Below, in pieces: positions 1 through 64,000 of a stretch of 64,000 bases of DNA. A model generated the notes under the pieces. It searched no databases and had not been told where the DNA came from. It saw only the letters and a list, made by a program, of their open reading frames with translations. The position numbers and the translations under genes are program-made. The number at the start of each line of letters is the position of its first letter. The stretch's first letter is position 1. This DNA is from Octopus bimaculoides (lineage: Eukaryota): contig NC_068989.1 of NCBI RefSeq assembly GCF_001194135.2, forward strand, positions 74,619,367 to 74,683,366, given 5' to 3'.

Positions 1-362
1 ATATATATATATATATATAATGATCTGGACATACTCAAAGTGTGATTAAAGTGTATTCACAGGGTGCACAATGATGAGCATGTTGCTTACCAACTACTTG
101 AAAGAGATGACCACGTTATCGCTGCTGTTGCTCTTTCACTTCCTCTATATTCCAGAGCTTGCCCCCTCTGTCGTTTTCAGGATGAAGAAGGTTGTGACAA
201 GCGTTCTGTGACAAACGTTCTTATATTTGTATATAAGAACGTGTGGTTATAAATTCTACTCTTAGTGACGTGTATTTGTTTTCCAAATTTTCAACTTCTT
301 ATTAGTTATGATATGAGAACATCCATTAGAAATTCAAACACTAGGGTCCTGGACATGTAACG

Positions 363-765
363 GCGAGTTTTCTCCTGTTATGCTGTAACTTTATCTGAGA
401 CTTGCCTGAGAATTCAAAAGAATACAAATATCTAATATTCTAAGAGAGAGATGAAGCCACAGCATCGAAAACCAAATCACATTTAAAGTCACCATAATCA
501 TCGAATCTTTTCCACATTTAATACTTACGTCATTAGTACCATTACGAAATGTTTCAATTTCAATTTTTACCTTGCACATTTTGTTTGAAATATATAAAAA
601 TTTTCTTGCGATCATGTATAGTATGTATATTTACGAAAGTCCATTATAGTAGAATTTGATATCAAGTTTTCGTCGTTATTATACTGTCTCCTTTGTAAAT
701 TTTTTGAAACATCATCTCAATACAGTTTTCGTTTATTTTTTGCTTTTGTTTTTTATCCTTTACAG
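363..765 (+). promoter_or_regulatory. Putative 5'UTR intron of GPCR gene 1 (GC-AG type)
   Basis: The acceptor ttttttatcctttacag ends at 765 and is followed by ATACAACAGT, as in the other paralogues. The candidate donor ATGTAACG|GCGAGT at 363 is homologous to ATGTAACG|GTGAGT upstream of gene 2. Confidence 0.5.
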
Positions 766-930
766 ATACAACAGTTATTAAACGATTCAGTCAATGGAAT
801 ATATTGTTACTGTTTCAAGAAGAAATAGTCTCAATATAGCTTGACATTAAATCAAATATTAATTTACTTCGATGTGTAAATTATTTGAAACTATAGTAGG
901 CTACTTGAGAATTCAACATTAATATTCAAC

Positions 931-2811
931 ATGGTACACCACTTCCGGAATCTCTTCCAAGTTCTTTTGATTGCTTTTGCGAACGAAGTCATTAAACAGT
1001 CATATTGTTTGGTAGAAAATCTCGAATGTTATCCTTCAATTTGTGATGCTGAAAGTTTACAACGAAGATGTTCTTGTCATCAGTATTGTAATCTATATAA
1101 TGAATGTTGTTCAGATGTGATCAGCGAAACTATAATTGAACATGGAACATTGTCAACAGATTATAGCTGCAGAAAAATTAACGATAATAAATCAGACAGT
1201 TATTTTTTGTTTGACCGCTGTCCAAGCGACCATTCAGTAACAGAACACGTTACTTACTGTGAAACACCAGACGAGAATGACCGATTATACAACATACCTG
1301 CTTTAGGGAAAAAAACTAAAAGACTTTACAGGAATTTGTTCTGTGCTCTGTGTAACGGAGAGGAATACATATTATGGACAGTTCACTACAAATGCAATCA
1401 TCAAATGGATATTGATTTATCACTCTTCTCTCAAATGTTGAGAAATAATCATTGTAATGTATCGATTGAAGCTCCATCTAACTTTAGCGATTACCAATAT
1501 CCTTGTACAGATTATGTTTCAAGCTGTCCTATAAAACTTACCAATGCAACTTTAGTGTCTTCTTGTGTGTTTGAACCAATGTCTATGGTAAAATCAAATG
1601 GAACTAATTTCAGAAACACTCACTGCGCCATCTGTAATAGTGTTGATATTAATGATACTGAATGTAACATATCTGTCTCTGGAGAAAAGTCATATGAAAT
1701 AGAAATGTACACTTTCAAAGCAATATTTAATTACAATAACAACACTGTTGAAGTATTAAATGCATCTAATGAAAAAAACTATTTTAAAAAATTGCCCCCT
1801 TGTTCGCATGGATTTGTTTATGATGAACTAAAGAATGAATGCCGACAAGTTGAATTTAATTCCGTGTTAAATTGTACAACTAAAAGACTGAAGGAATCTG
1901 AATATCATTTTACTAGTGACGGGTTTCTTTATCTCAATTCTTCCCAGACGTGGCTAAACCAGTCAGAGTTCAGTCGAGATCCTCAAGGAATAAGTATCTG
2001 TGTAAATGATCATGAGACAGGATGGCAGTTTCTGGAGGTTTTTTTTATTCTTATGTATATCGGAATATTGTCCTCCGTTGTAGCAATATTCATAACTATT
2101 ACAGTCTATCTCTGTATACCAGAACTCCGTACATTACCAGGTAAACTAATCATGGGATTGTTGTTCTCCATGTTTGCAACCGAATTTGTTCTTTACATCA
2201 ACATTCATACTAAATTTCAATTACCATGCATTATAGTAATGCCTTTAATGCATTATTTCATACTAACATCTGTCCTCTGGATGAATGTCATATCATTTGA
2301 TGCGTTCTACACATTCTCAGGAATTATAAAATTTCCAGTTGCAGAAAAACAAGGGAAGAGGTTTATCTTCTATTCTTTATATGCTTGGATAACTCCACTT
2401 GTAATTGTGATAGCAGCACTGCTATTTTATCTTAAAATTCCGCATGAAAATTATTGTTTGTATCTTAATGACGTAATTTCGGCTTTTGCAATTCCAATAA
2501 CAGCAATTTTATTAATTAATACGTTGATGTTTTTCATTACCGCCATATGTCTCTATTTAGCTAGAAAAAGCACATCAAAATATCTTGGGCTACGTAAGAA
2601 AAGAGGATTTATGATTTATTTTAAACTAAGCCTTATTATGGGTATCACATGGGCTTTTTTGCCAATATTTGCCTATGCCAACATGGATGACGCAATCGTT
2701 ATATGCTTCACCTTAAATACTTATGTCGGGTTAATTATTTGTATTACATTTTTATCAACGAAAGCCGTTAGACGTTATTTGAAACAAGCATGCTGCAAAT
2801 GGTTTCACTAA
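931..2811 (+). CDS. Family-B (7tm_2, Methuselah-like) GPCR with SMB-like Cys-rich ectodomain, paralogue 1, 626 aa, single coding exon
   Basis: Uninterrupted ORF with an N-terminal hydrophobic signal, SMB-like CSCHQYCNLYNECCSD, and YRNLFCALCN and FRNTHCAICN motifs. Seven hydrophobic segments carry class-B motifs ELRTLPGK (ICL1), HYF..WMNVISFD (TM3), YSLYAW..P (TM4) and YFKLSLIMGITW (TM6). Confidence 0.92.
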   Translation: MVHHFRNLFQVLLIAFANEVIKQSYCLVENLECYPSICDAESLQRRCSCHQYCNLYNECCSDVISETIIEHGTLSTDYSCRKINDNKSDSYFLFDRCPSDHSVTEHVTYCETPDENDRLYNIPALGKKTKRLYRNLFCALCNGEEYILWTVHYKCNHQMDIDLSLFSQMLRNNHCNVSIEAPSNFSDYQYPCTDYVSSCPIKLTNATLVSSCVFEPMSMVKSNGTNFRNTHCAICNSVDINDTECNISVSGEKSYEIEMYTFKAIFNYNNNTVEVLNASNEKNYFKKLPPCSHGFVYDELKNECRQVEFNSVLNCTTKRLKESEYHFTSDGFLYLNSSQTWLNQSEFSRDPQGISICVNDHETGWQFLEVFFILMYIGILSSVVAIFITITVYLCIPELRTLPGKLIMGLLFSMFATEFVLYINIHTKFQLPCIIVMPLMHYFILTSVLWMNVISFDAFYTFSGIIKFPVAEKQGKRFIFYSLYAWITPLVIVIAALLFYLKIPHENYCLYLNDVISAFAIPITAILLINTLMFFITAICLYLARKSTSKYLGLRKKRGFMIYFKLSLIMGITWAFLPIFAYANMDDAIVICFTLNTYVGLIICITFLSTKAVRRYLKQACCKWFH

Positions 2812-3532
2812 ACAAAATTATAATTATGAAATGAATTTGATTTAATCATTTCACCCCATAAAAATCACAAGTATAGTCAAGTTTTTCCTACATCTAACGT
2901 ATCCGTTACTACAGGCTCAGAATACCATAAAAACCTCAAATTTCAAACGTTATAGTGTTATTATGTTATTTCTCCATTCAAAAAAATGCCCCCACCCTAC
3001 GAAACAATACACTCGAACTCAAACACCGCAAACATTATTCCTTAATCAATATATAGCCGAAAAATTTACGCCGCTTTCACCCTCAAGAGTGATGCCTAAC
3101 TAATAAAGTTGCATACGCAACAATCACAAGAACTGAAAACAGCATCAAAAATGAGGGTAAAGATTTAAATGGAAACACTATTAAATGGCCGCTTCATTCA
3201 ATGTTTCTACTTAGTACATCAACAGAGAAGGAATATCCAAAAGTAAACTGCAGTTGCCAGCTTCAGTGAGTTATTATTTTTTAGTTGCTTGAATCATTGG
3301 ATTGCGTCGCATGGGAAAGAGAAGGAAACGAGCGGCTGACCGGTCATCAACATCAAGTCTTATCACGGGTATAAAATTAACCGATAACAATGTACCTTTT
3401 GACGTACATATGTATTTACTTATATCATTTGTAAAAAAAAATACTATTTACATTCGAGACTGCGCATAAAAATCTTCGTGTAAAGATGGATTCAATCGCT
3501 GTCTTTTACAACTACACATGCGCATACATACA

Positions 3533-4844
3533 CAGAGGTTTAGCAGAGAAGACGGATGTTTTTGAAAAATTCACAAAATCATTAACTTTAGATGCAAACA
3601 AATTCTACTGACTTCATCGTGTTCATATTGAATTAGCATTTGTCAAAATCAATTGTGGAAGACAACATCCATCCTGTGTTGCCCGTCTTCACTAACGCAT
3701 TTCTGAAGACATACTTGGAAGTTGGCTTCCACTCTCTCCAGTATTGCTTTGTCGATTTGAGTTACTTCCCCACGAATAGCTTCCTTCAAACAGTCCTATG
3801 TACGGGGCTTACGCGCATACACACGTGCCTTGAGATTTCCCCACAATTCACACATGGGCAAATCAGGGTAACGAGGAGGCCAACGAATGTCAGAAAATCT
3901 GGAAATGAGACAGTCACCGAAGAGAGGGCGAAGAACGTCCATTGATGCTCTGGCTGTGTGGGCCGTCACCACATCCTGCTGAAACCTCACAGGTCGAATT
4001 GGCAAGGGTTTTCGTCGTGATTCAGACACAAAGAAGTTATCATATTGATGTAACGCTCGGAGGTCATGTAACAGCATTTCCATTATTGTCTTCTAAAAAG
4101 TAGGGACCAACGACGGCGGCTTTTCCAACAGTACGCCAAACCGTCACTTTTGGGATGTGCAGTGGTCTTTCGTGCAGTTATCTCAGATTTACAATAGCCC
4201 AATCTGTTGATTCAATATGACATTGAGATGAAAATGAGCTTAACCATTCGTTAACAAAATGAGGTTGTCATTTGCCTCAAAAATTGTTTCCATTTGATGT
4301 GCGAAGTTAAGCCGCTGTTCATAGTCTCATGATTTCAACTGTTGCCCAACGGCCAATCTATACGGGTGGAAAGGCAGGTCTTCAGGAAAAATACGCCTTA
4401 TCGATCGATTACCAATGCAAAGTTCAGTGGAATGCCTCCGAGCAGAGCGATTCGGATTCCGTATCAAAGCTTGTCTAACACGTTCCACATTTTCTGAAGT
4501 CCTTACCGTGCGTGGCACCCTCACCAGTTCCTATTCATTAGTGTACCTCATGTACGAAGTGCATTCACCCAACGTAAGATTGTGTTACGGGTGGGAACAA
4601 TCTGATTTCGGTGAATGCTGAAGCGACGCCGAAACCCACGCTGAAATGCTGAGACAGAGTCGTTATTCTTCTCGTCAATGCCGTTGGCAAACGCGATGCC
4701 TTATCGTCTACAGCGCCATGACTTCACCTGAAGAGAAAAAGAATGCTAAGGTACCACGGACCGAATGGTACCTGATTGACCACCTCTCCCATCCTAGAGC
4801 CGAGTAATAGCTATTTCAAAACGACCGACTCTTTGCCCACCCTG
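3533..4844 (-). mobile_element. Defective IS630-Tc1-mariner transposon, DD41D (rosa)-type
   Basis: Minus-strand remnants RTVRTSENVERVRQALIRNPNRSARRH and FQQD...WPPRYPDLPMCE, with 41 residues between the last two catalytic positions. Degenerate TIRs (CAGAGGTTTAGCAGAGAAGACGG vs revcomp CAGGGTGGGCAAAGAGTCGG); right end flanked by TA. Confidence 0.8.
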
Positions 4845-5010
4845 TACATAAATACATACACACACACTCACATACACATACGTACGTACATACATAAATA
4901 CATACATACATGCATACATACAAACATATGGACAAGAAATACAGAAATGAAATTGATTGATAACATACATACATACATACATACATACATACATACATAC
5001 ATACATACTT
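4845..5010. repeat. (TACA)n/(CA)n microsatellite
   Basis: Direct reading of tandem TACA and CA units. Confidence 0.95.
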
Positions 5011-5395
5011 ATGATAGCTAACGAGGTTGAGGGGTGATACGAAACAAGAATTTATACAGATCCCTCACCAAGGAGCATTGGTAAAATCTATTTATCAGAA
5101 ACTACACGCATTTGAAAATTGCAAGCCTTTCGACAGAATGTAATGACAGTTATTTTCATATGCAACTGGGAGTTGCCTTAAATTTTCTCTCAAAAAATCA
5201 ATTGGTTTTGACTTTTCAATAAACTTAGAGATAAATAAATCTGTTTATGTAATAATATTAAAAATAAATGGGCACGCAGAACATAACTTTCATACCTAAA
5301 TGTATGCCAGTGACGTATATAGATAGACGTATATGGATGGAATTTGTGCTGAGGTCTTGCGATTTGGTGGTGATTACATAATACAGCCCCTTCAT

Positions 5396-6975
5396 GAACC
5401 AATTAGTGTAGTCTGGGGGATGGTGCAATTTGGAAGAATGCAATTATTATTCTTCTCTATAAAGGAAAAGGAGCCAGAATAATGTGTGGTAACTACAGAG
5501 GTATTGCTCTAATATCAGTTGCTGGCAAGGTTCTGACAAACATTCTTCTTACCCGCCTCAATGGGTCTCTTGCTAAATATTGCCCTATCTGAATCTCATT
5601 GTGGTTTCCGATCTGGTAGAGGGACAATGGATACTATTTTCACATCAAGACAGATGCAGGAGAAGTGTTGTTAGCAAAATATGGGTCTTGTCCAGGTTTT
5701 CATTGATTCAACCAAACCTCTGATACTTTAAATAGGGCCTTATTAGGGAAAATACTTGGCAAACTTGGATGTCCGGATCACTTAGTATCTTTAATTAAAT
5801 CATTTCATGATGGGATGGAGGCTTGGGCCAATGCTGCTGGTCGCATGACGGGACCCATTGCTGTAGAGAATAGTGTCAAGATGGGTGACATCCTTGCCCC
5901 AACTCTCTTTGTTTATACTTTCCTGCTCCTTTTACTCATGCTTTGCTAAGGTTAGCTCTCTAGGAATAAATGTCAAGTATCGATCGTCTAGCCGCCTCTT
6001 TAATCTGCACCGATTCGCTGTCAATTCAGAAGTTTCCGGATTGTGACTTGTCACTCATACAATGGATGGGAGGCAAATACTTATGAATCGTATTTCTGCT
6101 TTTGGCAAGGTATTTGGACTCAGCATTAGCCTGAACAAGATTGTTGTAATGTTCCAGCCTGCACCAAAAAGTCCATATGTGGAACCAGCTAACTTGGTTT
6201 AAGGAACAATACGGAAAGTGGTAGACAAGTTTGTCTATCTGAGCAGCACACGTTGCCGTTCTTGCTCCCTCGATGATGAAATATTTTTCAGGCTGCAGAC
6301 AGCAACTGATTCCTTCCGGTCTCTTCAGTCTCGTGTACCGTGCATGTGTACTAAGATCACACCTTTACTTATGTAAGACATGGACACTTTACAAACGTCA
6401 TGGTAATGGTACTTGAACACTTCGATCAGAGATGTCTGAGACACATTCTGAATGTTGGCTGAACCTTAAAAACTCCAAACACATAGGACTTGACATCTTG
6501 AGTATTGAGGCGATGTTGCACAAGTACCGGTTGCGTTAGACTGGACAGCTTATTACAATGACGGATAGCAGGATCCCTAAACAGATGCTATATGGGGAAC
6601 ATGTTAGTGGAAAGAGACCCCAGCAGAAACCAAGGCTGCGATTCAAGGATTGTGTCAAGTCCTCATTAAAGGCCTGGGATATGCAGGAGATCAACTGAGA
6701 GAACAATGCTTGTCACCACCACAAATGGAGGAAGTAGGTCAAGTGGGGAGTCAACACCTTTGAAAGAGCGAGCATTCTCTATGAAGAATTTAATCGTGCT
6801 GCTTGAAATCGCAATAGTAGCGTAGTGCATTGGGAAAACTTGATTTGCAATGTTTGCAGTCTTGTATGCTTGTCAAGAGCAGGGTTTTAAACCACCAACG
6901 GATCTGTAAATTCAAAATATATGTTAGTATCAGAGCGCAATGGTCTTTCTCAGTGACGAGTGGACAGCCATCATC
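5396..6975 (+). mobile_element. 5'-truncated RTE-clade LINE (reverse transcriptase to 3' end), degenerate
   Basis: Frameshifted translation gives NAIIILLYKGKGARIMCGNYRGIALISVAGKVL, ESHCGFRSGRGTMDTIF and a C-terminal CxxC zinc-finger remnant. Confidence 0.85.
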
Positions 6976-7014
6976 TATGTGTAGGTATATATGCATGAAT
7001 ATGTGAGTGAATGT

Positions 7015-7077
7015 ATAAAGATATATGTGTGTGTGCGTGTGTTTATGTATAAATGGGCGTATATGTGTATGTATATG

Positions 7078-7163
<86 letters not shown>
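7015..7163. repeat. Compound (GT)/(CA)n(TA)n microsatellite
   Basis: Direct reading. Confidence 0.95.
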
Positions 7164-9004
7164 CCAGGGTTTTCCGAGTATCTGCCCAGGGCTGTTAAAC
7201 GGAGAACTCTATTTTGCAAAACTATTTTTGGGCTTAAATAACCGCCCACCTATAATAAACGTCCATGGGCGTAAAATATGGAAGTAAAATATTTCACCTA
7301 GGAAAAACAAAGATATTCTCAAAAATCATATTTATTTTATACAGTTCCATTGAACTGCTATCGCTTCAGTTATCAGATATATAGATATAAAGAAACTGAA
7401 ACAGCCTTACAACAAGTAGCATTTTAAAAAATATTCTGAAGTTAACAATTGATCTATTAGGAAATATTGAAAATTAAACTATTGAAAACGTGAATAGAAG
7501 CCTCATATGAACAAATAAGGTGCATCTGGTGCATTTACCTGAAGGCCAGACAAAACATCCTTTAAGCGTGAGTTTAAGTTGAAGCAGAGTTAGTGTTCTT
7601 GCTTGCAGTCTGTTTAGATGTTCATTTGCTCTACGTCTGTAGATAAATTCAAAAGATTTTTTTATTCCCAATAATGGAGTAAAAAATATATATCAAAACG
7701 TGTTCAACGATCATATACCATTAGTTTCTTTATTTAAAGTGGCAACAGCTTGGGTCACAAAGTTCACTATCTCTTAATAAGAAGGTTTTTGTGCAATATC
7801 CTTTATTTGTATACTACTTTTTACCATTTGAATACCAATTCTCCCATTCATCACGAAGGCCAGTAATTGATACATCTAACGGCTGCAAGTAAGATGTTGC
7901 TTTATGAGTTTGAGAATTGTATTCCTACATTTGAACACTCCTAGGAGCTTTGTTTTCTTGTGCACTAAGTATTCATCCATGAATAGCACTGACTTCTGAG
8001 CATGGAATAGTTGTGCTGTTCTTTGCCCAAACACTTTGTCAGCCCACAGCGGCATGAGTTCATATGTGATTGATCCGCTGTTGGAGACTGTTAAGTAAAT
8101 ATCCTTTGGGACCTTGATTTTAGGCACGTTTTTCAATCCTTCAAGGATAATCATTGTTTTCAACACCTTTCCTGCAGCATTAACACGAAACACAGGAGTA
8201 AAACGAGCTTTGGTAGCACCATTGTGGCTAGCATCTACATTTTTATTGCCAACAAAGTCTATGGTTGTTGAACTCAACATGTCAACGTATGCAGGTTTTT
8301 CATCCATATTATAGATCTGATCAGTATTCTTATCTCTGTTAATACTGGAATCCTATCTAGATAGTCACTGGCGATTTGTGCCTTTTCTCCAAGTATTTAT
8401 TGTCTGCTTGAGCAAAATGTGTAATCTTTCTCACATTCAGTTTATTCTGTTTCTTGAAATTGAAAATCCATTTATCAGAACATCTAAAGCTGTTCGTTTC
8501 AATTCCAAACCTTTTTTCCAATTCAAAAGTATATTCCCGCAAACGGCGATAATTCACAATTATATTGTTTGCACGCTGGACAACAATCCACTATAAGAGT
8601 TCAATCTCTTGGTCCCTATGTGCTGATCCTCTACCTCCTCCAATTGATCTGCGCCTCCTCTTGTCTAACACATGGATTAACTCAATTCTTTTTGGGCACC
8701 ATTCTCTCAATCATTTTCTATCAATACCTATCGCTTGACGCAGCAGATAAATTCTTTCACTCGTTTAATAGCACTCAATTTTTCACTAATGGTATATAAT
8801 CGTTGAACACGTTTTGATATGTTTCCTCGACTACATTATTGGGAATTAAAAATCCTTTGAATTTATCTACATACGTAGAGCAAATGAACGTCTAAACAGA
8901 CTGCAAACAAGAACACTAACTCTGTTGTAACTCAAATAACGGGCCATCCAAATAAACGCCCATGGGTGATCTAACTGGATGGGCGGATTTTCGGAAATCC
9001 CCGG
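7164..9004 (-). mobile_element. Defective pogo/Tigger-family DNA transposon
   Basis: 25-bp TIRs (CCAGGGTTTTCCGAGTATCTGCCCA vs revcomp CCGGGGATTTCCGAAAATCCGCCCA) flanked by TA at both ends. CENP-B-like HTH remnant FRCSDKWIFNFKKQNKLNVRKIT, and DDE remnants NMDEKP, VLFMDEY and LQPLDV. Confidence 0.87.
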
Positions 9005-9077
9005 TATATATAAACACACAATTGCATATGTATGAAATTATGGACTCTCGTCTCATAAATACGTATTTCTATTCCAG

Positions 9078-9516
9078 GCTTGTCATTAAAACAATATTTC
9101 AAATGCTGCAAGACTAGATTAATGTAACGGTGAGTTTTTTTGTTTTTTTTTTATGAGTTTGTATGAAACTTTACATATAAAAGTAGTATAAATATTTTGT
9201 ATTCCCAACTATGAAGCAAGCAATACCCTCAAGACTATCCCATTCAGCATTATGATATTATCACTTTTCATTCCATTTCCATACTTTCGCAATACGAAAT
9301 GCTTACATTTACTTCTACCTCACAAAGATTGTTTTTAAAATATGGAGACTTTGCTATTAATCCAGGAAATTTTCAAGAAATTTCACAATCAAATTGCATA
9401 AGATATATCTTTACGAACTTTCCTTAGCTTCAGTGTTGTGGTGTATTTCCTGCATTATCATATTACTTAGGTATTGTTAAACAAAATCTTAATGTATTCT
9501 TTCTTTCTTTTGACAG
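9078..9516 (+). promoter_or_regulatory. Putative 52-nt non-coding exon (9078-9129) plus 5'UTR intron (9130-9516) of GPCR gene 2
   Basis: Acceptor tatttctattccag ends at 9077. Strong donor ACG|GTGAGT at 9130. Acceptor ttctttctttcttttgacag ends at 9516 and is followed by AGACAACAGT. Confidence 0.55.
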
Positions 9517-9711
9517 AGACAACAGTAGCGACGTAATTCATTCAACGGATCATCCTCATATTATTTAGTAACACTTAATTATATGTTCATATTTGCTAAT
9601 AGAAATAAAGTCTGAATATACCATGCACTAAATCAAATTTTGGATGTTGCAAATGTAATGAGACATAAATACTTCTAAATTATAGCTGGCTCTATAAAAT
9701 ATATATTCAGC

Positions 9712-11619
9712 ATGAGACATCATTTCTGTAATCTCCTTCACATCCTGCTGATAGCTTTTGGAAACCAAGTTATTCAGCTTTCATATTGTTCGGTGAAAAA
9801 TATTGAATGTTATCCTTCGCTTTGTGATACAGAAAGTTTGCAAAGAAGATGTTCTTGTCATAAACATTGTTATCTATATAATGAATGTTGCTCAGACGTA
9901 ATTAATGAAACAATAAGTGACCTTGGAACATCCTTAATGGATTATAGTTGCAGGAAAATTAGTGATAATAAAATAGAAAGTTATTTTCTATTTGATCGCT
10001 GTCCAAGTGAACATTCAGTTACAGAACACGTTACCTATTGTGAAACACCGAATGAGAATGACCAATTATACAACATACCTGCTCTGGGAAAACGAACTAA
10101 AAGACTTTACAGGAATTTGTTCTGTGCTCTGTGCAACGAAGAAGAATACATATTATGGACAGTTCACTATAAATGTAATCATCAGATGGATATAGATTTA
10201 TCACACTTCCTTCACATATTGAGAAATAATCATTGTAATGTATCGATTGAAGCGCCACAGAACTTTCGCGAATATCAATATCCATGTACTGATTATATTT
10301 CAAGTTGTCCCACAAAATTTACCAATACATCTTTAGATTCTCCTTGTATGTTTGAACCAATGGCTATTGTGAGATCAAATGGGACTAGTTTTAGAAACAT
10401 TCATTGCGCTATTTGTAATGGTATTGGTATTAATAATATTGAGTGCAACGTAACGATCTCTTTAAACGTGTCACATGGAAAGAAGGAGTATAGCCTAATA
10501 GCAATATTTAACTATAATCATAACACAGTTGAACTATTAAACGCAAATAATGAAAAAGTATATTTGAAAGAATTGCCGTACTGTTCACCTGGATTTCTTT
10601 ACGACGAACTGAAGAATGAATGCCGACAAGTTGACTTTAGCTTCATCTTAAAGTGTACCCCCGAAAGATTAGACGATTCTGAGTATTCTTTCACTCTTGA
10701 TGGATATATCTATCTGAATTCTTCAAGAACGCTGCTAAACCAGTCAGAATTCATTCGAGATCCCCAAGGCATAAGTATTTGTGCAGATATTTATAACATA
10801 GACGCGCCTATGGATCTTAAAATATACCTTCTATTTTCGGGAATATTGTCCTCCAGTGTAGCTCTAATCATCACTGTTACGGTCTATTTCTCTATACCGA
10901 AACTCCGTACATTACCAGGTAAACTAACTATTGGACTTTTATCTTCAATGTTTGTAACACAGGTTGTTTATTTCATCGAAATTGTTATGCAACGCCGATT
11001 GGTGTGCAACGTATTCGACATATTCTTTCATTATTTCATGTTAGCGACTGCTTTTTGGATGAATGTTATATCATTTGACGCTTCATACAAATTTTCAGGA
11101 ATTATAAAGTTTCCAATTGCAGAAAAACAAGGGAAGAGATTTATCTTGTACTCCTTATATGCTTGGATGTCTCCACTTATATTTGTGATTGCAACATTGA
11201 TATATTTGCAGATTATTTCTCCTAAAGATCCGGACGAATATTTTTGTTGGTATGATAGGAATGGACTTCTAACGTGGTTTGTTGGAGTTCCGCTGATAAC
11301 AATTTTATCTATGAATATGTTGATTTTCAGCGTCACAGTCGTAGGTCTCTGTTTAGCTAGGAAAAACTCATCAAATCATCTTGGGGTACGTAAGGATGTA
11401 GGAATTATGATTTATTTTAAATTAAGCCTTATAATGGGTTTAACATGGTATTTTATGCCTTTATTTGCCTTCGCCGAAATCTACGACGTTTACGATGTTA
11501 GCATAATTGTAAATGCTTTTATCGGTTTAATAATTAGTATTACACTCCTGTCAACGAAAGTCGTAAGACGCCATTTCAAACAATCATGCTCCAAATGTTG
11601 GTACAAAATGCATTGCTAA
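9712..11619 (+). CDS. Family-B (Methuselah-like) GPCR with SMB-like ectodomain, paralogue 2, 635 aa, single coding exon
   Basis: Uninterrupted ORF collinear with paralogue 1, with the same ectodomain Cys pattern and 7TM motifs (KLRTLPGK, HYF..FWMNVISFD, YSLYAW, CWY in ECL2, YFKLSLIMGLTW). Confidence 0.92.
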   Translation: MRHHFCNLLHILLIAFGNQVIQLSYCSVKNIECYPSLCDTESLQRRCSCHKHCYLYNECCSDVINETISDLGTSLMDYSCRKISDNKIESYFLFDRCPSEHSVTEHVTYCETPNENDQLYNIPALGKRTKRLYRNLFCALCNEEEYILWTVHYKCNHQMDIDLSHFLHILRNNHCNVSIEAPQNFREYQYPCTDYISSCPTKFTNTSLDSPCMFEPMAIVRSNGTSFRNIHCAICNGIGINNIECNVTISLNVSHGKKEYSLIAIFNYNHNTVELLNANNEKVYLKELPYCSPGFLYDELKNECRQVDFSFILKCTPERLDDSEYSFTLDGYIYLNSSRTLLNQSEFIRDPQGISICADIYNIDAPMDLKIYLLFSGILSSSVALIITVTVYFSIPKLRTLPGKLTIGLLSSMFVTQVVYFIEIVMQRRLVCNVFDIFFHYFMLATAFWMNVISFDASYKFSGIIKFPIAEKQGKRFILYSLYAWMSPLIFVIATLIYLQIISPKDPDEYFCWYDRNGLLTWFVGVPLITILSMNMLIFSVTVVGLCLARKNSSNHLGVRKDVGIMIYFKLSLIMGLTWYFMPLFAFAEIYDVYDVSIIVNAFIGLIISITLLSTKVVRRHFKQSCSKCWYKMHC

Positions 11620-12561
11620 TCATGAAATCATTTAATTTCATCGTATTACACTATACAAGTAATCAAAAAGATATAGTTAGGTGTTTAACTAAATCCTATA
11701 AGACACGAATTATCACACACTAGGTATAACTATAAACTCTTCAACTCTAATCACATTAATGTATGTTATTTCTCTCTAAAATATTGCTTCCCGAATTAAA
11801 AAATATAGTCCAAAACAAATTCCTGGAGGCGTCATTCATTATTCAATTTGTAACTGAAAAGATTTCACCCAATCTGTCCCACCGCCCATTGGATTGCTGC
11901 TTGTCCAATGAAGTAATATATCGATGATCGTAAGAATTCAAAACGACGTCAAGAATGAGTATACCAAAAATGAGAATATGATGCTAAATGTGAACGCTAT
12001 CAAACTGTCGCTTCCATCAATGTTTTCACTCGTTAGATCAAGTCAAAGGGAAAATCCAAAATACATACAAATCAAAAGTAGTCATTGAGAAATCATAATT
12101 GGTCGTGTCAATTATTCAGATACTTCCTCCCCAGAAGGGAAAGAAAGTAGCAGCTGACCGACTCCCTGCAGCATGTTCTATCACGAAACAAATATTAACC
12201 GATAATTCTCATCGGTTGATTTCACAATTTACCTAAGGTCCTACGTGTTATCGTTTGAAAAATAGCCGATATATACGTCTCAGCATTTAGGAATATCCAT
12301 GTAAAGTTGGATTGAAACATTGACTGTTTCTCATATATACGATATAGCAAGAGCTACCTTTCGCTTGTTAGTTTGTGGCACCTTCCTTTCCAGTATGTGG
12401 CACTGAGGAGGACATAACAACTCTGAAATGTATGATTCCATCAGCCTGGGTAGGTGAATCTTCGAACTTAATTGGTGCTTTTGCACCTATAGATGTATAT
12501 AGTGAGAGACTTTCTTCATGACAAAATACCATGAACGGATTACAAGTTCGAATATATATAT

Positions 12562-12602
<41 letters not shown>

Positions 12603-13152
12603 NNNNNNNNNNNNNNNNNNNNNNNNNNNNNNNNNNNNNNNNNNNNNNNNNNNNNNNNNNNNNNNNNNNNNNNNNNNNNNNNNNNNNNNNNNNNNNNNNN
12701 NNNNNNNNNNNNNNNNNNNNNNNNNNNNNNNNNNNNNNNNNNNNNNNNNNNNNNNNNNNNNNNNNNNNNNNNNNNNNNNNNNNNNNNNNNNNNNNNNNNN
12801 NNNNNNNNNNNNNNNNNNNNNNNNNNNNNNNNNNNNNNNNNNNNTATATAAATTTATTTATTTATTTATTTATTTATATTCATATATATACATATATATT
12901 ATTTGTATTTTGTAATATCTTTTAATGTATTTGATGTACCTAATTTGTTTTTCCGCATTATTACTTCTATACCCGCTCAACTTGATCCCTCTTACAGCCA
13001 TTCTTTACCTTGTGGAATGATCCCTTGTAAAAACATCGGAATCTAAGTTTTAATCATTTCAACACTAATAACTGTCTTTCATATGTGAATATGTGGATCT
13101 GGTCTATGAACTATATAGATATAATATAATATAGTATAATATCATATATAAT

Positions 13153-13830
13153 ATTATGTCGTCAAGTATGAAATTTGTAGCAAAAGAAAGTTTGCTAATG
13201 TTTTATAAATACAAGAAATAGTTTTATTCATCAAAGTATGCACCCATATTGTCATTACACATTTGCCATTTCAGCGGTAGCTTGTCCAGCCCGGAACTGT
13301 TAAAGCCTTGGAATTTTGAGTCAATAAATTTTTAGAAAGCCTGTTTTACAGTATCGTCGGAATAAATTTTTTTTCCTATCAAAAAATTATCCAAATTCTG
13401 GAAGAAGTGGTAGTCAGTGGGGTCAAGACCAGGTGAGTATCGTGGATGAGGGAGAACTTCCAACTCCAACTCCTGTAGTTTCGCCAATGTCATTTTTGCG
13501 ATTTGTAGTCTGGTGTTGTCTTGCAATAAAATAGGCGTGGATCTCTTGACTAGTCTAAGCTGTTTTTGCTTTGCTTCTGCATCATTCGGTCCAGTTGACT
13601 GCAGTATACTTCGGCCGTGATTCATGAGCCAGGTTTAATGAAATCATAACGGATCACACCTGCGCCAGATCACTAAACACACGCCATCAGCTTCTTTTGA
13701 TGAATCTTTGCGTGATTGTCTAATTGAAGTATCATGTGATGATTCATTTGCTCTCCTTCTTTTCAATTTATCTGCTACCACCATTTTTCGAGCAATGGAG
13801 GATCACTTCCTTGAAGACATTATGTCAAGA
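13153..13830 (-). mobile_element. Mariner (DD34D) transposase remnant, internally deleted
   Basis: Minus-strand ILLQDNTRLQIAKMTLAKLQELELEVLPHPRYSPGLDPTDYHFFQNLDNFL matches the mariner HPPYSPDLAPSDYHLF motif. One mariner-like terminus (TATGTCGTCAAGTATGAAATTTG); other boundary approximate. Confidence 0.8.
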
Positions 13831-14114
13831 AATATGACGTAATAATCTAAAATGACAATTACAAGTTAATAAGGAAATGTCAATAAAATATTGTAATATC
13901 AATATCTTAGCAAATTTTAAGAAAAGTTACCTTGCAATCAGTTATCCTGTCCCCTTTCTCCACAGTAGTCGTACTTGCCCCAGGAAGGTCGTTACCTGGC
14001 CCCATTATTTATCAGTATAAAAGTATAAAAAACATCTCTGGAACATACGTAATGTATGCTCCCAGTTTGAAGAAATTCATATGCAAACTTCAGACTTTAT
14101 GCTGGTTTACATAG

Positions 14115-14156
<42 letters not shown>

Positions 14157-14499
14157 ACACAAACACATACACACAAACACAATCTGTGTTTTATATATAG
14201 AGAGATGGTTATTATATATTCTATTATTTTATTATTTCTTTATAACTATAATTTTCTTTCCAGTTTACCTTTTACTCTCTATTTTACCTTATCCTGTTAC
14301 ATTACCATATTTTATTTTATTTTTTTATTTCATTCTATCATACTGTTTCTTACAATATTATTTGTATACTCAATATCTATCGGCTACCAATTTTTTAATG
14401 TCCGAATTCTTTTATCATAATCCAGAAAAAATGTGATGTATAAAAATTTAGACTATTTTCAAACCTTCCTTGTTTTCATTTTCCTGCATATATACATGA

Positions 14500-14509
14500 A
14501 TGTGTGTGG

Positions 14510-14600
<91 letters not shown>

Positions 14601-14625
14601 TGTGTCTATCTGTGTTTGTGTGTGT
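14500..14625. repeat. (GT)n microsatellite
   Basis: Direct reading. Confidence 0.95.
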
Positions 14626-16334
14626 TTTTCATTGTGCGTACGGCTCTATTTGTTTTTATTACCCTCCTCGCGTAAGCAAAAGCAGAATATTGTCATTCGT
14701 CTTTGTCTGTTTCTGTATTTGCAACATTACTGGAAAACTGCGGAACGGATTTTCTATATATTCTACATTTTGTTTATATATTTTTTAAATCAGTTTCTTA
14801 AATTCTTTCTAAATTAAAATGTCTTAGATTTACTTCTGTGCTATTTCCACTTCCATATATAAAAAAAATGTATTTGTATAGATCTTTAGTCTTTTTCCAA
14901 ATATATATACATATATCAGAAAAAAAAGACTAAGAGATCAATGAAGTAGCTGTACGAAAAATTAATGTTCGCAGCTACTTCAACATGGATGTCCGTTCGA
15001 ACGGACTCTACTGCGATTTTTTAATCCCCAGAAGACATCTCATCTAGTTGATTAACGATGCACAGCTGCATGCGATATATTGCGAACAGGGGAGCCAACC
15101 CCCATTGCATTCTTGCGACGGGAGCAGTAGACAAACCTGGTTTGCGTCTCTTCAATACTGGGCACCTCGTCTGTTAGAGACTACAGTAGCTCGCTTCTAC
15201 TTGCAATATATATATAAATTCAAGCGACACACAGTCGCTGATTTTGCAACAAGCAAAATTGCTGGTTTTAAATCTCTCTAAGAGATCAGCGCAGTAGTTG
15301 TATTAACAAGTAATATTCGTAGCCACTTCAACATGGCTGTCATTTCGATGTAGCTGTGTCTCGTTAACCAATTAGAAGAGATGTACTCTCAGGTTAAAAA
15401 ATCGTGGTAAAGTCATATAAAATCTCTTGTATTATATGTTCTATATCTTATGTGTAATAAATAATGTAACGATATTATTCGGGCTACTGTTATTATTCAC
15501 AAGAACATATTATGTCCATCATTCTAGGTCTGAAGATCATTCATTTGCCAATCGGGACGGTCACATCTTTATAATTCCTGGTTAAAATCTGCTACTATTT
15601 TTGAGCAACGTAATTTCAAAAGGTACATACATCCACAGTAATTCCGTTTCTCAAAGTTATTGCGTAGCAGTGGATCCGTGTCTGTGACACTACAATGAAA
15701 CTAAGAAATGTTTAAGCAGTTGTGTTTTTAATGATTTTTTTTTATTACTAATGTAACTGTTTTAGTTTCAACGCACACTCTTCAATTAAGTTATTTGTCA
15801 TGCAAGTATATTTCCGGACTAATAACTATATTCAGTCTAAAAATGGGAAATCTTATGTATTATGTATTATAGACAATGTGATTTTTTAATTTTTTTCCTC
15901 ATTAATAATTAGAGTTTCTGAAGAGCAAGTCTTTGAAGTAAGGTTGATGTTACTAGAATATGCAGTCCCTATGAATCTAAGGTTTGCGCATTGCTGCGTC
16001 GGCGCCCGTCAAAGCGCTCGAATTGCACCGCGTGCTTCGCACCAGATAATGAACCACCGCTCTGCGGTAGCCCGATCCTTTCTCCATCTGTCGTAGGGGC
16101 CAATACACGTAGATCAATTACTGCATGAAAGTTATGGAACGGAAAGCAGTTACAAAGTATTAGCAAAATGCATCTTTAATGGTAAAAACAAAATAACAAA
16201 ATAAATAAAATCAAAAGTATGTAATTCAAAATGTTTGATGGATCTCTTTTAAAGACGAACGCTATGAGAATGAGTGATATGACCGGAAAGACTCAGTCAA
16301 ATAACCCTACTGTTTATGCGCTAAGATCATCTCC

Positions 16335-16377
16335 TCTCTCTCTCTCTCCCTCAATTCCTTTCTCTCTCTCTCACTCC

Positions 16378-16415
<38 letters not shown>

Positions 16416-16460
16416 TTCTCTCTCTCCCTCTCTCACCCTTTCTCTCTCTCCCTCTCTCGC
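16335..16460. repeat. (CT)n microsatellite
   Basis: Direct reading. Confidence 0.95.
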
Positions 16461-18487
16461 CCTTTTCACTCTCCCTGTTTAAGATCTCTCACTTTCTAAT
16501 TAATGTTTTAACTTATTGCAAGCATGAGCTAGAAAAAGCAAAGTTAGTTTAAAACAAGTTACACTTATTTGGTATACGCTAAATATTTTATCTTCATCTC
16601 TAATCTCCGCAATAGGTACCCTAATCTTAGCATATTTATTTTTCTGCTCTCACATTTCCTGACAATAATCCATCGTTCAGGGCGGAGTATACCCTCTCCA
16701 ACCTCCTCCACAATACGTGATAGTGGTATTTACGTATCCCCAAAGAAGAGAAAATAAAATGGTCATTGAATTGTGGAATAACAGGACAAAACCTTCTACT
16801 TGTAGCCATGCAATAATATACAAACTTAACATAGTAGCAATACGATGAAATACAATCTGAACACACGTCACCAGCTAAACCAGCGACCCCACCGAGCTTA
16901 TGTACCGAAGAGAGTGTAATTTTCCCTTTATTCTTACCTATATGAACAACCTGCATGACGAAAATTGGGAACCTTACGAAGGGTGGTGGATTAAGACAGG
17001 AGAGTCAACAGGCATCCGAACAGTATTTCGATATCATTATTGGTAATGTTGCTATTCGTGTTGCTAAAACTAAACATGGTGTACTGTACTACAGAATCAC
17101 GTTGGATGACAATAAAATAATAATTGTTACTGCAGTGTAACGTATCTGCTTACAGGGGTTCCGTATGTCACTATGGGATGATATACATTTTAGGTTTGTT
17201 TAGTATACTCCCTATGATATTTTGCCTATAACAACACCAATAATTGCGTCAAATTATCACTACAGTCCTCTGTATTCGATTAGTATCAGATAAAAATGTA
17301 TATTGCAGCGCCGCTGATGAATGAAAGATCCTTAAGTGAAGGTATCTTGCAAGGCTAGTATCCGTATCCATAGTATGATGGGCCCGGTAGCACTGCAACT
17401 ACTGGTGTAAGTATTAGGAGAAAACGTTCAGAAAATGACGTCAGAATTATTAGGGAGTGAGCGTGAGCAACGAATGCATGAAATAGAGAAAGACTTGTTC
17501 TTGGCGACAAAATAAGGAGTTTTAGATTTTAAAAATAATTGAATCATGACAAAATATTGGCTATCACAGCTGCAGCAGAAAGAATTTGTCACATATGTGA
17601 AAGGTAAAGAGAAGGAAAAGATCAATGGGTCGTCAGCAGGAAAGAAGTGGTATCGAAGACGAAATAAATTCGCTAAGGGGAAGGATATTACTGAGGATAG
17701 GCAAATAAAAAGAAAGGAACTTATTTCAATGTTTAAATGGGAAGAGAAATCGGGACAGAATGAGTTTGGCGACTTCAAAGGAATCGGAAGTGAAATTACA
17801 AGACTAGATAAATAATTAGCTAAAGTCAAGGTTGAGAATATTAGAAACGAAAATAACCTCATACTGTGCAGTTTGTATCACTGTGAAACTGAAAAGAAGT
17901 TCATGAGGAGGAAAAGATACAAGAACGATCTCCCGAGAAACTATAACATTATACGCAGGGGGTTACAGAACGCTAAGCCAGAGGTAGGGTAAAAGAATTT
18001 GGTAAATCCATATAAAAAAAATAAAGACCCACAAAGAATAAATCAATATGCATAGAACAGGCTCCTCTAAAACAATAAAAGGAAATTGTAGCAGTAAGTT
18101 CACAACGATAATAAATGTTAGGTGAATGATGTGCCAAATGCTGCGGCATCAAGGAAGATTTGATCAGGTACTTCGAGTAAAAAGGTTCGACACAAGGGTA
18201 TAACGACTTGCTTTAGGCAATTTATAACTGAAATAGAAAATAAATCAATATACGAGAATAAAAATATTATAGAAATCAAATTAAACGAGACGTTTGAAGA
18301 AGTATCAAACCGGAAAACTCCTGAACCCGATCAGCATAAGACAGTACTCCAGATGAGAGATTCTGACATAAAAGTTTCACAAACAGGTATAGTTATTATA
18401 CAACTTTTTCTTATTAATTCTGTGAGAAATAGAACACCAACATGAATGACAAAGACAATTTTAATACTGATGGTGATGGTGGCGGTT

Positions 18488-18523
18488 GTGGTGGTGGTGG
18501 TGGTGGTGCAGCAGAGCAGCATC

Positions 18524-18588
<65 letters not shown>
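18488..18588. repeat. (GGT)n and (AGT)n trinucleotide repeats
   Basis: Direct reading. Confidence 0.95.
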
Positions 18589-18940
18589 CCAGTTTCCTAT
18601 TTAGTCTAATTTCCTGTTTCTGCTTATGTATCCAATGTAAACCTAAGCAATTTGTTTATGAATCTAACGTAAACCTAGGTAAAACTAATTTACACATTAA
18701 GTATATTATTTATATTTACGTTGTTTTATGTATGTCTTTTTTTATCTTTTGCAATCACTTGAGATGGCACAAGAATACGCCAACAGAGAGTGTTAACACT
18801 GCCTTTGTAGAATATGCTTGGAAATCAGATGCAATATGCTACTGTGATATACGTCATATAAATATGAGGTGAAAGCATGTTTGGCGCCCAAAATAACAAT
18901 CACATGATAGTAATATGGTAGCGAGTTGATGGGAACTGAC

Positions 18941-18993
18941 GTTGTTGTTGTTGTTGTTATTGTTGTTCTTGTTCTTGTTCTTGTTGCTGTTGC

Positions 18994-19060
<67 letters not shown>
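18941..19060. repeat. (GTT)n and (GAT)n trinucleotide repeats
   Basis: Direct reading. Confidence 0.95.
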
Positions 19061-19440
19061 AACGACGGTACTGGTACTTGTAGTTCTAAATTTCATGAAA
19101 GAGCAACTTTTATAATCAGTCGAAATGCATGACTACAAAACAACAAAACACACACCGAAGTACACGATGCCACTGAATATTGATGTCGTAAGCTACAGTT
19201 TCTCACCAAATTACTGCTGAAATATCGGAGAATTTACAAAGTAATTTCAACCATGTTAACATTGCAGAAAGGTATGATGCGACCCCAAAAAATCAGCACT
19301 TCGACCGGTAGATATACTCACACATTTAACAAGAAAAAAGTATGAAATAAGTAGCAGAGAGTTGTTTTTAATATAGGCGCGAGGTTGGCAATCTTAAGGG
19401 GAGTTTTTAATTTGATCTGGAGGGATGAAAAACAAATTTG

Positions 19441-19534
19441 ACTTCGGCAGAATTTGAACTCAGAACGTAAAGTATCGGAAGAAATACCGCAGGGTTTTTT
19501 ATTTTTTATTTTGCTCTCTAACGACTCTTGCAGC
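19441..19534 (-). mobile_element. SINE head fragment (same family as 32621-32844)
   Basis: Revcomp contains GCGGTATTTC...TTACGTTCTGAGTTCAAATTCTGCCGAAG, matching other copies in the window. Confidence 0.55.
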
Positions 19535-21410
19535 TTAGGCAATATAAACAGGCATTTCACAGATGAGATAAATGTTTCTTTCTTTCCCTGTCTCTTTTTC
19601 AAAAACATTTAGTGTCCATTGGGATAATATCGGTTTTACCAAAGGTCTTGTGAATGATTAAAAGGTGGTGTTTGATAAGGTACTTTATAACATTACTGGA
19701 AAAATATCACATGGCGAAACAATTATGATTAAAACGAGTGTTTGTACAAAGTATTCTTCAACTTAGAACCTGTTTTAATACGGTATGTTGGACTGGTGTT
19801 GCGTTTAGTTTCTATAGAACTAAACAAGAGCTAAACATGTCACAACTCTAACGCTTACATTAGATGCTTTAGTATTGACGCTGTAGTTTGTATAAGAAGT
19901 TTTTCGCCTTCTTCTTGAGTTAGAATTTCGCTCAGTACCTTCTCCTTGAATCATCAGAACATACCAGACTGGTATTTTGATCACTCATGGAAGGTGCAAG
20001 CACGATGTATTAATTTTCCATCTTAGTGTCTGAACGCCTTATGACCACTATCTGACTTGCTCAGATAGAAGACCACTTAAAATAGTCTTAATATGGACGA
20101 CTATCTTGGAGACAAAAAGGGATTGAAGAAGACTTATAACATTTGTAACAAATAACGCGAAGCATTATTTGCTTTGTAAATGCTGCGGTGGCGCCTATCC
20201 GTTATTGGTCCACTCATCGATTAACGAACCTACAGTCGAATCGGACAATCTCCAGTCATCAATCTTTGCGCCCGATGGTAAGCCATGATAATAGTAGCAG
20301 TTTCTCCAACAATTTCTCTTGGTCATTCTCTCTAAGAAGACTAATATAAACACATACAAACAGAGAACAAACACACAAATATAGGAGGATGTAAGATTAG
20401 AATAATCATTGGATGACAGAAAAGTAATTAAATTAAATATTATTGATAATAATATTCATCAGAATATTATAATAAATAAATCATAGGAAGTCAAGTCAAT
20501 ATAGAAAAGGGCGGGGCTGAATGTATTGTTTCAACCTGCTAAGTTGTTTTATGTTCATCTATCTTTAGAAATATTATGCCGTTCAGGACACATTATATAT
20601 GTGAAAAAGAAAAGGCATGATAGTCAAGCCAGGAACACATTTAATCACATTTTCATTCGACCGCGAGTCATATATTGGATAAACTGCATGAGAGTATTGA
20701 ACGTGGGAATATGCTACTCCTATTTATAGTCATTTCAATAAGTAATTAAGTCATATTTCGACTATGCTCACATTTTTGTATTGATATATTAGATAACAAT
20801 GGCCTAACTGATCATACTGCCAGAAATATGGGAATGTTGAAGTGTTTTTGCCTCAAGGAAATTATTATATAATCTAAAGAAGTTTCTGCATCATGAAAAC
20901 CCAGCTGCTCCCCATTAAGTATACTGCTCTTCTCTATGCCATCATTTTCGGCCAATAAAAAGACAACATTCGTTAATGTATCTCACCAGCATCTTTTTTG
21001 ACAAACAACGAAAGAAAGAGGAACGAATAACGCAACGTATAACAGCGCTTTATAAAGCCCGCTCAATTACTGAACTGAACTGATGCATTTTTTTTTTATA
21101 AACCCGGACAGAATAATAGTCAAATTGAACATAGACCGTATTTGAACTACGAACGTATTTGAACTCCGACCGTATTTGAACTACCTGAACAAACACTGCA
21201 AGTCAATTAAATTGACATTCCAAGGATCCACTTAGTCCACTTCTTTCATGGACTATAAAAACCTAACAATTCTCAGTATCACAAATCACTTATTTGATTT
21301 ATTCATGCTCTGATTTATGTATTATTATAAACATTTGAATAGGGAAAATGCATTCAAAGACAATAAAAGTAGCAGCAACAATTACATTGGGTTAGTTGAA
21401 CTGCACCCTA

Positions 21411-22419
21411 TCTAATATATCATACTATAATGGGCGTCTGTCTGTACCCTCGTCACGGTGAAACGTCTGAACCAATGGTCACGATGTTTTTCGGAATTAC
21501 CAAGGAGGTAATCAGGCGGGTTTTTAGCGTAAAACATTTTTAAAAGTATGGTTATTTACTGGCTATTTAGGGTAATTGTTCAGTCTACGGGTGTACTAAA
21601 AAGCTAATAAAAATTACAGGCATAAAAAAGTAAACAAAAATAAAGGGAGGTAACTTCTAATAAAAGAAGCAAAGGAAAATAAATCAACTTACTTTTCCAC
21701 TAAATTATGCCATATAAGAAAGTTTTAGTTTAGGATAGCTTTATTAACGAATGATTGTGATGGCTTCGGCTCATCAATTGGCGTATGACTACTAGGAACA
21801 TTATCAATAACGATTGTATGCATGAAGCTGTGTAACGCTTTATTAAATTTTCCTTCGTTTCACGCCATTATGACCTGGAAACGGAGATCAGGAATTGGTA
21901 GGACTACGAGGAAAGCTGCCACTATAAAACATAAGAGAAAATATAACAGTGAATACAGACAATCCTAACAGAAGAAGGATACAGAAACTCATAGAATTCA
22001 CCTTGATACAGAAGTGAGAGCGTCAGAACAGAACAGGGATACGCTAGCTCACCAAGTAACAGAGAGAGCTTCGGAACAGATAAGGAACACTCTAGCTCGC
22101 CGAAAATCAAGACAAGTACAGTTTCCTATAAAACTGTTTTTTTTTCATTTACAAGACACAGGTCCAGACTTTACATCGTGTAGGTGTATTTTTACCCATT
22201 CTGATGTTTCCACACAGCCAGTTATACGTCGCTATGTGTCGAGCAACGGACTCCAGTAATTTGAAAATTAGTGTCAACCACACGCAAGATATCGTCTATA
22301 AAGAAGTTTTGTAATCATATTGATATTAAAATCCATTTATCACATTTTTCAATATGTACTGTTGTTACGACTTCCTTCCCACATTTTATGCCTCCATCTT
22401 AGATGGGTAGATTTGCTAG
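21411..22419 (+). mobile_element. Non-autonomous Helitron (internal deletion derivative)
   Basis: A|TC 5' start. PIF1-helicase C-terminal remnant QFPIKL...KTQVQTLHRVGVFLP..FPHSQLYVAMCRAT...DIVYKEVL*. 3' hairpin CCATCT-T-AGATGG followed by CTAG|T at 22416-22419. Confidence 0.82.
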
Positions 22420-23309
22420 TATTAGTAATAATGATTTATTTCAAGTTCATGTAGAGTGAAAAGGTAATGATTTCAAAATGTCAGCGAGATATCTAAATAG
22501 CAGGAATTCCATTTCAGCAGTAGTGGGATGAAAATATATAAATACAATTGCGTATGTATGTATGTATGTATGTATGTATGTATGTCTGCATGTATGTATG
22601 TATGTGTATATATATATACATACATATATGTTCATGAGANNNNNNNNNNNNNNNNNNNNNNNNNNNNNNNNNNNNNNNNNNNNNNNNNNNNNNNNNNNNN
22701 NNNNNNNNNNNNNNNNNNNNNNNNNNNNNNNNNNNNNNNNNNNNNNNNNNNNNNNNNNNNNNNNNNNNNNNNNNNNNNNNNNNNNNNNNNNNNNNNNNNN
22801 NNNNNNNNNNNNNNNNNNNNNNNNNNNNNNNNNNNNNNNNNNNNNNNNNNNNNNNNNNNNNNNNNNNNNNNNNNNNNNNNNNNNNNNNNNNNNNNNNNNN
22901 NNNNNNNNNNNNNNNNNNNNNNNNNNNNNNNNNNNNNNNNNNNNNNNNNNNNNNNNNNNNNNNNNNNNNNNNNNNNNNNNNNNNNNNNNNNNNNNNNNNN
23001 NNNNNNNNNNNNNNNNNNNNNNNNNNNNNNNNNNNNNNNNNNNNNNNNNNNNNNNNNNNNNNNNNNNNNNNNNNNNNNNNNNNNNNNNNNNNNNNNNNNN
23101 NNNNNNNNNNNNNNNNNNNNNNNNNNNNNNNNNNNNNNNNNNNNNNNNNNNNNNNNNNNNNNNNNNNNNNNNNNNNNNNNNNNNNNNNNNNNNNNNNNNN
23201 NNNNNNNNNNNNNNNNNNNNNNNNNNNNNNNNNNNNNNNNNNNNNNNNNNNNGTATGTATGTATGTGTATATATATATACACACACGAACATCACAGAAA
23301 TATATATAC

Positions 23310-24400
23310 TCCCCATAAACCATCTTTTTATGTTTATTCTAAGTTGTAAAGTTTATGTATTTTATTAATTGCCATTTTTATGTTTCAGGTACTATATGTG
23401 ATTGTTTAATCATTCCACGAACAAAAGAAGCCTTGGAATTGTCTGAATTTCACAGCGGCCGTACTGTAGATCATTCTGAAGGTGGATATACTCAGCGTAA
23501 ACTCGCAGAAAATCTTGGGATCCCGATTTCTACAGTTAATTGAGTGATTCTGCAATTCACCAGAGAGTGGAAGGAGTCCACATCACCTCGCCTGGACCCC
23601 TCTCTTTGTTAAGAGAAGTGTGGAGGATAATCCTCGTGTGAGGCCTCTGACATAGTAGAACAAATTAATGTCATTCCCAGAAAAGCTGTCATGTATCTTC
23701 ACAAACTTGGTTACTATGGCAGAGCACAGGCCACTTCTTCGACCATCCAACATCATGGGCTAGTGAGATAATGGAGAGGCCATTAACGTTTTGGGCCACT
23801 GCTATATCCTCTCATGAGTCCAGATTTGCTGCATTTCCTGTCAGTGGTCGAGTGTGGGTCTGGAGATATTGTGATTAAGAATTTGATATGAAAAGATTGC
23901 AGCCAACAATGAAACACGGCAGTTATTTTGTGATTGTCTGGGGTGCATTTTGGAGCAATGTCTGATCAAAGTTGGTTCAGTGTGAGGGAATTGTAATCAC
24001 AGATGAATATGTGTCCACATTGCTGAAAGGACTCCTTCCAATCTTCTCCATTGGGGAAATGATTAAAGAAGACTCTTTATTTATGAAATACGGGGCTCCT
24101 TGTCACACGGCTAAAATGACCCAAGATTTATTGGATGAGAATAGCATTAAAAAGCTTCCATGGCCAAGCCAGTCACCCGATATGAAGCCGACTGAACACC
24201 TCTGGGACATAATGGACAGGACACTTTATAAAATGAACAAGAAAGCATCTTCAAAGCCAGATCTTTTGAGATTACTGCATGAAACTTGGTAAGAAATTCC
24301 ACAAGAGAATTTTCGTCATCTGGTCAGTAACATGCCTAATAGGCTCCTTGCATTGAAACATGCAAAGGGAATGTCTACCAGATATTAAATATTCTCCTTA
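23310..24400 (+). mobile_element. Defective Tc1 (DD34E) transposon
   Basis: HTH remnant ELSEFHSGRTVDHSEGGYTQRKLAENLGIPISTV. Catalytic remnant FMKYGAPCHTAK...WPSQSPDMKPTEHLW with 34-residue spacing and D mutated to Y. Boundaries approximate. Confidence 0.85.
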
Positions 24401-24457
24401 TAACAATTAATCAATAATTTGAATGTATATCTATTTACCTCTGTCATCTCTGTATAT

Positions 24458-24459
24458 AT

Positions 24460-24550
<91 letters not shown>

Positions 24551-24603
24551 CGTGCGTGTGTGTGTGTGCATGTGAGTGTGTGTGTGTATGAGTGCGTGTG
24601 TTT

Positions 24604-24630
<27 letters not shown>
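24458..24630. repeat. (TG)n microsatellite
   Basis: Direct reading. Confidence 0.95.
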
Positions 24631-24634
<4 letters not shown>

Positions 24635-25318
24635 ATTTATATGTATGTATAAATCCAAGAAAGTTAGGGGTTGTGAATCCAACCCACTAAGAGATATCTA
24701 TCCAACATACTGCTGGAAGAATACCCAAATATTATTACACTAGTGTTTTTTCATTGCATTACCATGTGCAATAAATGGGTGCGGGTAAAAAGATATTTTA
24801 CCATTAATTTATATAGCAATAAGAAAATGGAGGGGAACAGGTGGTATTCATCAACTTGCAGACATTGTATTGCGTCAATTTACTTGTTTATTTGTTTACT
24901 AAAAGGACAATAATAACAATGTAGAAACACATATGACATATTATGTCATATCAGTAATTAAAAAATGACACGTAGTGACAGAAAATGGGATAATGACTTA
25001 CAGCTGTTTCAGTCTAGGGTTATATGCATCATTCTATTTATATCACTCCAGTAGACTGAAGTAATTAATAGATGAAATAGAGGTACATGGATGATTCTCT
25101 AGGCCTCTTCAGAGATTTTATAAAGTTCATAAGGTTAAGTTAAAAATATCCACATATAAAAATATAAAAACCGTAAAAACCCACATATATATGCATACTT
25201 TAACAGATACATACATATACATAAATAAGCATAAATAGATAAATACATATATGTACATTTAAATGTACATACACAAATGTCCATACATGCACACAAATGA
25301 ATCAATTATATATATATA

Positions 25319-26133
25319 CGAGGTGTAGTCAAAAAGTATCGGACTTTGATTTTTTTGCACAGAATAATAATGCGTAAGCAAAATCTGCATGGGTGTTAGG
25401 TGACTGTGTCACTCCTGAGCATGCAAAAACGTTTTGTGTCTGTAGGTTGCGCCATTCTCCCGAAGGGAAACGTTTTGTAAAGACGTGAAGAGTGTGCTGC
25501 GAATTTTCTTCTTGGGTCAAGATGACCGATCGCATTGTGCAAAGATTCTGTATTAAATTCTGCCAAAATCTTGGTGATACGCAAGCCCAAACTATCGAGA
25601 AGATTCAGAAGGCCTTTGGAGATGACGCTATGGAAAAACACAAATAAAGGAGTGGTACAACCAGTTCAAAGATGGCCGCACCTCAGTTGACAGTGAGCCA
25701 CATTGTGGCAGACCATCGACTAGCAGAAACGTCGAAATGATTCGAGAAATAGCCTATGGAAACTGTCATGTAACAATTTAGGAGATTGTTGCCGAAGTTG
25801 GAATCAGGCAAGAGTCTGTTCAGTCAGTTCATTCCGCTCATGTGATCCAAGCATATCTCGTCAAGATTTGGCTCCGTGTGACTGTTGGCCATTCCCAAAG
25901 CTCAGAAAAACACTCAAAGTGAGAAGATTTGAGTAACAGAGGACATTAAGCAAAACTCGAAGGCACAACTCTATAGCATCCCAAAAAGTGATTTCCAGAA
26001 ATGTTTCCAAGAGTGGCAGGAACGCTGGCAGAAGTGTGTAGACTCCCAAGGTGAATACTCTCAAGGAGACTAAATCAAAATGAGAAATTTTTAAATATTA
26101 CTTGCTTTTTTTTTACTTTATGACAACACCTCG
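25319..26133 (+). mobile_element. Mariner element with both TIRs, internally deleted
   Basis: TA|CGAGGTGTAGTCAAAAAGTA ... TACTTTATGACAACACCTCG|TA. Remnants QRFCIKFCQNLG..WYNQFKDGRTSVDSEPHCGRPSTS and DLAPCDCWPFPKL. Confidence 0.87.
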
Positions 26134-26162
26134 TATATATATATATATATATATATAAATGC

Positions 26163-26254
<92 letters not shown>

Positions 26255-28188
26255 CTTTCTCTTCTTTTATTTACCCTCCATATGGTCCTTGAAAGCGTGT
26301 AGTATAGGAAAAAGCAGAGACACGACAATGTAAAACCGCCATCTGTGCATTAGTGAGAAATTTACATTTATAAGTATATGTATGGTGATATATATTCTAA
26401 CATTACTCGAGTTAATATGCATACTGAACTTGAATAGAATGTGAGATATTTATGAAAATAGAATAAAACACAAATTTAGCAATATTTGAAAATATATCCT
26501 TATCCATTTTGTCACTGAAATTAAAATCATGATTATTATTTCTATATTTTAGTTGCTGTGGTCGCTATTGTTTTTGATCTGGTCCTAATATGTAAACAGC
26601 GAGTGGGTGTTTTTTTTTTCGGGCCTATTTTGCTTCGTGCATCATTTATGTTCTTCTTGAAGTATCTTGTTACCTTCCAGATTATATAACTTTTCCGCCA
26701 AGTCATCTCTCATAAACTTCCAAATAAGTGGTGAACATATTATAGGTCAAAAGTTTGATACCAACTTACCTTTTAACGGCTCCTTGAGACATAACAACGT
26801 TCGTCCACTTGTCATCCGGGTAGGGACATGACCCTGCTAAAAGTTGCTGGCATTCATCCAGTGCACAGTGATCAATTTATGTGAATGTGTAAAGTACTTC
26901 ACCCAATAGCCTTATAATTGATTCCTTTTAAAAAACGAATAACAATTGATCAAGTTATGATACAATGTGTTTTTAATATCATCAAGGCAGTATCTAACGT
27001 GGCAATATACTATTTCCTCCCAGGCATAGCCATTTCAATAAGTCATTAGTTCATATTTTGATAATGGTCGCGTTGTTTTGTCGGTTAATTAGATAACAAT
27101 ATCATAACAATTTCATACTGCTGCAAATACTGGAATAGCCAAAGAACCTTGCCTTATTACCGTAACCCTGGAGCATTACAACTTTCTTAAAATGCATGTC
27201 CAATTATCAAATGTCATGAAATAGCGACCTAGCACAAAGAGCACCTCATATTCGTTACGTTAGAGCAATAAATAAAATATACAAAATTACACATAAAATA
27301 TATTTGCAATTATGAAAAGATGGCCATTCCATAGAGACTGGCATTGAGAAAGAATTGTGTGCTGCAATAACATGATTCTGAAGGTGCATATGGCAACATA
27401 GATTATAAATATTTCTATTGATAAAATTGTGCAAATAACTTCTGTCTTATTTGATGAAAAACATATCATTTATATGATTGTTTGACCTTAACTATTTCCA
27501 GAGATCTGGTGACATTACGAACAATTATATTCTAATTTGTACCAGAAGAGTTAAAAATTAATGTGTAAGATTAACCTGACAAATCCTCAGTGTCTAAATC
27601 CATTTATTCAATGTATTCATATACAATTTGCATGGCAAAAATTTTTTCGAAGACAGCAAAAACGACGCAGCAGTTATGAGTTACACGGACTACAACCAAT
27701 TACTATATGTCAGTATGTTTTATTTCCTTGAATAATATTTCCCTTCCACTTTTAAGAGCACCAAGAAACTTTCAAATACTTTAATACTTTCCCATCACGT
27801 AAGTTACCATGACATCAACTAATTCGTAGTTATTAGTTTGCAACTATTATACTAAATGTTTTTTCTACGTTTGGTATTATAAAATTGAATTATGTTTTCA
27901 GATATATAATGTAAAACACCTTTTATACTTTCTGGAAATGATGTAAAAGTTTGAATCAGTTGACTTGAATTCTAAATCAAAAAACATTCATGCAATAGAT
28001 TTAGAGTTTTTCATGGCATAAAATATATTCTGAATAACTTCATTGCTATTCGAGATCCAGACGTGTTGTTCAAGTTTATGGACAAATCTCCAGAGGGGGG
28101 AACTAACGATTTATAAACATCACTAATAATGAAATTCTAATCCAAAAGTGGTAAGATGAAACAGCTATGATTATCCATATATATATAA

Positions 28189-28368
28189 TCTTTTCTACTC
28201 TAGGCACAAGGCCCGAAATATTTGTGGAGGGGGCCAGTCAATTAGATCGACCCCAGTACGCAACTAGTACTTAATTTATCGACCCCGAAAGGATGAGAGG
28301 CAAAGTCGATCTCGTCGGGATTTGAACTCAGAACGTAAAGGCAAAGGAAATACCGCTATGCATTTCGC
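28189..28368 (-). mobile_element. tRNA-derived SINE (head truncated)
   Basis: Contains ATCGACCCCAGT...TACTTAATTTATCGACCCCGAAAGGATGAGAGGCAAAGTCGA, the revcomp of the central domain of the SINE at 32621. Confidence 0.78.
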
Positions 28369-28369
28369 A

Positions 28370-29289
28370 ATTCACTCTGTTAGAAATTTGGAAACGGCAT
28401 CCTGTACTGCTTGGCATTCGCGCAGGAAGCTCCAACACGAACATTTCATAGTTTTTGGGTGTCAACATTCGGAAGTAGTTGGATGAGTTTAATGGTAAGT
28501 TCTGAGGTACGGTAGCTCGGAAAACTCACTCTGATTGTTTTGATAGGAAAATAACTCTTGAATTTGTTGGTGAGATCCAGTCCATGATTAACAACGATCC
28601 CTCCAACTCAGTCAGGTCCATCGCCAGCGATATGGGAGTTTATTATTAGGCAGGTAGTGCATGAAGACATTTAGTATTCTTCATATAAGATGAGAAAGGG
28701 TCGATTTTTATCCCAAGCCATCAAGGACAATAGGAAAGGCAGAGTTCTGAAGCTTTTAGGCAAACTCAAGCAACCCCTCCAACCGAACATACTTTGGTTT
28801 TTCTCAGACGAGAAAAAATTCTGTCACGATCAGATGGTGAACACACAGAACAACCATTGACTCGCCGTGTCCCCAAGACATATACCGAGAATGATAAAAA
28901 TCAGACATCCAGTTTGGATTGATCACAAGTGATGGTGACGTTAGCCCTCCATTCATCTTCCCACACGACCTCAGTCTTAACACGGAGTACTACATCAAGT
29001 GCCTGGAAGAGGTAGTGCTGCCCTAGGTCAAGAGAGTGGCTGCTGGAAAACCCTGACAACAGGACTCTGCACCATGCCACAAAAGCAGGAGAACTCAATC
29101 ATGGCTGTCAGACAATTTCTATGACCACATCACCCCTTACATCTGGCCACGTAACTCCTCAGACTGCAACCCCCTTGATTATTATGTCTGGAGCACAGTT
29201 GGGTGAGAGACCAACAAAATCCTTATAACACCAAAGATGAACTGAAGGCAATGATTATGGTAGCACTCACCGTCCAGAAGAGTTGCAGG
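28370..29289 (+). mobile_element. Defective DD37D (maT)-type transposase remnant
   Basis: WFFSDEKKF and QQDSAPCHKSRRTQSWLSDNFYDHITPYIWPRNSSDCNPLDYYVW, with exactly 37 residues between the 2nd and 3rd Asp. Confidence 0.87.
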
Positions 29290-32084
29290 ATGTGATGCGC
29301 TGCAGGGCTCTTTCTGTGTGCGCGACAAGTGCGGCATCATTAGCAAAGAAGAAGTTCTGGATCAGTTGCTCTTGAGCCTTGGTGTGGGCCTGCAGGCGCC
29401 GGATTTTGAAAAGACTATCATCCAAACTGCCTGATGGAGACGCCGTCTTCAGCGTCGAGGTCTGCAGTAGCCTGCTTGAGCATCATGCTGAAGAAGATGT
29501 TGAAGAGAGTTGGTGCCAGGATACAGCCCTGATTCACGCCGTAATTGATGAGGAATGGCTCTGAAATGTCACTAGTCAGGCGGACTTGTCTTTGTTGGTC
29601 TTTGTGAAGTTGGGCGATCATTGTTAGGAATTTTATGGGACAGCCAAGTCGGTTTAGGATCTGCCACAGACTTTTCCTGCTCACTATGTCCAACGTTTTC
29701 GTCAGATCGGCAAGTTTTACATAAAGTGGTTTATTTTGCTCCCGACACTTTTCTTGGAGCTGTCTGAGAACGAAAACCATATCTGTTGTGCTCCTGTTGG
29801 CTCTGAAACCACATTGGCTTTCTGGAAGATGGTTTTCGACAATGGACAGAGAAAATTTGTTGAGGAGTAATCTTACTAGAACTTTTCCTGCAGTGGAAAG
29901 TATGGTGGTCCCCTAGTAGTTTGAGCAGTCTGACTTTTCCCCTTTGTTTTTGTACAGTTTAAGGATGACACCATCAGGGAGATCTTGTGGCAGCTTATCC
30001 TATTCCTTGCACGCAACGAGGAGCTCGTGAAGGTTAGCATGACAAGACCCCCATGCTTCCATATCTCATCAACTCCCGCTGCCTTTCTACTCTTCAGCTG
30101 GCCTATGGCAACTTTGGTCTCTTCCAGGATTGGAGGCTCATCTAGCTTCACTCTGACAAGTTGTTGTTGGATGTGGAGGATTTGCGTTTTCCTGGACAAC
30201 TCGCTTCGCACCGAAGAGGGCCTGAAAGTATTCAGACCAGCGGTTGAGGATGGATGCTGTGTCTGTGAAAAGGGCCTGGCCATCTGAGCTGCGCAAGGGA
30301 CTCTGGACTTGATGTGTTGGGCCGTAAACTGCCTTTGGAGCTTCATAGATCGCTCTGTAGTCGTCAGAGTCAGCGCACAGTTGGGTTCACCGTGAGATGT
30401 TGGTCCACCACTCATTCTGAACTTTACGGAGTTTGCGCTACAGAAAGTTAAAGGCAGGACAGTTGTGCCAGATGTGCTTGGTGGGCAGATCTCTTCTTCT
30501 TTAATAATTCCTGGATCGGTACATCGTTTTCGTCAAATCAATCTTTGTTTTTTTTTATTCGTAAAGCCTAGGATTTCTGCAGGTCTGTAGGATGCCAGTT
30601 TTCAGTTGTTCCTATAGGATTTCTGGAAAGTGATCTGAGGGGCAATTGGATTCATCAAGCTTTGATTGTAGTCTTGCCTGGAAGTTTACTTTCACTTTAT
30701 TTAGCTGCACCCCGCTAGTTTTGATCTTCTTGTTGTTAGCCGGTCCTGTCTTTTTTGTTGGTTTGGGCTTGAAGTGAGGATATTGGTGATGACAAGCTGA
30801 TGTTCGGTGTGAAACTCAAGCAAGAGTCGCCCGTTGTCGTTGCAATTCCCAAACTCATGCTTTCCGAGGACTCCTTTCCAGGTATCTGAATCTTCGCCCA
30901 CTCTGAAGTTGAAATCTCCTAGGATTATGACCTTATCGTCGGTGAGAATTCCCTGGAGGAGTCTGCACAGGTTTGAGTAGAACTTGTCCTTGTCTGTTGG
31001 GTCTGCTTGGAGGGTCAGAGTGTAAACGCTGAAGATCATGGCATGCTGCTTGTTTTTCAGAGGGAGGTGCATGGAGATAATGCCGTCAGAATGACCTCCT
31101 GGTAGACTTTCCAGCTTTGAGGTAATGACACCGACACCTGAACGGCATCTTTCTGATGGGGGGGGGGCCTACCTGACCAATATAGGGTGTATCCGGCAGT
31201 ATGTTCTTTCAAGCTGCCTTCCTTTGGGAGCCGGACTTCGCTAAGGGCTGCGATATCAATATCTAGTCTGGACAGTTCATGTACAATGAGAGCAGATCGG
31301 CGTTCTGGGCGCCCTGTGTCGCCTGAGTCAAGAATAGTCCCGACGTTCCGACATGAGATCCTATCCTCAGACCCTTGGCAACATTTCAAGGGTGTGTAGA
31401 GTCTTTCCTTTTTGTAATTGTGCGTATTCGACCGCTTGAAGAAGATGCCCGTTGGCAGTGGTTTCCTAACTGGTGGTGTAGGAGACGAGCCTTCTTTAGG
31501 CCATCTTTTCTAGGCCCCTCTCCATGTGGAGCAAGCAGTGCTCTTCCTAGATAAGGCTGCTTGGTCGTTAGGGATGCTGCCTAGTTATGTTGTCGCCTGC
31601 GTGTCAGCACCAGGCGACCAATGTCCTGAACCGCTTGCATGCAGGCTATGAGCTACGGCTTCCACTAACATCTTTCGTCCCCTTCCCATCGTTACAGGGC
31701 TTGGGGAGTTGTGATTGTGGTTGTGGACGCAGACAGGTCCTTCGACCTGCGCGATGGAGTTTTAAGTGAAGTGCAGTCTGCGCAGAACTTGCCCTGCCCT
31801 TTCATCTGCCGAGGCTCAGTAAGCTGGGGCGATGACAGAGAGATTCTCATGTCGTAGGTTTTATATCGCAGTGTCCTTCTCCTTGATAGGGTGCCGATCA
31901 TGGATAACAAGCCCCATCCCCTTGGAGCGGCCTGATTATACTGCGCCAGACACCCGCAGTCGTCCCCTCCTGTTGGTTTAGATCCAGGTGGTACCACGAG
32001 GAGGTCGAAGTAGGACATAGGGTTTGCGTCACTCTTTGGAAGTTTTAGCTCAGTATAATGCTCTCTCAAGCAGCATCCGGTGAT
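29290..32084 (-). mobile_element. RTE/BovB-like LINE: 5'UTR, AP endonuclease and N-terminal RT; 3' half missing
   Basis: NVGTILDSGDTGRPERRSALIVHELSRLDIDIAALSEVRL and IILGDFNFRVG (endonuclease). MVFVLRQLQEKCREQNKPLY, GVNQGCILAPTLFNIFFSMML and FFANDAALVAHTE (RT, FADD-equivalent). Confidence 0.9.
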
Positions 32085-32107
32085 TACATGCACACACACA
32101 CACACAT

Positions 32108-32142
<35 letters not shown>

Positions 32143-32146
<4 letters not shown>

Positions 32147-34213
32147 GTAACCATTCAGTTACAGAACATGTTACTTACTACAAACATCAGACGAGAATGA
32201 CTAATTATGCAGCATACCTTCTTTGGGAAATCAATCTAACAGATGATGATGAATTAGACAACTATTTTCTATTTGACCGCTGTCCTAGCGACCATTCAAT
32301 TAAAAAACACGTCACTTACTGTGAAACACCGGACGAGAATGACCGATTATACAACATACCCGCTTTGGGAAAACGAACTAAAAGACTTTACAGGAATTTG
32401 TTCTGTGCTCNNNNNNNNNNGAACTAAAAGACTTTACAGGAATTTGTTCTGTGCTCTTTGTAACGGAGAGGAATACATATTATGGACAGTTCACTACAAA
32501 TGTAATCATAAAATGGATATTGATTTATCACTCTTCCTTCACATGTTGAAAAATAATCACTTTAATAAATCCACTAGAGCGCCATTGAACTTTAAAGGTT
32601 GTCAATATCCATATACAGATGAGGGCAGCTGGCAGAATCGTTAGCATGCTGGTTGAAATGCTTAGCGGTATTTCGTCTGCCGTTACGTTCTGAGTCCACC
32701 GAGGTCGACTTTTCCTTTCATCCTTTCGGGGTCGATTAAATAAGTACCAGTTACGCACTGGGGTCGATGTAATCGACTTGATCCCTTTGTCTGTCCTTGT
32801 TTGTCCCCTCTATGTTTAGCCCCTTGTGGGCAATAAAAAAATAGATATCCATATACAGATTATGTTTCAAATTGTCCCTGAAAAGTTACCAATACATCTT
32901 TAGTTTCTTCTTGTATGTTTGAGCAATGGCTAATCTGAGATCAAATGGAACTAATTTTAATAACATTCACTTCGCCATCTGTAATGGTACTGACATTAAT
33001 AATATTGACTGCAACGAAATGATCTCCATAGAAAAGTCATATAGAAAGGTGTATAGCGTAATAGTAATATTTAATTATAATCATAACACAGTAGAAATAT
33101 TAAATGCAAATTACGAAAAAGAATATTTGAACGAATTGTCATCTTGTTCACATGAATTTCTTTACGATGAACCGAAGAATAACTGTCGACAAGTAGACTT
33201 TAGCTTCATCTTAAATTGTACAACTAAAAGCCCAAAAGAAATCCAATATCATTTCACTAATTTTAGATTTCTCTATTTAAATTCTCCTCACACGAAGCAT
33301 AACGAATCAGAATTCATTCGAGATCCTCGAGGCCTAAGTATCTGTGTAAATAATGTTAATGGTAAGACAGTAATTTTTGATATTGTGGCGAACTATATTA
33401 AATTAGTGGGGCTTGCAGACTCTGTTACAGTCTATACCAGAACTTCTTACATTACCAGGTAAATTACTTATAAGACTTTTATCAGCACGTTGTATGGCAT
33501 GTTTCTTATCCCACTGCAAATTACATCGACTTTTCTGTGTAAATCATTAGCTTGTCTGAAGCATTATTTTCCCCTTATGTTTTTCTTTTGGATGAGCGTC
33601 ATAGCATTTAATGCCTACTATACAATCCCAGGTCTTACACCACTTCAAGGTACAGAAAAACATAGAAAGCGACTTATCTATTACTTTTTGTATACTTCTA
33701 TCCGTCCACAAATAATCGTGACAGTGTCACTTCTATTTCAATAAGTCTGGGAATCATGAGCTTTCTCCAGGTTATGGAAAAGGATATTCTTGTTGGATTA
33801 AAAATATAAATATACGATTGTGGTTCATTGTAGTCCGAATAATAATAATTTTAATGCTTAATTTCTTGCCTTTCATTCTTACCACAAGAAATCTCTGTTT
33901 ACTGAGTGAACACTCATCAAAACATCTTGCAGAACATAAAAGTGCGAACTTTAAGGTTTAGATTAAATTAAGTTTTTTAATGGGCTCAAGATAGACATTT
34001 ACATTTACTCCGTTGCGTGAAATATATGTAATACATTTTACAACGAGTACATAAATCGCTATATCGGTTTAATAATCAATATATCACTTTTATCAACAAA
34101 ACTTGTTACACAGAATTTTCACCTTAAAATCTATGAAAGCTATTCCAAATAAAATTTGAAAGAGTTTCATATTTCACCAAAATTTGAGAAAACATATTCA
34201 ACAAATGTACATG
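32143..34213 (+). pseudogene. Pseudogene of the same family-B GPCR family (paralogue 3)
   Basis: Collinear homology from DHSVTEHVTY to the C-terminal TNVH. Lacks the signal peptide and SMB region. Has a SINE insertion, an in-frame TGA near 32880, frameshifts and a TM1 deletion. Confidence 0.9.
32621..32844 (+). mobile_element. tRNA-derived SINE with 16-bp target-site duplication
   Basis: TSD ATATCCATATACAGAT at 32605-32620 and 32845-32860. tRNA-like head, central GTCGACTTTTCCTTTCATCCTTTCGGGGTCGATTAAATAAGTACCAG domain and A-rich tail. Confidence 0.9.
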
Positions 34214-35269
34214 ATTATAGTTCTCTGTTATTGCACACTGAAAACTTGTATATAAATTAAATTTTCGGTCTTTAATTAACGCGAGTTGATTTGATACATC
34301 GCTTATTAGTGCAACTAAGTAAATTCAGGTTCTCAATATTCACACAGCAAAACGTAGATCTATATAGAGAACTAATCACTCCGACACATGCAAATATATA
34401 AATGTATCTATATAAGTGTATGTGTACATGTGTATGAATCTTTTATATCAAAAACTGTCAGGCACAAACTTCTCAGCCTTTGATGTTAGTTATGTAACCA
34501 ATCAACCGGCGATATAAGAATTACTAGCAAAACTGGAAAACACATCAATGTTCGGCTGTTGTAGCCCGAAGCCGCCATTTTCTTTGCAGTAACACACCAT
34601 GAATAAAATCAAGCAAAATTTCTAGCTCATCACGTTCACCTACTCTTCATAGAACAAATAATACTCTCTCCAACCAGGAGCTCAATTTTGCACTTCCGTT
34701 TCACAAACAATCCATATTATATAAGCATGTATATATGTGTTTATGCATATTTGCATGCTAACCATTGCACCAGAGTGAGTTATATCTATTTATGTACATA
34801 CGTATGTATGTATGTATTTATATATCTACGTATTTACATTAATTTACTCATATGTGTGTATGTGTACATATTTATGTATGGTTGAGGATGTATGTATATT
34901 TTATGCATAGATACGTGGATAAACATTATCTCCTAGATGTGATTGTGTGGTAGTACGAGCGACAAGACACTATCCATTTCCACTCTTTTACAATATACAA
35001 TTAATCACAACAGAGAAGACATGTTATGTTTTATATTTTATTGAAAATCATAAAACAACAAATGCTATTACGATGTATTTATAAAATGAACGGATGTTTC
35101 TCAGTCGATTTTCTTTGCCAAATGTCTACTATCTTTCCTTAATTTCTTTTTACTATTTTTTCCTTTTCACTTCCTTTCTTTTTTTCTCCCTCCCTTTACT
35201 CATATTTCACTTTTCTTTCCCTTTCCTCCTGCCGTTATTTCTGCTTAATCTTTCCTCTCTTTCCCTCAT

Positions 35270-35306
35270 CCTCTTTCTCTCTCATTCTTTCTCTTTCTTT
35301 CTTTAT

Positions 35307-35393
<87 letters not shown>
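35270..35393. repeat. (CT)n microsatellite in a pyrimidine-rich tract
   Basis: Direct reading. Confidence 0.95.
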
Positions 35394-35397
<4 letters not shown>

Positions 35398-35900
35398 ATC
35401 TCCCATGTCTTTCTTGTTTTCTGCATCTTGGTCTCTTTCATAATGTCTTTAGTTGTTTCCTCCCTCTCTTCATTCTATTCATTTATGTTTCTTTCGCCCT
35501 GTTTCTTGACATTTTACTAACACATTGTCACTTTATATATGTGTGTGTATGGTGTATATCTGTATGTGTGCGTATGTGTGCATATGTGTATTATGTATTT
35601 ATGTATGCATGTATGTACGTAGGTAACAAAAGAACTTCTAAATATGGAAAGTTAGCCGCCTAAAGTATTGAATCCAAGTAATGACTCACATGAACTCAAC
35701 TTTGACGAAGTCATGCTACACAATTCTACAAAGTAATATTTAGTACTTTTGTCGCTTAATTGTCTAAAATCATTTGCCATATATGGTATTATATGTTATA
35801 TTCACTTGTTAAATAGAATAAAACCATAATAAAACCATATTTGGAGTACACATTATTAACTGAGTTAGATGAGTTAAAAATATAGGAAAATCAGTTAATT

Positions 35901-36300
35901 ATGATTTTATTCAACATATCCACACACCCAGCCTTTCTCAGCTTCACACACTTATTGCACCGATCTTTCAGTTTTTCTAAGCCCTGCAAAAGAACTCAGA
36001 AGGTTGGGCCTCCAACCACTTTCGCGATACCCTTTCAGACAGAAATTTTTCAGCTCACCCTCGTAGATATCACAGCACTTGTAATACACTTTAATGCGGT
36101 TCATATAAGCTCCAATATCCTATGCAATGGATCGAACAAATTTTATAATGAATTGTTGGAATCTGGTTGTTTTCTTTGCTTATGAATTTACAAGTTTCCG
36201 TCATCGGAATTCAATGATTCCGTGGGTTTCCTTTGAAGGGTTACCATAGCAATCGCCCTAGTCAGTACCAAATTTGGTGGAGGGATGATTTTTGCACAAA
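35901..36300. mobile_element. Probable non-autonomous mariner-derived fragment
   Basis: ATTTTATTCAACATA...AGCTTCACACACTTATTGCACCGATCTTTCAGTTTTT resembles mariner 3' subterminal sequence. No coding motif confirmed. Confidence 0.4.
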
Positions 36301-36603
36301 TAGATGATGATCTTTCCTTGGCGCGTTCGAAGTAACACTAGGGTCTATAACCATGACATATAATCTCGTACATTGTTTTCTTACACATAAGAGCAATAAA
36401 GGTAGGTTATGGTCGAGTGAAGTCGCCATCCCTGGCCGCTTGGACGACTAGGTGCTTTGTTGGAGTGTCATCAGTATCGAGGAGGTGGCATTTTAGACCG
36501 AGCATGCATCTTCACGTCTGCACCATAACGGGAGCCTATGAGATAGAATCGCTGTATTGTATATTAGAGTAAAAGGAGGTTATCAAGATAACGAAACATA
36601 TAT

Positions 36604-36634
<31 letters not shown>

Positions 36635-37135
36635 CACGTGCGCATGTATGTATATATGTAGATGGATACGTGTATGTATATGTATGGGTAAATATATACA
36701 TATCGACATGGGCATGTATATGTGTATATGTGTGAGTGTATGTATGCATGTGGACACGTATATATAGGCATAGAGGTGTGTGATTCACCCTCAGTAATAT
36801 AGATGTGAAGCGATTCAGATGACAGGCTTATGGTGAGATTGTCTTCCAACCATAAACTATACGAAGTACAACTGAAATTGACCATATCGGCGGGTGGACC
36901 GAGATTCCTTGTGTGAGTGTATGTACGAGCGTATATGTGCGAATGGATGTATACGCATCTCGACCTAAGATAGCTAGTTTAACAACTTTTCGCCCCTAGA
37001 CATTGTAGCCTGCATAGCTTCCGATTTCTTTTTTCTAGTAGCATTCCTTTGTATTAAACCCAATTTATCATCCCCTCAGCAGGCGGCCATATAGTAACAT
37101 GACAGCCAACACTATACATATTATACACACACACA

Positions 37136-37169
<34 letters not shown>

Positions 37170-37881
37170 NNNNNNNNNNNNNNNNNNNNNNNNNNNNNNN
37201 NNNNNNNNNNNNNNNNNNNNNNNNNNNNNNNNNNNNNNNNNNNNNNNNNNNNNNNNNNNNNNNNNNNNNNNNNNNNNNNNNNNNNNNNNNNNNNNNNNNN
37301 NNNNNNNNNNNNNNNNNNNNNNNNNNNNNNNNNNNNNNNNNNNNNNNNNNNNNNNNNNNNNNNNNNNNNNNNNNNNNNNNNNNNNNNNNNNNNNNNNNNN
37401 NNNNNNNNNNNNNNNNNNNNNNNNNNNNNNNNNNNNNNNNNNNNNNNNNNNNNNNNNNNNNNNNNNNNNNNNNNNNNNNNNNNNNNNNNNNNNNNNNNNN
37501 NNNNNNNNNNNNNNNNNNNNNNNNNNNNNNNNNNNNNNNNNNNNNNNNNNNNNNNNNNNNNNNNNNNNNNNNNNNNNNNNNNNNNNNNNNNNNNNNNNNN
37601 NNNNNNNNNNNNNNNNNNNNNNNNNNNNNNNNNNNNNNNNNNNNNNNNNNNNNNNNNNNNNNNNNNNNNNNNNNNNNNNNNNNNNNNNNNNNNNNNNNNN
37701 NNNNNNNNNNNNNNNNNNTATATATATATACACATATGTATGCATATATGTATGTATATTATTTTCTTGTCTACGTTTTGTTTGCAATGTCCTGTACCCA
37801 GATATGCACCTATATATACAGGTAGACGTAGATATGCACATACCTGTACGTATATATGCATATACTCATTTATTATTGTTT

Positions 37882-37947
<66 letters not shown>

Positions 37948-38469
37948 CATATTTATACACATACATACATATACACGCGCACACATACGCTTATTCACAA
38001 ATAAATTCGTTATAATACAAGTATATGTGTGTATATACATACACACACACATACATAGACACACAATATACCTCGCTGTATAGACATATACATATTGACA
38101 GATATAAGCGCAAACACATAAACATGCTTATATGCATGGAGAAATGTAGCATATATATACACTTACATAGATACACACATACATTCTTCCACACATACAT
38201 ATATACATACACCCATACATACATATACATAGACAGACAAAACTTTTAAAATACACAAATAAGTCCATACTGACGTTTGTAAATCCTAGCACGTATATAA
38301 CAACGAAAACACACTTACACGCAGAAAAAAATTAGATAAATCAAAATTTGTGTTAAGATGATGCAATTGTATATCGTTCACTTTATTTTAGATGAAGCAC
38401 GCTTGTAAACAAATATGCATATATATATGTATTCATACATATAGATGCATATATACATATATGCAGATA

Positions 38470-38532
<63 letters not shown>

Positions 38533-39242
38533 GAGGTGTGTTCTGTTAAGAACGTATAAAAGTACAAATAGAGCTCGTTCACCCTTAAAATTCCCAAATA
38601 CCCGGTAGTATTCTTACGGTATGCTACCAATTCTAGTCTAAGAATTAGTAGCATACCTAGTCCTAGAATTGAAACTGTGAGCGTTTGTTGGTTTCAAAGA
38701 AGAATGTCATGGATGTTGTAGCATGGAAATCTAAAAATAGAGATACAGGAAAAAACATAAAATACGTAGAAATCTACATAAGACTGCAAAGAAACGAACG
38801 AATTTAGATGACAATATGGGCATAAATATGTGCGCGCGAAGTTGTGTGTTTGCGTGCGCGCGTAATGCTTTTTTTTTTAGATCTCAAATCGTTTAAGCAA
38901 AACTATCATTTAACTTAATTTTTTAACGTTACTGACTGGCAGCTTTCTTGCAGTAATAACAATACTTAGTTTGCTATTTATTCTAAGGTTGTTTTTTTTT
39001 CTGAATAAATGATTTGCTGCTGTAAACCGAATGTAAACTTCTAAAGCGTAAGTAAAATATTTACAGTGATGTTGATATTATGGACGTTGTCCATCATTAT
39101 AAGAGTGCACATAAACACACCAACAGAAGATGTTTAACATTTGCTTAACTTTTACTTCCCATTGGATACTTGAATAAACAGATGGAATGCATTGGGGCAA
39201 TGTTTACATGATAGCTTTTAGCTTGAAACATGTTAGATAACA

Positions 39243-39895
39243 AAATAAACTTGAGATACTGATGTGGAGTCGTGACTCCTGATGGTGGCTATAATGATGG
39301 TGATGTCGAGGAGTCCTAAGATCCATAAACATATAGCTTGAGTCTCCTGCTACATTTACAGATTTCTATGCATGTAATGTATCTTTTACAAGTCAGACTT
39401 GTAATGTCAACCTATATGTATGTTATGTATTTTAGTCGTACAGCAGAATACACTTCTCTGCGAAAAATTACTTACCTCAGTTACGCAACAGTTCTGAAGC
39501 GTCTTTTGTGTTAATGCACATTTAATCACCGAATAACGGATAAGTTAATTTGAACGATTTGAATGTTAATTAGGTGAACTGTATCAGTGTTTTATTAAGA
39601 ACATAATGCAAAGGCGATGATCCACACAAAAGATCAGTCGTAGTTTGGTTTCTGACAGATTTTACTATTAACTATAAGTGTAAACACTTCGTCATTGAAA
39701 GCAGCGTAAATATTGTGTATTTCTCGTATATTAAACTTAAGTTGGTTTCCATGTCCACATTTTTAAACGTCAAGGTCTACATCCATGTTTTTTGCACTAA
39801 CAGCTCTGTGTAAGTAATGCCACGAATCGTAAGACAATGTTTAGATCCATGTGCACATGATAAGGAGGTAGGATTCAAATATAGAAATCAAGAAT

Positions 39896-39941
<46 letters not shown>

Positions 39942-40040
39942 CATACACGCACTCACACTCACACACACACACACACACATACACACACGCACGCACACAN
40001 NNNNNNNNNNNNNNNNNNNNNNNNNNNNNNNNNNNNNNNN

Positions 40041-40092
<52 letters not shown>

Positions 40093-40394
40093 AAATTAGG
40101 AAATGGTGAAGATAAAATCCAGGATACATATGTTTCATAGTTAGCGAAACCCCAGAAGTAGTTTCATAGTTAGCGGAACCTCGGAAATAGTAAATTCTCC
40201 AAACGAGGGATAGACCGCAAGCAAAGGACACATTACAATTCTGACTTGTAAAATATGCATTACATGCAGAGAAATTTGTAAATGTAGCAGGAGACTCCAG
40301 CTTTATGTTTATGGATCTTAGGACTCCTCGACATCACCATCATTATAGCCACCATCAGGAGTCACGTCTCGGCATCAGTATCCCAAGTTTATTT
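39243..40394. repeat. 165-bp inverted repeat pair (39243-39407 / 40230-40394)
   Basis: Arms are reverse complements with a long identical core (GTGACTCCTGATGGTGGCTATAATGATGGTGATGTCGAGGAGTCCTAAGATCCATAAACAT). Confidence 0.9.
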
Positions 40395-41413
40395 CAGGCA
40401 AAGGATACCTTCTTTCGAATCCCCAACGAGTTAACACGGGATATCCTAACGGCTATGTAAACTTCACGCCAATATTAAAAAAGATAGATATGTTAAGAAC
40501 AGTCGCTACCCATGAATTTATTTAGAGCAGTACCTACCATTACTGCAACAACCACAACAGGTCACTTTTAGGTCACTTGACCATTAAAGTAGATTCCACA
40601 GACAGCCTCTACAACAGGGTCATACCACTCCCGTAGTCGTCTTCTTCTTCTTCTCCTTCGTTTTCTTCTCCTTCCCCTCCTTCTTCGCCTTATCTTCCCG
40701 CGACGAAATTCAAACTCGGAAAGTACTTACGGACGAAATGTTGTTAAGTAATTTGTGGGGCGTACCAACGATTCTGTTAGTATGCCACTGTAAAAGATAT
40801 TCATAATAGAATACAGAACTGCAACGCTGGACAAATAGTTACACTGTCATTGAATATTATCATACTGAAAGGATAAGTCTCGAGCAAAGTTTGATATCGT
40901 CCACTCGATAGATAATGCAAAGAAGTTCGCTAGAAAATAGATCACTAATGACCAAAGAGAAAAGAATTCCTAGTCTTCGCAGAGAAACATTTCCCCAATA
41001 GCTGTAAATGTTAGAAACTATTCAATAGGCATTCTGTGAAAGCTTTCTACAGCTGTTGTTATGAAAAGAAAACATAAATGCTCACGTATGACTTTAACTC
41101 TGAGAGTCCAGATACTTGACCTCTTGACCAGAGGTGCAAGGGACTTCAAAAATAAATACGCCAACCCCCAGTCTTCTGTCATACACGTAGACATTTTTGT
41201 CTAAATCGAACACAAAGCAAGAAAGTCATATCTGGAACCCAAAGGACTGCAGTATGCCACACTAGACATAGACATTTCTAGATTTAAGATCAACATTAAC
41301 AATACTCTTCATTTAACTTGTTGAAGGGACATGATCTAGATGCCATGAACAGATTTATACCACTTCCTTTTTAAAATATTTCTTCGGGGTTTCTTCTTGT
41401 AATTTTCTTTGTT

Positions 41414-41454
<41 letters not shown>

Positions 41455-41525
41455 ATGACTGAGTACTCGTGAGCAGACAGACACCATCTATACTTCCCTA
41501 TTGTTTGAAATATTAGCATATTTAG

Positions 41526-41571
<46 letters not shown>

Positions 41572-41584
41572 GTATCAGCACACA

Positions 41585-41732
41585 GCTGGTGTACATTTTC
41601 TATTGAACAGACTGGAGCAATTTAAAATGAAATACCTTACTCAAAGTCAGACCGTGTCGTCCGGTTCAAAAATTGAACCTAAGCTCTTATGATGGCAAAC
41701 CGAACACGTTAACCACCCTAACTAGACCGCGC
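41585..41732 (-). mobile_element. Degenerate tRNA-derived SINE (CORE-like)
   Basis: Revcomp shows box A/box B-like GGTCTAGTTAGGGTGGTTAACGTG...GGTTCAATT, followed by CORE-like CTTTGAGTAAGGTATTTCATTT. Confidence 0.55.
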
Positions 41733-43726
41733 ATTTTTACATAATAAAGAAGAAATAGGCATATAAGAGTAATGAACAGTTTTGATTTTGCTCTTTTTTC
41801 TCCAGATCAAAATCGCGATGGATGCGATTCTCAAGTTACTTCAAACCTTTTCCAGTGAAACCATATGTTTTAATCAGTTATAAAATAAAGCGATGCAATG
41901 GTATGCGAACCGGGGTTTAATACCTCATCCTGTCAGCAATTTCTCTCTTTATCTCTCTCTCTCTTTCTCTTTCTCTCTCCCTTTCTCTCTCTTTCCCTCT
42001 TTCGGTTCAAAACAGATCTACTTTAAATATACACACACCGCACACACACACACACACACACACACACGCATACAGAAAGTATGTGCACAAATTTAGATGC
42101 GTGCTTCCCGTATAAAATAAGGATTAGTTAACAGAATAGTAATTGCAATCAAAAGCAAACATTATTAAAATTCTTATACATCAGGAAGTTTGTATTAAAT
42201 TGCTATCATGATAAATAAGCTGAACAATTGCTGAAACCGAGTTAACACAAAAAGCCACTATTTTCTTCTAACATTGCTAGAATTAGCAGTCAAATCTTGC
42301 TCAAATTATACGTTCCAAGCTTAAATGTTGTACATAATGTCCTAAACACAAGGTTTCTTAAAATAAAAAAGAAAACGAAGAAAAATTATCATGGCTGCCA
42401 TCCCTCTGATCATATCTGTATTTGATCGATGTTGATGTGTTGGATAAACAATAGCAACACCTAAACTGCATTTCTAAAGTATCTGTTATTAAACCGTATG
42501 ATAACTGATGAAGTTGGATAAAATTATTTTATATATTAGTCGTAGATTCGAACTTGTCATGGGATTATTTAACATGAAAATGCACTTTTCTCTCAAACTC
42601 TCTATATCTTCCAGCCAAAGTCACTTCAATAAATAATTGGTTCATGTTTCTACTGTGTTTCCATGACGATTATCTTGATTGTTTTAAAGCAGGGACATGC
42701 GAATATTCGTCAGAACCCTTGAGTATTACAATTTTAACAAACTGCTCGTCCGATTATCAAATGTTTTTGAAATAGAGAGTTAGAACATACAATGATCAAT
42801 TTAGATGAGTATTCATATTAGAAGTATTGAAAATATACAAATCTTAGGTGAATTGAATAAATATGTTAAAGCGTCCACTTTATTAAAAACACAAATTATT
42901 GAATAGTAAACTTTGTAGCATAATAAAATAAATGTGAGCATGCAGAAGGTAAATTTGATTGTCAATATTACTATTAATGTAATAGGTGTAAGTGTATCAT
43001 CGTTATTATTTTATAAGAGACATACGATTAACGGGATTGTATTGAAACCAAAAGCATATAAAATAAATGAAATAGAGTAAAACCAAGACCAAATATTGCA
43101 TACGTCTTCAATGAACTCTAATGACGTTATAAGCTCCCATTGGCTAAATCTTTTTTTTTTTTTTATATATTTCACTTCATTTTATTTCATACATTACTAT
43201 AAAATAAATAACTTGAGGAAAAAACTTTCAGAATCAGGAATTACAATCTCAACAGCCAGAAACTGTTTACAGTCCTGGAAGATATACAATTGAAATCAGC
43301 AAGTAACATTCCAGACGTAGTTGGCGGAACAGCTTCCTTCTCCCACTTTTAGGAGTGTCATGAGGACTTGAAATATGTTCCTGTCACGTAAGTTGCCAAA
43401 TCGTTTACTAATTTGTAATTGTCTGATTACAACTTGTATTTCTAACAATTTCTTCGAGGGCACAATTTAGAAACGAAGTTTTACGTTCTATAATACATAC
43501 TATGTATAATATCATGTAGAGGAGACGAGGCAGATTGAGAATAAAGTTGTCGGAATACATGGTTGTTATTTGTACATTCGGCGCGTCTCTTGCTGTGTTT
43601 TGCGTTTGGAGACAAATAAAAAATACATTTTATAATATATATTTGAACCTCGATATCTGCAAAAGTTGGAGACGTTATAAGAGATTCAAGTGAAGGTTTA
43701 GGTTAATTTAATAGGTAGGCGTAAGA

Positions 43727-43765
<39 letters not shown>

Positions 43766-44629
43766 TACGTATGTGTGTGTGCGTGTGTGCGCACGCGTGT
43801 GTGTCAGCGCTTGTGTGTGCATGAGTATGCGTGTATGTATATATATGTATATATATATATATATGTATGTATATANNNNNNNNNNNNNNNNNNNNNNNNN
43901 NNNNNNNNNNNNNNNNNNNNNNNNNNNNNNNNNNNNNNNNNNNNNNNNNNNNNNNNNNNNNNNNNNNNNNNNNNNNNNNNNNNNNNNNNNNNNNNNNNNN
44001 NNNNNNNNNNNNNNNNNNNNNNNNNNNNNNNNNNNNNNNNNNNNNNNNNNNNNNNNNNNNNNNNNNNNNNNNNNNNNNNNNNNATATATATACACATACG
44101 TATGTGTGTGTGTGCGTGTATGCGTGCATATATATAAGTGCGTGTATATGGGATAGGCTGTACGTGTGGGTGTGTATGTGTGTGCGTGCGCGTGCACATG
44201 CTTCTGATTTCCGAGTCGTTACATCACTAAATTGACAGACTTACTCAATTTGTTGTAGCTGTCTGGGTTTTGCTTCAGATACCATTTAGGTAGTTCGTGT
44301 ACTTTTCATTCATTTCAGGTAGGTAAATACCGTCCTGTGTGGTGGGCTGTCAGGAATTGTAGAGTGTCGAAGGAGACACCTTGTGGTACCATTATCGGTT
44401 GTGTGCATTATGATGAGAAAGTCTGACCTCCTGCCACCGGCAAAAAGCGGTTATAGGACTTGAGCGCCTTTACCCATTTACAGATGCCGTTCAGGTGATG
44501 ACTCGTAATGCTAGCAAACCAGTTTGAAGAAATTTAAAGAGACGTTAAAGTGACATACGATCAACGGATGGACGAATACACACAGACATACATGCATACA
44601 TACATACATACATACATACATACATACAT

Positions 44630-44664
<35 letters not shown>

Positions 44665-45695
44665 TACATACATATGAATCAGTTTTAAAATGAAGNNNNN
44701 NNNNNNNNNNNNNNNNNNNNNNNNNNNNNNNNNNNNNNNNNNNNNNNNNNNNNNNNNNNNNNNNNNNNNNNNNNNNNNNNNNNNNNNNNNNNNNNNNNNN
44801 NNNNNNNNNNNNNNNNNNNNNNNNNNNNNNNNNNNNNNNNNNNNNNNNNNNNNNNNNNNNNNNNNNNNNNNNNNNNNNNNNNNNNNNNNNNNNNNNNNNN
44901 NNNNNNNNNNNNNNNNNNNNNNNNNNNNNNNNNNNNNNNNNNNNNNNNNNNNNNNNNNNNNNNNNNNNNNNNNNNNNNNNNNNNNNNNNNNNNNNNNNNN
45001 NNNNNNNNNNNNNNNNNNNNNNNNNNNNNNNNNNNNNNNNNNNNNNNNNNNNNNNNNNNGAGAGAGAGAGAAAGAAAGAGAGAGAGAGAGAGGTGTTTAT
45101 AATCTAAGACTTTTGGAAACTGCAGGTGATATAGGAATTGTTTTGCGCGTGGGTCAGACATTGATTTGTTTTGTTTGTTTTTTTTTTGTTACCATCCAAG
45201 TACTTTTTAACCTAATATTCAATACGCGCTATTGGTCATAGTTTTATCGACTTCGAGTTTCACTGTTAAAAGTAATTTGCTTCTTATATACACCTATGCA
45301 AACACACGCGCATACACGCACGCACACAGGGGTATTTTATATATCAGTGGGGTATTTAATATATCAAGCTCAATCGTTGTTATATGTTTATTTACATCAT
45401 TATCTCTCTCTCTCAAAGGGGATATTTTCTATTAATTTAACTAAAGCCTCTTCTATGTTCTAAAGTTAATGACAGAATGAATGGCTAGAACTCTACCATA
45501 TCGAACAACATGAATTTTCAAACTGTCCCTTTTATCTTTATAGCTGAACCATCCGACAGCGAGAAAAAGTGGTGAAGTAACATGTTTATTAGTAGAAATT
45601 ATCATACAATTTTAAATATTTGAAGGACCCTGCGTTCCTTACTTTTTCTGCATATATTACTCAGTGTTTACATCATGTTTTATGATAATGTATGA

Positions 45696-45863
45696 AGCAC
45701 TTAGATATAAAATGACTCAAGTAGCGCTTAGATATAAAATGACTCAAGTAGCACTTAGATATAAAATGACTCAAGTAGCACTTAGATATAAAATGACTCA
45801 AGTAGCGCATAGATATAAAATGACTCAAGTAGCGCATAGATATAAAATGACTCAAGTAGCGCT
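45696..45863. repeat. 27-bp minisatellite, 6 copies plus 6 bp (AGCACTTAGATATAAAATGACTCAAGT)
   Basis: Direct reading; units vary only at two positions (CAC/CGC and TTA/ATA). Confidence 0.97.
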
Positions 45864-46108
45864 GAATGTTCTTTTCCATAACCCATTTTGAAGTTGTTGG
45901 AAATTTATTAGCATGGTAACAGTTAGAGTTGGTTTTCATGTAGGCTGTAGTAATATTGTTAACAAGATACTTATGGGATGCGCAGTTAAGAGTTTTGTGC
46001 ATAAATTTTCTTTCGTTTGAAGAAACAGTGTCATTTCCGTAGTCATTAACATGGAAACGTTAAAATACGAAAAAAAAAAACCTCACCTTCTAATAAAATA
46101 TGTATATA

Positions 46109-46517
46109 GGTGCAGGAGTGGCTGTGTGGTAAGTAGCTTGCTCACCAACCACATGGTTCCGGGTTCAATCCCACTGCATGGCACCTTGGGCAAGTGTCTT
46201 CTACTATAGCCCCGGGCCGACCAAAGCCTTGTGAGTGGATTTGGTAGACGGAAACTGAAAGAAGCCCGTCGTATATATGCGTATATATATGTGTATGTGT
46301 GTGTATGTGTGTGTATGTGTTTCTCCCCCAACATCGCTTGACAACCGATGGTGGTGTGTTTACGTACCCGTAACTTAGCAGTTCGGCAAAAGAGGCCGAT
46401 AGAATAAGAATAAGTACAGGGCTTCCTGGGGTCGATTTGCTCGACTAAAAAGGCGGTGCTCCAGTATGGCCGCAGTCAAAAATGACTGAAACAAGTAAAA
46501 GAGTAAGAGTAAAGAGT
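46109..46517 (+). mobile_element. Full-length tRNA-derived CORE-type SINE
   Basis: Box A GGCTGTGTGGTAAG, box B GGGTTCAATCCC, CORE-like CACCTTGGGCAAGTGTCTT, an internal microsatellite and an (AGAGTA)n-like tail. Confidence 0.85.
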
Positions 46518-47359
46518 ATTCTACTTTATACATCGAGCGATTTCCTCTCCGACTATAAATACAAACGTTCACCAATCCAACCTCCTTTGTCTTTTCATCC
46601 ACTACCAGCCGCCACAGATTTTCACCAAGTCTGACCTACCACAAAGCGCTTTCTCTTCTACTATACCAATTTGTTATCCTTTTACTTTAACCTCAAACGT
46701 ACTACCCTATTTCGCCTTTTGACTTTTCTGCCACTTGCCGCTTATTCCCAAAGTCACTTTTGCTTTAAAAGTAGCAGGAACAACCGTGTCTTATTGTTTA
46801 GTAACTCTTTCTCCACCACACCTATCCCAAACCAATCCTGAGCTACCATTTCTCGTTACAGCTACTCACTGACACCATCAGCTCCATCGTCATCACTGTT
46901 TCTTTTAGCTAAGCCTCTACAAGCCTCGTCTATTGCTTTTTTACGTTTCGAACAGTTTTGTCGATGTCTATGCGACTGCTTCTCGGAGCACATACGAGAT
47001 ATTCAGCTCAACAATGAGCCACCCATCTCACACTATTCTCTCTGTCAATTTCGATCGCGTTTGGCTCATCGAATCGCCACCGATCACTCGTCACCACAGA
47101 AAGGGAACAGGAGTTTCTCTTCCCTGCAAACTTCTACCTCCTCGCATTGTCTAAATTTGTAGATACTTTATCTGTAACATACTTTCCATATCAACTTACA
47201 CATACATGTCATAGTCACCTACAGACATACAAGCACCACACATGCAAAACTAACACACAGACATTCCACGCCCACAAACACAAATGCTAATCTCGCATAC
47301 ACACACTAACAAACATACATAACATGCACACAGGCAAAAACACACATACACACATGAAT

Positions 47360-47404
<45 letters not shown>

Positions 47405-48794
47405 NNNNNNNNNNNNNNNNNNNNNNNNNNNNNNNNNNNNNNNNNNNNNNNNNNNNNNNNNNNNNNNNNNNNNNNNNNNNNNNNNNNNNNNNNNNNNNNN
47501 NNNNNNNNNNNNNNNNNNNNNNNNNNNNNNNNNNNNNNNNNNNNNNNNNNNNNNNNNNNNNNNNNNNNNNNNNNNNNNNNNNNNNNNNNNNNNNNNNNNN
47601 NNNNNNNNNNNNNNNNNNNNNNNNNNNNNNNNNNNNNNNNNNNNNNNNNNNNNNNNNNNNNNNNNNNNNNNNNNNNNNNNNNNNNNNNNNNNNATATGAG
47701 AACACGCATACACACACACACAAATACCGCCAAAATACCAATCAACACCAACTCGAAAAAGCAACACATAAAAAAATTTAAACACTCACAAAATTCCAAC
47801 ACACACAAATAATTCAGGAAACAAGTTGAGAAAAAAAACGCTATAAGAACCGAAACATATTCGGCAGAGTAACTAAGCTACAAAAACGACAGAGATCAAC
47901 TATTAAAGAAAAAAAATCACTTTTAGACATGCTAACGTCGGTAACAGGAATTCACAGATTCACAGAGTCGTACTATACATAACAAAGCAGCAAACCTCAT
48001 TATTAATACTACACACAGTATACTCCTTGTATTGAAGGAGCATGCTACAAATACTTTTACAAGGCAAAACACCCCGCTAGGTTTAGATAATTATTTAATA
48101 CAACTTCGTCTTAGAGTATCTTACCCATCAATGAACATACATGAAGGATTGCAGACGCTTTGTTGCAATAGTATTATAAAGATTCACCAAATAAAAATAC
48201 CACACATGGATACAAGGTCGAACATCAGACTCATTTGTGCGAATCGCACAGGCCAAAGAAGAGGAAATCTGTCATCTTCAACTGAGATTCTGTTAGAAAC
48301 ATATTTTAACGAGCCTAAAGTTCGTTTATTCATCATTTTATAGCGAGTATCTCATTGTATTTACTCCGAGCAGGTTGTACGCGAGCGCAACTCAGTCACT
48401 GATGCTGTTTGTTAGAAGATGAAGCTTAGACTTTAGAATCTACTCTGGTTATTTCTCTTCCATATCTCCTACCGAGGGAGGTTAAAAAACCAGCAATGTG
48501 TGTGGGAGTTCAATAAGGGGGAATACTGAGCAGATATGATGCTTCTGCACCTTTTTCTTAAGGGAGAACTTTCTCCATGGTAACTGCAGTGAATTTGCCT
48601 TTAGAAGTTGAAATATGTCATAAAGCTATTCTAAAACTAAACTTCGTTTATTACTCATCTGCCTGTTACATATATATATACAGATGCTGCAAGTTTGAGA
48701 TTACAAGTGAGTTCAGGTGGTATATTTGCAGTGCTTTTCTTCTTTGCCTTGCAACCCTAAGTCTGTTAATGCCGGTTGCAACAAAGTTTCTTAT

Positions 48795-49985
48795 ACCATT
48801 TTGACACAACGATCTCCATTTTGTTCGCTCCGAGGCTGTTCGCATAAAATTGTTGTGAGCTATCATCACTGCTGAGAGATTACTCTTCAGTTTGTCCCTA
48901 TATCTGAGCCATGGTCGACCAACATTCCGCTATCTGGCTGGCTATACATGTGGACTTTGGGTATTTTTTCGTCATTCATTCTGATGACATGGCCAGCCCA
49001 GTGCAATTGCGACTGCATAAGGAAACTCTCGACTCCACCAATCTTATACTTGCTGAACAGGTCGGCATTCGAAACTCTGTCATTTAGTGAATAACCGCAG
49101 ACTGAAACAGCCCTTGTGGAAGATGTCGAGTTGGCTAATGTGTCATCAATAGGGTATCCACGATTCTGAACCATACAAGAGAATAGTAAAAATGGCAGCT
49201 TTATAGACCTGTATTTTGGTGTCAAGTTTAATCCCCCTTTCATTCCATAGGCGATGACGGAATTTTCCAAATGCGCTGGTTGCCTTTGCAACACGGTTGG
49301 TGATTTTATCATCAACGGAAGCACTCGAATTTACTTTACTACCAAGATATGCAGTTCACATAATTTAGCTTTTTCCCATCAACCTGTATAGGAATGTCAG
49401 GGAAATTGTGAACCAGTCTTATGATCAAATTCCAACGTTAGTGTCATAATACGATCAGAAATACCTTTGGGTAGAAGAAGAAGGAATCTGACTATTTCTG
49501 TCTTGATGGCAAAACCAACACCAGAGCAGCGAAGCTCGTCCTCATTTCTTCCACACCTGGAAAATTACGTATTCAACTTCCAATTATGATGATCCTGTCC
49601 TGCAAAACGAGTTTTACCGAGTGCAGCTATGTCAATATTGCATTCCTTTAGTTCAAGGGCAACCAGTGCTATTTTTCGTTCTGGTGCTGGGTGACTGTCG
49701 TATTCCAATAACCAAGGTTAATATCCTTAGATTTCCTCATGTTTCGACTGCGTTACTGAATAAGCAGACAGCTGCAGGGAGTTGTCATGTTTAAGGTGAG
49801 TACGCAATGTTTAGGGTTCCTTTTATCACCCCCTCTCTCTGTTAGGAAAAGTTGTGCTGTGTCTACATAGAGCTACTCTGTTACCACTGGAGGAAACGGA
49901 CAGCGAAGTTACTCACAAGTTCTGTGCTGGAATGGCCATAACCCAATGGTCACCAACTGCGTAGAGATCTAACAAGAGTCTTCCA
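48795..49985 (-). mobile_element. RTE-clade LINE, internally deleted (endonuclease start joined to RT C-terminus)
   Basis: SQLHWAGHVIRMNDEKIPK (RTE C-terminus) and the endonuclease remnant ALVALELKECNIDIAAL..SGVGFAIKTEI on the minus strand. Confidence 0.8.
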
Positions 49986-50635
49986 GTATTCTCCTTTACC
50001 TCTTTACCTCTCCCTGCTGCTTTCACTCACTCGCCAGAGGCCTTTTTGTTTTTGCAAGTTGGGACTGCGCAGTACTGAATGAATAAAACCCACACATGAT
50101 TTGATTTTACCGTTGAAATCTTGTGTAGAAAGAGCCACATATTCTGGAAGTGATGATAGCAGGTATATGGTGCATATATGTGTCACAATACCAAGAACAA
50201 CACATCTCAGGTTTTTTTCTTCAGATATTTCTATCTCCTAAACAAAGTACTATAAACAAGCTGGAGAACCTGGTCTACCATATCAGTCAGAATTTACTGA
50301 TAGAATTTGCTGATAGGTCAGACGAAGAATTGTGAAGGTGCCAGATTGGGGGTCAGGTCGAAGGTCTAGAAAGTATTTCAGTGTAGGTAGTCCTTCGTTG
50401 TCTGGGATCACTGCATATAAAGTTTTGATATCAAGAGTGGAAAGAAATTTAGAGGAGCCAGAAGGGAAGGAGAATGAGTTAAAGAGACGAAGAGCATGGT
50501 TTATGCTGTGGATGTGGGATGGAAGCTGCTAGGGGGCAAGAACATAGTCGAGGTATATAAACTCAATAAACTATTAAAGATAGAGAAGAGATGTCAGAAG
50601 TTCTAAAAAATTTTAATCCATGCATAAAGTAAATA

Positions 50636-50706
<71 letters not shown>

Positions 50707-51195
50707 ACATGTTTACATATTGAGTTATATTTGTTTAATGCTACTGCCAATACAGTTGTCATTATGTATGGTATTAGAATATCAATAGCCAACCAAACTA
50801 AATGCAGCTAAATGCCATTTCAAATTTAGTATTTGTCTTTAATGCTCTGAGCTCTTTATTAATGAAAATGTTATATAAGCATTTAATATCTTAATTTGTA
50901 GAGCAAGAGATAGACACATGATAATCCCATGTCATTTTAATCTTATGGTCTCCATTTTGCATATACGTTACTGTTACCTTTACAAAACTTATGGAATTCG
51001 ATAATTTCCAATTACCAATTACATGACATTTTTCTGACTTACCTTTCTTACCTTTGCAAAGGTCATATTAGAAACAAAAAAGCAATATTTTTGAGAATGA
51101 TTATTTGAAGCTGCTTTGGGTTAGGATATTGTATTATCAATATTAATATACTGGTTATGTTCTGCATCATGGTATTTTCTAAATATTATCTTAAT

Positions 51196-51216
51196 ATATA
51201 CCTTCTTTATTTTCAG
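51196..51216 (+). promoter_or_regulatory. Splice acceptor of the 5'UTR intron of GPCR paralogue 4
   Basis: ccttctttattttcag|ATATACAACAGTT, homologous to the acceptors at 765 and 9516. Matching donor not confidently located. Confidence 0.6.
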
Positions 51217-51335
51217 ATATACAACAGTTGATTGCTTCAAGGGAAAAACTGTCTACCTATTTAAGAAACAATATTTTATTATCGAAAATATAAAAACACT
51301 AACTCAAGGACAAAGTTCTCACACCGGAATTCAAA

Positions 51336-53300
51336 ATGTTCCAGTACTCCAAGAATCTACTAATCATTTTTCTGATAGCTCTTGGCGACGAAGTTATTCA
51401 ACAGTCAAGTTGTTTTACAAACAATCCCGAATGTAATCCAACAATGTGTATCAGTTGTTCGTGTAACAATTATTGTTACCTGTATAATGAATGTTGCTCA
51501 CATTCGGTAAATCAAACTATTATAAACCAAAGAACATTGTCAACAGATTACAGTTGCAGGAAAATTGATGCTAACAGTTATTTCATGTTTGACCGCTGTC
51601 CAAGCGACCATTCATTTACAGAACACATTACCTACTGTGAAGCACCAGATGAGAATGATCAATTATACAACATACCTGCTTTTGGAAAACAAACTAAAAG
51701 ACTTTACAGGAATTTGTTCTGTGCTCTGTGTAACGGAGAGGAATACATATTATGGACAGTTCACTACAAATGTAATCAGGTGATGGATATAGATTTCTCT
51801 CTCTTCCCTGACAGACAGATACAGAATCACTGTCAAGTATTGTTTGAAGCGCCATCAGACTATACAGATTACAAATACCAATGTATTCATTACGTTGCAA
51901 AATGTCCTCCAAACGTTACCAATACTTCTTTAGTTTCTTCGTGTATGTTTGGGCCAATGGCTATTGTGGAATCAAATGGAACTACTTTTAGGAACACTCA
52001 CTGCGCCATCTGCAACGGTATTCATATTAACGATATTCTCTGTAATGCATCTATCTATGGAAATATTTCATATGGAACGCCCAGACAACAATATCCTCTA
52101 ACAATAATATTTAACTATAATAATAATAATTTTGAAGTTTCAAATAATGGGCAACATAAACTTTATTCGAAAAAGCTACCCTCTTGTTCACAAGGATTTA
52201 TTTACGATGAAAAAATGAAACAATGTCGGCAAGTTTACTATAATTCTATATTAAATTGTACAGCTAAAAGACTGGAAAAATCTGAATATTACATCACCAG
52301 TGATGGGTATCTTTATCTAAATGCTTCCCACATTCTGCTCAACCAATCAGCATTCATTCAAGATCCACAAGGCATAAGTATTTGTGTAAATAACAGAACA
52401 GAGGTGATGGGAAAATATTATACTTTTGCAAGCTATATCACATTAGTAGGATTAGTGACTTCTATTCCTGCTCTATTCATCACTATCATAGTTTATTTTT
52501 GTATACCTGATCTCCTTACATTACCAGGTAAACTTCTCATTAGTCTTTTAGTATCATTGTTTACAGCAGAACTCCTGCTACTTATCTCACCACAAGTTAC
52601 ATCAAGTTCCTTGTGTTCAACAATAGCTATTATGATGCATTATTTTTTCCTGGCGGCTTTCTTCTGGATGAATGTCATGTCATTTGATGCCTGGTACACT
52701 TTTTCAGGATTTACACCGCTTCGAAGTACAGAAAAAGATACAAAGAGACTTGTCTACTATTCTTTATATGCTTGGATATGTCCCCTTATAATTGTGACAG
52801 TGTCACTCATATTTCAATATGCACCCGGGAACCATGGACTTTCTCCAGAATATGGAAAAGGATTTTTTTGTTGGATTACAAATATAAAATCTCGATTGTG
52901 GCTCTTTGCAGCGCCCGTAATAATAATTTTGTTACTTAATATATGTTCTTTCATACTCACTGCCAGAGGTCTCTATTTAGCAAGTAAAAACTCCTCTAAA
53001 TATCTGGAAGTAAAGAATAAGACGAAATTTAAGGTTTATTTTAAGCTAAGCCTTTTAATGGGCTTAACATGGATATTTAGCTTCTTTCCAAAATTGAATG
53101 AAATCGGTGTAGTTTTTCTTATATCCTGTATTTTAAATTCCTTTACTGGGTTAATAATTAGCATATTCTTTTTGTCAACGAAAATTGTAAGACGTCATTT
53201 TCGTCTTAAATGCTACCAAAGATATTACAAAAAGGAATGCAAACATACTGACATATCTATCAGTTCTAACAAAACGCAGTTGACTAATGTACATATATAG
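51336..53300 (+). CDS. Family-B (Methuselah-like) GPCR with SMB-like ectodomain, paralogue 4, 654 aa, single coding exon
   Basis: Uninterrupted ORF with the same architecture and the most canonical class-B 7TM (HYFFLAAFFWMNVMSFD, PEYGKGFFCW, YFKLSLLMGLTW). Confidence 0.93.
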   Translation: MFQYSKNLLIIFLIALGDEVIQQSSCFTNNPECNPTMCISCSCNNYCYLYNECCSHSVNQTIINQRTLSTDYSCRKIDANSYFMFDRCPSDHSFTEHITYCEAPDENDQLYNIPAFGKQTKRLYRNLFCALCNGEEYILWTVHYKCNQVMDIDFSLFPDRQIQNHCQVLFEAPSDYTDYKYQCIHYVAKCPPNVTNTSLVSSCMFGPMAIVESNGTTFRNTHCAICNGIHINDILCNASIYGNISYGTPRQQYPLTIIFNYNNNNFEVSNNGQHKLYSKKLPSCSQGFIYDEKMKQCRQVYYNSILNCTAKRLEKSEYYITSDGYLYLNASHILLNQSAFIQDPQGISICVNNRTEVMGKYYTFASYITLVGLVTSIPALFITIIVYFCIPDLLTLPGKLLISLLVSLFTAELLLLISPQVTSSSLCSTIAIMMHYFFLAAFFWMNVMSFDAWYTFSGFTPLRSTEKDTKRLVYYSLYAWICPLIIVTVSLIFQYAPGNHGLSPEYGKGFFCWITNIKSRLWLFAAPVIIILLLNICSFILTARGLYLASKNSSKYLEVKNKTKFKVYFKLSLLMGLTWIFSFFPKLNEIGVVFLISCILNSFTGLIISIFFLSTKIVRRHFRLKCYQRYYKKECKHTDISISSNKTQLTNVHI

Positions 53301-53481
53301 TGTTATTTATAAACGTATCCTAAACAACTTTACGGGTTTAAATTAATATTCAGTCTATGGTAAAATCTAGTCCACAAATCGCTTACCGTCGTAATCATGT
53401 AAATGCATTGCTTGAAAGCTAAATGCAAAGCAGGTACACCTGTATTCAAACAGTTGATCACATTCATATTTACACACATGC

Positions 53482-53516
<35 letters not shown>

Positions 53517-53532
53517 ACACACACATACACAC

Positions 53533-53578
<46 letters not shown>

Positions 53579-54137
53579 ACACGGATGGGCCCAACCTATC
53601 AAGTTTACCTGTCATTAAATATGGACAAGCTAGAAAGCAATGCGCTAACATCCATTATTCCCGCACTTTTTCCAAATACCTATATCACATTCTGGTGCTG
53701 AGCTTTCCTTGTGAAGAGGCAATTAATATATGCAATATATCCAACAATAAGGGGTGAACACATAAATTTCGAAATAGTATATCCTGACGACACATCAAAT
53801 CTCTTTATCTCTCTTTTTCTGTCTCGTTCCTTCTCGCTCTGTTATTCCCTCCTTCTCTTTATCTCTCCCCCATCTCACTCTGCTCCATTTTCAGTTCAAA
53901 TCACAGAGAAGGTGATCTTCAAAATCAATGTTTAGCAGAAAACTGCCTGCAAGGGTTTATTTCTGCACTACAAATCCCCAGTACTTCCCAGGTCTAATAT
54001 TGATTACATATGATAAAACTGGCAAAACTAAAACTTCCAATGCATGGTAACATTCAACGTCTCCCCAACATCTTTTACTAGAGAGCGTCTAGATAATATT
54101 GGTTTAGAACAAGGCTAGCAATTTTCAGGGGAGAAAT

Positions 54138-54295
54138 ATTTTTGTTGAAATATTTTAGTTGAAACACGCTGTCTTTTATTTCAGTTAATTTTTAAAATAA
54201 AGATTGATCGGATTTTTGTTGAAATATTTTTGTTGAAACACGCTGTCTTTTATTTCAATTAATTTTTTAAATAAAGATTGGTCGGATTTTGTTGA
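54138..54295. repeat. Local tandem duplication, about 74-bp unit x2
   Basis: ATTTTTGTTGAAATATTT..GTTGAAACACGCTGTCTTTTATTTCA..TAAAGATTG.TCGG starts at both 54138 and 54212. Confidence 0.9.
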
Positions 54296-54375
54296 TCACG
54301 TGTGCGATATTCTAGCGAATCGTGAGGCAATATTGAAAATACTCTGCCGGCTCACCATCTTCGTGTATGTTATAT

Positions 54376-54589
54376 TATTGGTTTCAAATGTTGGCACAAG
54401 GCTGGCAATTTCGGGAGAGAAGTTAGATAGATTGCATCGACCCCTGTGTTTAACTGATAATTATTTTATCGTCCTCCAAGGGAATGAAAGGCAAAGTCGA
54501 CCCCGGCAGCATTTGAGCCCAAAATGTAAAGACTAACGAAATGCAGCTGTTTTTGCTCGATGTGCTAACGATTCTACTGGTTAACCGCC
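54376..54589 (-). mobile_element. tRNA-derived SINE
   Basis: Revcomp head GGCGGTTAACCAGTAGAATCGTTAGCAC and tail ...TTTGAAACCAATA; same family as 54625-54838. Confidence 0.8.
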
Positions 54590-54624
54590 TTCTTGTATGT
54601 TATAGTATGAGTCAGACATTTTAA

Positions 54625-54838
54625 GCAGCCAGCTGGAAGAATCGTGGGCACGCCAGGCAAAATGCTTAACGGCATTTTGTCTGTGTTTACGTTTTGAGTT
54701 CAAACTCTGCCGAGGTCAGCTTTACCTTTCATCCTTTCTGAGTCGATAAAATAAGTACCAGTTGAACACTGGGGTCGATGTAATTGACTTGCACCGCTCC
54801 TGAAATTGCTGGCCTTGAGCCAAAATTTGAAACCAATA
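54625..54838 (+). mobile_element. tRNA-derived SINE
   Basis: Head GCAGCCAGCTGGAAGAATCG, central CCTTTCATCCTTTCTGAGTCGATAAAATAAGTACCAG, tail CCAAAATTTGAAACCAATA. Confidence 0.83.
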
Positions 54839-56562
54839 TCATAACATAGTTCTTCAGACGTCCTACAATCACTTCCTATCAGCTCTCTACAGTGACTTCC
54901 TATCAACTCTCTAGTAAACGTCTCCAACACAGCAGCAACATTTGTAAGTTAGCCTACTAACCCATCAGCAATGTGCACATGTGTTTATTTGCCTTCGTAT
55001 TATATTTCTCATAAATATGGAGATTTTACATTGGTAGCACTACCCGTACCCTACACTTTCGAATTAAATAACACATTTATACAAATACCTCCTTTGTCAA
55101 AAAGAATCTGGAAAAATGCCATAACATAGAGATAACGGTGGTTACCAAAGCCATAAAATGAAATATTTGAAATCTGAGGAGTAAACAAATCATTTTGATT
55201 TAAAAAGAAAAAAGTTTAATCAGTATTATTAATAGTAGAATTATCTAAACAACACTGATTGGCTGATTTCATTAACACAAAAAGTCAGCATCTGCCACAA
55301 ATTCTCCCCAAGATTTTACCGTTCAAAATGTAACTGATTCCTTATTTTAACTTGTTATGATTTTGACTCTTCTGATAATTTGGAAATTGATTTTTAAATC
55401 TACAAGGCTATCAGCAGTAAATGGGTAGATATAAAACTGGCTTACTTAATCAGAAACTCTCCTGTTGAAATTACTAACGAAAGGACATTTTTCGAACACA
55501 GAGACTTAAACATGGCGGCCAATTTCACCATTCGCAATACACGCATGCGAGATCCATTTCACTAAATGCAATATCTGCTATACCGGTCGTATGGTTCAGG
55601 AGCTTTTATATCCTAATACAAAAACATCTCCCCACATGGGCATATCCTTCAAAAATCTCTGCAACACATACAGCCACGGGAAAATGGACATTGATATCAG
55701 CATCAAAGTCGCATAAGTAACTTGGAAATGAATTGTATAACCCAAGTTTATACAATTTTACAACTCAACACGCTATCTTTGAAATTTATTCACACAACGC
55801 CACGAGGCTAACTTAAGCTGAAAATTATTTTCTCTCCTTATTTTGTCTTCGTGTACATTTGGGAAGAGTTATTCTAACTAAAATATCAGGATTATTAAAC
55901 ATCTTTAAGGTAATGATTCAAAAGTTTTATTTTTTCATTAGTAATTATTTTCCTATATACTGTCACATTCGATCACACAAACACACAAACACATATATAC
56001 ATATGTGTGTGTGTGTAAGTATATACACATTTAGGTGTGTGGGCGTTTGTGTAAGTGTGTGTGTGAGCGTATGTGTGTGTGTGCATGTGTGTGAGTGAAT
56101 GAATATGTATTTGTTTTATGAAATACATGTTAAATTATCTGTAACATACAACTTTGTAACAAAATGTTGGTTTCTCACAAATTTAGTTACTTGAATGCAA
56201 TCGAATGTACATTATGCATTGCACGAGCACTCGTGTATGTATGTTTGTGCATGTATGTATATAGGAACATATAATTCTTAATGTCTAAAATGTACTAAAA
56301 GTTATATTTTCGTTACAATCGCATTCGAAGTCAACAATAATGAAATGTTGTCTATGCTAGTATAACTAAAGAAAGTTTGGTCAATCCTTAACTTTAGAAA
56401 GATGTATTTAATAATTCCTATGGGGTTGAATTGTTCCGACAACACTAGAAGGGAAGATGATTATACACATTCCAATGAATANNNNNNNNNNNNNNNNNNN
56501 NNNNNNNNNNNNNNNNNNNNNNNNNNNNNNNNNNNNNNNNNNNNNNNNNNNNNNNNNNNNNN

Positions 56563-56599
<37 letters not shown>

Positions 56600-57803
56600 C
56601 TAGCTGGTGTACCCGGTAACTCCAGGGAGTGGGTAAAGATGTTGTATTTAAACGCCTTATTATTCTGATATTATAAGAAAGCAATTTCGTTATAACTGTC
56701 ACAAAAGATGTATTTTCCGTCGCGAAAAAGCATAAAAAATTGTCAACTGGAGGAGGGAGAGATTGTCGGAGGTTGACGAGAGAAATTGTCGGAGGTTGGC
56801 AATAGTGGTTGTCGGAGGTTGGCGAGAGAGGTTGCCGGAGGTTGGCGAGAAACGTTGTCGGAGGTTGGTGTGAGAGATTGTCAGAGATTGACGAGAGAGG
56901 TTGTCGGAGATTGGCGATAGAGGTTGTCGTAGGCTGGCGAGAGAGGCTGTCAGAGGGAGAGGCATCTTTATTCCAAAATTTCAGTCTTGCAGGGCTTCGT
57001 GATACACAATGTTTTGGGTTTTGCTGTTGGGTGCATAGATGAATAAATTTTCCGGACTTTCAAAATGACTGGTGTGTTTTTTTAATAAATGATAAATGGT
57101 TGAGAATGATGTCTCGTTCGCCGTGCTGTTCTCCAACCATAATGATGGCCACCTCATTTATTAGCAGGTGCATCGAATCGGTGCATTAAATCGCCGAGCA
57201 TATTCGCCAGCTAATCTTTTGTCAGCTGTGACGACGACTTTGAGGTCAGGCGCCTCATCCATCCCCTCCAGAGCGCATTTCAAGCTATTCACAAACTTAT
57301 GAGTTGAATGAAGCATTGTCCGTAATTTTGCAATCAAACGTTTGTCAACACGTTCAGTTTGCACCTCTGGTCAACTTCTTCCTCGTCACCTCCCATAAAA
57401 TACACCTGGACATATTTCGGCTCTGCATCTGGTAAAGGTCTTAGGCTCCCCACTCGATGATAGTATTGACCCCTGATTTTGAAAGTTGAAAAGAGACCTT
57501 GTCGGGTGAACTCTTCTTCTGCACCGAATGATGTCATCACGAAGGATGCGCTGCATTTCAATATTTTATGACGGAAATCGATGCCATCGAGAGTGTTTTG
57601 TCGAAGAAGTTGCAATAATACGTCTGGTGGATCTTGCAGTCTGTACATACATTATGTACATTTAAATCTGAAATTCAACGACTGTTGTATGCTGAAGCAG
57701 CTTCGTCTCTGCAGGGTCTGTTTGCTCCAGTTGCTTCAATAACCGAAGGGTGATGGAAATGATAATTGATATTAAAATCTTTTGTAGCTGAAGTTAATAA
57801 AGA
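56600..57803 (-). mobile_element. Non-autonomous Helitron with Rep remnants
   Basis: SFVMTSFGA..STFKIRGQYYHRVGSLRPLPDAEPKYVQVYF and DLKVVVTADKRLAGEYARRFNAP (Helitron Rep N-terminal region). 3' hairpin CCCTGG-AGTTA-CCGGG then CTAG|T on the minus strand at 56600. Candidate A|TC start at 57803. Confidence 0.85.
56761..56953. repeat. 23-bp minisatellite, about 8.5 copies (GGTTGTCGGAGGTTGGCGAGAGA), inside the Helitron
   Basis: Direct reading of degenerate units. Confidence 0.92.
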
Positions 57804-58129
57804 TGTATCAAAATTACATATACACACTTAACGAAATCTCTACCTAAGTCAATATCAAGTCGCTCGTGAACACTACTGGAAACATGTAACCCAATTGTAA
57901 CCTGTTACATAGTCGGGTGGTCGACGACTAAGCTAACAGTCTCGCCAAATATTCTCCTTGGACACCTCGTAATGTGAAAAATAACGTTTTCAAAGGCTAG
58001 ATGAGTCCAAGAGAACCAACCCAACCACATTTGAATGAACAGAAAAACGCAATCTAGTAACGAAATCTAGCTGTGTGACTTGTATCTTAGCTCTATGTGT
58101 CTCACTATTTGAGACACATTGATCAATCT

Positions 58130-58480
58130 AGTCACCTCATTTTATCTCTGATAATACTCTCAATATCTCGGTCACCTTATAGCTGGTCCAGGAAGTCTGA
58201 GACAAGAGAGTGAGTTTGGTCATCCTGTGCAGCCGTCCTGCAATATAATCGAAGATCAGCGCAAGTCAGTAGTTGCAAGTCAGAACTCAAACTTCTTCAA
58301 ACCACAAACACACGACGAAACTTTCTTTGCTGTGGCAGGGGTATCACATGCCTTTGCTGCAATGAAACACCGTCACTTTCGTGGCTCCATCGCTCAGATG
58401 TACTGTAAGCGGAAGTAGCAACGACTCTCCAGTTGCTTGCACTGCCGAATCTTCTGCTGCTGTTCATAAGAGATGGACTC
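58130..58480 (-). mobile_element. Possible hAT-like transposase remnant
   Basis: Stop-interrupted frame ESRCYFRLQYI*AM...GLKKFEF*LATT loosely resembles hAT catalytic-domain segments; weak. Confidence 0.3.
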
Positions 58481-58675
58481 TTAGATATATTCAATAACTA
58501 ATGACGGACAACACCCATGTCAATAATTAATTCCTTTTGACTAAATACAAAGCCATTTTTACTTAAATAAAATATAATCAATTACGGAAAAGATAAGACT
58601 AATGAAGTATTAGTACTAGAGTAATGAGGTATTAGTCCTAGTATTAGAGTATTAATCCTTGTTATGGGTAGTAGT

Positions 58676-59062
58676 GTGGAGGCGCAATGGCCTAGTTGTT
58701 AGAGCAGCAGACTCGAGGTCATAGGATCGCGGTTTCGATTCCCAGACCGGGCGTTGTGAGTGTTTATTGAGCGAAAACACCTAAAGCACCACGAGGCTCC
58801 GGCAGGGGATGGTGGCGAACCCTGCTGTACTCTTCCACCACAACTTTCTCTCACTCTTACTTCCTGTTTCGGTTCTCCCTGTACTTCAAAGGGTCAGCCT
58901 TGCCACACTGTGTCACGCTGAATATCCCCGAGAACTACATTAAGGGTACACGTGTCTGTGGAGTGCTCAGCCACTTGCACGTTAATTTCACGAGCAGGCT
59001 GTTTCGCTGATCGGATCAACTGGAACCCTCGACGTCGTAAGCGACGGAATGCCAACAACAAC
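58676..59062 (+). mobile_element. tRNA-derived SINE of a further family, (AAC)n tail
   Basis: Box A GGCGCAATGGCCTAGTTGTTAGAGC, box B GGTTTCGATTCCC, a long non-tRNA body and a CAACAACAAC tail. Confidence 0.82.
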
Positions 59063-59911
59063 GAGTAGTAGTATAATGAGAGCAAGACGAAGAATGTATT
59101 TTGGCAAACATTCCACCTAACTTCATTATCAACTCTGAATCTGTGTGTTATACTTGAGTAGGCTTCGAAGTTGTGAGAGACATTAAGGTAATACTGTCCG
59201 TTTGCTTGTTAATGTATGTATTTGTGTATACACAAATACACTCACAAACATGCGTCGACAGGATACGACATGAAAATCTAGTGCAAACGAATAGAGTAGT
59301 TCTCTATTTCTGGTAATACTATTAGTTCAGAGAGTGGGAAGTAATTATACCACATGAAAGAAAGAAGAGGAAAATATTATCGGAAGAATAGTTAGGGAAT
59401 AGCTAGAGTGAGGGAAAATGGTTTTGTGTAACTGAAGAATAAGAGAGGCGAAGTAACGGACGTGGTAACATTAGTAGGTGAAAGGAACGACGATCAGATC
59501 AAGAGGGAAATAGAAAGAATTCTGAGAGATCTTTAAGCCAAAACCGTTGTGGGGGGCGAGGAGTTTGTAAACAAGGAAAAACGATATACACGCATACATG
59601 TACTAATACATATATATATATATATATNNNNNNNNNNNNNNNNNNNNNNNNNNNNNNNNNNNNNNNNNNNNNNNNNNNNNNNNNNNNNNNNNNNNNNNNN
59701 NNNNNNNNNNNNNNNNNNNNNNNNNNNNNNNNNNNNNNNNNNNNNNNNNNNNNNNNNNNNNNNNNNNNNNNNNNNNNNNNNNNNNNNNNNNNNNNNNNNN
59801 NNNNNNNNNNNNNNNNNNNNNNNNNNNNNNNNNNNNNNNNNNNNNNNNNNNNNNNNNNNNNNNNNNNNNNNNNNNNNNNNNNNNNNNNNNNNNNNNNNNN
59901 NNNNNNNNNNN

Positions 59912-59922
59912 GGTGGTGGTGG

Positions 59923-59964
<42 letters not shown>
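59912..59964. repeat. (GGT)n(GTT)n repeat beside a gap
   Basis: Direct reading. Confidence 0.95.
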
Positions 59965-59965
<1 letters not shown>

Positions 59966-62487
59966 CGGCGGCGGCGGTGATTGGCATCGGTGATGATTGG
60001 CAGCGGTGATAATGATGCTGCTGAAGGTGATGAGACTGGTCGTGATGGTGGAACTGTTGCTGGTATTGTTTCTACGTTCTATAAACCATTGGATTTTGTA
60101 ACCAGCCACATTAAAAAATTTCATGTTAGAGAAACTCACATTTCACTGAGTTATTTGCTTAAAAAAAACAGCAAAGTTTTCATTAATTATACAACTCCGG
60201 TGAATCCTATCGTGAAAAGATAAGGTTCATTACTATCTTGGCGTTTGGTTAGTGTAGACAATTTTAACGTTAACTGGGCTGGTTTAGAATGGAAGTTCAC
60301 TGTTTCAGATTTAGCGAAATGAAATTATGAAATAAGTGACAGAGAATTAAAAACATGTATCATCAAGAAATGTTATGCTGTTGTTACCGTTTTGTCTGTT
60401 TCGAAATTGCTCAACGTTTTAGTTGGTCAACGTTTAACTGAATAATACTTGCAAACATAATCAAAATTATTAAAATAGTTACAAAAAAAGATTACTAAAA
60501 TAGCAGTTATCGTATATGGCGTGCAAATATCATAATCCTTGCTTTAATTCATTGACCAATAGAAGAGGTTAAGCCAACAAGGTTACTTGCACATATACAC
60601 CCTAGAAATAGCAACGAAATCTCCTTCCAATCCCACGCTTCCACGTTTGAAAATGATCTTGTTGTCCTTAACACACTGATTGAAAATGAAAAAGATAGTG
60701 TCACCAAGGATGCAACAATTAGCATCAAATTTTCATTGGATTGAAATTGATAGGAGTGAAATTGGTAGAAGTGAAACGACTCTGCTATAGCTGAATTTAC
60801 ATGATTCGTTCTTAATCCGGGTGATCATTGATACAGTTATCAGAATGGTGATTAGAGGTCGTCACAGGTTCGAGTCTATAATGAAAACATTTAACAGGGA
60901 GATGCACATAGTACTTTCACAGTCATAAGCATCTAAATAAGTGAGTTAGTTTATGTTTTTGTTACGTTCAGATTTCGATTGCGATGCATGTTTGTCAAAA
61001 ACCGCCAGACAGTTTAGCACAACGACAGACATATGAACATTGTTTCATTATCACAACCCTGGAGTATTGCAAGAGTCACAGAGTGGACGTCCGGTAATAC
61101 ACTACTCTTGGAATTACGAGCATGAAAAAACAAGGAACAATTCAGTAAAGTAATTTTTCAATAGCAGTTTTTATATGAGAAGAGATTATCACCTTACTCA
61201 ACCCGTCCCCGATTTTAGTCAAAGAGACATCACACCAAGAGCATCACACGGAGAAACGTAACGAATTTCGACAGATGAAAGTAAATACTTAATTAGATCG
61301 GTAAATAGACAGAGAGAGAGAGAGAGAGTTAGAGTTGAAGGATAGCAAAAGATTGGCGTTTTATTTATCGATTTTGGAAGAATTAAAAGCAATGATGTGT
61401 CCAAGCAGGAGTTGAACTCAACTGGGTAGATAATGCAATGTATTCTGTACGACGCTCTAATGATTCCGCTAATTTCTCACCTGATATGTAGACGAACTGA
61501 AAATATATAAATCATACTTTAAAGACAAACTATGTATAATTAAGTACTAGCACCCAATTCACAGAAATTAGCCTGGATACAGAAAAAAATGTAGTGCAAT
61601 AACATATGTACCTAAACGTACATGTAGTAAGTTCGATTATTAATAGCACAATCAACAGCAATATAAACTAATTTACCTTGATTGCTAAAGAACGTATCAT
61701 TATCTAATAATAAACAGTAAATAAAATAGGGTCAACACTGACCAGAAATATAGTTTCTGTGATCAAAAATGACGTAACGAATAGTGTCATTGACTGACAC
61801 CTTTTTTCTTTTTATCATTATTTCCTTTTTATTTTATGTATTGCTACCCATTAGTAATTTAAGAAGAAAGATTCAGGAATGAGATTTATGATCTCAGCAG
61901 CCAGAAATTTGTTTACATCCCTGGTATACAGACAATGTAAAACAACGAACATATCAAACGTACTTTACGGATTAATTTTTTTTTTTTTACTTCCTTAATT
62001 TTACGAGTGTTATGAAGCTTTGAAATAGGTTCCTACCACGTAAGTTATCAATTTGTTTATTGATTCACAACAGTTTGTTTACAGCATTTATTTAAAAGTT
62101 TTCTTCGGGTGCGAGGTGTGTTATTTCGGAATGAAGCTTTTATGTTCTATAAAGTGTTGTGTGTAAAGCTGTGTGTTATGAAGAAGATAACTGCAAGATT
62201 AAGAATAAGGTTATACGTATCTCTGACCATAAATTGAGAATTCAGCTCTTCTGAGGGTGGATGGGGGTATTTTGGAGAAGAAATAAGAGAAAGGAACTGG
62301 AAAAAACAACACTAACACGTTTCTGATATTTAATGATTGTGACATTTTAGATGTGGGTTACGTTAGATGCAAAGACATGCACAAACGCATAAACAATTAA
62401 GGAAAACACACACGCGCAGACACAAACTTATATAAAGATATACTTATTACTTATTTCCATATATAAATATATATATATACAAGCACA

Positions 62488-62524
<37 letters not shown>

Positions 62525-63201
62525 NNNNNNNNNNNNNNNNNNNNNNNNNNNNNNNNNNNNNNNNNNNNNNNNNNNNNNNNNNNNNNNNNNNNNNNNNNNN
62601 NNNNNNNNNNNNNNNNNNNNNNNNNNNNNNNNNNNNNNNNNNNNNNNNNNNNNNNNNNNNNNNNNNNNNNNNNNNNNNNNNNNNNNNNNNNNNNNNNNNN
62701 NNNNNNNNNNNNNNNNNNNNNNNNNNNNNNNNNNNNNNNNNNNNNNNNNNNNNNNNNNNNNNNNNNNNNNNNNNNNNNNNNNNNNNNNNNNNNNNNNNNN
62801 NNNNNNNNNNNNNNNNNNNNNNNNNNNNNNNNNNNNNNNNNNNNNNNNNNNNNNNNNNNNNNNNNNNNNNNNNNNNNNNNNNNNNNNNNNNNNNNNNNNN
62901 NNNNNNNNNNNNNNNNNNNNNNNNNNNNNNNNNNNNNNNNNNNNNNNNNNNNNNNNNNNNNNNNNNNNNNNNNNNNNNNNNNNNNNNNNNNNNNNNNNNN
63001 NNNNNNNNNNNNNNNNNNNNNNNNNNNNNNNNNNNNNNNNNNNNNNNNNNNNNNNNNNNNNNNNNNNNNNNNNNNNNNNNNNNNNNNNNNNNNNNNNNNN
63101 NNNNNNNNNNNNNNNNNNNNNNNNNNNNNNNNNNNNNNNNNNNNNNNNNNNNNNNNNNNNNNNNNNNNNNNNNNNNNNNNNNNNNNNNNNNNNNNNNNNN
63201 N

Positions 63202-63234
<33 letters not shown>

Positions 63235-63454
63235 AGGATCAATTATTTTATGCTAAGATGTCTGTACTTTTCTTTGTGGTTTTTCAAACGTAAGGCCTAT
63301 TTTTCTTATATTCGCTACATTAACTGTGCGTGTTTCTTTATAGTGAGAGATTTGTGACTTTGGAACGTTGACTCCTCTTTCTAGCAAAGCTGGTATTTTA
63401 GTACCCTCATTTTTATGTACATTTTATCTATTTTGGCTAAGCTTGCTGGCGGCT

Positions 63455-63468
63455 TTATTATTATAATT

Positions 63469-63516
<48 letters not shown>

Positions 63517-63576
63517 GTCATCATCATCATTATCATCATCATCGTCATCATCATCATTATTATTATTATCATTATT
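63455..63576. repeat. (ATC)n/(ATT)n trinucleotide repeat
   Basis: Direct reading. Confidence 0.95.
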
Positions 63577-63683
63577 CTTAATAACAACGATGATATATAT
63601 ATATATATATACCGGAGTAAGCACATGCAATGTGCAACAAGGTGGAAAAAAGAGTACTCAAATACCAGAGGTAGAGTAATATG

Positions 63684-63792
63684 CTTTATTTAAAAGCAGC
63701 AGAAATATAACAAAAAAACCGTTACTATGAGTTTCACGTTCCCGTTCAGAGTAACGATTTTTTTGTTATATTTCTGCTGCTTTTAAATAAAG
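63684..63792. repeat. Near-perfect hairpin, 43-bp arms with 1 mismatch and a 23-nt spacer
   Basis: CTTTATTTAAAAGCAGCAGAAATATAACAAAAAAACCGTTACT (63684-63726) vs its revcomp at 63750-63792. Confidence 0.93.
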
Positions 63793-64000
63793 TACATATA
63801 TATATATATATATATACACAATCATACAAACACAGAAACACAGAGAAACACAGACATATATATATGGCTGTGTGTGTGTGTGTGTATGCGAGTGTGTATG
63901 TGCATATATACACAGATATATATATGTGTGTGTACATGTATATATTATGTGTGTGTATATAAATATATGTATGTGTGTATATGTATATATATGTATATGT

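Follow-up and report, generated by a model that had tools for sequence, protein, structure and literature searches.

The 64-kb window that we analysed comes from Octopus bimaculoides chromosome CM046609.1 (74.62-74.68 Mb, rounded) and forms the left edge of a receptor cluster spanning at least 300 kb, with further one-ORF paralogues at +10.5, +125, +190 and +240 kb beyond the window end on both strands. The examined paralogues of the cluster are 'group 4', the octopus-specific Methuselah-like expansion of class B receptors (Ritschard et al. 2019, Proc R Soc B, PMC6408891). The octopus expansion has been described since 2019, and the window is the edge of a known cluster. We consider it likely that the locus is best explained as part of this group-4 cluster, with an inherited intron-free layout, tandem DNA duplication and syntenic upkeep of the copies. 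According to the published account, group 4 comprises 45 sequences from two octopus species, which co-localize and originated in tandem, have divergent tissue-specific expression and are under uniform purifying selection with an ω of 0.306; positive selection was not detected (PMC6408891). The window genes G1, G2 and G4 and P0003, the next paralogue of the cluster, may be members of this group, judged by 40-63% identity to listed members, the common chromosomal cluster and a neighbour-joining tree. Species and protein family agree (7tm_2; Mth2 or Mth-like in the names given by NCBI). The text of the 2019 paper (PMC6408891) does not mention the one-exon coding sequence, the occurrence in Lingula, a pseudogene, the DUF8401 ectodomain or the reversed constraint of G1 and G2. 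New here are the unannotated G1 and G2, the derived 7TM of both and, provisionally, an ectodomain without a match to a solved fold.

As originally predicted, the window holds four paralogues on the same strand, three of them intact and one, ψG3, dead. G1 (931-2811, 626 aa), G2 (9712-11619, 635 aa) and G4 (51336-53300, 654 aa) are located on the plus strand and have pairwise identities of 53-65%. Each is a single ORF from the methionine of the signal peptide to a stop past helix 8, with an in-frame stop 36-45 nt 5' of the ATG, which fits one coding exon per intact gene. The Pfam 7tm_2 scores of 55.7 bits for G1 (5.4e-15), 64.3 bits for G2 (1.3e-17) and 99.1 bits for G4 (3.1e-28) all exceeded the gathering cut-off of 20.6 bits; G4 has the best-conserved 7TM of the three. 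G4 is annotated in GCA_001194135.2 (CM046609.1, 74,670,702-74,672,666). The exact sequence of G1 was not found in gene and protein collections and is annotated in no public protein set searched. G2 is annotated in no source searched, and no protein of more than 62% identity was found among 5.8 billion clusters. UniProtKB entries were looked for and found for neither G4 nor P0003. Because G1 and G2 are missing from all protein sets searched, they may be expressed weakly or not at all; together with the lack of UniProtKB entries for G4 and P0003 this implies that the sub-clade may have been unsampled in Ritschard et al. 2019.

Eleven N-runs are present in the window. None is within or adjoining the intact ORFs of G1, G2 and G4; the nearest, at 12603, is about 1 kb past the stop of G2. 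The 10-N scaffold join at 32411-32420 inside ψG3 (region 32375-32456) is an unmerged overlap and not a biological lesion. An identical 36-bp sequence borders the Ns on the left (32375-32410) and on the right (32421-32456), both flanks overlap on G1 nt 384-418, and deletion of 46 nt restores a single frame. Thus the frame change at this join is meaningless. The eleven gaps and this one proven overlap would fit the view that the paralogues themselves are an assembly artefact, such as uncollapsed haplotypes or scaffolds misjoined near N gaps. Yet the copies are just 70-77% identical in DNA, far under allelic similarity, and their order, strand and spacing recur in the independent assembly of O. 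sinensis. These data effectively refute an artefact.

ψG3 (32146-34212, plus strand) is a true pseudogene of the same subfamily, a call which is independent of the 10-N gap. It was recovered by tblastn in pieces of shifting frames, is 5' truncated by the first ~150 nt and carries at least six frameshifting indels and several in-frame stops away from the gap. Its coding sequence contains a SINE-like insertion of 224 bp (32621-32844), which has an A-rich end and is flanked by a target-site duplication of 16 bp, ATATCCATATACAGAT, at 32605-32620 and 32845-32860. Two more related copies of the element are present in the window at 28192-28368 and 54630-54832. The nearest intact relative of ψG3 is P0003 with 74.5% nucleotide identity. 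The copy would have died long ago.

The paralogues had been described as separated almost only by transposable elements. Directly upstream of ψG3 we found a degraded LINE with reverse transcriptase and endonuclease fragments (29421-31168, minus strand; RVT_1 2.1e-14, Exo_endo_phos_2 3.6e-5). The G1-G2 spacer contains a pogo/Tc5-type DNA transposon relic (7879-8590, minus strand; DDE_1 1.5e-4 and HTH_Tnp_Tc5 2.9e-4, both slightly under the Pfam gathering scores) and the G2-ψG3 spacer a Tc1/mariner transposase fragment (23966-24289, plus strand; DDE_3 6.1e-5, under the gathering score). In addition, there are SINE-like repeats, numerous microsatellites and assembly gaps. No other host gene was detected in the window, and to this extent the description holds; yet the bulk of the spacer fell outside classification by the search tools.

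The predicted proteins consist of a signal peptide, a disulfide-rich ectodomain of ~340 aa (Pfam DUF8401 in G4, DUF8401-type in G1 and G2), a 7TM, helix 8 and a short tail. The ectodomain has about 24 conserved cysteines. Its conservation extends from octopus to Lingula and to arthropods, with 25 invariant cysteine columns, and it occurs in 2321 clusters of 50% identity at E<=1e-10. An AF2 model of G4 showed seven TM helices plus helix 8. Among solved 7TMs, those of ADGRL2, ADGRD1, ADGRG2 and ADGRL3 were nearest, both in sequence (E ~1e-18) and in fold (TM-score to target 0.75-0.88). In spite of this likeness to adhesion GPCRs (ADGRL/latrophilin, ADGRD1, ADGRG2) in sequence and fold of the 7TM, neither an autoproteolytic GAIN/GPS domain nor an HL/T cleavage motif nor a recognisable tethered agonist was found; the ectodomain joins TM1 directly. 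The model of the ectodomain matched no solved fold, a result which is provisional because the model confidence was only moderate (pLDDT 64). With Drosophila Mth and Mthl1-15 the octopus receptors share a class B 7TM without GAIN/GPS, a cysteine-rich ectodomain and lineage-specific tandem expansions. Mth/Mthl is an ancient family of metazoans that has expanded and lost members repeatedly (de Mendoza et al. 2016, PMC4768249), and Ritschard et al. give Mthl15 as the nearest fly paralogue (PMC6408891). However, the Drosophila Mth ectodomain, PF06652, is arthropod-specific with 10 cysteines in 5 disulfides; it was not detected in the octopus receptors, which have DUF8401 with ~24 cysteines instead. 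The proteins would be cell-surface receptors, in which the ectodomain binds an extracellular ligand or partner and signals to the 7TM, and the 7TM in turn to a G protein.

At 115-195 nt 5' of the ATG, G1, G2, G4 and P0003 have a conserved block (ATACAACAGT..ATTCAnTCAAnGGA) preceded by a pyrimidine tract and CAG; the flanks around it do not align between paralogues. The block is compatible with a 3' splice site, so the predicted conserved 5'UTR acceptor was recovered as a sequence-based candidate. In G1 the candidate site of a 5'UTR intron is located at 720-800 (plus strand) with the CAG at ~763-765 and the block beginning ATACAACAGT, and the candidate acceptor is separated from the ATG by an in-frame stop (886). 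The candidate of G2 is at 9475-9550 (plus strand; TTCTTTCTTTCTTTTGACAG, then AGACAACAGT) and is also preserved in O. sinensis, that of G4 at 51180-51255 (plus strand; CCTTCTTTATTTTCAG, then ATATACAACAGT). Each gene would probably have at least one non-coding 5' exon, joined by splicing to a single large exon with the full coding sequence.

Neither the one-exon coding sequence nor the tandem arrangement is an octopus novelty; both are inherited from an old ancestor. Lingula anatina P0034 encodes 744 aa in one ORF of 2235 bp and is one of three one-ORF copies on the same strand within 12 kb. A one-ORF homologue was also found on an ENA contig; a barnacle homologue has at least eight coding exons across 31 kb. 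Because Lingula has one-ORF genes in tandem, the lack of coding introns and the tandem arrangement are at least as old as the mollusc-brachiopod ancestor, and both may have been passed on to octopus from a lophotrochozoan ancestor. The candidate 5'UTR acceptor common to the paralogues argues for DNA duplication rather than repeated retroposition. In the neighbour-joining tree of octopus, Lingula, arthropod and further sequences, the octopus copies formed one clade, mostly of 1:1 species pairs, separate from the rest. This clade and the published group 4 bear out the predicted tandem class B array as a lineage-specific, octopus expansion.

The original prediction went further and proposed an octopus-lineage retrocopy as possible founder of a repertoire with fast birth and death, ligand-diversifying and similar to chemoreceptors or immune sensors. 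Intron-free coding sequences, tandem copies on one strand, a pseudogene among four copies and TE-rich spacers are in favour of this, and vertebrate ORs/TAARs and mollusc class A chemoreceptor candidates also have one coding exon behind 5'UTR introns (candidate here), tandem arrays, pseudogenes and TE-rich spacers. Yet Lingula shares the intron-free tandem genes, the paralogues have the acceptor-like block in common and so were copied as DNA, all eight intact octopus paralogues examined were single ORFs, and an intron-bearing parent copy was not seen among them. Thus a founding retrocopy is not supported as an octopus event.

The repertoire part was addressed by the orthologues. For each of G1, G2 and G4, O. 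sinensis has a syntenic orthologue with 78-91% amino acid identity. Order and strand are equal, with a spacing of 42.3 kb compared with 41.6 kb between G2 and G4. The G1 orthologue (L008 9786-11674) is 83% identical; that of G2 (L008 14346-16253) is intact with 635 aa and 81% identical. dS was 0.15-0.17 for orthologues and 0.5-0.8 for paralogues, and ω was below 1 in every comparison, about 0.5 for orthologues. The turnover of the array is slow. The octopus copies would have multiplied by tandem DNA duplication prior to the split of O. bimaculoides and O. sinensis and, thereafter, been maintained by moderate purifying selection as 1:1 orthologues in synteny.

Five paralogues listed as class B group 4 (A0A0L8H7T3, GFU5, GFJ7, GFJ1 and GFC2), which are on this chromosome or of the same protein family, one being located there via its cluster mate, had tau values of 0.81-0.98 with expression dominated by axial nerve cord (ANC), sucker and skin (PMC6408891). 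By analogy, these arm tissues may be the main site of action, and the duplicates may be divided by expression domain. The arm bias would suit a chemoreceptor-like repertoire, as would an orthologue ω above that of typical housekeeping genes and an ectodomain of G4 evolving faster than the 7TM (0.58 vs 0.36). On the other hand, the octopus family differs from intron-free chemoreceptor families in being small, stable, 1:1 between congeners, at ω below 1 and of another GPCR class, and the published test was without positive selection. Furthermore, in G1 and G2 it is not the ligand-facing domain that evolves faster: ω was 0.25 in the ectodomain vs 0.81 in the 7TM of G1 (0.49 overall) and 0.43 vs 0.68 in those of G2 (0.55 overall). 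This is opposite to the prediction of ligand diversification. Equally intronless orthologues with ubiquitous expression had been named beforehand as speaking against such a repertoire; the outgroup relatives are indeed equally intron-free, but paralogues are not expressed ubiquitously in the published data. Taken together, we hold a retrocopy-founded, chemoreceptor- or immune-sensor-like repertoire to be quite unlikely and favor the slowly evolving group-4 cluster.

Finally, family-conserved positions were changed at 12 of 78 sites in G1 and 9 of 78 in G2, all within the 7TM and none in the ectodomain, and G1 has a deletion in ECL2. Such changes would be expected if G1 and G2 were decaying toward pseudogenes with G4 as the only working receptor in the window. 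Their absence from every annotation source searched, 7tm_2 scores about half that of G4, the high ω of the 7TM and a 1-nt frameshift near codon 45 of the O. sinensis G1 orthologue point in the same direction. Yet both ORFs are intact over 626 and 635 codons, as is the O. sinensis orthologue of G2 despite a dS of ~0.17, the ectodomains are constrained, and the lone frameshift may stem from an indel error in long reads. Both G1 and G2 retain all 15 invariant family columns, including the TM3 cysteine (C427), and the ECL2 cysteine (C512) as well. We regard decay as unlikely. The fast-diverging 7TM next to a constrained ectodomain would rather point to altered signalling or coupling in the G1/G2 lineage than to new ligands.

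A scan for long ORFs in the window, which has a G+C content of 36% and 11 N-gaps, yielded three intact Methuselah-like receptor genes on the plus strand, G1 (931-2811, 626 aa), G2 (9712-11619, 635 aa) and G4 (51336-53300, 654 aa), with pairwise amino-acid identities of 53-65%. tblastn with the three proteins added a single further copy, the dead gene ψG3 (32146-34212, plus strand), the pieces of which lie in different frames. Thus the original prediction, with three intact genes plus a pseudogene that are all on one strand, was confirmed. All 11 gaps were checked and no N-run lies inside or adjoins G1, G2 or G4. An origin of the copies as haplotigs or assembly duplications was ruled out by their identity levels and by synteny. 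G4 is an annotated protein of GCA_001194135.2 (CM046609.1, 74,670,702-74,672,666), which places the window at about 74.619-74.683 Mb. G1 and G2 had no record in any gene or protein collection searched, and the intact G2 orthologue of O. sinensis (locus L008, 14346-16253) was likewise absent from every protein collection searched. These three look like gene models missed in both annotations.

The 7TM-domains are of class B. Pfam 7tm_2 (PF00002) matched G1, G2 and G4 with 55.7, 64.3 and 99.1 bits, respectively, at a gathering cut-off of 20.6. In an alignment of 25 sequences C427 of the TM3-ECL2 pair was invariant and C512 nearly so (≥90%), and an AF2 model showed seven TM helices followed by helix 8. 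The nearest PDB sequences were the adhesion GPCRs ADGRL2, ADGRD1, ADGRG2 and ADGRL3 with E-values of about 1e-18 versus 5e-5 for CRF1R (phmmer), and the best 14 Foldseek matches of the 7TM were all 7TM-domains of adhesion GPCRs with TM-scores to the target of 0.75-0.88. The 7TM is therefore far more like that of adhesion GPCRs (class B2) than that of secretin-type receptors (class B1), yet the GAIN/GPS that precedes TM1 in the former is absent here. Pfam gave no GPS or GAIN match at E≤0.1 with the full proteins or at E≤10 with the ectodomains, and a Foldseek comparison of the ectodomain model (pLDDT 64) with the PDB returned neither a GAIN-domain nor any other solved structure (best E 1.4). 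Because the model has no match among solved folds, an ectodomain structure would be new. The HRM domain of secretin-type receptors (PF02793) had no Pfam match either.

Methuselah_N (PF06652) was not matched at E≤10. This does not exclude membership in the Mth/Mthl family, because, according to de Mendoza et al. (2016, PMC4768249), the arthropod-derived Mth ectodomain is missing from all non-arthropod members and it is the 7TM clade that defines the family. NCBI labels the paralogues as 'Mth2' or 'Mth-like', and a Mth/Mthl placement has been published for them as part of group 4, an octopus expansion. The architecture is DUF8401 (PF28443) followed by 7tm_2, as recorded in precomputed Pfam matches for G4 and all full-length paralogues; in G1 and G2 the DUF8401 ectodomain was assigned by alignment, not by the PF28443 profile. 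The ectodomain alignment has 25 invariant cysteine columns from octopus through the brachiopod Lingula. A profile of the ectodomain collected 3830 clusters (50% identity) at E≤1e-3 and 2321 at E≤1e-10, mostly of 650-850 aa, and a literature search for DUF8401 found nothing. DUF8401-7tm_2 is a very large, essentially uncharacterised family of invertebrate receptors. The N-terminal CxC..C..CC motif of the ectodomain gave only sub-threshold matches to Somatomedin_B (E 0.014-0.1 in a Pfam search at E≤10), which we treat as a hint and not as a finding. A distant member from an ENA contig, P0217, has recorded matches to Somatomedin_B, DUF8401 and 7tm_2, in agreement with the weak motif with which the Lingula protein, G1 and G2 begin N-terminally. 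Another homologue, of 757 aa and about 30% identical to G4, represents a cluster (P0032) with 588 near-identical sequences in Logan assemblies; its source organism must thus be heavily sequenced.

Farther along this chromosome follow the paralogues P0003 (74.694 Mb, plus strand), P0007 (74.808 Mb, plus), P0011 (74.874 Mb, minus, with another family fragment adjoining) and P0021 (74.923 Mb, minus), in all of which a single ORF contains the coding sequence. The cluster thus spans at least 300 kb, and the window forms its left edge. The core of what had been predicted is already in the literature. Group 4 of the class B receptors was described as Methuselah-like and as expanded specifically in octopus, with 45 sequences in two species, Mthl15 as the closest relative, an origin by tandem duplication and divergent expression; it is under uniform purifying selection (ω 0.306) with negative site and branch tests (Ritschard et al. 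2019, PMC6408891). Table S2 of that study lists A0A0L8H7T3/LOC106872517, GFU5, GFJ7, GFJ1 and GFC2 as class B 'group 4', and in bulk tissue these five members have tau values of 0.81-0.98 and are expressed predominantly in axial nerve cord, sucker and skin (PMC6408891). A comparison of gene lengths and spacing with Scaffold31252 and Scaffold69694 of 2015 (Table S2) gave distances that disagree with those of the window, and the window genes are therefore not tied gene by gene to the published expression values. The main value of our analysis is corrective: the array is real, yet the expansion to which it belongs was already published in 2019. Of the original prediction, a lineage-specific tandem expansion with a dead member held, and paralogues are expressed in arm tissues; founding by a retrocopy and diversification for ligands did not hold (see below).

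Each intact ORF starts at a methionine that resembles the start of a signal peptide and ends past helix 8. An in-frame stop is located 36-45 nt 5' of every ATG in G1, G2 and G4. DNA similarity between the paralogues is confined to the coding sequence, extending from -9 to about +75 nt, and to one short upstream block. This block, 115-195 nt 5' of the coding sequence and common to G1, G2, G4 and P0003, consists of a pyrimidine tract, CAG and then ATACAACAGT..ATTCAnTCAAnGGA; it is also retained in O. sinensis. By its sequence it fits a candidate 3' splice site for an intron in the 5'UTR, in line with what had been proposed, with the putative acceptors of G1, G2 and G4 at about 765, 9516 and 51216, respectively. 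Comparison between the species cannot delimit the UTR exon, because the entire 900 bp upstream are 84-92% identical between O. bimaculoides and O. sinensis.

Each of the eight intact copies examined in octopus consists of a single ORF. The original prediction had attributed this layout to a retrocopy as the founder of the array. In Lingula anatina the homologue P0034 (744 aa, 2235 bp) is also precisely one ORF, and within 12 kb it is accompanied by two other DUF8401-7tm_2 genes of the same orientation (locus L002, 1-12235, from LFEI02000008.1). A marine ENA contig bears another one-ORF homologue. The only intron-bearing relative seen was that of a barnacle (P0041) with at least eight coding exons across 31 kb. 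The Lingula trio, set against the barnacle gene, indicates that intron-free coding and the tandem habit are at least as old as the common ancestor of molluscs and brachiopods. The gene layout, chemoreceptor-like as it is, was inherited as a trait of the DUF8401 + 7tm_2 family and is not an octopus invention. If retroposition ever founded the intron-free layout, it was ancient. Among the copies examined, neither an intron-bearing parent within the lineage nor a loss of all parental introns, including those of the UTR, was observed, and the upstream acceptor-like block that the octopus paralogues have in common indicates that they were duplicated as DNA. The single-ORF copies of Lingula contradict a retrocopy as founder of the octopus array. 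For copies in other molluscs, a word-indexed search with the Lingula protein gave seven matches, none from a named mollusc. The Lingula trio adjoins a gene of the ERM family (FERM-domain). The model of its middle gene has only 468 aa, yet tblastn aligned residues 40-737 in two frames; the gene is either a frameshifted copy or mis-modelled.

G1, G2 and G4 have syntenic orthologues in O. sinensis in the same order and on the same strand, and the spacing of G2 and G4 is almost the same in the two Octopus species (42.3 kb vs 41.6 kb). The G2 orthologue is intact with 635 aa and 81% amino-acid identity. The G1 orthologue is 83% identical with one 1-nt frameshift (L008, about 9917), and that of G4 is 78-91% identical by segment with two 1-nt deletions (locus L010, about 9872 and about 11060); neither of the two contains stops. 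The NCBI models of these two are truncated proteins of 561 and 365 aa, respectively, with ω around 0.5. The single-nucleotide deletions could reflect real, recent pseudogenes or indel errors of long reads. In O. sinensis a lone fragment at L008 3077-3211, 82% identical to G1 codons 49-93, lies 6.6 kb 5' of the G1 orthologue; it is either what remains of another copy or an exon piece that was duplicated.

G1, G2, G4 and P0003 are each paired with a gene of O. sinensis or O. vulgaris, and P0003 clusters with an O. sinensis protein at ≥90% identity. In a neighbour-joining tree all octopus copies formed a single clade with mostly 1:1 species pairs, within which G1, G2, G4 and P0003 made up a sub-clade. 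ψG3 was left out of the tree; by DNA identity it is nearest to P0003. Pairwise NG86 estimates of dS were 0.15-0.17 for orthologues and 0.5-0.8 within the sub-clade; those of ω were 0.49-0.55 for orthologues, 0.23-0.43 for paralogues and 0.18-0.58 for ectodomains. A family of rapid gain and loss should have few 1:1 orthologues. Here pairing, order, strand and spacing were all conserved; a pseudogene among intact copies is present with ψG3. Diversifying selection on the ligand-binding part was not detected by pairwise NG86, and the published tests of group 4 were negative. We concluded that the array is stable under moderate constraint and is not a fast birth-and-death family. The conserved synteny, ω values below 1 and the pattern of constraint contradict the ligand-diversifying, chemoreceptor-like character that had been proposed for it.

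This pattern differs between the genes. The ectodomains of G1 and G2 had ω values of 0.25 and 0.43 versus 0.81 and 0.68 for their 7TM-domains, while in G4 the relation was reversed with 0.58 for the ectodomain and 0.36 for the 7TM. At the DNA level, the identity of G1 and G2 to G4 and P0003 is 77-85% in the ectodomain and only about 61% in the 7TM-domain. G1 and G2 kept 66 and 69, respectively, of 78 family-conserved columns with departures exclusively in the 7TM, and their 7tm_2 scores are about half of that of G4. Intact ORFs in both species and constrained ectodomains argue that G1 and G2 are genes rather than dead ORFs, and their 7TM has clearly shifted. A constrained ectodomain joined to a fast 7TM is the reverse of what receptor diversification predicts and would be compatible with a change in coupling, not in ligand. 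Nicotinic-type chemotactile receptors are known in the octopus arm. It is conceivable, though we consider it quite improbable, that DUF8401 receptors provide GPCR-based peripheral sensing beside these in sucker, skin and axial nerve cord, with G1 and G2 keeping a conserved ligand-binding ectodomain and having the 7TM re-tuned to another signalling output, for example a different G protein or an adhesion or decoy role. The new results are modest: two unannotated members (G1 and G2), a well-characterised pseudogene (ψG3), the great age of the one-exon layout, the derived 7TM of G1 and G2 and an ectodomain without a known fold.

In ψG3 about 150 nt of 5' coding sequence are gone with a microsatellite in their place, and a SINE-like element of 224 bp, A-rich at one end and flanked by a 16-bp target-site duplication, interrupts the ectodomain. 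Outside the assembly gap in this copy there are, in addition, several stops and six or more indels that shift the frame, and ψG3 is a pseudogene independently of the gap. The gap of 10 N (32411-32420) has an exact 36-bp duplicate on either side (32375-32456). Both flanks cover G1 nt 384-418, and removal of 46 nt restored a single frame. Taken together this indicates that the gap is an unmerged contig overlap and that the frame change at this point is not biological. Other small gaps in the chromosome assembly of O. bimaculoides may conceal similar duplications. The closest intact relative of ψG3 is P0003 with a nucleotide identity of 74.5%; thus ψG3 is a long-established copy within the sub-clade rather than the product of a recent duplication. 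At 32146-32300 the peptide HSVTEHVTYYKHQTRMTNYAAYLLWE resembles a degenerate duplicate of HSIKKHVTYCETPDENDRLYNIPALGK, which comes directly after it, as if about 100 nt had been duplicated in tandem within the copy.

Pfam analysis of 20 ORFs from the spacers gave transposable-element domains in six, leaving the larger share of the spacer unclassified. The matches comprise a pogo/Tc5 relic (7.9-8.6 kb), a Tc1/mariner fragment (24.0 kb) and LINE fragments of reverse transcriptase and endonuclease (29.4-31.2 kb). No further host gene was seen in the spacers, and a tRNA scan of the window detected no tRNA. The spacers also hold gaps, numerous microsatellites and SINE-like repeats. One such repeat is present in three copies of 140-180 bp with 77-81% identity (28192-28368, 32626-32786 and 54630-54832), of which that at 32626-32786 disrupts ψG3. 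A 27-bp minisatellite at 45696-45863 with the unit AGCGCTTAGATATAAAATGACTCAAGT (6.2 copies, 96% identity) is open as an ORF on both strands, and a G-rich 23-bp tandem repeat (8.7 copies, 80% identity) is located at 56757-56956. Finally, a 74-bp tandem duplication (54138-54295, 2.1 copies, 94% identity) about 850 bp 3' of the G4 stop overlaps candidate poly(A) signals at 54196 and 54270.
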